In this document: positions 1-64,000 of the stretch, in pieces | How the letters are laid out: every line of letters starts with the position of its first letter | How positions within the stretch are numbered: the first letter of the stretch is position 1 | Origin: Chiloscyllium plagiosum | Lineage: Eukaryota | Length of the DNA stretch: 64,000 nt | Direction of reading: 5' to 3' | NCBI RefSeq assembly: GCF_004010195.1 | Contig: NC_057718.1 | Location: 64,591,123-64,655,122, forward strand | Program-made: the position numbers and the translations under genes | The notes under the pieces: generated by a model | Told to the model about the DNA's origin: nothing | Databases searched by the model: none | Seen by the model: the letters and a program-made list of their open reading frames with translations, nothing else

Positions 1-348
1 CCCATACATACCAGCCTTCCCTTTCACCCTGACAGGAATATACTTTTTATGGATTCTTGTTATCTCATTTCTGAAGGCTTCCCATTTTCCAGCCGTCCCT
101 TTGCTTGCGAACATCTGCCCCCAATCAGCTTTCGAAAGCTCTTGCCTAATACTGTCAAAATTGGCCTTTCTCCAGTTTAGAACTTCAACTTTTAGATCTG
201 GTCTATCCTTTTCCATCATTATTTTAAATCTAATAGAATTATGGTCGTTGGCCCCACAGTGCTCCCCCACTGATACCTCAGTCACCTGCCCTGCCTTACT
301 TCCCGAGGGTAGGTCAAGTTTTGCACCTTCTCTCGTAGGTACATCCTC
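1..348 (-). mobile_element. CR1-clade LINE ORF2 fragment (endonuclease/tether region)
   Basis: Reverse strand reads PTREGAKLDL...VSVGEH..NDHNSIRF...LNWRKANF. Confidence 0.85.
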
Positions 349-1156
349 AGAAGTAGATTTGTTGTTGTTTTCTTTCTTTTAATCCAAATGTGCTATTATA
401 CACAACTGAGTAGTTTTTTGTCCCATTAATAAAATCATGCATGTTTTTTTCTTTCATCTATTAACCATCAGTAAATCATCCATGATTACAATTGATAAAT
501 TTACATACAAAGTCCATTAAGAGCAATGCAAACCATCAAAGGTGAAGGAAGAGGTAGGGAGGGTAAAGGGGATAATAGAAAATGGAGTTGGAAGGGGAGA
601 TAAAGCACTGTATCCCCTGTGGTGCCCACCTCTCTCTCTAAAGACACTGTATGGATGGATACAATGCACTTTGTCTTCAAGGACACTTGGACATGAACAC
701 AGCCACAGAAGAGGGGCAGATAGTCATGTAACAGCTACGACCTACTCCACAGCCTGCTGCATGTTGTATTTGTTTATTCGCTTTTTTATGTAAGTTGGGT
801 TCAGTTTGGTAAGTAAAAACAACAGGTGAGAATTGCTTTGTCAACTGGAAAGGTCTGACCGACGATGACAGCATACTAGTGATGGTAACAGGCCAACCAG
901 CAACCACTGTCAGTTGTTTTCAACTGGGAACATTCAACTGCCTGGCTACCTAAATAAATTGTTTCAACTGGGCCAGTAAAGTTATTATTGTCCTTCAACA
1001 TTTAATACATGCCACTAGGGAGATTTTCATAACATTCTGGTTTATGGGCATAGGGCACTATATTACATGTATAGAAAATTGGTCTCTGCCCGTCAAACAG
1101 AATAAGAATGACATGTCATTATCAGGTTAACTAACTAAACAATTGGGTACCCTAAA

Positions 1157-1250
1157 GATTAGAGTCGAAGAGCATGGTGCTGGTAAAGCACAGCCGGTCA
1201 GGCAGCATCTGAGGAGCAGGACACTCGACGTATCGGGCATAAGCCCTTCA
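1157..1250 (-). mobile_element. Penelope-like terminal repeat fragment
   Basis: Matches the gtgctggaaaagcacagc...cgggcataagccctt repeat seen at 32045 and 62364. Confidence 0.75.
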
Positions 1251-1264
1251 TAGGAAGGATGAAG

Positions 1265-2020
1265 ATCCTAAAGGTTAATGCTTGGCTCCTATATCAATGG
1301 ACTGTATGAGGAAACTGAGTGCAATGTATCGATGTTTGCTAATGATACAAAATGAGACTTAGAAAAGTGCAATATGAAAAAATTTTTCACTTTGATAGTT
1401 TTTCACATTTTTAAAATAGTGGGAGTCTGGGAAATGTAGGAATTCAGATGTAATAAAGGTTCAATAGACAGATTCCTGGAATGGGGGAATTGACCTATGA
1501 GGAAAGATTGATTAGATTATATTGATTAACTTGGAGTTAAGAAGAATGAGAGATGATATCATAGAATCATACAAAATTCTTGACACACTTAATGGAATAG
1601 ATGATCTAAAAATTATTCCCCTGACTCTAGAGTCTAGATATTTACTAATCAATCTGTTCAGAGATATTATTATATATGCCTAGAGCAGGTGCAGACCTAC
1701 TGGTTCAGAGTCATGGACACCACCCCTCAGCTACAAGAATCATTGGAGTCTAGAACTAGGGTCACAATCAGTACAAGGTGTTGGTCGTTTAGGATTAAAG
1801 TGAGAATTATGAATCTTTGTAATTCAGAAGGTGATGAATACTTAGTTGTTGACTAAATTCAATACAGATTTCAGAAGATTTTTGAATATTAAAAAAGGCA
1901 AGGAAATGGATATAATGCAGGAATGTTGAAATGGAAAAGTAGACCTGATCTCACTGAATGATGGAGTAAGCTTGAAGGATCAAATTGCCCACTCAAGATC
2001 CTGCATCTATGTTTTTATGT
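1265..2020 (+). mobile_element. Old degenerate CR1 3' fragment
   Basis: FANDTK-like RT motif and remnants of a CR1 3' end. Confidence 0.55.
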
Positions 2021-2143
2021 TTTACTTGAACACCCTGGATACATTTGGTAATGCTTGCTTCTGTCAGTATATTAGTGTCCAATTTCCATCCTAGTGTTTT
2101 GCCTTATTAATTCAGCCAGAAATCTCAGCAGACTCCAAGGTAG

Positions 2144-2395
2144 ACCATGAGCAGAACCACCCACAATTTGGGCATATCTGTTATCAAGTCATGCCAGTGA
2201 GGAAAATATATTCCGTGAGATAATTTCCTTATTTACTATTTTAAACCCTGTTTCCACACTGTAATGTAATCTAATGTAATCTAATCTAAACCATGAGCAG
2301 AACCACACACAATTTGGGCATATCTGTTATCAAGTCATGCCAGTGAGGAAAATATATTCCGTGAGATAATTTCCTTATTTACTATTTTAAACCCT
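2144..2395 (+). repeat. 106-bp direct repeat (2144-2249, 2290-2395) flanking a 40-bp SINE/LINE 3' tail
   Basis: The copies differ at one base. The spacer gtttccacactgtaatgtaatctaat... matches the tail of the HE1-type SINEs in this window. Confidence 0.9.
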
Positions 2396-3112
2396 TAGTA
2401 TTATTGGTTACCAAGGATGAGTTTGAAATGATAATTATTTCTGAGAAGTATAGCGAAACATTCCAAAATCATCTTGGGCACATAGTTAGTTACAGATGAC
2501 TGATTCAGTTGTAAAGGCAGCCAGGCTGACAACTAGTATTTAAAATAAAATGTTTCCTTATCAGGATTCTGTGACCCTGCCAATAAGTGTATCTTATTGA
2601 AATCTCTCCCTCATAGTCCCAGTTGCATTGTAACTGTGATACCAAACAGTGCAGGTTCAATTCCTGTACTGCCTGAGGTCACAATGAAATTCTGTGTCTC
2701 AATCTCATTCCTCAGCTGAGGTGTGGTGGCACTCGGGTTAAACTCACCATCAGTCATTTCTGGCATCTTTAGCCCTAAATGGCAGAATACATACAAATTA
2801 TTCAGATACCAAGATGTTGAGTGGCGTCAGGATTGTAGGCAAGTAGGTGTAGATGTTGACATCTGATTCCTCAATGCTTTGGCAGAATTCCACGACTTGC
2901 ATTGAATGAATACATAATTCTACATGGAATGCAATAACTTAATACTATCAATTTAATCTTGACTAAATTCAATTTGTGCTGTATTTTTGGAGAGATTTTC
3001 ACCATGGGGCTTATTGAGTTCTCACGTCCCGTACCTTACCAAACTTGCTGCATTAATTACCTAATCTATCCGCTATGACATCTTTCATGTGCAATTCAAG
3101 CCTGTTTGGGTG

Positions 3113-3400
3113 TTATGGTGGCACAGTGGTTCGCACTGGAACCACACAACAGCAGGGGCCTGGGCTTGATTCCAGCCCTTGGGTGACTATCTGTGTGGAG
3201 TTTACACCCAGTGTCTGTGTGGGTTCTGTTGGGTGCTATGGTTTTCTCCCAAAATTCAAAATGTGCAGGTTAGGTGGATTAGCCATAGTAAATACAGGGT
3301 AATGGTAGTGGTGGTGGGTCTGTGTGGGATGCTCTTTGGAGAGTTGGTGCAGACCCATGGAGCTGAATTACCTCTTTCTGCACTGTAGGGGTTTTATTTT
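3113..3400 (+). mobile_element. HE1-type (V-SINE) tRNA-derived SINE, diverged
   Basis: A-box/B-box-like head and the tgtgtggagttt...gtctgtgtgggtt core. Confidence 0.8.
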
Positions 3401-4025
3401 ATAATTCTATCCACATCTTACCATGTGTCATTCCCAAAGTAACTCACCACTCAGTGGATATGCTGGTAATCACCACCAGCCCTTGCACATGCACTGTTTT
3501 TAAAAGCCCTTTGTTTCCAAGCTCATGGACTCATACCAGAGACTGTTCTCGACTTAATCAGGATCCCCTGAACAAAGACTATCTTGTTTGACTTGACTGA
3601 GGCCTGCTGACAACTATGATATGCTTGCTTCTTTTGTGTCTATGCTAAATGACAAGGCAAGACAGAAGTAATATGAGCCTGGTATCTTTGACTGAGGATG
3701 AAACACAAAAAGGCAAGGCAATCAAGGCAAAGATGTTGTGAACATCTAGGATGGCTCAGAGTTGGGTTAGGGTTAGGGTGCGATATGACAGCAAGCAAAG
3801 AACCTCAAGGTGCAGCCTTGACCTGTTCATGAGCTGGGTGTGTGTCCCCAAGAGCACAAGATCATCGCTGCAACATGACAGTGATAGTTGCTGGTTCAGC
3901 CCAAGGCGCATATTGAAGTGAGAAGCATCCTATATGTGAATTGGTGATATATCATGAGAGTTCTTAGATGCTGGCACATGTCAGATGCCAATGTCCGTGG
4001 ATGTGGGATATCTGTGGTTGTTGTC

Positions 4026-4110
4026 AAGATTAGGGTGGTGCTGGAAAAGCACAGCAGGTCAGCCAGCACCCGAAGAGCAGGAAAATCGAAGTTTCGGGTA
4101 AAAGCCCTTG
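4026..4110 (-). mobile_element. Penelope-like terminal repeat fragment
   Basis: Same repeat as 32045-32140, truncated at aagccctt. Confidence 0.75.
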
Positions 4111-4257
4111 AAGATGTTGGTGCTGTATCCAACATAAAGGTCATTCAGAGCATTCAAAAGCATAAAAATAGCATGGCTTCCTCTCAGTATCAAGGTGGGC
4201 TTCACTGGACTTCTCTGTTACACATCTTCACATGGCCCAAATCCCTCACATCCATAA

Positions 4258-5418
4258 AAGTCACAGAGTCATAGAGATGTACAGCATGGAAACAGACACC
4301 TTAGTTCAACTTGTCCATGCCGACCAGGTATCCCAACCCAATCTAGCCCCACTTGCCAGCCTCCAAACTCTTCCTATTCATAAACCCATCCAGATGCCTT
4401 TTAAATGTTGCTATTGTACCAGCCTCTACTACTTTCTCTGGCAGCTCACTCCATACATGTACCAACCTCTGCATGAAAAACTTGCCCCTTAGGACTCTTT
4501 TATGTCTTTCCCCTCTCACCATAAACCTACGCTCTCTAGTTCTGGACTTCCCCACCACAGGGAAAAGACTTTGTCTATTTATCCTAACCTTGCCCCTCAT
4601 GACTTTATAAATCTCTATAAGATCACCCCTCAGTCTTCTGTGCTCCAGGAAAAACAGCCCCAGCCTATTCAATCTCTCCCTGGAACTCAAATCCTCCAAC
4701 CCTGGCAACATCCTAGTAAATATTTTCTGAACCGTTTCAAGTTTCACAACATCCTTCCAATGGGAGGGAGACCAGAATTCACAATATTCCAAAAGTGGTC
4801 TGACCAGTGTCCTGTTCAGCTGCAACATGACCTCCCAACTCTTGTACTCAATACTCTGACCAATAAAGGAAAGCATACCAAATGCCCTCTTCACTATTCT
4901 ATCTACCTGTGACTCTACTTTCAAGGACCTATGAACCTGCACTCCAAGGTGTCTTTGTTCAGCAACACTTCCTAGGACCTTACCATTAAGTGTATAAGTC
5001 CTGCTAAGATTTGCTTTCCCAAAATGCAGCACCTCGCATTTATCTGCCACTCTACAGCCCATTGGCCCATCTGATTAAGATCCTGTTGTAATCTGGGTTT
5101 ACCTTCTTCACTGTCCACAACACCTCCAATTTTGGTGTCATCAGCAAACTTACTAATTATACTTCTTATGCTCACATCCTAATAATTTATATAAATGATG
5201 AAAAGTAGTGGACCCAGTACCGATCCTTGTGGCACTCCACTGGTCACAGGCCTCCAGTCTGAAAAACAACCCTCAACCACCACCCTCTGTCTTCAACCTT
5301 TGAACCAGTTCTGTATTCAAATGGCTAATTCTCCCTGAATTCCATGAGATCTAACCTTGCTAACCAGTCTCCCATGGGGAACCTTGTCAAACACCTTACT
5401 ATAGTCCATATAGATCAC
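4258..5418 (-). mobile_element. CR1 LINE, 5'-truncated (RT C-terminus and 3' UTR)
   Basis: ORFs contain SKFADDTKIGG and KCEVLHFG...LVRPLLEYC...RLRGDLIEIYK, plus a ctatgact tail. Confidence 0.93.
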
Positions 5419-6809
5419 TGAAATATAAATGACAAAAAGCATTTAAAAATGTGACAATTAACAACTCAAGGACAACGATAACATTTTAAAACAAGTGTTA
5501 CACAGGTATTATATTGTAAATGTGTATATCATTTGTACTGAGTAATTACTACCAGACATATATGGATACCTGAAAAAGAAAGTAAAATGAAAAAAGGCAT
5601 TAAATCATGCCATGTCGCTTCTGGCTCTTTTGCTAATCGACTTAAAGCGGTGTTGTCCATCACTGAAAGCAGTTTCCCTTTATTTACATTCAATATAATT
5701 CATGATTTTGAACATCTTCAAATGTCCACTTAACTTTCTCTGTTCTGAGGAAAACAAACTCAGTTACTGCAGCTTCTCCAAATAACTGATGTCCCTCATC
5801 ACCAGAACCATCCTAGCAAATCTCTTCACCCTTTCCAAATTCTTGCCATCCTGATGACATGTATGCATAAGAACAGGTCAACTCTGTCATTGATGGGTAT
5901 ATGACTTGTACGTTTTGCAGTGACATATTCCTAACTTTGAAAAGATATTAAAATATAAAAAAAAACTTTTAAAATGAAATGGGGCTTGATTTTCAATTGT
6001 CTGAGTGGGCAGGTTTGGGTGCGTGCATGCACTAAAAATCAACAGCAATTGCAGTTGCCAACATCACTGGAATAGAATGTGATTTTCAGAGGGATAACTG
6101 AAAATGAGGGAGTTGGCAAACCGCATGCTTCTGAAGAACAGTTCATTGAGCTTTTGTGGATCTTTGTAAGAGAGTCTGGGATGTTCAGTTCGACACTGTC
6201 AGTTGAGAAACACTGGGAAATTAGGGGGTCTGGGACATGTCAGAGTATGCAACCAAGCAAGAAGCCATGAGTATTAGTGATTACAATGTTCAACAGTTGA
6301 TTGAACTGATGCACTTAAACTTTGATAGCCATCTAGATAGTGGAATTTGAATCAATAAAAATCCAGATATGCATCTAGTAGCACTGATTTGCTATTATTG
6401 TTGCTAAGAGAATGTATTTATGGTTTGAACTTCTGGATTTCTTGAGAGGGATATGAGGCTGTAGGCATCACTTCAACAATAGAGATGTGAGACAAACCTT
6501 TGGCAAATCAATGAATGGTAGGAGGGTGCAATAAACATAAGCAAGGTACTTTAATGTTACATTTTCAGCAGGTATGCCCTTCTTATAATGAGGAGAGGGG
6601 AGCTAAGAAAAGGGCTGCAAAGGGAAAATGGTATTCTTCACAAACTTGGGATTACCACCCAAGAGGGAAGTACAGCAAGTGATAGACCATCAACACCATC
6701 CATAAGCACAGCCCCTATCTAGACAATTAGATTTAGCCACCTGAGTTCTAATGCACAATGAATTGATGTTTTGTGAACCCCACAGTGGTCCTTGACCTGC
6801 AACTATCAA

Positions 6810-7280
6810 GACCACCGTGGCACAGAATTTGTACGAATCAGATGTTCCAGGGATCAGCTACAGTTTAACTATAAAGAGAGGCTGGATAAGCTTTGTTTTT
6901 TTTGCCTTGGAGCGGAGATAGTTGAAGGTATGCCCATTGAGGTGCATTAGATTATGAGGGGCATGGACAGGGTGGATAGAAAGCAGCTATTCTTCTTCGT
7001 TGGAGTGTCAATAACAAGGGGTCTAATTTTAAGGTGAAAGGTAGAGGTCTAGAGAGGATTAGAAGATATGTCTTTTCACCAAGAGGATGGTGGAAATCTG
7101 GAATGTATTGCCTGGACGGAAACATTCAGGACTTTTTAAAAGCACTTGAAATGTCATAACTTCCAAAACTACAGCCAAGTGCTGAAAAGTGGAAGTACTG
7201 AAAAGTGGAAGTACGCAGATTTTGTCAGTGAATACATGATGGGCCAAAAGGATTCTTCTGGTCTGTATAGCTCTATGGTA
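6810..7280 (+). mobile_element. CR1 3' fragment
   Basis: Degenerate ERLDKL / FFTxRxV coding remnants and 3' UTR. Confidence 0.7.
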
Positions 7281-7309
7281 CAAACTTGTGTGAACCTTGC
7301 ATATATTAA

Positions 7310-7465
7310 AGCTTTCTCTGCACCTTCTCTGTAGCTGTAATAACTCTGCATTCTGTTCTATTACTCTACTGTACTTATGGGAGGTATGATTTGCCTGGAT
7401 AGTACGCAAACAATACTTTTCACTGTATCTCAGTACGTGACAATAGTAAATCAAACCAAATCAAA
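7310..7465 (+). mobile_element. Rex1/Babar-like LINE 3' tail
   Basis: Similar to the tail at 15600-15745 (ttttcactgt...acgtgacaata). Confidence 0.55.
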
Positions 7466-9424
7466 AACTTATCCTGTGTAAAGAATGTGTCCTTTTATTT
7501 TTGTATTGCTTTTTAATTGAAGAATGAACTGAGAAAAACAAAATATTCCAAAAACCAGGGTTTGCAACATTGCTTCATGTTTAAAATCAAGTAACTTGAT
7601 AACTCATTGTGAACACTGTTTGTCCCTAGCTATGGGTTTCAGCAGTGGTTGCAGATGATCTGAAACTGAAGGGCTGCGTACATCAGAGCTTTGGTTAGTA
7701 ACAGAGGATTGCTTCTGGGATTAGTGATCAGTTACCAATGATGCAGGTCATCTGCCTTTCAACATTTATATGATCAGTGCTTGGATAGCTGAACAGTTGC
7801 TGGTCAATGTGCTCTGTCAATCAGGGTCTGAAAGTAAAGTAAGTTGGGGAATCTTTGCATTGCTTTTAAAATCTTTAATTTTTGTGTCAACGCCAAGAAC
7901 ATCCGAGCTTGATTTATAGTGTGTTATCCCAGTGAGTCATTAAAATATAAATACAACTGATCACAGACAATGAATTTGGATGCAGGTTTGCAAAAGAAAA
8001 GCCTTTTGGAATCTCTGAAATCATGCCTCATTAAGTAAGATGATATCTTACAAATGTACTGAAATTCTTTAGGGAAGCAATTTAATTGATTAATTGTCAG
8101 AATGCAAGAGAAAGATTGGCATACAAGAAAGAGAAACATCCAGAAACAAAGAAAATAGAAACAGAGGGCTTAATCTTTCTTTTTAGTGGCTAAGTCCAAG
8201 GTGTGTTGAGTTCTTTGGAAGGTGTGTCACCATGAGGCCCAATACTTCTCTTGCCATATTTTACCAAACTCACTGACTTAATTATCTACCCCACCTTATT
8301 TCTCACACCCAAGTTTCTATCCTTAATAAAAATTACTACTTATTACATGTAACTAAACTCGAGCTGTAAGAGCTATGAACCATTAGAATATAATTAAAGC
8401 TAATAGTTAAAGCTCTAATGCCCTTATCAAGTCCCTCTCTCAAACCGCACAAGTATACTATACACACACAGAGGTAGACGCAATGGACAGAGGGAAAGGA
8501 CTGGGAAAACAGTTCAATGGATCCTGTTCACAGGGTTGTTGAGATTATTCTTGTGCTGGTCAGAGCACTGGCCAAAGTCTTTCAGTTATAAAGAGTCTCT
8601 GATTTATTAATTAAAAGTCACAGTTTACAGCAACTGCTGAAGGAAGTTTACAGCAACTTTCTTCAGGCTTAAACTAGCTTTTACTGCAGAGAACATAGAT
8701 AGCTCCTCAGCTCGAGGAGTCTGATTGCTTCTAACGAACTTGCTGATAGCCCCAAGCAGTTCAGCTACCTCAGAACCAATCATCTTGTTGTTGGCAGGCA
8801 GAGGCTTTTGTCATCGATATCTGGTCATTAGCCCACAAACCTACCAATCAAAGCTCCATCTGTAGCTAACCCCTTAGCTTTGAATGGTCTGCAAACCACA
8901 ACACCACTCAAATAAGTAGCTATGTAAACATTATTTACGATGATTGTCAGGTTACTTGCTTTCCAATCACACAGAAATCCTTAGTTTAAAAGCAGCCTTT
9001 TGCATGTTTCTGTCCACAATAAATAGTACGGGAAAAAGAGTGTTATCTGAATGAGTTAATGATACAGTGCCTATCCATGTTCTGGAGTTTGTCTTGGTGC
9101 GTGGGAAGGGGTGGGTAGCAGAACCTGACTGGCATGTCTCCAAGACTGCAATAGGTTTTCTTAAAAGTACATTTCTTATATCTAGGCCAGAGATTGATTG
9201 ATTACCCTGACACCCAGAGTGATTAGTGAGCAGTTCAACTTCATGAAATGAAAGGGGAAGAAGTATTCTACTCAATCCTAACCTTTCATTAGAACTGGAG
9301 TGAAATGAGTCCCCTGGTTTTATAATTGCTGTGATTTAAGTGTGTACTTAATGATTACTTAAATCAGTTATGAAGGGGTGCTAACTTACTTGGTTTGTGT
9401 ATCTCAGTTCTCACAACACAACTT

Positions 9425-11264
9425 GAGTCGTAGATAGTCATAGACAGACCTTTCAACCCAAACTGGTTCATGTCAACCAAAATGTCGATCCATGGAAACC
9501 CCATTTTCCTGCACTTATCCTTTTAAATCTTTCCTATTCATGTATTTGTTCAAATGCCTTTACATGTTGTTCATGTATCCACCTCAACCACTTCCACTTC
9601 TATATGCGTACCACCCTCTGCGTAAAAAAGTTGCCCCTCATGTTCCCTTTTATTCTTTCCCCTCTAACCTTAAAGTGATGCCTTCTAGTCCTCGATTCCC
9701 CAACCCTGGGAAAATGACTGAGTGCCTCTTAAGATCTTACACACTTCTGTAAGTGCCCCCCTCATTTTCCTATGCTCTAAAGAAAAATGTCTAGATTGTA
9801 CAACTTCTCCCCATAACTCAGACCCTTCAGTACTGGGAACATCCTTGCAAATTTCTTCTGCACTCTTTCCAATTTAATAACATCCTTCCTATATTCAGTG
9901 CCCTGACTGATGAAGGCCAGTGTTTCAAAAGTCTTCTTCACTATGTCTACCCATGACTCCACTTTCAGAGAACCGTGCACCTGAACTCCAAGGTCCCTCT
10001 GTTTCACTACACTCATTAAGGTCCTACAATTCAACATGAAACTCTGACTTTAATTTGTCTTTCCAAAATGTAAGACCTCACACTCCATTTGCCAATTCTC
10101 AGCCCACTTCCCCAGCTGATCAAGATCCTGATGCAATCTCTGATAACGTTCCTCACTGTCCAAGATGCTGCCTATTTTAGTGTCATCTGCAAACTTACTA
10201 ATCATGCTTTGCACATTCTCATCCACATCATTGGGATAGATAACAAATAGCAAAGGGCCCAGCACCGACCCCGAGGCACTCCACTAGTTACAGGCCTCCA
10301 GTCCGACAAGCATCCTTTCACTATTACCCTCTGCTTCCTACGATCAAGCCAATTGTGTATCCAATTTGCCAGCTTCCCCTGGATTCTATGTGATCTAACC
10401 TTCCAGAGCAGCCTATCATGTGGAACCTTATCAAAGGCCTGACTGAAATCCATACAGACTACGTCTACTGCCCTGCCCTCATCAATCTTCCTGGTAACTT
10501 CATCAAAGAAAAAATTGTGAGGCATGATTTCTCATGCACAAAGCCATGCTAACTACTCCTAATCAAATCCTGTCTTTTCAAACGCATATATATTTTATCT
10601 CAGAATCTTCTCAAGTGACTTACTTCCCACCGATGTTAAGCTTACTGGTCTATAGTTCCCTTGTTTTACTTGGCAGCCCTTCTTGAATAAGGGCACAACA
10701 TTCGCTCATTCCAGTCTTCCGGGACCTCACCCGGAGCTAACGATGATGCACAAAAATATCAGCGAGAGCCCTTGCAATTTCTTCTCCAGCCTCTTAAATG
10801 ATTCTTAGATATATCTGGTCAGGATCAGGAAATATATTTACCTTCATACATTCTGATACATTCAACACTCCTCTACTGTGATAAGGACTGTCCCCAAGAT
10901 ATTACCGCTAAGTTCCCAAGTCTTCCTGTCTTTTTCCCCAGTAAACACATAGGAGAAATATTCATTGAGCAACCCTATTGCTCCTGAACATTCCCTAATC
11001 TCCCTGCATATTTGCTCCTCCAATTCCCATTGAGTATTTGAGGGTCTATAGTACAGTTACTTCATCTCTGACTACTGTTGTGATACCTTATTCAAAACTG
11101 CAACTTCCCCTCCCCTCTTTCCACTACCTCTGTCCTGCCTAAAGCACCTATATCCTGGCACATTAAGCTGCCAATCCTGTCCCTCCTTTATCCATGTTTC
11201 TGTAATGGCTATAACATCTCATTTCCATGTACCTATCCATGCCCTGAGTTCATCGGCCTTACCT
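9425..11264 (-). mobile_element. CR1 LINE with internal deletions
   Basis: GKADELRAW..DVIAITETW (endonuclease start), MDFSQAFDKVPH, SKFADDTKIG. Confidence 0.92.
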
Positions 11265-12982
11265 CAGAATTTTTCCATTGAAATAGATTACAACTATTAC
11301 AATTCACCAAATATTCTGCGCATCCAGTATTACTCCAAAGAAATGACAAGGACATATGTTGTAGAGCATGTTTTAGAATTGCAAATATACCCAAGTATTT
11401 TTCCTTGAACATACTGAATGACCAACACTGTTTTGATGGAAAACCACTAAAATATTGGTATGTTAATGTTGAATGCCTGCTCAATTTCTCCTTCACTCAT
11501 GATAATTAACTTGAATATCTAATGTAACTCCAGAGGAAATCTAAAATCTGGCACTCTCTTATACTTCAATATTCTGCTGAGTGTCTAAACTCAAGGGGCC
11601 AGTTTTTCCGAGGAACAGCATTCTCATCCAGATAGCTACTGTGACCTTCTTTGTCTAAAGAGTTGACCTGCTGAGTTTTACCAACAATTTCTGTTTTTGT
11701 TTCTGATTTCAACCATCTGTATTTTGGGTTTTTTTTACTTAGGGTGTCAAGTAAGTAGAATGCCAGCTAGGAAGGATGTCAGGGGTAGAATGCCATACAA
11801 ATATGAGAATAACGTAAAGTTAGTAGGGTGCCAGCTATGAAGATGGTAAGATGTCAGGTGGAAGATGCGAGATGGACAGGCAGTAGAGTGCCAGGTAAGT
11901 CAGATGCCAGTTGAGTAGGGTTTCAGCCTGTAAGATAACAATGTAAGTGACGCAGTGTTTAGATAAGTTGGTATGGATTGGAGAAATGGGGTCTGCTTCA
12001 GTCCAGTGGGGTGGACTTTGGGAGTCTTTGAGTCTGGTGGGGGCAGAGGTCAGTCTAGCAAGGGAATGGGGGAATTGGGTGGAGGATGCCTGGTTCAAGT
12101 CAACACAAAGTGGCATCAGGGTACTGGGTTGGATCTAGGGATGGGATGGGGGTGCTGTCAGGTCAGGGTCTGGCAAGGATGCTTTTGGACTGTGCCTGGG
12201 AGATGCAATTGGTGGATACTCAGAAGTTAGATGCCATATTTCATAGTCTAACTTCGAACTTTTACAAAGTAAGCATTTACTTAATTTTATTGGAACCTTT
12301 AAAAGTCTGTCACTTAAATTGGAGATTTCTGCAGAGTTCCCAGTGGAATATGTTTTGATGGGGATTTGGCAGGGTCCTATAACCAGCTCCTATCTATGCT
12401 GGCAAAAGGAATGTCTGGCCACAGGGAAGTTCAGGCCTAGATGTGAGCAAAAGACAGTGATTACAGTCATTACAGTGTAGTAAGATCAAAATATACCATG
12501 CAAGGAATATGCACCCCAGTAGCTCTTCTCTTACACTCGTAATGTGCATTCTGCTGTCAGTTAACTAAGAAATTTGCAAATATTGTTGGGACCTAGATAT
12601 AGCAGAGGGAAAACAAAGCATTAATAAAAGATTGTCTTCACTCAGTAAACCCTGCAGAAGGATGTCTCAGCTTGATGCCATCCAACGTTGAAATTGAAGG
12701 GCATTCTGCCCAGATAGATTGTTCTTCTGGTGCAGAATTGAGGGACTGGGGTGTTGGTGATCCTGACATTCTGGGGCTTGTGATTTGGGTATGACCTTAT
12801 TTGCACAGAGATCAGTAGAATTCCCCTGTTATGGGTTCAGTCGTATTGGTGTAGTTTATAGTTAGTATTGCAATGACCCATTTGTAACAATGAGCATAAA
12901 TGATGTACACCACCACCACTAAGAAAAATGCCATTGCCAGTGCGGGCACAAACTTGGCATTCCTTTTGAGATCAAAGCCATA

Positions 12983-13110
12983 ATTCCTGATGAAGGGTTA
13001 TGCCTGGAATGTCTGTTCTTTTGCACCCCGGATGCTACCTGACCCGCTGTGCTTTTCCAGCACCACACTCTCGACTCTGACTTCCATTATCTGCAGAACT
13101 CACTTTCTCC
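12983..13110 (+). mobile_element. Penelope-like terminal repeat with degenerate hammerhead core
   Basis: ttcCTGATGAagggttatgcctGGAAtgtc...gcttttccagcaccac. Confidence 0.7.
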
Positions 13111-13177
13111 AAAGTCATAATTCAGTCTGGTTAATCAAATTACATCCATGACTAATTGACAATCTGGTTAAATTGGT

Positions 13178-13677
13178 NNNNNNNNNNNNNNNNNNNNNNN
13201 NNNNNNNNNNNNNNNNNNNNNNNNNNNNNNNNNNNNNNNNNNNNNNNNNNNNNNNNNNNNNNNNNNNNNNNNNNNNNNNNNNNNNNNNNNNNNNNNNNNN
13301 NNNNNNNNNNNNNNNNNNNNNNNNNNNNNNNNNNNNNNNNNNNNNNNNNNNNNNNNNNNNNNNNNNNNNNNNNNNNNNNNNNNNNNNNNNNNNNNNNNNN
13401 NNNNNNNNNNNNNNNNNNNNNNNNNNNNNNNNNNNNNNNNNNNNNNNNNNNNNNNNNNNNNNNNNNNNNNNNNNNNNNNNNNNNNNNNNNNNNNNNNNNN
13501 NNNNNNNNNNNNNNNNNNNNNNNNNNNNNNNNNNNNNNNNNNNNNNNNNNNNNNNNNNNNNNNNNNNNNNNNNNNNNNNNNNNNNNNNNNNNNNNNNNNN
13601 NNNNNNNNNNNNNNNNNNNNNNNNNNNNNNNNNNNNNNNNNNNNNNNNNNNNNNNNNNNNNNNNNNNNNNNNNNNNN
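13178..13677. other. Assembly gap (500 N)
   Basis: Run of N. Confidence 1.
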
Positions 13678-14000
13678 GACATTGGGACCGAGAAAAAAAC
13701 ATATGGGATGAAGAGCGCCAGCGGAACAGGAAATGGAGATTCCCGAGCCGTCCTTTCCACACTACATCTCGGAACTTGGGCTCTGCTTGTCACAGCCTCC
13801 ATTCAGCGGCCTCCTCCTTACTCCGCGGGTTTCCCGCTCTGTCACCACTGAACTCCTGCTCAAAATCCCTCGAGCTGCATTCGTCCGCTCAGTAGTGCCT
13901 TGGCACATGTCGGTTGACGTAAAGCCTACGTGATGACGTTGACGATTGGAACCGTTTATGTGCCCAGTTCGCAATGTGCGCATGTGTGTGTTTTCTTGCT
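13678..14000. promoter_or_regulatory. CpG-rich, promoter-like region of an unidentified gene
   Basis: High CpG density against a CpG-poor background. TGACGT at 13915 and 13934, ATTGG (CCAAT on -) at 13945, NRF1-like TGCGCATG near 13977. Abuts an assembly gap. Confidence 0.65.
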
Positions 14001-14365
14001 GTTGTTGGTGTCAGCCCACAGTACCTTGTTTAATTGTCTAACGCTGCTCTACTCACGACTGGATTTGGCACGATTGCAGGTTGTCTAAATTTTCATCTAA
14101 ATGAGATACCAACTTTGTAAAGAAATTCAGGAGTTGTATTATTTTCGTTGATCGTTCTGTGTCATTACCCGAGTGACTGACAAAGTTTGTGAATACTGAG
14201 AACATTGATCAGAGTTGGGTTTGTTCTGGAAATTTTATGATAGTGCCCAATGATCGACTGGAATCAGAGTTTCCTTGGATCCATAAAGTATTATTAATAA
14301 CATTGCCAGTTATTTCCCTTGGTTTATGCTGTTTTCTTTTATTGATGTTCCCCTCCTCTGTCTGT

Positions 14366-14485
14366 AAGGGCTTTAGCCCGAAACGTCGATTTTACTGCTC
14401 CTCGGATGCTGCCTGAACTGCTGTGCTGGATTAGCACCACTAATCCAGAATCTGGTTTCCAGCTTCGGCAGTCATTGTTTTTACC
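14366..14485 (+). mobile_element. Penelope-like terminal repeat fragment
   Basis: aagggctttagcccgaaacgtcgattttactgctcctcggatgctgcc. Confidence 0.75.
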
Positions 14486-14719
14486 CAGTTACTTTCTATG
14501 TCTATTTCCAACCTACATTCTTAAAGCCATCCTTAGACTATTGCTCCCCCACTCTATTTCTGTCATTCTTGCTCATCTTTTTATCTACTGTTATTTGTAC
14601 CCTGGCTATTTCTCTTTTGCTTTCTCTTTCTGCATTCTTTTCCAGAAAGATATTACAGAAAAACAAACAGTAGAAAATCCATAGAAAAAAAAATACAGTT
14701 CTAGACTCAATGGACATCC

Positions 14720-14880
14720 TAACAGCAAATAACTGCAGATGCTGGAATCTATACTGAAAACAAAAATGCTGAAAATCACAGTGGGTCAGACAGCTTCTGT
14801 GGAGAGAAAGCAAGCTAATGTTTCGAGTCTAGATAACTCTTCTTCAGAGCTGACGTGAAATGTGGAGGGGGCAACATTTA
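14720..14880 (-). mobile_element. Penelope-like terminal repeat of a second family, with hammerhead-like core
   Basis: Reverse strand CTGAAGA-A-GAGT(tatctag)ACTC-GAAAC at 14816-14847. Confidence 0.6.
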
Positions 14881-14889
14881 TGCAATGGT

Positions 14890-15745
14890 CACCAAATACC
14901 AGACTAATGCCATTCAACAGGTTTGCTGATGACACCACTATACTCGGTCGAATCTCAGATGGCGTTGAAACAAACTACTGACAGGAGGTGGAAAACCTGG
15001 AAAAATGGAGCACTGAGAACAACCTAATTCTCAATGCCGGCAAAACTCATTATTCACTTTCGGCAGGATGTTACTCATGCCCCCTACACATTAACAGCAT
15101 AGAGGTGGAACAAGTGGAGAGTGTCAAGCTCCTGGGAGTGGTCATCTACAACAAGCCTTCTTGGACTCTTCATGTGGACGCACTGGTTATAAAGGCCCAA
15201 CAGCATCACTTCCTCAGGCAGCTGAGGAAATTTGGCATGACGGTGAATACTCTTGCCAACTTTTATAGGTGCACCATCGAGAGCATCCTGTCTGGATGTA
15301 TCCCTACCTGGTATAGCAACTGTACCATTCAAGATCGGAGATGGTTACAGAGAGTGGTGAACTCAGCTCAGACAATCACAAAGGCCAATCTCTCATCTAT
15401 AGATTCCATCTACCAGGCCCACTGTCAAGGAAAGGCTGCCAGCATTCTTAAAGATCCAACCCACCCTGGCAATGTTTTTCTACAACTCTACCACTGGGGA
15501 GAAGGTACAGAAGCCTGAACACATGCACCAGTTGGTTTCAAAACAGTTTCTACTCTACTTTTGTTAGAATACTGAATGGACTCACAAACTCTTAACATTC
15601 GCCTGTACCTGTGTTTTTGTTTTTGCCGCTGTTTACCTATTATTTACTTATCTATGTCACTTAATTATGTGATCTGCCTGTATTGCTTATAAGACAAAGC
15701 TTTTCTCTGTGCCTTGGTACACGTGACAATAAATTCAATTCAATT
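14890..15745 (+). mobile_element. Rex1/Babar-like LINE 3' end
   Basis: FADDTT motif, then KAQQ..FLRQLRKFGM..LANFYRCTIESILSGCI.TWY, typical of the RT C-terminal extension. Ends in an (attca)n tail. Confidence 0.85.
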
Positions 15746-16204
15746 TGGTAGTGTTGGTGGTGGTGGTTCTTGGTAGAGTAGTTGGGAGGGTTTAAATTAA
15801 TGTGGCACACATAGGAACCATAGGCTTAGGGCAGTAGATGCAGAAGTTAAGGGGGAGGTAGAAACCAAGGCAAACATGACTAAGAGTGAGAGGCAGGGAA
15901 ACACTGCTGAAAAGAACAGAGGTGGTCTAAAATGCATGTGATTCAATGCAAGAATCATAATAGGCAAGGTAGATGAACTTAGAGGTTTGATTAGTACTTA
16001 CAACTGTGATATTATTATGATTACGGAGATTTGGCTGAAAGAGGGAAAGGACTGTTAGCTGAATGTCCTAGGGTTTAGATGTTTCGGGTTTGATTGTAAA
16101 AGGGATGGAGGAGCTGCAATACAGGATAAAGGTATCATAGCTGTACTGAAGGAGGATACATCCGAGGACTCGTGTAGTGAGAAAATATTTGATTTGATTT
16201 ATTT

Positions 16205-16472
16205 AGATTAGATTCCGTACAGTGTGGAAACAGGCCCTTCAGCTCAACAAGTGCACACCAACCCAGACCCATTTCCCCCTGACTAACGCACCTAACCTAT
16301 GGCCAATTCACCTGACCTGCACATCTTTGGAGTGTAGGAGGAGACCGGAGCTCCCGGAGGAAACCCACGCAGACACGGGGAGAATGTGCAAACTCAACAC
16401 AGACAGTCGTCCGAGGCTGGAATCGAACCTGGGACCCTGATGCTGTGAGGCAGCAGTGCTAACCACTGAGCC
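16205..16472 (-). mobile_element. HE1-type SINE
   Basis: gaggaaacccacgcagacacggggagaatgtgcaaact core and (ttaga)n tail. Confidence 0.9.
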
Positions 16473-16474
16473 AT

Positions 16475-17180
16475 TTATTGTCATGCTTACCCTAAGTACA
16501 ATGAAAAGCTTTGCTTACAAGCAATACAGGCAGATCATCGTAAGCAAGGATGTACAGACCATATGGTTGAAAAAAACTTAGAGGCACAGGTTACATCGCA
16601 CAGGGTGTGCGCAAGGCAAGATCAATATTAGCAAGATCAGCATTTTTTGAAGTTAGAGAATCCATGCATCAGTCTTACAACGACCAATAAAAAATTGTTA
16701 CTGAACCTGCTGGTGCGTGTGTTCAAGCTTCTGTATCTTTTGCCTGAAAGAAAAGGTTGTAGGAGAGCATTCCTGGGGTGCGATGGGCCTTTTATGATAT
16801 TGGCAGCCTTTCCGCTGCAATGAGCCGTGTAAGTGGAGTCCATGCATCGAAGGTTGGCCTCCGTGATGGTCTGCGCTGTGCATGCAACCTTCTGTAGTTT
16901 CTTAGGGTCCTGGGCAGATTAGTTGCCATACCAGGCCATTATGCACCTGCACAGTTTGCTTTCAATGGTGCATTTGTAAAAGTTGGTGGGGCGATTGTTC
17001 GGAATTTGGCAACACAGTTGTGGGTGTACAAGGAGTGCAATAGGAGGCTGAAGACACATCCTTGGGGGGCTCCAGTGTTTGAGTGTTATTGTGGAGGGGT
17101 TCCGTTTTTCTATCTTCACTAATTGTGGGTCAGAAAGCTGAGGATCCAGTTGCAGAGGGTGGAGCCAAGACCAAGATCTA
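16475..17180 (-). mobile_element. Rex1/Babar-like LINE fragment nested in CR1
   Basis: NFYKCTIES..CIMAWYGN and KAANIIK.PSHP. Confidence 0.8.
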
Positions 17181-19096
17181 CAACTCAGGAATAGCAAAGG
17201 TAAAATCACAATGCTAGGGGTATACTACAGGCCTTTCAACAGCCAGGGGGAGTTAGAGGAGAGGATATGTAGACAGATTTTGGAAAGAAGTAAAAATTGC
17301 AGGGTTGTTGTGGTTGGTCATTTTTAACTTCCCCTATATTGACTCAGACTCATTTTGTGCTAGAGGCTTTGATGGGGCAGAATTTGTAAGGACTATTCAG
17401 GAGGGCTTCTTGACACAGGATATAAACAGTCCAACCAGGGAAGGGGTTATACTGGACCCAGTTTTGGGAAATGAGCCCAGCCGAGTGAATGAAGGCTCAG
17501 TAGAGGAGCATTTTGCAAATAGAGACCATAATACCGTGAGTTTTAAGATATTCATAGATAGGAATAAAAGCAGTCCTCGGGTGAAGATGTTAAATTGGGG
17601 GAAGGTGAACTAAAGCAATATTGGATGTAGATGTTTTGGGTTTGATAGAAAGAGATGTAAAAGGGGTGGAAGAAGCAGAGTATATTGACTGAAGCCGGCT
17701 GTTTTTGAGGGTAGATCCATATTGGATGTGTGGGAGTATTTCAAACGGTAGTTGATAAGAGTTCAGGAGCGGCACACTCCTGCGAGAAAGAAGCATGGGT
17801 ACAGCAAGTTATGTGGACATTGGGTAACCAGGGATGTTATGACCTTGGTTAAATAGAAAGAGGAAGCATATGTAAAGTCAGGAAGGATAGGACCTGACAA
17901 AGCTGTTGAAGTGTATAAGGAAAGTAGTAAAGAACTTAAACAAGGAATTAGAAGGGCTAAGAGGGATCATGAAAAGTCATTAGCAAACAGGATTAAAGAG
18001 AATCCCAAGGCCTTTTATACATATATAAAAACAAGAGGGTAGCCAGAGAAAGGATTGACCCACTCAAGGACAAAGGAGGAAATCTATTTGTGGAGCCAGA
18101 AGAGGTATATGAAGTCTGAAACGAATACTTTGTATCACTGTTCACCAAAGAGAAGGAATTAGTGGAGGATGGTCTCAGGGAAGGGAGTGTCGAATTTCTA
18201 AGCCAAATTGCTAGTAAAAAGGACGGGTTGTTGTGCGTCTTCAAAAGTATTGAAGTAGATATGTCCCCAGATCCTCATGGGATCTATCCCAGAATGTTGA
18301 GAGAGGAAAGAGAACAAATTGTTGAAGTATTGGCAGACAACTTTATATCCTCTTTGGCCACACGTGAGGTTCCAGACAACTGGAGAAAAGCCAATGTTGT
18401 CCCATTGTTTAAAAAGGGTAGCAGGGATAATCCAGGAAATTACAGGTCCGTGAGCCTTATGTCGGTGGTAAGGAAATTATTGGAAAAGATTCTCAGGGAC
18501 AAGACCTGTACACATTTAAAAGCAAATGGACTTATTAGCGATAGATATCATGGTTTTGTCCGGGGAGGATTTAGCCTCAGTAACTTGACTGAGTTTTTCA
18601 AGGAGGTGACGAAGATGATTGAGGGAAAGGTGGTTGGTATTGTCTACTTGGACTTCAGTAAAGCCTTCGACAAGACCCCTCATGGCAGACTGGTATAAAA
18701 GGTGCTGTCACATGGTATCGGGATGAGCTGGCAAGATGGATACAGAGTTGGCTTAGTTATAGGAGACAAAGGATAGCGGTGGAAGGATGCTTTTCGGAAT
18801 GGAGAGTCATGACTAGTGGTGTTCCACCTGGATCAGTGCTGGGACCTCTGCGGTTTGCAGTCAACATAAATGATTTGGAAGAAAATGTAGCTGGTCTAAT
18901 TAATAAGTTTGCGGATGATACAAAGATTAGTGGAATTGTGGATAGTCGGGGGGGGGGGGGGATGTTAAGAGGATTGTCAGACGATACAGCAGGATATAGA
19001 TCAGTTGGAGGTGTGAGCAGAAACTTGGTTGGAGTTTAATCCTGACAAATGTGGGGTGATACATTTTTTGGAAGGTCAAGTACAGGTGGAAATTAG

Positions 19097-19527
19097 TTAA
19101 AAATCACACAACATCAGGTTACAGTCCAATAAGTTTATTTCAGAACAGTAGCTTTTGGAGCGCTGCTCCTTCAGGTGAGTGTGGAGAATAAAATTCTAAG
19201 ACACAGAGTTTGTAGCAAAAGTTTACAGTGTGATGTAACTGAAATTATATATTGAAAAAGACCCAGATTGTTTGTTAAGTCTCTCATCTTTTAGAATGAC
19301 AATGTAGGTTTCAGTTCTTTCATATGTAAATCGCAAAACATTTTTAAAAAGTTACATTCTCAAGTGCACTTTAACAATTGGTGTCATGTCAGCCCAGATA
19401 AGGTATTGAAGGTGTCAACTCCCTTTGAGGCTGTCTGTGCAGAATGTTCAGACTGATTCTAATCTAAAAAAACGATTTTGCAGAATCCTACATGGATTCA
19501 TGCAGTTTTTGAGCAAAGTAAAATGTA
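19097..19527 (-). mobile_element. Probable Penelope-like 3' terminal fragment (third family)
   Basis: Interrupts the CR1. Reverse strand has ctgaaGGAGCagcGCTCCaaaagct, a degenerate hammerhead-like motif. Confidence 0.5.
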
Positions 19528-19841
19528 CTTACACTATTACATTTTCATCCACATGTTTATCCAAAGACCATTTAAATACCCTTAATATTGGCGAGTCTAC
19601 TACTGTTGCAGATAGTGCATTCCATGCCCCTACTACTCTGAGTAAAGAAACTATCTCTGATATCTGTTCTATATCTATCGCTAACATTCTTATTTTTACA
19701 AAAGCAAAATACTGAACTTGCTGGACGTTTGAAATAAGAACAAAATGTGCTGGAAATACTCAGCATGTTAGGCAGGATCTATGTAAACATTTTTGGTCAA
19801 TGACCTTTCACCAGAACCAACTTAAGACAGGAGTATAGTAA
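19528..19841 (+). repeat. ~310-bp duplicate of 21774-22079
   Basis: Colinear, highly similar composite (CR1 tail plus terminal-repeat fragment) sharing the same internal junction. Confidence 0.9.
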
Positions 19842-21684
19842 TTATACAGTGAATGGCAGAACCCTTAGGAGTATTGACATGGAGAGGGATCTGGGTGTGC
19901 AGGACCACAGATCACTGAAGGCAGCAGTGCAGGTTGATTAGTTGTGAAAAAGGCCTGTATAATGCTTGCCTTCATTTAAAGTGGCATTGTGTATAAGGAT
20001 AGGCAAGTTATGCTGCAGATTTATGGAACTTTAGTTAAACCATGCTTGGAATTTGCATAAAGTGCTGTTGACAAGACTATCAGAAGGATGTGGATGCTTT
20101 GGAGAGGGTACAGGAAAGGTTTACCAGGATGTTGCCCATGTGATGATGCTGCCCCTTTAACAAGGTTATGTTGTTCTTGTTTATTTGTCAAGAGGGGTTG
20201 TAAAGGCAGAGGTGCTGATTTATCTGGAAATAGTTAGTTTGAACAATGCCTTGAGGAGTGGCCAGTTCTCTCGGTTCAGGTTTTTTTCTAGTTTGGTTTA
20301 GTTTTGGCTTTGAAGAACAGTTGGATAGATGGGTTTGTTTTCACTGGAACACAGGAGGTTAAGAGGCACCCTGACAGAAGTTTATAAGTCTGTGAGTGGC
20401 ATGGATAGAGTGGAAAATATGAGGCTTTTTCCCAGGGTGAAAGGGTCAATTACTAGGGGATACACGTTCAAGGTGCCAGAGGGGTGGGGGAAATTTAAAA
20501 GAGATCTGCGAGGCAAGTTTTTCACTCAGAGGTGATGAGTTCCTGGAACGTGATGTCAGAGGAGATGGTGGAAGCAGACACAATAGCAGCATTCAAGAAA
20601 TTAATCGATGAATAGGAAGAGAATAGATGGATACAGGATCCTATAAGTGAAGACAGTTTTAGTATGGAAGCGCAAAATGCGTCGGCACAGGCTTGGAGGG
20701 CTGAAGAGGCTGTTCCTGTGCCGTTTTTTTTTCTTCTTTGAGATATTGTTCCTCCTGTTTGCGCTGTGATTTGTCGGAACACTACAGTGTGCCAAGAGAA
20801 CATGCAAGCAGGATGCTGTGTTAAAATGACTGGCTAGAAGAAGGTTTGGGTCATGGACCAGAGGTGTTCAGGAGTAAAAATTAACCTAAAACAAATAGAA
20901 GTCTGGAAAGCGCTCATTCAAAAGATTGTAAATTCAGTAGCCTCGTTAATTTTCAGCACAAAATACACAAAACATAATGGATGAACGTTGGGTTGATGGA
21001 GATGAAGTAATTGAATGCCAAAAAAGTCTCAAGGAGCTGAATTGGTTTACTCCTATTCTTACATTTCAGGCACTCCTGTGCACCCACTAGTCACAATTTT
21101 CTTGGCACCAATTTGGAAGGAAGTGTCTTGCTTGCTGACTTGGACATGTTAAAGAAAAACTGTAAAATAAAGATGTATAAAGCAAATTAAACATTTAAAA
21201 ATAATCCAAGGCATTCTCAAGTTTTGACAGACTTGTGGTTTTGCCATAATTGTCTTAATTTTGTTTAGAAACCAAAACAGAATAAAAGAACAAATTTTGG
21301 AGTTAACATTTATTCTGTATGAGCATCGTACATTTCCAGAGAGAACTGCTTCGTCTCACTAGCTGGGTGTAGCAGCTCATGTTGCATAGCCCAACCTACG
21401 CTTCAAGGATTTTAGCAAGGTTACCAAAGCAAAGACTGAATGGCATTTCAAGTGTGCAAGCTTATTTTATGTCCTGTAAGTGCTCTTATGGTTCCCTCTA
21501 AACTGAACAGGAATAGTTAAAACTTTATTTTTCATTGTAACATTACATTTATGGTGGAATTGCAGGACACAATAAAGAACTGTGAAGAACAAGTTTTCTT
21601 TCAATTAGGAGTGAGGCATCTGATGTTTCTCACTCAAGGAATCAATTCTGCCATTGCTATTTATTTATGTCCAGAGTTTGAATC

Positions 21685-22800
21685 TACAGAACATAAAACA
21701 TTACAGCACAGTACAGGCCTTACGGCTTTCGATGTTGCACTGACCTGTCTGAACCAATCTGAAGCCCATCTATCTTACACTATTATATTTTCATCCACAT
21801 GTTTATCCAATGACCATTTAAATGCCCTTAACATTGGCGAGTATACTACTGTTGCAGACCGTACATTCCAAGCTCCTACTACTCTCTGAGTAAAGAAGCT
21901 ACTTCTGATATTTGTTCTATATCGATCGCTAACATTTTTACAAAAGCAAAATACTGAAGTTGCTGGATGTCTGAAATAAGAACAAAATATACTGGAAATA
22001 CTGAGCATGTTAGGCAGCATCTATGTAAACGTTTCTGGTTGATGACCTTTCACCAGAACCTAAGACAGGAGTACAGTAAGAATTTCAAACCAGTAAAAGA
22101 TGGTAGGAAACAAAGCTCTGTGGCTGGTGGAGGGAAGGGCTGATTGTACAACAAAAAAATTCATGATAAGACAAAGAGTGGCAATGGATAGTTTGGAAAA
22201 ACGAAGGTTCTGTCAAAATGGGATATGAATTGCATATAAAAACACATCTGAACGCCAATACGAAAGGTTGAAGAAAACAAACCAGATCAAAAACAAAGAT
22301 GGAGGCTGGGGTTATTATCAAAACTTGTTGAAAATCTAAAATAAAACAAAAAAGAAAATGAACAAACGTAGGTATGGCGGTATCTGTGGAGGCAAACATT
22401 CCACCCTTCCCTACATTCACCAACTGATTTCAGATCCTTCCTCAAATTCTCTGTCTCCATTCTTGGAGGTGGAGCTATCAAGTAATGTCCACTACAAACT
22501 CTCAGACTCCCACAGCTACCTTGACTGCTTTCTCACATCCGTTTTCATGACACCAATTTTTCACACCAGCGCTGTCAGCATGTCTTCATTTTCCCTTGAA
22601 CCTCAGATTCCCACTCAGCATGTCCATCCATTCCTATTTTCACCACTTCCCTTTCTTCCCAGAATCGTGGTATAGTTTTCCTTTGTTTTCAATTTCCACC
22701 CCAACAGACATCAGATTCAATGGATTGTCTTCTGCCATTTTGACCAGCACCAGCACATTATCACCAGCATTCCCTTTCAGTATTCCGTAAATTACATTCC
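21685..22800. mobile_element. Cluster of degenerate CR1 tail and Penelope-like fragments
   Basis: CR1 3' end on - (FFTQRVVGAWN) and a Penelope RT remnant (VHYKLSDSHSYLD). Confidence 0.6.
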
Positions 22801-23388
22801 ACATTGCAAGGCAGGTTGTAACTGTACTGGAACAGCTTAATTAAGGAAACGTCTATTTTCTTGTGACTGTGCCAACAACTATGAAAAATAGTGCTGCCTA
22901 TCTGATATTTAACTTGCACAAAGAAATGAGTGAAGTGCCATTGTGTAGCAAACCTGGCCAAAGCCTCTTAACACATTCAACTGTGGCAGGTGAAGTATCC
23001 AAACAAATATTCCTAATACACACATGTTATGATTCCAGATTAGTAAATCACATCAAATGCATCGAACTGGCTAACTATTTAATTAGACAGGTATCAAAAA
23101 GATCTGCACAGTTCCAGTGGATACATTTTTAGCTTAGGTTGCTTAAGCTGCTGATCAAAATTTTTAATCAGATCCCACTGTTATTGAGTCCTTAGTCATA
23201 GCAATTGCATGTAAACATTAAACATGTTAAACAGGAAAACAAGTTATGTTATTTTAGGAAATGGTAAAACATCTACATATGAGACCGACTCTTTTCTCTA
23301 GAAAACTGTCTCTGGTATAGCTCTGAAGATAGGTGTGGCTGAATATGTAAAATGAGCACCGCACCTCTAAGGACAAATACAACAGGTG

Positions 23389-23425
23389 TATATATAGATC
23401 ATATTCAGTGCCTTTGGCTTACTCT
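23389..23425 (+). promoter_or_regulatory. Putative TATA box plus initiator of the chitin synthase gene
   Basis: TATATATAG at 23389-23397 and an Inr-like TTACTCT with its A at 23421, about 30 nt downstream. No ATG lies between this point and the Kozak-context ATG (gaaATGG) at 23473. Confidence 0.6.
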
Positions 23426-23472
23426 AACTGAACGCACTTTGTAAATAACATTTATTAATCATTATTGAAGAA

Positions 23473-23525
23473 ATGGAGAGTAAGGATCAAGATACCAATA
23501 AGGCAAAAAGACTGCATAGAAGCAG
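23473..23525 (+). CDS. chs1: Chitin synthase coding exon 1 (MESKDQDTNKAKRLHRS-R)
   Basis: ATG with G at -3 and +4. Donor AG|GTAAAA, phase 2, joins exon 2 in frame. Confidence 0.72.
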
Positions 23526-24111
23526 GTAAAACCTTTAAAAATTATCTTGTGGTATTAGTTTATTTCTAAAACTGTATCTATAAACAATTCTGTAAAATAT
23601 TTAAAATATTATTTGATATATAGATTATGTGATATTAAATATCAGTTTTTAGAACTAGTTTTGCAAATTAAGTGAATAGTTGAAAATCTTTGGACACATT
23701 GTGTGGAGGGGAAACATCTGTGCCTAACAATATCTCAGTAATCGAAATAATTTCAGAGCAGTATGAAAGGAATTCTTGTTCAAGGTAACAAGGTATTAAA
23801 CACGCAAAATTGGTCAAATGCTGATTAGTTTTCTTTACAAAGTCAATTAATTGCAAATCATTTTTTCAAGTTGAACGCTGCAGTTTTTGAGAATTTGTAA
23901 TTGATGTTGAAGTGCAAAGAAATTCAAAATTGTATTGTTCACCTGCATACCTGCTCTGTCTCAGTTTTATTCATCACCAATTAAGATATGTAAAAATCTG
24001 GGTAATTTTACCCAAAATAAAACTAATTGAATTTTATATATTTAAATGATTATTCTTCAAAGGCCAATATGCAGTAGGTGCTGCATTATATATTTCTTTG
24101 TTTAGTTTCAG

Positions 24112-24247
24112 GAAAACATGGGATCCGTTTATGTTGAAAATGGTAAATGACGAAGAAGAAGTCACGGGGAAATTTGTGTTACTCTTGCAATACGTAATCT
24201 GCTTCATTTTTGGAGTCTGTGTACTGGGGTTAATCTTTCTCAGCAAG
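24112..24247 (+). CDS. chs1: Chitin synthase exon 2 (KTWDPFMLK...LGLIFLSK)
   Basis: Acceptor tttcag, donor AAG|GTCAGT. WDPF N-terminal motif typical of metazoan chitin synthases, followed by a TM helix ending in SK. Confidence 0.9.
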
Positions 24248-24669
24248 GTCAGTACATCCTTAAAGAAACAGCATTGAACATTTAAATAAAACTCTTAAAG
24301 TTATTCAGCACCTTTTGTTATGTTCCAAATCAATTACTGTAAAATTAATAATAGCATTATAGTGTTCCTTTCAATAACTTTTCAGATTTCAGGATGCCCA
24401 GAGCATTTTCACTACTCATTAATTATTTTTTGAAAAACACAGCATAAAATAAATAGTCAGAAGACTTGTTTTGAGTAGTCATTGAGAGATAAATATTGTG
24501 CGGGTAACTAGGATACCTCAAATAGTGCCATGGAACATTTTACACCCACCTGAGATTACAGACAGGGGCTTCAAATTAATGTTTCATCCAAAAGAAATCA
24601 GCTCATGACAGTGCAGCACTCCGGTCTACTATCGATCTAGTTTTGTTCTTAAGCCTTTGAATTGGGATT

Positions 24670-24752
24670 TCTGAGGGGTATCTGGTAGTTTCTAACTGGC
24701 ATCTGGTACTTTCTGAGGGGTATCTAGTAACCTCTGAGGGGTATCTGGTACT
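24670..24752 (+). repeat. Short tandem repeats of tctgaggggtatctggta
   Basis: Three near-identical ~18-bp units. Confidence 0.8.
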
Positions 24753-24829
24753 TCAGAAGATGAGTGAGATCAGAAAGATTGTAATGTTTCATTACAACTA
24801 CATTAATAACATGAGGATATGTTTTGGGA

Positions 24830-25015
24830 TGCAGTGGAGGCTGGTACAATTGCAACATTTTAAAAGGCATCTGGATGGGTATATGAATACGAAGGGTTTG
24901 GAGGGATATGGGCCGGGTGCTGGCAGGTGGGACTACATTGGGTTGGGAATATCTGTTCAGCATGGACATGTTGGACTGAAGGGTCTGTTTCCATGTTGTA
25001 CATCTCTATGACTCT
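24830..25015 (+). mobile_element. CR1 3' end
   Basis: FKRHLDGYMN..GLEGYG and a ctatgact tail. Confidence 0.85.
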
Positions 25016-26111
25016 AAATGGCATTAGTATGAAGCAAAACATATTAATGGACCAGAATTTATTGTAAACAAAAATGGCAAAGTGAACTGGACTCTGCATC
25101 ACTCATGTACAAATTAAAGAGAAGCTTTATTTCAGTGCAAATGGAAAGTTTAGGTACAAAAGTCTAGAATCCATGTGACAGGTAGTAGACTGGAAGTTAT
25201 GTAGGATGGCAGGTGGATAAAATGAGTAAGTGGGTGAGCTGTAGGTGGTTTGAGGGGAGTCAAGTTTAGCTGTGAAGTCAAGTCAGGTGATGGAAGGTGG
25301 GAAAGGATCATCAGATTGGATTGAGTTGGGCTAGTCAGCTGGTGGGGGGAAGCTGATTAGTCAAGTTGGAAGTTAGTTGGTTGGTAGGAGGTGGGCAGGG
25401 CCAGATCGGGTGTATGGTAGAGTGATCAGGATAATGCAGTTGGTCATGGTAGTCAGGTTGGACTGAAGAGATAATCAGGATTTTGATGGATATTCAGGAG
25501 ATCTGGGGTTGTGGCCAGGTCATTGGGGCTATTGTCAGGTTGTGCCAAGTCAGAGTGGTAATCAGGTTTTTGGGGTCTACTTCATTTTGGACTGACAACA
25601 GAGCATGATGTGTTGAAGGGAAGGATTTACTGACAGGAAGTGTTCTCAGCTTCAGTCTTTGTTCCACCCAGTGACCTGGTGGTAGGAGATACCTGATGTA
25701 CAGATCAGCCAAGGGGAGAAGTGAAGTCTGTTGGGTCACCAGGCTACCCAAAATGCAGCTAGTGGTATAAGGAAAGGGCATATCTTGCTTTCTCCCAAAG
25801 ATACAACACTGCGATAGATTACTTCTTTGGATACTGTGCTCCTCATTTCTGGAAAAGCTGGGCTCAGAAGACCTCACAAAAAAGTTCAGAGCAGTGTCTG
25901 ACATGGAAAGGTTCAAGCAAAGCAATAACCCAATGATGATTGCTCACTTTCAAACTTTGATTAATTAATTCCAACCAGTGATAGGGTCATCACTTTTGCT
26001 GCTGTAAATGCTGTGACAAAATATCATGGAAAGAAGTCACTAATTTGTAGTTTTCTGACATTTTAGTGAGTGGTATTTGTGTTGAAGAATATGCACTTTT
26101 ATGTTTCACAG

Positions 26112-26291
26112 GCCAGTCTTCTGTTACTGATCAGTGCTTCAAACAGTGAATCACCTTTTGAGAACAAACCTTTCACTCACCTTGTCCTCGCTTGTGCATT
26201 AGTTGTACCTAATGTTCTGGCCTTGGCAAAGGCCTTATGGAAGGTATCATTTGGATCATCCGATGCTCCTTCACTTAATATTCTAGGAATG
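26112..26291 (+). CDS. chs1: Chitin synthase exon 3 (ASLLLLISA...LNILGM)
   Basis: Acceptor tttcacag, donor ATG|GTAAGA, 180 nt, phase 0-0, hydrophobic. Confidence 0.9.
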
Positions 26292-26369
26292 GTAAGATGT
26301 TTTTTAAAATTCAATTTAAGAGCTTTCAGGTTTTCTAGAAAAAGAAATTAAAGGAATAGAAGGGTATAT

Positions 26370-26820
26370 TTATAATTTCACTGGACTAGTAAACCAAAAC
26401 CCCAAGCTCATGCCTTGAGGACTTGGATTCAAATCATGGCAGATGGGGGAATTTGACTCTACAGAGGCCGGTATCCCATTACCAAGTCACCCTTTATTTA
26501 CATGTGGAGAGTCCTTAACGATCTAGCTTCCTCAGAGCCAGCTGACATACCTGCTCTTACAGCCTCAATGAGGGAACTCATATTCTATGAGGTCCACCTG
26601 GTTGACCTTGTTACAAAGAGTTGCTCAACTGATGATCAATAACTGTCGATTGTTGTAAAATGTATTTCAGAGAATGTAATCTGCCATCCTTGTCTGGACA
26701 GTATGTAACTGCAGACCCAAGGCAATGTAGTTAACTTTTATTTGCTTTCTGAGCAATTAGAGAAGAATGATAAAAGTTGGCTTAGCCAGCAACATCTATA
26801 TCTCATGTATAAATAAAAAA
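26370..26820 (+). mobile_element. Second tRNA-type SINE family, containing a possible solo-LTR fragment (~26458-26615)
   Basis: Similar to 27480-27800, 30590-30880, 40350-40690 and 49430-49640. Confidence 0.6.
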
Positions 26821-27479
26821 TACTTGGAGAGAAGCTAATGTTATGCTTGTGGCAGAATTTGGGGGTAGAACTGATGCAGCAATTGTTTTGCACAGTTTTG
26901 TTCATGCCTCTATGAAAACATCAGAAAAAAAATTAGACATTGTCTATATTCTGTCCATATTCAGCACATATCACTCAATGCAACTTTAAGTGCTTTAGTC
27001 ACTCGAAGAGCTTCTATATTTTCAAAAAATATATAATTTTAATGTCTCTTCAAGTTATGTAAATACTTTTGTGCCTTTCAATGATGAATTGACAAGGAAT
27101 TGACACAAACCAGGAGCTCTTAGGAAGTAATAAATATTGACAAACCTGATTATCTGAGAACAAATCTGCAAAATGTGGAAAGGGACAACTTTAACCTTAA
27201 TGCATTAAGTTCACTCATCTAAGTGTGCTCTTTTTGAAGGAGTAAATTAGTTGTCATTTTAGAATTTTTTTAGCTAACTTTACAAAGTTATTTCTCAAAA
27301 GACATTTAGGAAACAAGAAAACAGAAAAATAACATATTTTGAACATTTCATTTGTGATTTATTAAATATCACAAGTAGTTCTCATAACCTGGCCCCAATT
27401 TTTGTTCCCTGATTGAGCGCCGAGATGGGAGAGACCCTAGTTCCATGAACCTGACTTTTGAGTGTAGCTACCAGCCTTA

Positions 27480-27800
27480 TGGGGAGACAATGACCCAGTG
27501 CAATTACCACTTGACTGTCAATCCAGAGATCTAGGTTCTGAGGATCTGTGTTCAAATCATGCAGTGGTAGATGGTGGAAGTTGAATTAATTCATGAAACC
27601 ATTATTGGAGGAAAAACACATATGGTTCACTAATCTCCTTTAGAAAGGAAATTCCTGACTTATATGGTTGGCACATGTGTGACTCCAGACTGTCACCAAT
27701 GTGGTTGACTTCCAACTGCCCTCTGACCAATTGGAGATGGGCAATAAATACTGGCCAAGCCAACCATGCTGACATTATGTGAGAGAATAAAAAATAAGCT
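27480..27800 (+). mobile_element. Second SINE family copy
   Basis: gttcaaatc B-box-like motif and ggttcactaat...gtgactccagac...gggcaataaat. Confidence 0.7.
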
Positions 27801-28334
27801 AGAGTAGAAATTGGGGCTGACAATCCCAGAAGACCTGAAGAGGATGTTCAGTGAAAAAGCAAGAGAGGTGGAAAGCCTGATTTAAGGCCCTGTCACTGCG
27901 TATAAAACCTAAAAGAATAGTGCATAAAACATGTCTTCACCCCTCCTAACCACACACACACCCCACACACTCCCTCCATCTTTCTCTCTCTCACTCTCTC
28001 TCTTTCTCACTCTCTCTCTCACAACCACACACAAACGTTTCCCATTCCACATTCATTGTATATCAATTTTTACGGTCATATGCCAAACCATACTCATAAT
28101 CAACACCCTTTCCTTTTCACCTCTTGGGTTAAGTCACTTAGTATTCACCACAGAAGATCTCAGAACACATCCATAGGTGTGAGAAAAAAAAGGTCTATTT
28201 AGTGTGTGGCATTACAGATTTTAATATTGAGAAAAAAACCTCTTTAATTAAACACGTTTACTACATTTAAATTAGTTCACTTCAGTAAAGTCTTATAAAA
28301 CATTTCAAATTCATCATGCATTGAAATTCCTGCA

Positions 28335-28567
28335 TTCCCCATGGCCAAGTCAATTAATTTACACATCCCTGAACATTATAGACAATTTAGCATGGCTAAT
28401 TCACCCTAACCTGCATTTGGGATGGAAACTGGAGCACCTGGAGGAAACCCATGTGGACACAGGAAGAATGTGCAAACTCCACACAGACATTCATCTAAGG
28501 CTGGAATTGAACCCAGGCCTCTGTTGCTGTGAGGCAGCAGTGGTAACTATTGAGCCTCTGCCACCAA
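28335..28567 (-). mobile_element. HE1-type SINE
   Basis: gaggaaacccatg...tgtgcaaactccacacagac core. Confidence 0.85.
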
Positions 28568-29058
28568 CCCAGCACCTGATAATTTAAATGGCTAGCTGAC
28601 TCTATGAATTCATCATGCATAAATGTTCAGTTGAGTCTGTGAAATTGTGAAGTATCATGGTCAGAGCAGGATTTGAGATTTACTGGTATGTTTTGGAAAA
28701 AAAATTTAAGCCTCTGTATTTGGGTCTCACATTCTGCAAGAGAAAGTCAAACCAGCAGATGCATATATCATATGAAATTGTAGCTGGGTGCTATTTGACT
28801 GGCCACCGTTGTACACCTGATATTTAAATTCATTGACTTCAGTAATCTGAAAATTGTACCAAAGGAGCTACTTCAGCACTAACTGTAGACAACATTCAGA
28901 ACTTAACTATCACAACAAACTTAACTAATTGAGCATGAATGTAAATCCATGTTGGTCCAAAACCTTATTTCAATGATTAATCTTCTTTAAGTGTAATGCA
29001 ATATTATAATTTAACTTTGTGGATTTTCTTTCTGTCATCTCTCTAATTTTCTTTCCAG

Positions 29059-30095
29059 GTTTGTTTGATTGAAGCAGTTGTTGCTTTTGGCACTTCAATC
29101 TTGGTCCTGGTCTGCATGCCTCACTTTGACATTGTAACCAATTTGTATATTTTGAATGGTGTTTGCCTTCTTCCTGCTCTTCTGCAAGTAGTATTTCAGC
29201 TGAAACCACTCAAATCTTCTATGTTGCTTCCATTGGTAGGCTTTGGTTTTGTTTTCATGGGTCTCTTGCTTTTCATTTTAGCTCACAACCCACAGCAACA
29301 TTCAGAAGAGGTTAAACACATTAAACCGTACGTAGCCCTTGCAATAGTTGCCTTAATTTTCATATCTTTCAATTGGTGGGAAAATTTTACATCATACTGC
29401 AAATTTGGAATAATGGAAAATATAAGGGAAAACTTGCAATGTACCAGAAACATCACATATGTTTGTACTAGTACAGTGCGAATTCTAGTTATTGGTACTG
29501 TAGTGGCAGCTTGGATTCCAGTGAAGGAATATAAGTGGGAAGATGTAAAAACAGTCTCTCAATTCGATTTAAAAATTATTTTGTGCCTCTTTGGAATACA
29601 GGGGATTTCTTCTGCTCTTTGTCACTGGTTTGGGGTTCTGGTATGTAAAATGCATGCAGTCAGACGCAGCTTTGCTGTGCCTTCCGTATTAGCCACACCA
29701 ATTGTATTTTTTGCTTTTTTGATTGTGTTGTATGACAGCTTCAATAAATACGGCAAAGCAGATAGCTTTAACTTGACTGCCCTCTGCCACAATTTAAAAA
29801 CCTCCAACGATAGCGATTCTGTGCAAATCCTACTTTTAGAAATTCCTCGCAGCCTTTGCAGAGCAGAAGCGATATTAATTTCCAACAAAGTTGGCTTGGC
29901 ACTGCTTGGCTCCTTGGCTGTATGCTTTTGGCTAGGGCTGATTTTCTCCACATTCTACGTGTGGGGCCAGCACATTCAAAGGATTGAAAGGACATCCCAG
30001 CTGTTTGTCCGACGACTGTACGAGGCGGCCTTCATGGAACAGTCAATGCTGCTTAACACACGGGTCCAGAAAAAGAAAGAGAAGAAGGATAAAAG
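29059..30095 (+). CDS. chs1: Chitin synthase exon 4 (multi-TM N-terminal domain)
   Basis: 1037-nt open frame (ORF track 29065-30099) with many TM segments and the motifs FNWWENF, CKMHAVRRSFAVP, IERTSQLFVRRLYE. Acceptor ctttccag, donor AG|GTAAAA. Confidence 0.95.
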
Positions 30096-30589
30096 GTAAA
30101 ACCCTCATATATTTTCTTCCTGATGTTTTTATGGAAAGATATTTTTTCTCCAGAATTGTTTAGTACAACGAAGCTCATTTGGCTTCCCTGTTAACATTCT
30201 GTCGTTCTGCAGCATTTGTTTCTCTTTTTGAATGACAAAAATATGTGCCAAGTGGAGAAACAGACTTATTTCATTCACAGATTGTTGTTATCCTTTACCC
30301 TGAAGGAAATTTATTTGAGCAATTCACAGCTAAGTCTGCAGTCTGCAGATAATGCTTAAAGAGCACCGCAATGAATGACCAATTTCTCTGATTTTTGAAA
30401 TGACATTCTGTTTCTCAGCAGTACAACAAAATCAACATGGCCTGATTTACTTGGGACAGTAAGGTTGCCAACCATGTAGGACTGAGCATGCAGTCCCCAG
30501 GACACTGCCTTGCATGGCCTTGGAAATAAAAAGACATATGGACATGAAAGAAGATTTATTTTGACATTTTCTTTGAATTGTTGGAAAAT

Positions 30590-30880
30590 TGTTGGAAAAA
30601 CCCATCTGGTTGAGTAATGTCCTCAGGGAAGGAATCTGCTATCCTTACCTGACAAAGGGTCAGTTAGACTCGAAACGTCAGCTCTTTTCTCTCCTTACAG
30701 ATGCTGCCAGACCTGCTGAGATTTTCCAGCATTTTCTCTTTTGCTATTCTTACCTGCTTTGGTCTACATGTGACTGTAGATCCATAGCAATGTACTTGAC
30801 TCTTATCTGCCCTATGGGCAATTAGAGGTGGGTAATAAATACTGTTCTGGCCAGTGTTGCCCACATCCTATGAATTTAAA
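30590..30880 (+). mobile_element. Second SINE family copy with an inserted Penelope-like terminal repeat (~30649-30745)
   Basis: The insert is flanked by ctatccttacctg / ctattcttacctg. Confidence 0.7.
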
Positions 30881-31094
30881 AATGTCATATTCACTGACAA
30901 TTGCATAATGTTCAATTCTATCTGCCACTTTTCAGATACTAAAGCTGTCTCTGCATAAAACAAGATCTGGACAACATTTAGGTTTCAGCTGATATGTAAT
31001 GTTTACAAATAATATTTGTGCCTTGCAAGTGCCAGAGAATGACAACCCCAACAAGAGAGAATCTATTTGCCTGTGATGTTCAGATTTTTTTTTA

Positions 31095-31392
31095 GATTAG
31101 ATTCCTACTATGTGAAAACAGGCCCTTTGGCCCAACAAGTCCACAATGACCCTCTGAAGAGTAACTCACCCAGACCCATTTCCCTCTGACTAATGCACTA
31201 ACACTACATGCGATTTAGAATGGCCAATTAACCCGACCTGCACATCTTTGGACTGTTGGAGGAAACCAGAGCACCCAGAGCAGACATGGAGAAAAAGTGC
31301 AAACTCCACACAGTCGCCCAAGGCTGGAATCGAACCTGGGTCCCTGGTGCTGTGAGGCAGCAGCGCTAACCACTGAGCCTCCGTGCCACCCG
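31095..31392 (-). mobile_element. HE1-type SINE
   Basis: Full head (gggtggcacggaggctcagtggttagc on -) and (ttaga)n tail. Confidence 0.9.
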
Positions 31393-31404
31393 TATGTTCA
31401 GATG

Positions 31405-32038
31405 CTTCTGCATCACCATCACCGAATTCCCTACTAGCGATGTCCTGGGTTATTATTGACTAGAAACTGAACTGAATCAGCCATTTAATATACTGGTGAC
31501 AAGAACAGAGGAATTCTGAGCTGAATAACTCTCCTGTCTCTCCAATGCATGTCCACTATTTGTATGCATAAGTTAGGAATGTGATAGAATACTCTCTGCT
31601 TCCCTGGATGAGTGCAGTGCGAACAACACTCAACAAATTCAACACCATCCAGGGTAAAGCAGCCCATTCGGCTGACACCCCATTCACCACCTTCAACATC
31701 ACTCCCTTCACCACTGATGCATTGTGGCAGAAACTGTGAAGTATCTGTGCTGCAACAACTCACCAAGACTGCTTCAACAGCACCTTCCAAATCCATGACC
31801 TCTACCATCTAGAAGAACAAGGTCAGTGGATACGTAGAAAGTCTACCACCTGCAAAATCTCTTCCAAGAAGCATACCATCCGGACTTTAAACTTTATTGC
31901 TTCCTCTTCATTGTAACTGGATTAAAATCCTGAAACTCCCTTCCTTCCTAAACAGCACTGTAGATGACCCTACACCACAAGGACTGCAGCAGTTAAGTAG
32001 GCAGCTCACTTTTACCTTCTTCAGGGCAGTTAGGGATA
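31405..32038 (+). mobile_element. Degenerate LINE 3' end (CR1/L2 group) whose tail resembles the second SINE family
   Basis: The tail gggcagttagggata...ggcaataaat resumes at 34404 after the Penelope insertion. Confidence 0.6.
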
Positions 32039-32103
32039 AGGGGTCTAGATTGGAGTGGTGCTGGAAAAGCACAGCAGTTCAGGCAGCATCTGAGGAGCAG
32101 TAA

Positions 32104-32139
32104 AATCGACGTTTCGGGCAAAAGCCCTTCATCAGGAAT
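32104..32139 (-). ncRNA. Putative minimal hammerhead ribozyme in the Penelope terminal repeat
   Basis: Reverse strand attc-CTGATGA-A-GGGC(TTTT)GCCC-GAAA-C-GTC-gatt. Confidence 0.7.
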
Positions 32140-32180
32140 ACAGGCAGAGTGCCTGAAGGGTGCAGAGATAAATGAGAGGA

Positions 32181-33037
32181 NNNNNNNNNNNNNNNNNNNN
32201 NNNNNNNNNNNNNNNNNNNNNNNNNNNNNNNNNNNNNNNNNNNNNNNNNNNNNNNNNNNNNNNNNNNNNNNNNNNNNNNNNNNNNNNNNNNNNNNNNNNN
32301 NNNNNNNNNNNNNNNNNNNNNNNNNNNNNNNNNNNNNNNNNNNNNNNNNNNNNNNNNNNNNNNNNNNNNNNNNNNNNNNNNNNNNNNNNNNNNNNNNNNN
32401 NNNNNNNNNNNNNNNNNNNNNNNNNNNNNNNNNNNNNNNNNNNNNNNNNNNNNNNNNNNNNNNNNNNNNNNNNNNNNNNNNNNNNNNNNNNNNNNNNNNN
32501 NNNNNNNNNNNNNNNNNNNNNNNNNNNNNNNNNNNNNNNNNNNNNNNNNNNNNNNNNNNNNNNNNNNNNNNNNNNNNNNNNNNNNNNNNNNNNNNNNNNN
32601 NNNNNNNNNNNNNNNNNNNNNNNNNNNNNNNNNNNNNNNNNNNNNNNNNNNNNNNNNNNNNNNNNNNNNNNNNNNNNNNNNNNNNNNNNNNNNNNNNNNN
32701 NNNNNNNNNNNNNNNNNNNNNNNNNNNNNNNNNNNNNNNNNNNNNNNNNNNNNNNNNNNNNNNNNNNNNNNNNNNNNNNNNNNNNNNNNNNNNNNNNNNN
32801 NNNNNNNNNNNNNNNNNNNNNNNNNNNNNNNNNNNNNNNNNNNNNNNNNNNNNNNNNNNNNNNNNNNNNNNNNNNNNNNNNNNNNNNNNNNNNNNNNNNN
32901 NNNNNNNNNNNNNNNNNNNNNNNNNNNNNNNNNNNNNNNNNNNNNNNNNNNNNNNNNNNNNNNNNNNNNNNNNNNNNNNNNNNNNNNNNNNNNNNNNNNN
33001 NNNNNNNNNNNNNNNNNNNNNNNNNNNNNNNNNNNNN
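32181..33037. other. Assembly gap
   Basis: Run of N. Confidence 1.
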
Positions 33038-34073
33038 TAATGGAGATGGAGAGGTCCAGGAAGGGGAGGGAAGTGTCAGAGATAGTCCAGGTAAATTTAA
33101 GGTCAGGGTGGAATGTGTTGGTGAAGTTGATGAATTGCTCAATCTCCTCTCAGGAGCATGGGGTGGCGCCAATGCTGTCATCAGTGTAGCGGAAGAAGAG
33201 GTGGGGAGTGGTGCCGGTGTAATTACGGAAGATGGACTTTTCTATGTGGCCAACAAAGAGACAGGCATAGCTGGGGCCCATATGGGTGCCCATGGCTACC
33301 CCTTTGGTCTGGAGGAAGTGGGAGGATTCGAAGGAGAAATTGTTAAGGGTGAGGACCAGTTTGGCCAAACGAATGAGAGTGTCGGTGGAAGGGTACTGTT
33401 GGGGACATCGGGAGAGGAATAAATGGAGGGCTTGGAGGCCCTGGTCATGGCGGATGGAGGTGTAGAGGGACTGGATATCCATGGTGAAGATAAGGCGTTG
33501 GGGGCCGGGGAAAGGCAAATCTTGGAGGAGGTGGAGGGCGTGGGTGGTGTCTCGAACGTATATGGGGAGTTCCTGGACGAGGGGGGATAGGACAGTGTTG
33601 AAGTAAGTAGAAATGAATTCAGTGGGGCAGGAGCATGCTGAGACGATGGGTCGGCCAGTGTGGTCAGGCTTGTGGATCTTGGGAAGGAGGTAGAACCAGG
33701 CAGTGCGGGGCTCCCGGACTATGAGGTTTGAAGCTGAGGGTGGGAGATCTCCTGAGGTGATGAGGTTCTGTATGGTCTGGGAGATGATGGTTTGGTGATG
33801 AGGGGTGGGGCCATGGTCGAGGGGACAGTAGGAAGACGTGTCCTCGAGTTGGCGTTTGGCTTCCGTGCTGTAGAGGTCAGTGCGCCAGATTACCACTGCG
33901 CCCCTTTATCTGCTGGCTTGATGGTGAGGTTGGGATTGGAGCAGAGGGATTGGAGGGCTGCGCGTTGTGAGGGTGAGGGGTTGGAGTGGGGGAGGGGGGT
34001 AGACAGGTTGAGGCGGTTAATGTCCCGGCGTCAGTTGGAAATGAAGAGGTCGAGGGCAGGTAATAGGCCAGCA

Positions 34074-34180
34074 NNNNNNNNNNNNNNNNNNNNNNNNNNN
34101 NNNNNNNNNNNNNNNNNNNNNNNNNNNNNNNNNNNNNNNNNNNNNNNNNNNNNNNNNNNNNNNNNNNNNNNNNNNNNNNN
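34074..34180. other. Assembly gap
   Basis: Run of N. Confidence 1.
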
Positions 34181-34644
34181 TGGGAGCTGTGGGGAGGCAT
34201 GTCAGCAGAATGCAGGTGAGTGGCATTGGTGGGGTGGAAGTGGTGGCAAACACGGCAGTGGGGGGGTGGAAGTCACTGAGCGTGTGACATCAGCGATGAT
34301 GTGAGGGGTGAAAGGGATGTCACGTATGGTGCATGAGGAATTGTGAGGGGCGGAAGTGGCTGTGGAAGCGGCCATGATGGGGGCAGAAGTGACATCATCA
34401 ATTAGTTAGGGATAGGCAATAAATGGTGGCTAAGCCATTTATCATCTCATGAACATAATAAAAGTGAATTCATCTAATCAAGTAATGACAGCTGTTCACA
34501 ATCCACTTGATTTGGGAAGGCAATATTATATGAGGACCAACTAAGCAGCTAAAGTGAGGAAGGGGGCTGGCTGGTTTTAAAGAGGAGGTCATAAAATGTA
34601 AGCCCCCTGGCCACATTTAACAGACTTGATGAACGTGATCGGTG

Positions 34645-34843
34645 AAAATGAGTATTGCAGATGCTGGAGGTCAGAGTCAAGATTAGAGTGGTGCTGGAAA
34701 AGCACAGCAGGTCAGGCAGCATCTGAGGAGCAGGAAAATCCACATTTCTGGCAAAAGCCCTCCCTTTTGCCCAAAATATTGATTTTCCTGCTCCTCGGAT
34801 GCTGTCTGACCTGCTGTGCTTTTTCAGCACCACTCTAATATTG
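34645..34843. repeat. Imperfect palindrome of two inverted Penelope-like terminal repeats
   Basis: Arms at about 34678-34757 and 34760-34843. Confidence 0.85.
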
Positions 34844-35275
34844 ATGAATGTGATAGTCAAAGGTATGGCAGGTATTTAAAAATAAAATGCTCCTAACCTG
34901 GAGACTTCTTTGGCTTCCTGCTGTATCTTAATGCTTCTGATATGGAGAGCATCTTGACATAAGTATGTGTCAACACTCCACCCAGCTGACAGGAAAACTC
35001 AAAATACATGGGGAAATTTTAAGAGGGTTATAGGGGAATTGCATTATTAGGTCTCCTCTACATTGTCCACTTGAAATTTGCACCTTCAGATTAGTCATTG
35101 CTAAAATATTGATTTTTGAAAATTTTCCAAGTAAATTATTAAATTTAAATTGTTTTCCTTGTAGTTTAATTGACTCACGTGTAATTAAACTGTCATAGTC
35201 ACTGTAACTTCCTAGCATTGTACATTATTTAAATGATTAGGTATTAACAACAAATGGAAATATTTTCTACAATAG

Positions 35276-35365
35276 AAAATCGGACCATGTCATGATATAT
35301 CTGTGTGCAACAATGTGGCATGAAACAGTGGATGAAATGGCAAAGATCCTTACTTCAATATTCAG
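35276..35365 (+). CDS. chs1: Chitin synthase exon 5 (KSDHVMIYLCATMWHETVDEMAKILTSIF)
   Basis: CATMWHE signature. Acceptor aatag, donor AG|GTAAAT, phase 2-2. Confidence 0.95.
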
Positions 35366-36029
35366 GTAAATCCAGAAGCACCAATGTATGTTACCGCTGA
35401 CATCAAAGCCAGTATGGGAGTTTCTCCTCAAGTTGTTTAACGACATAAATCACTATTCAAACAATGCACATTCTGAATAGCAAAGCAATAGTAACATTTC
35501 ATTGTCTTTGCTGAGGTTGTCTATGAAGGCTTTCAATTTGTACAATGTCATGTTGCACTTCATCAAAGCACTGTGCGAAGCTTTCCAAAACTTTCTGCTT
35601 GGCGGAGCAGGCTCAACAACACCAAATGGCCTGCTCCTGTTCCTATTTCTTATGGCTTCCCTCCACTCTGCTGTTGCAGTGGCAATTCTGTTAATGTGTT
35701 GATACTTGAACTTTGATTCTTCTGCTCTGTATTCAAATGTTGTGGAATATATTGGCCCGGATTGCTGCTCTGCTCAAACCTTTCTGTCTGATTCATGCTG
35801 GTCTCCATTTCTAGCCTGGTCTTTTGAATCCAGCTGAGAGAAATAGGAGTTTATGGAAGTACTCGCCATAATCTTCCAATTCTCAGATACGATGAGAGTG
35901 GGGTGCTGCCAGAAGACTGAAAAATAACAAATATCCAGACAAGGCAGTAATCCGAACAATTACTGTCTAATCAGTTTATATGTGATAGTGAAAAATCTTT
36001 ACAAACAATCTGGGACAAAATTAACAATT

Positions 36030-37300
36030 ATTTAGAACAAATTCAGATTAATTATTAAAGTTAGCAGAGGTCTGTTAAACACATATCATGTTTAAGTAAC
36101 TCGCTGCTTGAGTTTCCTCATAAGGTAATAGTCTTGTTAATTAGGGTAATGTGGTTGATGCAACATTTATGGACTTTCAAAATGCATTTGATAAAGAACT
36201 ATTTAATATATTTCACTGCAAGGTTGAATCCTGTGGAATTAAAGGGACAGTGAAAGCGCAGGTAAAAGGTTGACTGACTGTCAGGAAACAGAGTTGTAGT
36301 CAATGGTTGGTTTTCAGACTAGAGAAAGGTAGACAGTGAATTTTCCCAGGGTTGGGACTTACCTGATTTTTATAAATGATCTCACCTTGCCTGTGCTGGA
36401 CATGATTTCAATATTTGCAGCCAAAATGTGAAAGCATTGTGCACTGTCTGAAAGGTGATGACAAATTTCAAAAATTTATAGTAATGCTAGTGGAATAGGC
36501 AGACAGAGTGGGCAGATGAAATTTACAGTGTGAAATGGTACATTTTCATAGGAAGAACAAGTTGAGGCAATGTAATATAAAACACACTGTTCAAAAAAGG
36601 TGCTGGAACAGAGAGACCCAGGATATATGTGCACATTTCGCAAGAGTCAGACCAGAGACTGAGTAACTTAATAAGAAGTAAAACAAAATTTTGATCTTTG
36701 CAAATGGAGGCATGGTAAACAAAATCAAGCAAGTTCTTATGAACTATTTTGGCTTCATTTATACACTATACAAGTCTGTACATCACACTTTCGGAAGGAT
36801 ATGAAGGCTTTAGAGTGTATACAGAAACTTTTTATGGGAATGGTTCCAGGGATGAGGAACTTCAATAACAAGGATTGATTAGAGAAGTTAAATTTGCTGT
36901 CCTCAGACAGGAGAAGTCTGAAAGAAGGGTAGATAGGGAGAAACTGTTCCCATTAGCAGAAGGATCAATAAAGAGCATTGATGTAAGTAATTTGTAAAAC
37001 ATATAACTCAATTCTCACCATTACTACATCCTTTTTAAAATCAGCAGAAAAAAACCATAAGAACCTGAGAAATATCATTTTATGTTGCCAGGGTTTAGAT
37101 ACTACTCAAGGGTTGTGTTGAAGCAGTTTCAATCAGGGATTACAAAAGAGAATTGTATAAGCACCTGAAAATACAAAAGAAAATGCAAAACTACAGGGCA
37201 ATGGTGGGGGATTTGGACCAACAGAGTTGCTGTTCCCTCCAACTGTAGGAACATGACAAGCTGAATGGTCTCCTTCTCTGCTGTAAATATTCTACGATTG
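36030..37300 (+). mobile_element. Old degenerate CR1 RT fragment
   Basis: MDFQNAFDK remnant and CR1 3' end similarity. Confidence 0.65.
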
Positions 37301-37530
37301 GCAATCATAAAAGGGATGTATTCTAAAGCTGGGGCTAAGCTTCATGTATCACCTAAGGATGTGATCTCTCATTTCTAAATGATACACCATTTGTTTACCC
37401 AGCAAATTATTGAAAAATCAAAAAAAAAACAAATTGTTTAGAATCATGGGGCAGGATGCACTGAAGTCTAAACTAGTAATTTTATAATTGGAAATCTAGC
37501 TCTTAAAATCGCTTTGATATTTTCTCTGAA

Positions 37531-38300
37531 TTAGGAGAAAGTGAGGACCCAGATGTTGGAAATCAGAGTTGAGACTGTGGTGCTGGAAAAGCACAGCAGG
37601 CCAAGGTGCAGGAGGATCGACATTTTGGCCATAAGTCCTTCATCAGGAATGAGGCTGGGGGGCTGAGAGATAAATGGGAGGGAAGTGGGGTTGGGAGAAG
37701 ATAGGTGAGAATGCAATAGTTAGATGAAGATAGGGGAGAAGGTGATAGGTTGGAGAGGAGGGTGGAATGGATAGATGGGAAAGTTGATGGAGGTCAAGAG
37801 GGCAGTGTGCTGAGTTGGAGGTTTGGGACTGGGATAATGTAGAGGGAGAGGAAGTGAGGAAACTGTGAAATCCACATTGATCCCATGTGGTTGCAGGATC
37901 CCTAGGTGGAATATGAGGCGTCCTTCCAACAAGTGTTGGGTAGTCAGAGTTTGGCGATGGAGGAGGCCCAGGACCTGCATGTCCTTGTCGTAGTGGAGGA
38001 GGAGTTGAAGTGTTCAGCCACGAGGTGGAGGGATTGGTTGGTGCAAGTGTCCCAGAGATGTTCTCTGAAATGATCTTCAAATTGGCATCCTGTCTTCCCA
38101 GTGTAGAGGAGACCACATCAGGTGCAATGGATACAGTAGATGACATTAGTGGAGGTCCAGGTAAATTTCTGTCGGATGTGGAAGGATCCTTTGGGGCCTT
38201 GGATAGAGGGGAGGGGAGAGTATGGGGGTGGGGAAGGCATGGATCTGATGAGGGGGTCGCAGAGAGAATGGTCTCTCTGGAACCCTGATAAGGGTGTCTT
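37531..38300 (-). mobile_element. Penelope-like element 3' part (GIY-YIG domain and terminal repeat)
   Basis: FHIRQKFTWTSTNVIYCIHC. Terminal repeat with a CTGATGA core. Confidence 0.88.
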
Positions 38301-38439
38301 TACTATTTTCCCAGACCTCCCCCTCATTTAGGAAGATTGTTTAGTCCTCAGAAAAAGCCTTACCTTTAACCCTTTACACTCTGAATTAATGAATTTGAAA
38401 TGCATTGCGACCTTGAATATTTCTTTGGCTGCCTCCACC

Positions 38440-39150
38440 TCCAGGTCCACTTTTTCAATGAAGACTCCTAACTACCCACCGAGGACCCCTTCTCTTGCCT
38501 CCAACACACTCCATCCACCTGGACACTGTATACTGACTTCCACCAATGTCATCTACTGTATCCGTTGTACACGGTGTAGTCTTCTCTACACCGGGGAAAC
38601 AGGACGCCAACTTGCGGATTGTTTCAGAGAACATCTCTGGGACACCTACACCAACGAACCCCATTTCCCTGTGGCTGAACACTTCAATTCCCCCTGCCGT
38701 TCCACCAAGGACATGTAGGCCCTCGGCCTCCTCTATCATCAAACCCTTACCACTCGACGCCTGGAGGAAGAACGCCTCATATTCTGCCTTGGGACCCTGC
38801 AACCATACGGAAGTAACGTGGATTTCACCAGTTTCCTCAATTTCCCTCCCCCAACATTATCCCAGTCAAAGCCTCAACTAAGCACTGCCCTCTTGACCTG
38901 TCCAAGACCTTTACCATCTATCGACTCCACCCTCCTCTCTGACCTATCACCTTCTCCCCCACCTTCATCTACCTATCACATTCTCAGCTACCTTCCCCCA
39001 AACCCCACCCACCTTCCATTTATCTCTCAGTGCCCCGGCCCACAAGCCTCGTTCCTGATGAAGTGCTTATGCCCGAAATGTCGATTCCCCTGCTCCTCGG
39101 ATGCTGCCTGACCTGCTTTGCTTTTCCATCACCACACTCTCAACTATTTT
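38440..39150 (+). mobile_element. Penelope-like element 3' part (GIY-YIG domain and terminal repeat), inverted relative to 37531-38300
   Basis: NVIYCIRCTRCSLLYTGETGRQLADCFREHL. CTGATGA...GAAA.GTC at 39055-39082. Confidence 0.9.
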
Positions 39151-39319
39151 TCTGAACTGCCTTATTGTAGTAATTGAATATATGCTGATGGAGATAATAT
39201 TTGATATAATGCCTATTAGCAACCGATCATGACATAAGAGGTCTTCCATTAACTATTCCTACAATATACTGTTGCCTGTTTTGCTCATTCCACAGTTAAT
39301 TTATCCATTTATTTTTCAG

Positions 39320-39493
39320 GTTGGATAAATACAAACCAAACTCTTCAAAGTCACATAAAGATAATTTTGAGTTTGAAGCACACATTTACTTTGATGATGC
39401 TTTTCACCTCACTAATCCCAATGACAATGTACAGAAAAGAGTTTTGAATCAATATGTTAAAAACCTTGTTTGCATAATGGAAGACATTTACAG
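39320..39493 (+). CDS. chs1: Chitin synthase exon 6 (LDKYKP...EAHIYFDDAF...EDIY)
   Basis: HIYFDDAF motif. Acceptor atttttcag, donor AG|GTACTG, phase 2-2. Confidence 0.95.
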
Positions 39494-40349
39494 GTACTGA
39501 AATTATCTTACATTCATTATTAACTCCCCTATATATAAATAACTAATTACAATATCAACAAGCCCCTCACTACCAACTACATCTTATGTTGGAAAATTAG
39601 CTTGGAAAGTAGATATAAAATATTGCAACATGTTTCTGGACTGTCTTTGACATTCTCTTATGTTCGATGACACTCGTGACATGATGTACATGGTCAAGTG
39701 ATTTTTGTTCATGTCTGTGTGTCTGCTGCCTAATGACTAACTATGTGAGAGAGTTAACTCTGAGGGTGACTATTATACTGTCTCGCAATCTACTTGATAA
39801 TTTGTGTGTCCATGTCAGCGTATGCACATTCTCTGCTCTTTCCGAAGATGAAATGACAGATTTTGTGGATCTTTAATCTACTTAATTTTATAGACAGACA
39901 ATAAACATCCAGAATAACATACAAATTACATTTATTTTGATAAGTATAAATTCTTTCTTTGGAAACTTGTAAAAAAGAAATACATTTGTGGCCCTATTGT
40001 TTTTGTGAACTGACTTACTTGTCTTTTCTTTGTGAACAATTTCTAACTGCTCAAGCTGTCATCTCCTTAAAACCTACCACTCATGGTCTAACTGTACCCC
40101 TTGGTCTTTATTCCCTGTGTCTTGGCCAGTGTTTCTAAGTTTCTCCCCTTTCAATGTTTCATCAATAAGTTTGCCAATTTTCTTTCTTCTTCCCCTTTCT
40201 CCCTTGATTTACAACGTTAAAGAAAATGAAACTATGGACCAAGACTATTATTATTTTTTGTTTGTTGTTATATATTATTATATTTGTTCCAAATACTCTT
40301 AGTGAAAAAAATCTAAATAAAACTGTATATTAGGCACTACAATTTGAAG

Positions 40350-40690
40350 GAAGGCGATGGTAAAGTCACTAGCCCAGTAAGGCAGGGACCGAGTCTAATG
40401 CTGTAGGGACAAGTGTCCAAATTTTGCCATAGTAGCTAGTGAATTTAAATTCAATTATTTATTAAAAATATAACCTGGAATTGAAAGCTAGTCTCAGTGA
40501 TAGTGAAAATAAAACTATCATTGATTGTTGTTCAAATGCATCAGGTTCATTAATTTCCTTCAGGCATGAAATCTGTCATCTTTACTTAATCCATCCTACA
40601 TGTGACTCCACAACCATAAGATGGTTGAGCCAGTTCAAGGTAATGATGATAGTTCTACCAGGGATGCCCACATCCTAAGAGAGAAATTAA
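40350..40690 (+). mobile_element. Second SINE family copy, diverged
   Basis: Similarity to 27480-27800. Confidence 0.6.
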
Positions 40691-41322
40691 ACAAAAATTA
40701 AGATGTGAACTGAATGAAGACATTAATTCTATCAGCGTAAAGAAATTCATGAATCATAGATAATAAATCATGCAAATATAAGTTGAAGTATAATTCAGAT
40801 TTTAAAAATGTGAATACATTTAATTTGTATAGAATTTAAATGAATAATTGTTCAGAAAATATAACACATAAAAATCATTGACTAACTATTATTCACTACT
40901 TCCTGATAGTATTTTATAGTAATTGCTGCTGGCTTTAGTAATTCAACTAAATATTGGATCTCATAAATTTGGCATGATAGAAATAAAACCTGTGAACCTT
41001 CCCTAGCTTAACATGAGTATTCATTTTTAAAAAAACATGTAATTATTGTTATATGAAAAACTAAATGAATGGCACTAATGCATTGTAGTCTTTGGTCTGT
41101 TTCTGAGAACAGTGACAATTTCATTTTGCAGAATGTTTTTGTTTAGTCAGGGACTTTTAATAATGAGGAGAGACCATTCATGTAAGTGATACTTTTGAGG
41201 CGTTGTGCAAACACACAGTTTCAACATTAAGACTGCTCCAATACCATATGTGTCATGTATATGTCATGGATATCAAGAAGAAACTTGCAGTTAATTTTTT
41301 GGAATTGATCTTTTGTTGGCAG

Positions 41323-41503
41323 GATTTTCTCGCATGAAAAACAGAGTTTGAAGGATGAACAAGAAGATGATGACATAGTAAAGCAAACCATAATGGAGAC
41401 ACCTTATGGTGGAAGAATCACATATACTCTTCCATATGGAAACATACTTTATGTTCATTTGAAAGACAAGCAGAAAATTCGGCACAAGAAGAGATGGTCT
41501 CAA
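41323..41503 (+). CDS. chs1: Chitin synthase exon 7 (IFSHEK...ETPYGGR...KIRHKKRWSQ)
   Basis: TPYGGR and HLKDKxKIRHKKRWSQ motifs. Acceptor ttggcag, donor CAA|GTATGT. Confidence 0.95.
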
Positions 41504-42349
41504 GTATGTTTAACTAATGAACATAGCATAAAATGGCCATGCAAATAGAAACCATTCCTACTAAATAGGAAACCTGGAAAATCATATTACACAATGTTAA
41601 GTATATGATTGTCTGGTGCTTTAAAGCTGCATTTCATATCAGGCTCTGAAGCTGTGTACCAGGCTCCCATCAAATGTTGTAATCCCTCCTATTCACATGA
41701 TTGAATTTTTCTTTACGAAAGGATGAGATATTCTTTGTGCAGAAAGTTAAGCCTGAAGCGATTTAGTAATTTTTAGATCCCATGATATCCATGTTTTATG
41801 TAACAGAAAGATATGTCGAAGAGAGTTCTTCATGTAAACCTAATGTTAAGTCTAAAACAAACTTTCCAATGTAACTTGACCCAATAACTGAATGGATCAA
41901 AAACTGTAATTATATTGACAAACCACTTCCTCTATAATCCCATTTTAGTTCAACAATATAATACCATGACAATTTTAGAGTACATGTAGTAGAAGTTATG
42001 AATTTCAGGGTGTGGCTATCACATTGTAAGTCAAGAAAAATCATCTTAAGCTTTTCATTTAGGAGTGTGTTGCTACTACCAAGAAATAACCTTCTGGCAA
42101 TAATAAGACATCCGTTATATAATACTGTTGACAGTGTTTCCCAGTGTTGAGCAGTTCATTTTAAGTATTTGGTTGTTATGCTATTATACTTAGCAGGTAT
42201 CATGGTTTATTGAGACGTAGACATAAGTGTGTAAGTTTTGAGTAGATTTAGTTATTGTTTATAAAATTCATAACCTAAGTAATCTTAATTTGAACATTTA
42301 AGGTTGATATAGTAATACTCAAATTTTGCTAGCATGAAAAAAAATTAGC

Positions 42350-43790
42350 AGCTACATTGGCATCATCCTCCACCTGCATTGATGACTATCTGCGCTACTT
42401 CGCGTTCCCACTAGGAGCTCAAACTGTTCGTCAACTTCACCCACACCTTCCAGCCTGACCTCAAATGCATCTGGACCATCTCTGACACCTCCCTCCCCTC
42501 GTGGACCACTCCATCTCCATCTCCAGCAACCAACGCAGTACTGACATCTATTTCAAATCCAGCAACTCCCACATTTACCCTAACTACATCTCCTTTCACC
42601 TCCTCCTCCTGCAAAAATGTGATCCCATGCTCTCAATTCCACCACCTCTGCTGTATCTGCTCCCAGGATGAGTGATTCCACTGCAGGGCATCCCAGATAT
42701 CCTCCTACTTCAAGGACCATAATTTCCCCTCCCCTATGATCAGCAATGCCCTCATCCGCATCTCTGTCCTCAAACCCCACCCTCACAACCACAAGAATAG
42801 AGTCTCCCTGGTCCTCCCATTCTACCCCACTATCCTGAAAATCTAGTACACTATCCTCTTTCATTTTTGCCTTGTTCAGTCTGACCCCACTACCAAAATG
42901 ATACTTTCTCCCCTACGCTTATCTGCTTTCCACAGGACCATTTCCTCCGCGACTCCCTGTTTAGCTCAACACTTCCCACTAACCTCTCCTCCCCACCTGG
43001 CATCTTTCCCTGCAGCTGCAGGAGGTGCAATACCTGCCCTCACAACGCCCCTCTTACCTCCATCAGACCCCAAAGGATCATTTCAAGTTTGGCAGAGGTA
43101 GACATGCATTCCCTCCAACCTAATTTATTGCACCCGTTGCTCCCAATGTGGTCTCCTCTACATCGGATAGACCAATTGCAAACTTGGGGACCAGTTCAGG
43201 GAATATTTATGGTCCATACTCTCCAATTGACCCCACCTTTCAGTTGTCAGCCAATCCAACTCCCCTTCCCACTCCCCTGATGACACGTCCATCCTGGGCC
43301 TCCTCCACCATCAAAATAAGGCTACATGCAAACTGGAGGAAGAACCACCTCGGGACCTTACAACCAAGGTGTTGTAGCTTTCAAATTCACTAGCTTTCAA
43401 ATCTCTCCACCTCATCCCAGCTTCACCCCTCCCTCTCTGCCCTGCCCCCTTGACCTGACCTAATCTATCCATTTTCCTTCCCGGCTATCTGCTCCACCCT
43501 TCCACTGACCAATCACAGTCACTTTCTAACTGCATCCACCTATTGCCAGATTCTGGATTAGAGTGGTGCTGGAAAAGCACAGCAGTTCAGGCAGCAACTG
43601 AGGAGCAGCACCCCACCAAGCTTTCCCCAGTCCCAAACCCCCTCGCTCTATTTATATATCTTTCCCCTTTTCTCCTTTCCCAATCCTGATCGACTGCCCT
43701 CCACCTCTGATGCTGCTTGCCCAGCTGTGCTTTATCTACCTTCATACTTCATTGACTCTCACTTTCCAGCATCTGCAGCTGTCACTATCT
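42350..43790 (+). mobile_element. Degenerate Penelope-like element (RT thumb, GIY-YIG, terminal repeat)
   Basis: Remnants TDIYFKS, CKNVIPCSQF and RCSQCGLLYIG. Confidence 0.8.
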
Positions 43791-45389
43791 CCTTCATTAG
43801 TTATGTTTGGCAATATTAACTTTATTTGTATTAAAGAACAAAGAACAATACAGCACAGGAACAGGCCCTTTGACCCTCCAAGCTTGCGCTGACACACTTT
43901 GCCCTTCCATACTAAAACAGTCTTCACTTACAGGATCCATATAACCCTATTCCCCTCCTATTCATGTATTCGTCCAGGTGCTTCTTGAGTGCTGCTATTG
44001 TGTCTGCTTCAATCACCTCCTCTGGCAGCATGTTCCAGGCACTCACCACCCTTTGTGTGAAAAATTTATCTTGCACATGTGTTTTAACACCCCCTTCCTC
44101 CCCACTCACCACTTTGAACCTGTGTTGCCCAGTAATTGACCCGTCCACCCTGGGAAAAAGCCTCATACTTTCCACTCTACCCATGCCATTCACAATCTTG
44201 TAAACCTCTATCAGGTTGCCTGTATTCCAGTGAAAACAAACCCAGTCTATCCAATCTTTCTTCACAGCTAAAATCTCCCATGTGCAGCAACATCCTCGTA
44301 AACCTTTTCTGTACCCTCTCCAAAGCATCCACCTCCTTCTGGTAGTGCTGTGACCAGAACTGTACACAATATTCCAAGTGTAGCCTAATTAAAGTTCTAT
44401 AAAGCTGCAGCATAACTTGCCTATCTTTTATGCTTAATGCCCTTTCCAATGAAGGCAAGCATGCCATAAGCCTTTTTTCCTACCTTATTTACCTGCGCTA
44501 CCACCTTCAGTGATCTGTGGTCCTGTATTCCCAGACCCCTCTGCATATCAATACACTTAAGGGTTCTGCCATTCACTGTATAATTTCTACCTGTACTTGA
44601 CCTTCCAAAAAATGAATCATCTCACATTTGTCAGGATTGAACTCCATCTTCCATTTTTCTGCCCATCCCTCTAACTGGTCTATATTCTGCTGTATCCTCT
44701 GATAATCCTCCTCACACTCCGTAACTCCGCCAATCTTTGTATCGTCCACAAACTTACTAATTAGACCAGTCACGCTTTCCTCCAAATCAATTACGTAGAC
44801 CATGATCAGCAGAGATCCCAGCTCTGCTCCCTGTGGAACACCACTAGTCACAACCCTCCATTCCAAAAGTCATCCTTCCACCGCTGCCCTCTGTCTCCAA
44901 TGACTAAACTAGCTTTGTATCCATCTTGCCAGGTCATCCATAATACCATGTGACTTCACTTTTTGTCCCTGTCAGCCATGAGGGACCTTGTTGAAGGCTT
45001 TACTGAAGTCCACGTAGACAACATCAACTGCTTTTCCCTCATCAGTCACTTTCACTACCTACTCAAAAAACTTGATCAAGTTAGTAAGGCACAACCTCCC
45101 CTGCATAAAACCATGCTATCTATTGCTAATAAGTCCATTTCCTTCTAAATGTGTAATGATCTTGTCCCTGAGAATCTTTTCCAATAATTTCCTTACCACT
45201 GACAGGAGGCTCACAGGCCTATAATTTCTATCCTTCCTAAACAACAGACAACATTGGCTTTCTTCCAGTCATCTGGACCTCACCTGTGGTCAAAGAGAAT
45301 GCAAGGATGTCTGTCAATGCTCCAGCATTTTGTTCTCTTGCCTCCCTCAATATTCTGGGACAGATCCCATTAGGATCCAGGGACTTATC

Positions 45390-45690
45390 AGATTAGATTC
45401 CCTACAGTATGGAAACAGGCCATTTGGCCTGACAAGTCCACACCGACCCTTCGACTAGTAACCCACCCATTTCCCTACCCTATATTTATCCATGGCTAAT
45501 GCACCTAACACTATGGGCAATTTAGCATGGACAATTCACTTGGCCTGCACATCTTTGGATTGTGGGAGGAAACTGGAGCACCTGGAGGAAACCCACGGAG
45601 ACAGGGGGAGAATGTGCAAACTCCACACAGACTGAGGTGGGTCCCTGGTGCTGTGAGGCAGCAGTGCTAACTACTGAGTCACTGTGTCGC
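45390..45690 (-). mobile_element. HE1-type SINE nested in CR1
   Basis: Conserved core and tail. Confidence 0.9.
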
Positions 45691-46414
45691 TCCTAAACTC
45701 TCATCTACTTTAATACTTTTTAAGATGCATACTACCTCTTCCTTTTAATAGCAATTTGGCTTAGAACTTTGATACTCCCTTCCCTGAGATCACCTTCCAC
45801 TGATTTCTTCTCTTTGGTGAATCCTGACACAAAGTATTTGATTAGGATCTCTTCTACCTCTTCTGGCTCCACACGTTGATTCTGTCCTTTGTCCTTGAGT
45901 AGATCAACCTTTTCCCTGACTACCCTTTTGCTTTTTATATAAGCATAAAAAAGCCTTTGGATTCTCTTTAATCCTGTTTGCTAATGACTTTTCATCATCC
46001 GTTTTTAGCCCTTCTAATTCCTTTGTAAGTTCTTTTCTACATATATACTTAAAGGCCTTTGTCAGTTCCCATCCTCCCTGACCTTACATATTCTTCCTGT
46101 TTCTTTTGACTAAAGTCATAACATCCCTGGTCATCCAAGGTCCACGTAACTTGTCATACCTATGCTTCATTCTCACAGGAACTTGTCGCTCCTAAACTCT
46201 TATCAGTTGCTGTTTGAAATGCCCACATATGTCCGATGTGGATTTACCCTCAAACGGTTACTGCCAATCAATATTCTCCAGTTCTTGCCTAATATTGTTG
46301 TAGTTTGCCTTTCCCCAATTTAATACCTTCGCCCAAGGACTGCTGTTATCCCTATCCATGAGCATCTTAAAACGCATAGTATTAGGATCACTACTCCTGA
46401 AGTTTTCCCCAGCT

Positions 46415-46712
46415 GTATTACAGCGACAGGGACCTGGATTCGATTCCAGCCTTAGGTGACTGCATGGAGTTTGCACATTCTCCCAGTGACTGCGTGGGTT
46501 TCCTCTGGGTGCTCTGGTTTCCTCCCACAGTCCAAAGATGTGCAGGTTATGTGAAGTGGCCGAGCTAAAATGCCTGTCGTGTTCAGGGATGTGTAGGTTA
46601 GGTGCAGTAGTCAAGGGAAATGTAGGATAGGGGAATGGGTCTGGGATACTCTTTAGAGGGTCATTGTGGACTTGTTGGGCCAAATGGCCTGTTTCCACAC
46701 TGTAGGGATTCT
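46415..46712 (+). mobile_element. HE1-type SINE nested in CR1
   Basis: ggagtttgcacattctcc...ggcctgtttccacactgtagggattct. Confidence 0.88.
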
Positions 46713-47014
46713 ATGAAACTTCATTCACCTGGCCATTCTCATTTCCTAAAACCAGGTTCAGTATAACCCCTTCTCTGGTTGGACTGTTTAAATCCTATGT
46801 CAAGAAACCTCTTGAATGGTTCTTACGAATTCTGCTCCAACCAAGCACTGAGCATGAAGTGAGTCTTAGTCAATATAGGAGAAAGTAAAATTACCCACCA
46901 CAACAACCCTGCAATTTTTACATCTTTCCAAGGATTGTATATTCTTTATGTTCTTTTGATGAGACAAACAATCGTTCGTCTAAAAGAGTCAAGTCAGTGA
47001 GTTTTCATGAAAGC

Positions 47015-47280
47015 ATAAAATCCCTACATTGCAGAAGCAGGCTTTTTGACCTACTGAGTCTGCATCGACCCTGTAAAGAGCGTACCACCCAGCCCCACTA
47101 CCCACACCTATCCCTGTAACCCTGCATTCAATATGGTTAATCCAACTAAACTACACATCCTTGGAAACTATGGACAATTTAGCATGGCCAATCTACCTAA
47201 CGGGCACATTTTTAGACTGCGGGAAAAAACCATAGCAACCACAGGGAACCCATGTAGACATACGGAGAATGTGCAAACTC
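47015..47280 (-). mobile_element. HE1-type SINE 3' half (5' half at ~49694-49785)
   Basis: Breaks at gtgcaaactc and resumes as cacac...agtcacccaagg after the CR1. Confidence 0.8.
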
Positions 47281-49692
47281 AAACGTCAAAAGGGAAAAAA
47301 AGCACATGTAAGGTTTAGGAAGCTAAAATCGGATAGGGCCTGTAAGGAATATAAAGAAAGCAGGAAAAAAAACTCAAGCAAGGAATTAGGAATGCAAGAA
47401 GGAACCGTGAAGTGACCTCGGCAAGTAGGGTTAAAGAGAATTCCAAGGCATTCTATACATACATTAAAAACAAGAGGATAACTAGGGAGAAGGTAGAGCC
47501 ACTCAACAATAAAGGAGGGAACTTGTGTTTGGAGGCAGAAGATGTGGGTGAGATCCTAAATGAGTACTTTGTTTCACCCAGGAGAAGGATATGAAGGATA
47601 ATGAGATTAGTGTGGAGCATGGTAATATACTGGAGCATTTTTAGATCAAGAAAGAAATAGTATTGGATCTCCTGAAGAGCATTAAGGTGGATAAGACCCC
47701 AGGCCTGATGGTAAGTATCCCAGGTTATTGAGAGAGACAAGAGAGGAAATTGCTGGGGCCTTGACCAAGATCTTTTTTTTTCTCCCTAGCCACTGGAGAG
47801 GATTGGTGAGTCACCAGTGTTGTTCCTCTGTACAAGAAGGGAAATAAGAATGATCCAGGAAACTATAGAACTCACATTGGTAGTTTTGAAGCTATTGGAA
47901 AGAATTCTTAGCAATCAGATTGATGTACAATTGGAAAAGCATGGCTTAATTAGGAACAGTTAGCATGGCTTTGTGTGTGGCAGGTCATGTCTTACTATTT
48001 TGATTGAATTTTTCGAGAAGGTGAGGAAGGTGATGGATGAGCTTGGAGCAGTAGATATGGACTACATGGGTTTAGTAAGGCTTTCGACAAGGTTCCATGC
48101 ATTGAATCCATGGCAACTTGGCTATTTGGTTTCAGAATTGGCTTGACCATGTAAGGCCAAGGGTAGTGGTGGAAGGGTGTTCTTCTGGCTGGAGGCCTGT
48201 GAGAAGTGGTGTTCCACAGGAATCTGTGCAAAGATCTCTGCTGTTTGTGATATGTAAATGACTTGGATGAAAATGTAGATGGGCAGATGACACAAAGGTC
48301 GGTGGAGTTGTTGATAGTGTAGAAGATGGTCAAAGGTTACAGCTGGTTATAGATCATGGACAGAGAAATGGAAGGTGGAATTTAATCCAGGTAAGTATGA
48401 GGTGCTGCACTTTGGGAAATCTGATGTTAAGGAAAAGTATACAGTTAATTAGATTAGATTACTTACAGTGTGGAAACAGGCCCTTCGGCCCAACAAGTCC
48501 ACACCGACCCGCCGAAGCGCAACCCACCCATACCCCTACATTTACCCCTTGCCTAACACTACGGGCAATTTTGCATGGCCAATTCACCTGACCTGCACAT
48601 CTTTGGACTGTGGGAGGAAACCGGAGCACCCGGAGGAAACCCACGCAGACACGGGGAGAACGTGCAAACTCCACACAGTCAGTCGCCTGAGGCGGGAACT
48701 GAACCCGGGTCTCTGGTGCTGTGAGGCTAACCACTGTGCCACCGTGACGCCCACTAATGGAAGGACCCCAAACAGCATTGATGCATAGAGGGATCTTGGG
48801 GTTCAAGTCCATAGCTCCCTGAAAGTGGCCACACAAGTAGATGGAGTGGTAAAGAAGGTGTGTGGCATGCTTGCCTTTATTGGTCGGGGATGTCATGTTG
48901 CAGCTTTATAAGACTTTGGTAAGACCACACTTATGGTATTGTGTTCAATTCTGATTGTTACATTACAGGAAATATGCGGAGGCTTTAGAGAGAGTGCAGG
49001 AGGAGTTTACCAGGATGCTGCCTGGATTAGAGGGTATGAGGAGAGATAAAAAAACTTTGGTTGTTTTCTCCGGAGCAGCAGAAGCTGAGGCGAGACTTGA
49101 TAGAAGTCTGCAAAAATTATGAGATGTATAGACAGGGTTGACAGTCAGAATCTTTGTCCCAGAGTTGAAATATCTAATCCAAGGGGGCATCCATTTAAAT
49201 GAGAGGGAGAAAGTTGAAAGGATATATGAAGGGCAAGTTTTTTAACAGAGCTTGATAGGAGTCTGGAACGTGTCGCCAGCAGTTGTGGTGGAGGCAGATA
49301 CAATAGGGGTGTTTAAGGGACTTTTGATAAGCACATGAATATGCAAAGAATGGAGGGATATGGACCAAGGACAGGCAGGCAGAAGAGATTAGTTTAATGT
49401 GACATCATGTTCGACACAGAGTCTGACGATGATCGTGAATCCATTGTCGATTGTCGGAAAAACCCATCTGATTCACTAATGTCTTCTAGGGAAGGAAACT
49501 ACCATCCTTACCTGGTCTGGCGTACATGTGACTTCAGACCCACAACAATGTGTTGACTTTAACTGCTCTCTGGGCAATTATGGATGGGAAATAAATGCTG
49601 GCCTAGCCAGTGATTCCATCATTGTGAATAAATTTTAAAATACTTGCAGGCTAAAGGGCCTGTTTCTGTTCTGTACTGTTCTATGTTCTGCG
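47281..49692 (+). mobile_element. CR1 LINE with nested SINEs
   Basis: KENSKAFYTYIKNKRITREKV, FSKAFDKVP and a 3' UTR. Confidence 0.9.
48450..48753 (-). mobile_element. Young HE1-type SINE (CpG retained) nested in CR1
   Basis: Near-consensus sequence with many CpGs, flanked by a taat duplication. Confidence 0.92.
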
Positions 49693-50171
49693 TTCCACAC
49701 ACACAGTCACCCAAGGGTAGAATTGAACCCAAGTCCCTGATACTGTGAGATAATAGTGCTAACCACTGACACATCTTGCTGCCTAAGTTATAGCAATAAA
49801 TTATTTACCAATTCCCTTAAAGGTGCTTGAGATTAAAGTTGCCTTTTCCTGTTAATATACATATATAGTGAGGCTGTTTTGAAATTCCTGTTGAGGTTTC
49901 AGACACTAAAGAAGTTCTAAATCTGAAATCTAAGAAGATAATTGACACTCTTCAACATTGACTTGGTTGAGAATGGAAACCAAAATCTCCAAAGCAATAG
50001 AGGAACCTGAGACATATGTGTGAAGTGAGTGATGTTTCAAAGGCATGTGATTCAATTTTGGCACTTTAAATGAGTCAAATAGCAAAGCTACAGCAGTGAC
50101 GGGGGACAGTGCATGATTTGGCCCTGTGTTTGCTAGCATTTTTTATTTACACATTACATTCTTCTTTTCAG

Positions 50172-50273
50172 ATCATGTACATGTATTATCTGCTGGGATG
50201 GAAATTAAATAAAAAATACATGACCTTGTCAGGCAAATTTGAAGATGAAATATCTACTACAAATGCCTTAAAG
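50172..50273 (+). CDS. chs1: Chitin synthase exon 8 (IMYMYYLLGWKL...NALK)
   Basis: MYMYYLLG motif. Acceptor cttttcag, donor AAG|GTAAAT, phase 0-0. Confidence 0.95.
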
Positions 50274-51178
50274 GTAAATTATGGGGCTTCCTTTCTAATG
50301 TCTCAAAATAAGGATCTGTGATAACAGTTTATAAATTGTGTTCGGGATGAATTTTAAATCCAAACAATAGGCTTGAGTCAAGTGAAATATCTTAACTGTA
50401 AAAATTGCAAGCTTGATTCAAAAACATCTGCCGTTTCAGATTGGATAGAGACAGGAGAAGGAATAGGTTGCCTTTCTGCTTCCAGGAGGTGTTGGTAATG
50501 CAGCTGACAGCTATTAAACATTGGCCAGACAGGTTTCCCGGACCTCAGGAAGGCTGTCATTTCAGAGCATAGGTGATGACATTTTAAGAGAGGAGTACCA
50601 CAAGAGAAATATTTCTCTCTGCTCCCAAGCATACTTTCTCCCTGTGGACCCACTCCCTCACCAACTATCTCTGCACTTATCCCCAGACAAATTCCCTGAG
50701 TTGGGGATTGAATCCATCCAGGATCATATCACCTACTGTGATTAGCAGTCAGAACTCTCCTTGCCCCAAAGGTTGAACTTTCACTTTGGTTGCATCCCTC
50801 AGCTGAGGGTAGGAGTAGATTAAGAATACCCTCCAACTCCTCCCACCTACCCCCCACCCACCATGTTTCCAGTAGCAGTGAAATGTTTTGTATGTACCTA
50901 AGAAGGCTCTCCACCCAACTGGAAGCCACGCCTAATTCAAGTCGTCTTTTGATCAAGGATCCCTCTCATATGGAAAGGCAATTTTGTCTATCCTATCTGA
51001 ATCTCTACTTCCTGTATCCCCTGCCTAACAAACTTAACCCTGTCAGATATTTTAAATACAAAATAGTAAATATGTTATGTAAAAGACCAAGCTCTTGTAT
51101 GCTTCCATCATGCTTAGTAATTTTGAATCCTTCTATTCAAAATCTTAAGTTCACTTTTGTATTAATTATGCTTAAAAG

Positions 51179-51320
51179 ACAGAGAAGGAAAACACTTACA
51201 TTTTGGCTTTGGATGGGGACACTGATTTCCAGCCCTCAGCTTTGATCTTGTTAGTTGACAGACTGAGAAGATATCCAGATGTCGGGGCTGCATGTGGTAG
51301 AATACATCCAACTGGAACTG
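51179..51320 (+). CDS. chs1: Chitin synthase exon 9 (TEKENTYILALDGDTDFQP...AACGRIHPTGT)
   Basis: DxD motif LDGD and ACGRIHP. Donor G|GTATGA. The acceptor (cttaaaag) is weak, and an in-frame alternative lies 6 nt downstream. Confidence 0.92.
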
Positions 51321-51394
51321 GTATGAAGTTTTATCTCTCTCTACTCAACCTTATTTGATGTGTCTTTACATTTTTGCACTGTGTAAAGATTTAT

Positions 51395-51790
51395 AGAGAG
51401 TCATAGAGCTTTTATAGCATACCAAGAGACCCATCAGAGCATTGTGTCTAGACCAGTCATCAAGCATCTATCTACTGTGATCCATTTACCAGCACTTAGC
51501 CAGCAGCCTTGCCTGCCACATCATTTCAAGTGCTCACCTAAATGGTTCTTAAATGTCTCAAGGGTTCTTGCCTCTATCATCCTTTTATGTAGTGAGTTCC
51601 AGATAGCCACAACATGCTGGTTGAAAAGATTTTACCTCAAATCCCCTTTAATCCAACTGCTCCTTAAAACTGTGATCCTGGTTATTGACCCCTCTACTAA
51701 GCAGAAATACTTCTCCCTATCTCCCTGTCAATACCCCTCACCACTTTGTACACCTCAATCACATCCCCCTTAGCCTTCTCTACATCTCTC
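51395..51790 (-). mobile_element. CR1 3' fragment
   Basis: CR1 3' UTR and ctatgact tail on -. Confidence 0.7.
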
Positions 51791-53707
51791 CTGGACCTGG
51801 AAATTTATCCACTTCAAGCCTGCTAAAACTACTAATACGTACTTCCTCTTAATGCTATTTTGTTCAAGTAAATCACAACCACTTACTCACTATGGATAAA
51901 ACTCAGCTCTTAATAATCTTTGTAATGCTCACAAAGCCATCAAAAGAAAGCAATCATCCATTCAACTTCATTTTTAAAAAGTGCTGTTCTTTGGAGGTCA
52001 TAAAACTATTGTCTTTCAAACTCCATACAAAAAAAGCTAAAATAATTGTGAAGCTATCAAAATAAAGAAATAATTGAGAAAAAATGCTTCAAAAAGACAT
52101 AATCATATTAAATATTTATAAAACTGTCAATCAAACTGTTCATAGGCCCCTTGAAATCTTTTCAGTTAACCCCTGCTGAGCTAAATCAAAGAATTGGATT
52201 TGGAACTCAGCGAACCATTCATAATATTTTTCCATTGCACCATTCCATATTCAAAACCCTCAGAGATAACTAAAGCATAGCTTTCACAATTATCTGAACA
52301 GGCATCTAACATAGAATTTCAATCGGTGAAGCCAGAAAACTATTCAATTTTTCAAAGACATAACAGATGTCTGGACTTCAAATCAAAGTATAAATGAAAG
52401 CATGGATTCAATGTGACATATGAATATCTGTTTCTGAACACTGTTGAATGCATAAGTATCTTTAGAAAATCTGCTATAACCTATAAATACTTCCACAATG
52501 CTGGCCATTCAATAGTCATAATCGTTTAAGAACAGAGCTTTATGATCAATCAGTGGATTAAAAACATATTTATTGTGCAGACTCATAGCAGTTGAAGTTA
52601 GCAACACTTTGCAACACTTTAAATACATAGATGCCCCAAAGATCATGAAGCAAGGATTCTTTAGTCCACTATCATCCGATCTTTACAAACATGAAGGAAA
52701 ATTAATGTCTTGGAAAACAAAGTATTTACATGGAAATAAACCTACATTTCATATCTGATTGAGAAATCCTTTGCCTGTCTCTCCCTTTTTCCATGAAGCC
52801 TCTCGATGGAGGAAAGGATGTAAGTGTCAGAAAGAGGCCTTATGACATTTGAAATTAGCAACACATTTTAAATGTATTTGTCAAAAGGTTCCTGACTCAA
52901 TATTAGGCTTCTCCCAAGGTTCAAGGGCTGACTGAACTGATGTGATTCACATAGGCGTCAAGATACCATCCACCCCACTGAAACTCTCAAACTTAGGAAA
53001 ATGCAACATTGAGACAGACACTTAAAAAACATTGACCACAATGTTATCTCGAGTGCATGTCCGCAGGCAGATGGTGATTTCCTGGTGATAATTTACTGAC
53101 AGAGACAAATTAAGAGACCACCACTAGAATGCCATCCAACTGAGAATGGCAACCACTATCACAGAGTTGCTAGTCCAATCGGAGAGTTGGCAGTCTGTCC
53201 ATTAAGACAGTAGAATGGAGAAGAGGATGCCTCTATCTTTTGCTTGAAGGCAAGGTAGAATTTCTTTTAATGTGCCAGTACTAGACGTGCAGAGACCAGT
53301 GTTTGGAGAGGTAACCTCTCTAACTGGCATCATTGGATCAATGGTGGGTGGCCATTGGGGAATCCTCAAGGGACTATACAGCAGACATTGACAAAGCCCT
53401 CTTGGAAACCTATTGGGGTTCACAGTTTCACTTTAGCAAGTGCCTCCAGTTGGTGATTGGCTGTTATCACTGTCGTTCCTTCCAAAGAACATACAGAAAG
53501 ATGTAAACCTCCTCTACTTCAAGTTTGAAGTCTCCTGCCCTGAGCTGGTAGATTTTAGCCCAGCATTACCATTGTTTGTCAATGGTTGATGAAAGAAGCG
53601 GATTTAATCAACCAAATGTCCTTTTCTTACTCCATACTTTCTCATGTAAAATCATCTGTTTTTGAATCTCTCAACAAATCTATGCATAACAGTAAAATGT
53701 ACATGTC

Positions 53708-53710
<3 letters not shown>

Positions 53711-53766
<56 letters not shown>
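53711..53766. repeat. Compound microsatellite (CT)15(AT)13
   Basis: Seen directly. Ends 19 nt before exon 10. Confidence 0.97.
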
Positions 53767-53785
53767 CTTCACCCACCCCTAACAG

Positions 53786-53986
53786 GTCCTATGGTTTGGT
53801 ACCAGAAGTTTGAATACGCTGTTGGCCACTGGCTACAGAAGACAGCTGAACATGTGCTAGGCTGTGTCCTGTGTAGTCCAGGATGTTTCAGTTTGTACAG
53901 GGCAGCAGCCCTAATGGATGATAATGTTGTGAAAAAATATACTACCAAAGCGACAGCAGGGCAGCATTTTGTCCAGTATGATCAAG
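53786..53986 (+). CDS. chs1: Chitin synthase exon 10 (PMVWYQKFEYAVGHWLQKTAEH...QYDQ)
   Basis: QKFEY and GCVLCSPGCFSLYR motifs. Acceptor ctaacag, donor G|GTAAAC, phase 1-1. Confidence 0.97.
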
Positions 53987-54084
53987 GTAAACCTAATGCA
54001 TGTTACTGATGCCTGCTTTTACATGAGTTAGAATTTCTACATACTAGATTCACTTGAAATCTTTGTTTATCAAACATCTGACAA

Positions 54085-54535
54085 TGTAAGCTTTGAACAT
54101 ATTCAATGACCCAGCTTCCACTGCTTTCTGTGGAAGGGAATTCCCAAAAGCAGACAATCTCTGAGGGAGAACTCACCTCCTTTTCATCTTAAATGGGAGA
54201 GGCCAATCTTAAGTAGAGAAGGCCTTATTTTTAAATAGTACTCCCTAGTTCTAGATTCCCCATTAGAGAAATATTGTTTCAGTGTCTACCTTTTTCAGAT
54301 TCTTCAGAGTCTCTGATGTTTCAATTTGACCTCCACTCATTTTTTTCAAATCTAATGAGTACAAGCCCAAACTGCTCAACCTTTCCTCATAAGATTAATC
54401 CTCAGAACAGTGCTCAGTCAAGAGAACATTCTCTCAACTGCTCCAGCGTAAGAATATTCTTCCTCCAGTATGGAGATCAAAGTTGTGTAGAATGCTCTGC
54501 TGCGGTTTTACTGATGCCCTGTGCAATTGTAGCAG
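54085..54535 (-). mobile_element. Old CR1 3' fragment
   Basis: YEERLSSLGLYSL remnant on -. Confidence 0.6.
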
Positions 54536-54743
54536 ATTGAATGTAAAATTAAGTTCTGTTACAATCACCCTTAATTTATACAATTAGTTTACCCATACAT
54601 TAATCAATGAGTGCATGAATTATCCTGAAGACAGACCTAATTCTTGCACGAGAGATTTTAACATTTTTGGATGTTTAAATGATTGATATTAGCATAATGG
54701 GCTGGAAGCCACCTTTAACAGGTACACTTATCACCTCCACCAG

Positions 54744-55028
54744 GAGAAGACCGTTGGCTGTGTACATTATTACTTCAGCAGGGGTGGCGTGTAGAATACA
54801 ACGCAGCTTCAGATGCCTATACAAATGCACCACAGGAGTTCAAAGAGTTCTACAATCAACGACGCCGTTGGGTACCTTCAACTTTGGCAAATACAATTGA
54901 TCTTTTAAACAGTGGAGCACAAACATCCAAGAGAAACCACTCAATTTCAAAACTCTACATTCTGTATCAGATTGTTGGAACTGCAGCATCAATTCTAGGT
55001 CCTGCCACTGTGGTTTTAATGATTGCAG
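54744..55028 (+). CDS. chs1: Chitin synthase exon 11 (catalytic GEDRW and QRRRW)
   Basis: EDR at 54746-54754 and QRRRW at 54857-54871. Acceptor ccaccag, donor G|GTGACT. Confidence 0.97.
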
Positions 55029-57147
55029 GTGACTATGCGTTTCTACTTTATTGTGAATTTTTTTTTGCTTTAACTTGGGATAACATACTGTAACCATAGG
55101 TCTTATTTCATTTCTGCAACATTATCATAAAAATGTGTCAGTGCCACAGATGCATTAGTGATTGTATTTTGCTGCATACTGATGAAATGGCACAGACTTT
55201 TTTTTTGCCTCCATGACTAAAGTACAGATTGCTGCATCAACATGAAGGTTATGCTAACACACAGTCATCCCCTAGTGTACCCTGTCAGGATCTACATAAA
55301 CAATTATAAGCTATTTTAGATACCAGTCAGGCCATTGTATTCAGCTATTGAAGTTGCATCATGACAGTTTCTCATACTGTTTTACAGTCTCATAGTAAGA
55401 TGTATGCCCCGAAATTGTCCACCATTCAGAATCATGCAAACCATTAGATTTATTTAAGAAAATTATTTGGCAAGCCTTGTTACAGTCTCCTCCATACAAT
55501 AGAGAGTGAATTCAACAATTCTGCTTGCAGCTAGAGATATTATTTGTTGGGAATGCAGATTATTGACAAACCTGCAGCACTGATTCTGCAGCCCTTTTCT
55601 TAACAAGAGATGTTCTCAACTAGTAATGTAGGATAGCTGAATATTTTCAGTATAACAGAAATTGAATATTGCTATGAAAAAAAAAGTGCTTGTTAAAGCT
55701 TTTCATATTACACTCATCAGAGCAGATTGAGAAGAATGCCAAATTTCCAAAGGAGCAACAATTTATATTGCATGAGAAAAAGCTGATTGTTTGGCAAATG
55801 AACTCTGGTTGGTTGAGGTGCTGCCATAGAAAATGTTGTCCCGCAAGTGTTTGTTAGTTGAAACAAGCTGCAATAATCACACAAGCTTTTTTTTAGTTTA
55901 CAGCGGACAGGACCTGCATGTGAACAGTAGTAGCTTCCATTGAATCCCATTGTGAAACTCATTGATAATCTTGAATTGATTGTTAATGTAATTCTTAGCA
56001 CACTCAGGATTGTTAAGTAATGCTGCCCTTTTGCAGAATCACATCTAATGTTGGTTTTAGTTTTACAAGCATGACCTGAGTGGGGACTGTCCATACTCTA
56101 CCTATTGCAAACAATCAACAAGATGTATTATTTGATATAACCTACCAGTCATCGGGACATATGACCTACATACATTGGCACCATATTGTCACTTATTACA
56201 AAAATTACCGAATATACTATGCGATGTGTTGATTCACTTCAGACTGAAACACAAAATAGTGTTATTTGCATCTTTTCTCATCAAAACCTTTCATTTTCAT
56301 CAAACAAACAAAATACGTTTACAAAAACCAAATACTAAGTCAATAATTCCACTCTCATGCCATGTTATGTATCGTGATATCGTTCTATCAGCACATTATG
56401 ATGTGACCTTCTGAAGGCAACAGCTGATACGCATTGCTAAAGCAATGTGAACCATTTATAACAGAAAGAAGTTTCACCGTACAGCAGCTAGAACAGAAAA
56501 TAATCCCAAATGCATTTGCAGAGAAGAGGAGAAAATGAGCATCAAGCAGCAGAAAAGTCAAGGATGGTCATCAAATATATGAGACAGAAATATTCTTAGA
56601 ATTCCTCCCACTTTGCTATCTCAACTTCTTTGGAGGTGCAGTGAAATAGTTGTTTATTTTGAAATTATGGTGATTGAGCAGGAGCAATTTTGAACATATG
56701 CTTGATTGTGGTCTATCAAGTAGGTCTTGAAGAGGTTATTGTTGTATAGTTCCTGATAGTCCTAATGAATTATGCTTAGCAAGTGAAAGCAAAGTGTACC
56801 TATTGCTATCATGCAATAAATTACCTTGTTATGTAAGGCAAGTGCCTCTTTGTTTACTTTCATCAGTGGTCTGTCCTCTACCACTGGTAATTAGACAGTC
56901 TCTGGACTCAGCATGGAAAAAGGAAAACTGGTGACAGGGAACCACTCAAACCAGAATATGACAGTCATGTGTTACGATGAAAAAATATAAATGCCTCCAA
57001 ATATGTTTTCTTAAATATTGATTAATTTTAATTATATATAAGGTTATTGACAGAAAACTTATAGGATAATTTTGTTTTATCCAATCTTAATAATACAAAG
57101 TTCTTCTTAATTCAAGATGGTGACTTTTTGTATACAACAATTTACAG

Positions 57148-57327
57148 GAGCATTTACCTTTGTGTTTAACTGGAATGGAAACGTTGCTCTAGCTCTTGGA
57201 GTTGTGCCTCCTGCCATCTACATACTGATCTGTTACAAAGTCAAGTCAGATACCCAGATCATAATTGCTGCTGTGATGAGCATCTTTTATGCTTTTCTAA
57301 TGATTGCAACAATAATGTCTATTATTG
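57148..57327 (+). CDS. chs1: Chitin synthase exon 12 (TM helices, AFTFVFNW...IMSII)
   Basis: 180 nt, phase 1-1. Acceptor tttacag, donor G|GTGAGT. Hydrophobic. Confidence 0.94.
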
Positions 57328-57939
57328 GTGAGTGTTTCATGACCTACGTTTTGGCAAATAAAATGACATTTACAAGAGTTAATTGTATTGATGCAAACCT
57401 TTGAAATTAATCATCTTAAAACATTGTAATATTGATTTCCTTTTATATTAATTAATCATTGGCAATATGAATTACCAATTTAAAGATACAGAGTGACATT
57501 CAAAGCATTTTTCCCTTGTCAGATTAGAAAATGAAATGTAATGTAAAAATGCAATGCACAGTATTGAAGAACAAAGAAACAGAGAGAGGTCACTGAGCCC
57601 TTGAAAATATTCCAACATTCAGTTAGATCATGGCTAATATCAAAATATTTTGCATCTTAACTGTATTCAGTTCTCTTGGTCCCACATTCTTGTGATTTAT
57701 TAATAGTGGTCCAAATATCTTTTTTCCTCTTCTGAGCAATTAAGTAGTTTTTGGACCATCGTAAATCAACAACCTATTAAGAGCCTTACTTTTTTGTGCA
57801 TTACCACCTATTTTATTTATTATATAGACCCACTTTCAAGTTTATAACAGAAACTCCCAATGGAAGGTTTAGTCCAATTAGGTTGATTCCCAGGAATTTT
57901 ACACTTTGAATTTCATCTAAGGAGTTAAAATTATAGTTA

Positions 57940-58210
57940 GATATAGCTTACATACAGTGTGGAGACAGGCTCTTTGGCCCAACAAGTCCACACTGACCCA
58001 CCGAAGCGCAACCCACCCAGACCCATTCCCCTACATTTACCCCTTCAGCTAACACTATGGGCTAATTCACCTAACCTGCATATTTTTGGTCTGTGGGAGG
58101 AAACCCACGCAGACACAGGGAGAATGTGCAAACTCCACACAGTCAGTCACCTGAGGCAGGTCTCTGGTGCTGTGAGGCAGCAGTGCTAACCACTGTGCCA
58201 CCATGCTGCC
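57940..58210 (-). mobile_element. HE1-type SINE
   Basis: Conserved core and head. Confidence 0.9.
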
Positions 58211-59339
58211 CATATTTAGTAACCTTAATAAGTTACTGTCTCATTACAGAACAACTGAAGGCAATTTATATATAAATATATGTATGTACATATTTATGTT
58301 AGAACACAAACTCATATACAAAAAGAGTACTTTTATTCAGCAAAATTAAAATAGTCAACTTTATTGCATGAAATGAAGCAGCAGCATTAAAATGGATGCT
58401 GTAGGAAAGGCTCCAGCAATGGAGTTATGGCTGCTGAAAACCTGGTTTTTGTGCTGTTCTCAGAATTATATTACAGCTGAGCTGTCGAGGAATCAATTTT
58501 AGTGTTTAAATGTGCCAGCTGGTCCCATTTCCATTTGGCTGTTAAACTTTACAGACGTCTCTGATGTTCATGTACATCTACTTAGCATCCTTTTGTACTT
58601 TCCAGTCGGGGTCACGTGCAGTGGCTGGAATAACCACAAAAAAGTTTGAATGTAGTTCTTTAGCCATTGTTCAGGGACAAAAGGATTAATGCTCTTTTGT
58701 GTTCCAGTATTGCACTTATTTTTAAATGTTATTTGAATGTAGGGAAGAGGATAATGTTCACATATAATCCAAACATGAATGCTAATAATAAATCAGAGAT
58801 TTCCGATATTTGTCTTTCTTTTAATTTCATGGGCCAAATCTTCTGGTCTTTGGACTGCTGCAGGACAGGTGTTTGGCTGAGTTGTGCATTGGTCCCTGTA
58901 GAAGTTTTATTATGTTGCAGTCTGGGAGAATTGTTTGGGGAATTTCAGCTTTGAATGGGCATTTACTTTGCCCCATGATATCCGTGCAACTGTTTCTGAT
59001 TCTGAACTGGAGACAGAGATTTTGGGCTGTTCTAATATGCTTATCTGGATAGCCATCCGGAAAATATAAGACAAATTAAAACGTAATCTAACTCCTGGTT
59101 AACTGCACAATTTGCTTTAATATTCACCATTACCACTAGAGTAAGTTCTCTCAATGAGGCTACCCCCACAAATCCAACTTGACCTGAATATACCCTCCTC
59201 GAGAAATCCCCAAACCCTGACTACCTCTCAAACCTGACTACCTTCCTGTCATGACCCGACCTTCTGGACCTATCCTGGCTAACTCCTTAAACTTCCAATG
59301 ACACCAGATAACTAGATGAGATTGTGGAGTACTTTGAAA

Positions 59340-60170
59340 TGTAGGGCTGAGTCAGCTCAACTTTGTCAAGGGGAGCAAAAACAGAAGTGGTTGGAAAAGC
59401 TCAGGAAGTCCGGCAGCATCTGTGAATAGAAATCAGGGTTAATGTTTTGGGTCCGGTGACCCATCCTCAAAGGAAGGGTCATCAGACCAGAAACATTCAC
59501 CCTGATTTCTCTGTGCAGATGCGGCTAGACCTGCTGAGCTTTTCCAGGAACTTTTGTTTTTGTTTCTGATTTACAGCATCTGCAGACCTGTCAGTTTTAT
59601 CAAGGGGAGGTCGTGCTTGACAAATCTGTTAGAATTCTTTGAGGAGGTAATGAGCAAGTTAAACAAATGTAAAGAAAGTATTTAGCATACTTACCCTCAT
59701 TGCTCAGACCTTTGAGTATAGGAGTTGGGATCTAATGTTGACGTTGTACAGGATGTTGGTGAGGCCTTTTCAGGAGTACTGTGTCTAATTCTGGTCTCCC
59801 TGTTATAGGAAGGATATTATTAAGCTGGAGAGGGTTCAGAAGAGATTTACCAGGGTGTTGCTGGGAATGGACGGTTTGAATTATAAGAAGAGACTGGATA
59901 AGCTGGGACCTTTTTCACTGGAGTGTAGGCGGTTGAGAGGTGACCTTTTAGAGGTTTATGAAATAATGAGGGGGATAGATAAAGTGAATGATAAGCGACT
60001 ACAGTCACTATGTTTAAAAAACATTTACGTAAGTACACGAATAAGAAATATTTGAAGGGATATGGGCCAAGCACAGGCAGTTGGGAATAATTTAGTTTGG
60101 GATTATGGTCAGCATGAACTGTTTGGCCTTCACAGTCTATTTCCGTGCTCTATAACTCTATGACTCTACA
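59340..60170 (+). mobile_element. CR1 fragments containing a palindromic Penelope-like insert (~59375-59598)
   Basis: RRLRGDLLEVY. The insert is flanked by tcaagggg on both sides and has inverted arms. Confidence 0.8.
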
Positions 60171-60719
60171 TATCCTCCAAACATTCAAACCACCAGGAAT
60201 GCAGTTTTTGTGCTAATACCATTTTTAAAATGTGTTGACAATTACCTACGCTCTGCTATCTTCCTATGTCTTTATTTGAGGGTGTAACCATATAGGTATT
60301 TAGTTACCAGACCAATGGGTGTGACCGTTAAAATTATTATCGTAAATGTCAAGGGACCTTTCAATTAAGAAGAACAAAGTATTCACTATATTTAGAAAGG
60401 AGACTGTGCAGGTGTCAATGCAGCAAGGGCACCATTGAATGACAAAGATAAAATCTTGGGGAAGACATTAAACTCACATGAGCCCATTTCATGTTTGCAA
60501 ATATATTTGTAATTTTAAAAATTGTTAGTGTTAGGAGAGAGGCTAAGACTTCAAAAAAGGTACAGCACAGAAATTGTCTGGGGTCTTGCAGATGACATGC
60601 TTCATGTGCAGAGCCAGAATGAGCTGAGGGTTTCTGTTTCGACCATCAAACTGCGCAGTGAATTCTAGACACCCACTACCCTTGAAGAAAAAAGATTTTT
60701 TCATGTTCCCTCAAATTCT

Positions 60720-61130
60720 TCTACCTCCTTTAGGCCACTCTAACCCCTCCCTCCATCCACTCTCCCTATTGTCCTCTGCTCCCTCTCTCACAGTTCACTC
60801 TCCCTCTCCCCCATCTAGTTTATCCCACGCTCATTCACTTCACCCCTCCCCATTCATTCAATTCCCTCCTCTGTTCAGTCAACACCCCCACTCTCCTCTC
60901 CCCTTTGATTCTTTCCCTTCCCTACTTCTCTATATCCCTTCCCCATCCTGTTCCCCTTCTACCTCTCCACTTTCACCTTTCACCTCATAAATTCCTCCTC
61001 CACACTTTTTCACATCCCCATTCTTTTTTCCCGACACCATGCTCCATTCTAACTATTCCCCCTCTTGACTCTACCCCTTTCCCATTTTACTTCGCCGCCC
61101 CACTGCCCCTTCTCCGTTGACCTCCTATCC
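60720..61130. repeat. Pyrimidine-rich low-complexity tract
   Basis: Strongly C/T-biased + strand. Confidence 0.8.
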
Positions 61131-61560
61131 TCTAGCAGCTGCTACACAAACAGTTTCAATTCACCTTTGACACGTTTTGTTAAAAGCTGAGCTATAAGTG
61201 GACAAATGGTGCATCGCCCTAAAACAGCATTAGAACGTTAAACATGCAAAGAGGGAACCCACATTAATTGTTGGACTCTGATTGACAAATTCAAGTATAA
61301 AATGAGTGAAACAAGGCCACAGCAGTGATTCCTGAACTAAACAAGGGCCTTCATGTGAAAGTAAAGTCATTCCTATTCACACTTACATGATACTTGGAGG
61401 TGGATTTGTCATAGGCTCTTTCAAATTTTTAATCAACTTGTTATGGTCCCACTCTGTGGTCATTATATCCTAAGGTGGGACCTGACCCGGCCCTCCAGGG
61501 AGCATGCTACAAGACTCAGAGCTTTTTGCATTGATGCTAACATTATGTTATCTTTTTTAG

Positions 61561-61912
61561 GTGAAATGTTGAAAGAAAACACCTTTATTACTCCAACAGG
61601 CTTATTCTTCATCTCGATGATGATCCTTTACTTCTCAACAGCAATGCTGCATCCCCAAGAATTCCCTCTTGTATTTTACGGATTGTTGTACATCATCTGT
61701 ATCCCCAGTGGATACTTGTTGCTGCCAATTTACTCCATGGTAAACATGAATAATGTTTCATGGGGCACACGTGAAACAGTTACTCCAAAAATACAGGACA
61801 AAAATAAAACTAAGCAGGTTCTGCGATATGAAAAGAAATGCAAATGCATCTGTTGGGATATTGAATTTTTAGTCAAAGAGGATAAAAAGGAATTAATTCA
61901 CCATGCAGACAG
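61561..61912 (+). CDS. chs1: Chitin synthase exon 13 (LHPQEF...NNVSWGTRE...HAD)
   Basis: LHPQE motif and WGTRE at 61761-61775. Acceptor ttttttag, donor AG|GTAAGT. No stop codon, so the gene continues. Confidence 0.96.
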
Positions 61913-62363
61913 GTAAGTTTCTTTTAAAGTAACTTACAATAAGCTGTCGTTGTGCAAATTAACAGTACCGTCTCCTTGTGCCTAGTGTTGGTTTGTATTT
62001 CTTTGTTTTGAACTATAGGTTAGTTATTAATTATTGATTGATTTATTTTCTTTGGATTAAATTGGTCTCTCAAATTGTCTCTTACAAGCTCAAAAGGATG
62101 GATGATATTAAGTCCCTGCTCTTCAAGAGAACTCAGGCTTTATAACAAGGCTCTGTATCAAATTCTCACTCACCTACGCTTCTCTGACTGGTTGGACTTT
62201 CAGGTTTAGCTGGGCTTGATTTGTTAGGTGCTTTCCAGATACTGAAAATTATGACATGAAGCTGGAATCCTAATTTCTGCTGCGAGGGGCAATGGAATTT
62301 CTTTTGTTGGGTTTTTAGAGAGTGAGGCTGATATTCTGATTCTTCGGTGGGATTATATTCTTC

Positions 62364-62539
62364 CAGAGCTGGAAATGTGTTGCTGGAAAAGCGCAGCAGG
62401 TCAGGCAGCATCCAGGGAACAGGAGAATCGACGTTTCGGGCATAAGCCCTTAAGGGCTTATGCCCGAAACGTCGATTCTCCTGTTCCCTGGATGCTGCCT
62501 GACCTGCTGCGCTTTTCCAGCAACACATTTCCAGCTCTG
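62364..62539. repeat. 176-bp perfect palindrome of Penelope-like terminal repeats
   Basis: Centre ccctt|aaggg at 62451/62452. The ORF track shows the same peptide start on both strands. Confidence 0.95.
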
Positions 62540-63749
62540 ATCTCCAGCATCTGCAGACCTCACTTTCTCCTTATATTCTTCCAGGGATGTTTTTGGATGG
62601 AAAGACGAACAAGAGAGAAAGCTTTGTTCCTACAGTGAGATTCTGACTACTTATTCCAGTTTTAAGCATTAAAAGGTTTAATTGCACATTTTCCCATGAA
62701 TTAAGATGACAAATGCAAAATATTTCAGGATTTACAAAGGCAAAATTCTTTCTGATATTGTTCTATTTAAAAATCAGTTCAGGGGTACTCATAAGTGCCT
62801 CAAAACATCTGAAACGTGATATTCCTTCTCATTGCCAACGTCAGTCTTTTCACCACATTTAGGAATGCAGAGCTCAATTTTAACCCATTAAAAATCCATC
62901 CCTTGTACAGCATCAAAATTGGGGATTGGTCCTACTTTTCCGTTCTACTTTTGTTGTGCCCTTGAGAGTTCTGGGTGTATCTTTGGAATGTTTTGCTCCT
63001 GGAGAGATCATGTCCTTTGATCTTTTTAATTAGAACATCACATTTGATTCTAAAGATTGATATACTTAACTTATAGCTTTTACTGTCTGGGTGGAATCTT
63101 ACCAGGCACTGAAAGACGTGGGCTATAGTGAGATGCGTGGTAGATCACTAAGGTTATTAGTGAGCCCCATCTCAATGTCGAGATCATCACGTTGCATTTT
63201 GCTCATTACTTTTCTCAAGCACCTTGAAGAGACGAGTTCCCAGTTGATGCTCATAATTGTTTATTAAATGTCTCATTAACAGTCCAACTCACTGCGGCTG
63301 CAAACTTACCAAACTCACCAAAGAAACCAACCATCCACATGGAAACAAGACTGTTTCTTAGTCAGTTCATTTTGCTTGCTGTCATAGCACTCACTCACTA
63401 CATTTGCCTTATCTTACCTTTTTGCACTTTGCATCCAGAGGTGCCAGGGTCTTACTACTTTTATCCTGTCTTGATATTTAGTGCGCGCACAACCAGCTTG
63501 ACTCTTTCTGCCCCTTTGGAGGCTGCTTTCTTTCTAGAATGAGACAGATGCATGTACTAAGACAAATTAAAATGGGTGGTACAACTGTCACTTTTGGTGT
63601 ATGTGGAGAAATATCCCTAGCAAATGAGTAAGCAGAGCAGAGGACATGCAGGCTTAGTAGTTTCAGGGGTTTGGGTGGGTGACAGTGAGTGAGGAAAGAT
63701 GTTGCTAGCAATAATGAGAGTGTTGGAGCATGAGCCTTATTGGGAGGTG

Positions 63750-64000
63750 GACCAGTGGCTCATTGGTTAGCACTGCTGCCTCACAGTTGACCTGGGTTCA
63801 ATTCCAGCCTCAAGCAACTATCTGTGTGGAGTTTGCACATTCTCCCCGTGTCTGCGTGGGTTTCCTACCAGTGCTCCAGTCTCCTCCCACAATCCAAAGA
63901 TGCGTAAGTTAGGTGAATTGGCCTTGCTAAGTTGCCCACAGTATTTAGGGATGTGTAGGTTAGGTGCATTAGTCAGGAGTAAATGTAAAGTATAGGGGAA
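63750..64000 (+). mobile_element. HE1-type SINE, truncated by window end
   Basis: gtggctcattggttagcactgctgcctcacag head and V-domain core. Confidence 0.9.

Follow-up and report, generated by a model that had tools for sequence, protein, structure and literature searches.

A nineteen-exon chitin synthase gene and the remains of a second copy downstream of it in the shark Chiloscyllium plagiosum

We regard it as very probable that the window, a stretch of 64,000 nucleotides from Chiloscyllium plagiosum (contig NC_057718.1, positions 64,591,123 to 64,655,122 of the forward strand), holds the greater part of a type II chitin synthase (CHS) gene that is intact, spliced and made up of 19 exons. It is the only complete copy found, and its product is likely a membrane enzyme that polymerises chitin and extrudes the chain. 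The gene itself is already annotated under a chitin synthase name, and the family has been studied in skates; it is one more shark on a known list, with its database start corrected by one extra exon. The new observation is an intron-bearing, decayed copy downstream.

Searches by tblastn with shark protein queries placed 13 exon blocks within 23473..61912 (Table 1). Joined at exact splice sites, these give 3,113 nt, or 1,037.7 codons, without a stop, in agreement with the uninterrupted ORF of about 1037 codons that the first-pass annotation had read from 13 exons. That annotation also took 23473..61912 as the span of the gene. Both coordinates hold as the start and end of the 13 exons, but 61912 is not the end of the gene, which continues past the window in six more exons (G000:C9:64656176-64665614), including exons of 44 nt, 65 nt and, as the last, 21 nt. 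The whole gene comprises 19 exons encoding 1,217 aa with a single terminal stop, and all introns (18/18) are GT-AG. No disabling mutation was found in the downstream exons, the frame being open through exon 19. The ORF track indeed lacks GEDRW and QRRRW, as a frame requiring a start codon opens in exon 11 only at 54884, past both motifs, and it lacks the CATMWHE exon, which yields just a 25-aa ORF.

Table 1. Exons of the chitin synthase gene and position of the decayed copy (plain ranges are window positions; G000:C9 coordinates lie outside the window)
Feature	Coordinates	Strand	Content or evidence
Exon 1	23473..23525	+	ATG start, aa 1-18; missing in RefSeq model (start Met25)
Exon 2	24112..24247	+	first hydrophobic helix
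Exon 3	26112..26291	+	tblastn block, splice model
Exon 4	29059..30095	+	1,037 nt; bulk of N-terminal membrane domain
Exon 5	35276..35365	+	CATMWHE motif, start of GT2 domain
Exon 6	39320..39493	+	DDAF
Exon 7	41323..41503	+	terminates in KRWSQ
Exon 8	50172..50273	+	joint 8-9 in run X2
Exon 9	51179..51320	+	LDGD (DxD) motif; joint 9-10 in contigs of X2, X8
Exon 10	53786..53986	+	QKFEY, CSPG (gate-loop equivalent); joint 10-11 in X8, X1
Exon 11	54744..55028	+	GEDRW (predicted catalytic base D768), QRRRW; joint 11-12 in X8, X1, X2
Exon 12	57148..57327	+	channel helices (predicted)
Exon 13	61561..61912	+	helices, SWGTRE motif
Intron 13	61913..64000	+	extends out of window
Exon 14	G000:C9:64656176-64656219	+	splice model, RefSeq C-terminus identity
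Exon 15	G000:C9:64658158-64658222	+	splice model, RefSeq C-terminus identity
Exon 16	G000:C9:64659826-64659936	+	splice model, RefSeq C-terminus identity
Exon 17	G000:C9:64660504-64660721	+	splice model, RefSeq C-terminus identity
Exon 18	G000:C9:64663541-64663622	+	splice model, RefSeq C-terminus identity
Exon 19	G000:C9:64665594-64665614	+	contains stop; RefSeq C-terminus identity
Decayed second chitin synthase	G000:C9:64711465-64755847		46 kb downstream; remnants of exons 5, 6, 7, 8, 9 (inverted), 12, 13, 16, 17

Residues 25-1217 are identical (1,193/1,193) to RefSeq XP_043552707.1, 'chitin synthase chs-2-like' of C. plagiosum. Exon 1, which that model lacks, is backed by proteins of other sharks, its peptide matching the N-termini of the Cetorhinus, Heptranchias and Pristiophorus proteins at 68-82%. 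An in-frame stop lies a few codons upstream of its ATG, and the sequencing reads did not cover this exon. The setting is repeat rich, as had been proposed: judged against the 424 kb examined, 37% of the window is multi-copy sequence. None of the 18 exons tested overlaps such a repeat. The sole neighbour gene identified at the locus encodes a p90 S6 kinase; none was identified upstream, and matches to the synteny markers MPC and Got1/Sft2 do not lie close by. Linkage to the MHC, an idea from salmon papers, was rejected in view of this single neighbour and of PMC1971071, which describes a salmon-specific insertion.

Splicing is documented by assembled contigs. Junctions 8-9, 9-10, 10-11 and 11-12 occur as predicted in contigs of three of the four runs (three studies, two organism labels), for which the tissue is not given and of which two are RNA by guess only and one is unlabelled. 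This evidence is confined to exons 8-12. The run contigs differ from the exons at two positions, both synonymous. Raw RNA reads over the exons were absent from the approximately 2% of a single-cell polyA run that was read.

The assignment to CHS rests on motifs, profile and architecture. All six motifs lie in order on the + strand (CATMWHE 35304, LDGD 51209, QKFEY 53803, GEDRW 54743, with its G codon split by intron 10, QRRRW 54857 and WGTRE 61761), and the signature motifs as defined in PMC12653383 fall at aa 705 (QxxEY), 766 (EDR), 804 (QRRRW), 663 (DxD) and 987 ((S)WG). The Pfam profile Chitin_synth_2 (PF03142) scores 120.3 bits against a curated cut-off of 27 (E 1.2e-34; query XP_043552707.1, P0124), so that the resemblance is not due to chance. 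Seven hydrophobic segments precede the catalytic domain, five of them encoded by exon 4, and six follow after aa 849, consistent with the N-terminal multi-TM domain, GT2 core and C-terminal helices with WGTRE first described. Helices thus flank the catalytic domain on both sides, and Pfam reports neither a SAM nor a myosin domain, here or in nine vertebrate homologues, which is the type II architecture to which Zakrzewski et al. 2014 (PMC3942024) assigned vertebrate chitin synthases. SAM domains, considered as a divider of vertebrate CHS types, were dropped, given their absence from all 10 full-length proteins and the type II assignment in that paper.

Among solved structures, the protein matches six chitin synthase sequences (E 7.5e-17 to 5.2e-10) far better than a hyaluronan synthase (2.1e-5). 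A fold search with a model of the whale-shark orthologue likewise ranks chitin synthases at the top (E 3.9e-10 to 7.5e-7 over the 18 rows listed), at only 13-17% identity over the fold alignment, and hyaluronan synthases next (4.5e-4); this model has a mean pLDDT of 67.5 and TM-scores of about 0.3 and is poorest at the catalytic loops, with residues 581-617 and 630-679 below 50. It contains a helical bundle after the catalytic domain that would be of the channel type. When the basking-shark orthologue is aligned to yeast Chs1 (7XS6, 8K3P), Candida Chs2 (7STL) and Phytophthora Chs1 (7WJM), QxFEY, the PG gate loop, EDR, QRRRW and SWG correspond residue for residue. The match is limited to the catalytic and C-terminal membrane parts, leaving the N-terminal multi-helix domain outside. 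Hyaluronan synthases are marked by GDDRH and QQTRW-type motifs and a length of about 550-600 aa. That the gene encodes such an enzyme, or another GT2 enzyme merely resembling CHS, as the weak matches in sequence and fold might suggest, has a practically negligible probability and, judged by motifs and scores, is already refuted. The protein has GEDRW and QRRRW, and its 1,217 aa and two membrane domains agree with type II CHS; the HAS-like loci of the genome sit elsewhere and score 30.6 bits on Chitin_synth_2, and the intact-looking one, with an exon on C4, carries GDDRH and QQTRW in place of GEDRW and QRRRW.

Trees place the protein inside vertebrate CHS, among the cartilaginous-fish chitin synthases (8 rows, 100/100); in a second tree this clade has 12 rows (99/100). 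The protein is sister to that of the whale shark (100/100). The trees are unrooted and comprise vertebrate CHS only, lacking invertebrate and jawless sequences, so that no order of events is claimed, and they do not settle the branching among the five vertebrate CHS groups; P0002 and P0004 were omitted from alignment and trees because their database models seem to contain repeat-derived or additional sequence. The gene thus belongs to the supported 'chs-2-like' clade of sharks, rays and chimaera, with orthologues in 13 cartilaginous-fish clusters. Identity is 98% to C. punctatum, 91% to whale shark, 90% to zebra shark, 74.5% to the little skate protein XP_055495972.1 (P0130; at 1,218 aa of the same length), 68% to elephant shark and 51-56% to the seven bony-fish, lungfish and axolotl proteins compared. 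The short 'chs-2-like' CHS (about 1,200-1,290 aa; 51-56% identity) known from ray-finned fishes, lungfish and amphibians share its architecture, including the 93-118 residues from WGTRE to the C-terminal helices. Ray-finned fishes also have a long chs1 (about 1,415 aa; 52-54% identity), which has all catalytic motifs in common with the shark protein but forms a separate clade (100/100), and differs in about 170 extra acidic, helical residues past WGTRE (264-277 residues after this motif in four chs1 proteins vs 93 here) and in a 3-residue deletion in exon 8.

The gene might be a recently silenced relic with a frame not yet decayed, and the dead neighbour of the same family indicates that loss does occur at this locus. 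One lineage-specific change lies near the active site, A756, where all 11 other aligned cartilaginous-fish proteins and both close relatives have glutamate; among fishes the column varies, with E in 53, R in 45 and K in 12 of the 118. Yet contigs from three studies are spliced, orthologues are intact across sharks, rays and chimaera, and the end branch is short (0.033). In a conserved-column count, used in place of dN/dS, 320 columns show 95% conservation or more in 118 homologues, and the protein departs from consensus at only 2 of them (Y736 and T1189, both also found in other cartilaginous fishes), where 11 other cartilaginous-fish proteins deviate at 1-9 and the decayed copy at 36/134. We therefore consider silencing very unlikely.

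Of the conditions named as refuting the first-pass reading, disabling mutations in the downstream exons, absence of spliced transcripts and grouping outside CHS did not hold, and the reading as an intact shark chitin synthase gene is supported. The gene had been put forward as a functional enzyme for endogenous chitin production, and it likely makes the animal's own chitin. By analogy with the solved fungal and oomycete enzymes, as treated in PMC12653383, the membrane enzyme would polymerise UDP-N-acetylglucosamine to chitin and push the chain out of the cell. TMWHE, DDAF and DGDT may help to form the donor pocket, D768 of GEDRW would be the general base, QKFEY and QRRRW would line the channel entrance, and CSPG may act as gate loop. 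An exit channel may be formed by the six C-terminal hydrophobic helices, while the seven at the N-terminus would constitute an animal-type accessory domain. Extrapolating from skate, a main site may be the epithelium lining the canals of the ampullae of Lorenzini, with chitin as a presumed scaffold of the conductive gel. Phillips et al. (10.1101/687301; Curr Biol 2020) found transcripts of skate LeCHS, which we take to be P0130, in ampullary canal cells, coinciding with chitinase-sensitive staining; the shark gene is known here from sequence and contigs. Chitin-binding probes are not fully specific, a caution voiced by Nakashima et al. (PMC6109156), and 'chitin' is absent from the main text of a catshark sensory-organ paper. 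Expression in the gut is possible. Rather than a crystalline chitin fibre, an active enzyme might make chito-oligomers that are short or modified, or a protein-linked glycan. The ampullary material is a hydrogel with an atypical X-ray diffraction, unlike that of invertebrate chitin (10.1101/687301), and has been seen as globules resembling chitosan nanoparticles (PMC8379299); moreover, no animal CHS structure is among the PDB matches. We judge this improbable, given that the shark protein retains every one of the channel and gate motifs found in processive synthases and that FTIR, nanowhisker-like crystals and glucosamine content have been reported for the extracted gel (10.1101/687301).

Genome searches with exons 4, 10 and 11 returned one real match each, and exon 9 returned two, the second with a stop. 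The gene is the only complete copy found in the genome. The decayed copy consists of nine remnants in gene order, 60-80% identical in DNA and in several cases agreeing in their splice edges, and carries two stops and at least six frameshifts in about 370 codons as well as one inverted exon. With shared splice positions and disabling changes, it is an unprocessed pseudogene, the remains of an old tandem duplicate. For exons 1-4, 10, 11, 14, 15 and 18, which include both catalytic exons, no remnant was found: in a stretch free of Ns their scores equalled or came close to those of shuffled controls. Two weak pairs of inverted repeats flanking exon 9 (28-38 nt, 71-75%) were not convincing, and a candidate third remnant, some 120 kb beyond the gene and with an HMM E of 0.04, was rejected, its DNA score of 38 lying below the shuffled range of about 55. 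No CHS remnants were found in 240 kb upstream of the window, nor elsewhere in the 300 kb read downstream.

The origin of this copy is the more delicate issue. In gar, eel and arapaima a long gene (chs1) occurs with a short one, adjoining it or on a shared sequence record, so that the decayed copy might be what is left of the partner corresponding to gut chs1 in teleosts, although the tree does not decide. Placement with long chs1 costs no likelihood (+0.04; AU p 0.50), vs 4.85 for placement with the cartilaginous fishes. A position as sister to all cartilaginous-fish genes gives p 0.24 and one as sister to the elasmobranch genes p 0.12, whereas a sister relation with the window gene is rejected (p 0.035). 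The copy is 45-50% like its nearest vertebrate relatives, and its 46% identity to the neighbouring gene is no higher than that to axolotl (46%), gar (48%) or bowfin chs1 (45%). Even so, we incline slightly towards a copy that arose by duplication early in cartilaginous fishes, or that belongs to a third, unplaced lineage: the AU test rejects neither cartilaginous-fish placement, the copy has 5 of 27 cartilaginous-fish diagnostic letters and lacks the exon 8 deletion, searches recovered nothing of the 170-residue chs1 insert, and at 35 chs1-diagnostic columns it shows the out-group letter 11 times and the chs1 letter 6 times. Sharks do produce CHS duplicates, as a catshark pair 93% identical attests. 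Queries of the protein collection for an intact orthologue, weak evidence either way, gave nine candidates with the exon-6 remnant, none of which scored, and three of nine at 66-68% with the exon-9 remnant (catfish, blenny and one unnamed protein). Among the named matches within the 120 listed of 292, there was no second cartilaginous-fish CHS lineage.

A bolder scenario, which we hold to be rather unlikely, is that early jawed vertebrates had a tandem CHS pair of which ray-finned fishes kept both members and the shark line lost one. The decayed copy would then be what is left of the chs1 lineage of the teleost gut lining, expressed in the gut of salmon (PMC10234404) and tilapia (Om-CHS1; PMC6109156), with salmon chs1a/b and Om-CHS1 placed in the long clade by their names. 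Sharks would rely on a single enzyme linked to the electrosensory gel, and a gut chitin barrier may have been lost or re-routed independently of mammals.

In summary, the gene has a modest importance, in that no solved structure matched is from an animal, no activity assay of any shark CHS was found in the literature examined, and one intact copy makes for a clean test case: any chitin of the animal should stem from that gene. If the decayed copy is the partner of bony-fish chs1, the split between short and long genes predates the divergence of sharks and bony fishes, and the copy would bear directly on the timing and the number of losses of gut chitin among vertebrates.

The gene that starts in the window, which the first-pass annotation had named as an intact shark chitin synthase (CHS), is real, intact and spliced, and the naming was correct. 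All of the motifs singled out at that stage are present on the plus strand in the expected order, and tblastn with shark proteins marked 13 exon blocks between positions 23473 and 61912 that, when trimmed to GT-AG edges, give 3,113 nt or 1,037.7 codons without a stop. The window corresponds to G000:C9:64591123-64655122 in the genome. Reading the genome onward added six exons 3' of the window, among them a 44-nt exon that was missed by tblastn and recovered by a local scan. In full, the gene comprises 19 coding exons for 1,217 residues and one stop, carried by a last exon of 21 nt, and all 18 introns are GT-AG. Three runs of N occur in the window (13178-13677, 32181-33037 and 34074-34180), two of them within intron 4; judged by identity with P0124 (XP_043552707.1) and with homologues, no exon is missing across them. 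Short repeats and fragments of LINE reverse transcriptase are abundant in the remainder of the window.

The gene is also already known. A cluster look-up showed that residues 25-1217 are identical to XP_043552707.1, 'chitin synthase chs-2-like' of Chiloscyllium plagiosum, and the protein is therefore already annotated; a further 24 residues, encoded by exon 1 and the beginning of exon 2, recur in other sharks' proteins. With exon 4 as the query, 292 proteins matched among 8,000 candidates scored. The best 13 of the 120 matches listed were cartilaginous-fish proteins (61 to 92%), 12 of which are named chitin synthase by their source. The other named matches among those listed came from bony fishes, lungfish and amphibians, with no amniote among the named matches listed (120 of 292), and four listed matches had no name. 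Pfam found Chitin_synth_2 at 120 bits in the protein and no SAM or myosin domain. A PDB sequence search returned six chitin synthases and then one hyaluronan synthase (seven matches). The structure predicted for the whale-shark orthologue (mean pLDDT 67.5, with poor resolution in the catalytic loops) likewise matched solved chitin synthases ahead of hyaluronan synthases, a fold match that may be taken as supporting, not decisive, for CHS identity. In an alignment of 118 homologues (the 120 listed, less two with faulty models), conservation reaches 95% or more at 320 columns; the window CHS departs at 2 of these, and other cartilaginous fishes at 1 to 9. Four orthologue database models (P0001, P0002, P0125 and P0126) look wrong at their ends: the zebra-shark model starts with a piece of LINE reverse transcriptase, the whale-shark model lacks exons 1-3 and has its last exon in another frame, and the two others have spurious N-termini.

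Splicing was assessed by aligning four sequencing runs to window 50000-58000, where three of the four gave intron-free contigs. Run X8 yielded a single 937-nt contig spanning exons 9-12, run X2 gave joint 11-12 and one contig covering exons 8-10, and run X1 gave joints 10-11 and 11-12; in the raw single-cell run X12, of which about 2% was read, the exons had no coverage. The three exon joints listed in contigs fall at GT..AG, and the two exonic differences seen are both synonymous. The exon 9 acceptor (window 51169-51178), which has a purine-rich end, is used as predicted in the spliced X2 contig; the zebra-shark model has additional sequence there. The spliced contigs are hard to explain by a processed retrocopy, because exons 4, 10 and 11, searched against the genome, matched the window locus alone. 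The genome's remaining Chitin_synth_2 matches, from a search with a stricter initial filter, were hyaluronan-synthase-like (see table).

Features outside the window gene (G000, C. plagiosum genome; C4, C9 and C35, its sequences; L numbers, genome segments)
Feature	Location	Strand	Remark
Decayed second CHS, intron-bearing, exon 9 inverted	G000:C9:64711465-64755847 (L007-L011, L018)	same as window CHS	
Hyaluronan-synthase-like exon	G000:C4:97779547-97779897 (L042)		frame open for 310 aa
Hyaluronan-synthase-like exon	C35:3077322-3077543 (L041)		match contains a stop; may be exon edge or broken gene
p90 ribosomal S6 kinase exons	L027:8669-8980, L035:5954-6283	-	PDB match E 2e-26

Downstream of the intact gene lies a broken second CHS, beginning 45,851 bases past the stop codon. 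Remnants of exons 5, 6, 7, 8, 9, 12, 13, 16 and 17 (numbered by the window gene) follow in gene order at 60 to 80% DNA identity, several with the same splice edges. Across its roughly 370 readable codons there are 2 stops and six or more frameshifts, and it departs at 36 of 134 conserved columns. Exons 1-4, 10, 11, 14, 15 and 18 scored in this stretch at or near shuffled controls (three shuffles each), and the stretch contains no N; hence, the catalytic exons look deleted rather than hidden in a gap. The S6 kinase exons, presumably of subtype RPS6KA2, sit about 190-270 kb past the window CHS. On the minus strand near L055, some 180-185 kb upstream of the window, are fragmented endogenous retrovirus-like frames resembling RNase H, integrase and envelope parts, as named by eye.

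The decayed copy shares 43 to 50% identity with the 40 homologues that score best and 46% with the window CHS. In a 45-row tree it occupies a long branch inside no starred group. For the AU tests 23 rows were used, and the quick tree of this set placed the copy with amphibians (89, unstarred); the tests rejected a sister relationship to the window CHS (p 0.035) and gave p 0.12 for a place with elasmobranchs, 0.24 with all cartilaginous fishes, 0.27 with the short ray-finned type and 0.50 with the long type, chs1, at a likelihood 0.04 above the free tree. Its diagnostic letters are mixed (cartilaginous-fish 5/27, chs1 6/35, amphibian 3/13). Given the low identities, the AU results and these letters, the decayed copy is old. 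That it belongs with long chs1 would be an attractive reading in view of the arrangement elsewhere, with short and long genes together: they have consecutive locus tags in arapaima, three consecutive tags in eel are long, short and partial short, and in gar both lie on sequences of one length. However, neither the chs1 insert nor the chs1 deletion is seen in the decayed copy. In contrast to the old duplication behind this copy, the two annotated CHS of the small-spotted catshark (P0007 and P0128), 93% identical and on same-length sequences, represent a recent one.

The long chs1 clade takes in gar and bowfin proteins, and gar also has a short CHS (the gar and bowfin proteins concerned are P0023, P0055, P0060 and P0138); the short/long split therefore predates the teleost genome duplication. 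This placement does not fit PMC10234404, which gives gar one CHS copy and traces its two subclades to the teleost duplication, if those subclades correspond to our short and long groups. Vertebrate type II CHS are described by Zakrzewski et al. (PMC3942024), and Phillips et al. announce that chondrichthyan CHS genes will be treated in detail in other work (10.1101/687301). Our literature search, which covered few subscription journals, turned up nothing published on how many CHS copies sharks have or on a CHS pseudogene.

Alignment with yeast Chs1, combined with motif roles from a cryo-EM review (PMC12653383), suggests a possible mechanism. UDP-GlcNAc and a metal ion would be bound in a pocket of TMWHE, DDAF and DGDT, probably motifs 1, 2 and 4 of that review. 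D768 of GEDRW would be the general base, and W808 of QRRRW would hold the growing chain, which would be gated past the CSPG loop and extruded through C-terminal helices. The protein has six C-terminal and seven N-terminal hydrophobic segments.

As for the site of action, PMC6109156, whose text contains neither 'shark' nor 'cartilaginous', describes gut chitin membranes in tilapia, hagfish, lancelet and Ciona; for tilapia and Ciona, CHS expression in the gut was shown as well. Salmon chs1 is gut-specific according to PMC10234404. In the little skate, LeCHS transcripts are found in ampullary canal cells, coincident with chitinase-sensitive staining (10.1101/687301), and by analogy the shark enzyme may act in these cells; according to one proposal, gel globules are built on a chitin scaffold (PMC8379299). 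With one intact CHS copy in the genome, the source of shark chitin is directly testable.

Follow-up and report, generated by a model that had tools for sequence, protein, structure and literature searches.

A minimal hammerhead motif in the 3′ repeat of an intronic Penelope-like element of Chiloscyllium plagiosum, likely inert at its locus

When the conserved core of a hammerhead ribozyme is found inside a vertebrate intron, is it a ribozyme at work on the host transcript, a passenger of a mobile element, or a chance resemblance? The question is raised by positions 32104..32139, on the - strand, of a 64,000-nt stretch of the genome of the shark Chiloscyllium plagiosum (contig NC_057718.1, positions 64,591,123 to 64,655,122), which we refer to as the window. 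We argue that the motif is very probably the minimal hammerhead of a Neptune-type Penelope-like retrotransposon (PLE), carried into the intron with the 3′ repeat of the element, and likely inert where it now sits.

Anatomy of the motif

The motif reads as a minimal type-I hammerhead (min-HHR; 32104..32139, - strand), on the evidence of its sequence, a descriptor scan, the pairing of helix II, and covariation among families. The 5′ arm of helix I, A2.4-U-U-C2.1 (32139-32136), is followed by the CUGAUGA box, from C3 to A9 (32135-32129), an extra A after A9 (32128), the 4-bp helix II GGGC/UUUU/GCCC (32127-32116), the GAAA box with G12, A13, A14 and A15.1 (32115-32112), the bases C15.2, G16.2, U16.1 and C17 (32111-32108), and the 3′ arm of helix I, G1.1 A U U (32107-32104). 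The ACGU palindrome occupies 32112-32109, and the predicted cut site lies 3′ of C17 (32108). The original prediction, made from the letters of this stretch, had named the two boxes, the extra A, the 4-bp helix II, ACGU and the GUC triplet on this strand, and all of them are there with exact coordinates. A folding model gives helix II a pairing probability of 0.99+ in the window motif.

For helix I the prediction was about 2 bp. Two contiguous pairs are indeed present, but the register goes further, to three or four pairs, with a U.U opposition and then A2.4-U1.4, and these positions are filled in sister families. A distal helix I with downstream GGAUG, drawn by eye, was rejected; it leaves 15.2-16.2 unpaired.

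The predicted minimal, dimer-type anatomy agrees with the min-HHR traits given in parts of Cervera & De la Pena (2014, PMC4209133), where such motifs are described in the pseudo-LTRs of metazoan PLEs as dimerising via their palindrome and cleaving weakly. Shared traits are a type-I core with CUGANGA and GAAA boxes and an NUH triplet, a G10.1-C11.1 pair closing helix II, an unpaired base between 9 and 10.1, a palindromic 15.1-16.1 (15.2-16.2 in the comparison with the published motifs) with no loop 3, a short helix I (2-5 bp) that covaries across families, and location in a pseudo-LTR. The differences are that helix II has 4 bp here versus 7-8 bp in the Schistosoma families (passages of PMC4209133), and that the window family has a weak helix I. 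The very short palindromic stem III and the association with PLEs are also shared with the small dimer-cleaving hammerhead variants of Lunse et al., as partly related in PMC6765202.

A strict descriptor (core, 4-bp helix II, CGTH) matches once in the window, where 100 first-order Markov simulations average 0.0 matches, and a 30-mer with <=3 mismatches has 2 window matches, compared with 0.00 expected from 100 shuffles. A scan of 26000-38000 with the Rfam covariance models at E <= 10 reports 7 matches, none to a hammerhead family, and this silence is expected because the motif has no helix III.

The element and its host gene

The motif sits in the visible part of a 3′ pseudo-LTR (32044..32180, - strand) with 80-96% identity to the same end of paralogs. 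The body of this 5′-truncated PLE (33038..34403, - strand; ~90-92% DNA identity to paralogs) includes a reverse transcriptase (RT) reading frame (33150-33905, - strand; taken from the ORF list, Pfam RVT_1 E 3.1e-7), which comparison with paralogs shows to be broken by a frameshift on its 5′ side and an in-frame stop. The element is bounded by an 11-bp target-site duplication, with a left copy at 32028..32038 and an identical right copy at 34404..34414 that marks the 5′ truncation point. A match of 11 bp between 30-nt pairs appeared in 3 of 5,000 random draws, and homology to three paralogs ends at 34405. The copy is ~2.4 kb long and the upstream repeat is absent; the stretch from RT to repeat, endonuclease region included, is unread (N).

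Paralogs supply the endonuclease. Of the 29 closest RT paralogs retrieved, 20 have the motif (with <=2 core changes) downstream of the RT and in its orientation. A GIY-YIG motif occurs in 7, including the three with an intact CX4CxxC linker (L084, L089, L104). In paralog L203, a single 725-aa frame runs through RT, CX4CxxC linker and GIY-YIG, and is then followed by the motif; the Pfam scores of both its domains are slightly below the curated cut-off. The window giving the RT and the paralogs the endonuclease, the element has the layout of an EN+ PLE, RT and then C-terminal GIY-YIG, which bears out the predicted Penelope-like terminal repeat. A CX2-5CxxC linker between RT and EN, found in L084, L089, L104 and L203, is given as a mark of Neptune or Nematis in sections of PMC8557442, and the vertebrate PLE clades reported in parts of bioRxiv 10.64898/2026.07.22.740005 are Neptune and Poseidon only. 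We therefore infer Neptune rather than Nematis, by linker and published vertebrate distribution and not by a tree. For fishes, passages of PMC4209133 report min-HHRs in Neptune, Poseidon and Xena elements, where most are truncated solo copies.

By eye, the flanks 31960-32027 and 34415-34450 join as an older repeat, in which the element would be nested, and similar sequence recurs near 30812-30880. Introns are known inside PLE repeats. A pyrimidine tract ending in CAG, splice-acceptor-like by eye, lies ~20 nt upstream of the motif (32150-32180, - strand) and also in paralogs.

As predicted, the position is intronic. Donor and acceptor context delimit, by eye, a GT...AG intron at 30096..35275 on the + strand, the exon 3′ of it reads KSDHVMIYLCATMWHE, and three downstream + strand exons match Pfam Chitin_synth_2 (examples of chitin synthase exons, all on the + strand, are 29047-30095, 35276-35364, 53650-54009, 54719-55093 and 61365-61916). 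Among vertebrates, fishes and amphibians are known to have chitin synthases. Since the gene is on the + strand and the motif on the - strand, the hammerhead is antisense to the host pre-mRNA. Could this copy nonetheless be a domesticated intronic ribozyme that cuts or regulates the chitin synthase pre-mRNA? The intact core inside an intron invites the idea, but we give it very little credence: besides being on the opposite strand, the motif has 18,175 exact copies in the genome, so that intactness of the core at this locus needs no selection, and the two host-strand motifs in the window are both damaged (30649, with C3/A8; 39055, with changes in helix II and at 15.2). The locus itself is unimportant, a dead, antisense repeat copy of a PLE.

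Genomic copies and covariation among sister families

Those 18,175 copies are occurrences of the exact 28-mer of the window motif in the 3.56 Gb genome, where its reversed control occurs 0 times. A relaxed core pattern (both boxes plus ACGUY, pairing rules not imposed) has 161,525 matches versus 224 for its control, which amounts to ~45 motifs with an intact core in each Mb. A sample of 967,656 unselected bases contains 161 copies of the downstream block, inverted pairs being counted twice. The 161,525 relaxed matches far exceed the ~4,000 hammerheads of coelacanth and ~9,000 of Xenopus in the portions of PMC4209133 on this point, with the proviso that the descriptors differ; for axolotl, parts of PMC7229834 and bioRxiv 10.64898/2026.07.22.740005 give 126,247 motifs in a 28 Gb genome, by other descriptors again. 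Copy density is the sole outstanding feature of the window motif, which is an ordinary example of the kind described in 2014. A search of openly accessible papers found none on this shark hammerhead/Penelope family. Shark terms were absent from the two supplement files of PMC4209133 that were searched, and shark examples of min-HHRs may already be published.

High copy number and PLE-related type-I hammerheads are also features of animal non-LTR retrozymes, which parts of the same two sources (PMC7229834; bioRxiv 10.64898/2026.07.22.740005) report in one chondrichthyan genome. Those are non-coding tandem repeats, whereas the window copy is a single motif attached to an RT-coding element, and we rejected this class for it.

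Copy number by itself shows only amplification, so is the hammerhead likeness a chance match within a high-copy repeat, as the lack of an Rfam match might also suggest? What decides is whether the fold persists in families that differ in stems and flanks. We compared 139 unique perfect-core matches from the loci analysed, which are pattern-selected and hence a non-random sample; copies of one family are not independent, and what covaries is a few changes at the level of families, each in the right register. The window motif belongs to family A. At 2.1-1.1, families A-D have C-G, family F has U-A in 30/30 copies, and family G has A-U in 5/5; within family A this position is paired in 42/57, and the C.A mismatch in 11 others is expected from CpG decay. 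Pair 2.2-1.2 is U-A or C-G across families. Farther out, family A has U.U at 2.3-1.3 in 52/57 copies and a pair at 2.4-1.4 in 52/57, and all four helix I positions are paired in 6/6 copies of family C. The extra base after A9 is A in 56/57 copies of family A and U in 5/5 of family G. Position H17 is C or U in every parsed match, as the pattern partly imposes.

The core itself also covaries. In family F, U3-A8 replaces C3-G8 (2,420 matches versus 553 for the control, ~1,900 above control), the same swap as that reported for Schistosoma Cercyon in a passage of PMC4209133. The mismatch C3/A8 has 3,640 matches, ~2% of the 161,525 intact, spread over all families, and is found only as scattered decay.

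Across families whose stems and flanks differ, then, the boxes are retained while both partners change in helix I and in the 3-8 pair, and the pseudo-LTR position agrees with the one described in parts of PMC4209133. This covariation already contradicts a chance match, which we regard as barely credible. The original prediction had staked itself on conservation of the core across genomic copies, and this is what the exact 28-mers, the relaxed matches and the family covariation all report. Because sister families keep the fold via compensatory changes (helix I, U3-A8), the hammerhead fold is likely selected in active elements.

Two of these families merit description. Family F has a 4-bp AGCU/AGCU helix I (loci L205-L234), and its window copy at 30649-30679 (+) has C3/A8. 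Family G is unrelated in sequence and has a long helix II, the extra U, the same core and palindrome, and a helix I of A-U/C-G (loci L064 1500-1533; L199; L204 8718). The genome is a rich source of natural Penelope min-HHR variants, including family C with its perfect helix I and family F with U3-A8, and these two are good substrates for asking what such ribozymes do in Penelope transposition.

Folding, copy ends and the role of cleavage

How would the selected fold act? In an active tandem element, the ACGU palindromes of two motifs would pair with each other to form a common helix III of 4 bp. By analogy with systems described in parts of PMC4209133 and PMC11167929, the paired motifs would exchange helix I strands and cleave 3′ of GUC, probably at a slow rate and aided by the element's own protein. 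The uncut RNA is probably the insertion template, which would explain why copies keep the whole motif.

The closest biochemical comparison is the Poseidon element PAc of Anolis (Frangieh et al. 2024, PMC11167929). According to the parts of that paper that deal with it, the PAc hammerhead cleaves only with the element protein, ribozyme mutants still insert in vitro, insertion mainly uses unprocessed RNA, and read ends are absent from the cut site. The shark element resembles PAc in having its motif at the pseudo-LTR, in the apparent use of uncut RNA for insertion, in the absence of ends at the cut site, and in an optional 3′ tail. The difference is that PAc is a biochemically tested Poseidon element, while the window element has a Neptune/Nematis linker and is known from sequence.

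At the locus itself, the predicted alternative to the hammerhead is an inactive hairpin in which U4-G8 pairs with C15.2-G1.1. A nearest-neighbour model, whose energies ignore tertiary contacts in the core, favours this hairpin: in the window family, two hairpins come to 2 x -11.4 kcal/mol and the modelled double hammerhead to -9.3 kcal/mol. The gap is small in family C (-14.2 inactive versus -13.1 double hammerhead) and moderate in family F (-19.8 versus -15.1). The stability of the 97-nt end is unremarkable (z -1.39). The window holds no tandem copy of the motif and only one further - strand motif, which lies at a distance of 17 kb and has no ACGU palindrome. The caution of the original prediction about activity was right, and the more so at this locus, where the motif is antisense to the host, has no 5′ repeat and no partner, and is predicted to fold inactively; the window copy is likely inert, cutting nothing there. 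Of four sequencing runs aligned to 31960-32180, one has no reads there. A raw RNA run places 1,829 on the two strands together, of which almost all belong to other copies (99% continue into unlike sequence); depth in the unique flank is almost zero, and no pile-up of molecule ends is listed for this poly-A single-cell library, a type that cannot reveal a cut.

Where do copies begin? Of 66 young copies aligned, 4 adjoined N and were dropped, leaving 62 with a readable 5′ end. Only one starts <=4 nt from the cleavage site, in line with the insertion of unprocessed RNA described in passages of PMC11167929. Within 5 nt of A2.4 there are 17 starts, 16 of them in family B, and 18 copies extend >60 nt upstream; in the window family the A2.4 pile-up is weak (1/15). 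Genome-wide, family B patterns that begin at position 7 and are lengthened in 4-nt steps until they start 4 nt upstream of A2.4 fall from 49,513 to 41,780, 25,042 and 13,502 matches, agreeing with the 5′ pile-up; the last pattern is trimmed by one base at the 3′ end, and part of the final drop may reflect differences between subfamilies. Loose read ends at 32139 hinted at a fixed 5′ end, but the motif also occurs in families whose upstream sequence is different, and copy starts were therefore compared within families.

Microhomology at the junction with an ATT target could account for the pile-up, as could transcription starting at A2.4, whose context is initiator-like. Among 38 copies examined, 8 are solo; the duplication is detectable in 4, and in 3 of these it overlaps the bases at the A2.4 end. 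The Anolis enzyme prefers ATT (a passage of PMC11167929), and ATT microhomology would explain the pile-up at least as well as a transcription start.

Because the cut site is not where copies begin, we must ask whether the fold is kept for a non-catalytic role, such as RNA dimerisation, protein binding or promoter overlap, with self-cleavage negligible even in active elements. The greater predicted stability of the inactive fold, the low in vitro activity of min-HHRs (parts of PMC4209133), and the insertion of Anolis ribozyme mutants (parts of PMC11167929) all speak for such a role. Yet conservation or covariation extends to the catalytic boxes, the H17 rule (which the pattern imposes in part) and the 3-8 core pair, and the Anolis motif does cleave when its protein is present (PMC11167929, same parts). 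We hold the non-catalytic role to be a serious but unlikely alternative, and favor a hammerhead that would cleave in active elements.

An inverted partner is found on the 5′ side of 21 of the 81 copies that reach C3, an arrangement known for PLEs (in part of PMC8557442). A more speculative reading, improbable in our estimate, would join several of these observations. The ribozyme load of this genome would be among the densest known in vertebrates (~45 intact-core motifs/Mb), and its copies would record a mechanism, as their 5′ ends cluster where helix I starts rather than at the cut site and one copy in four has a head-to-head partner. An RNA dimer paired by the palindrome may then present a pair of uncut templates to a single protein dimer, giving the inverted insertions typical of Penelope, with cleavage late or minor.

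Other PLE remnants are present in the window. Two further 3′ fragments with GIY-YIG remnants lie in opposite orientation at 37643-38299 (-) and 38332-39111 (+), the + copy holding the damaged hammerhead at 39055. At 34650-34845, head-to-head truncated pseudo-LTR ends make a long hairpin, with weak, chance matches to Rfam microRNAs.
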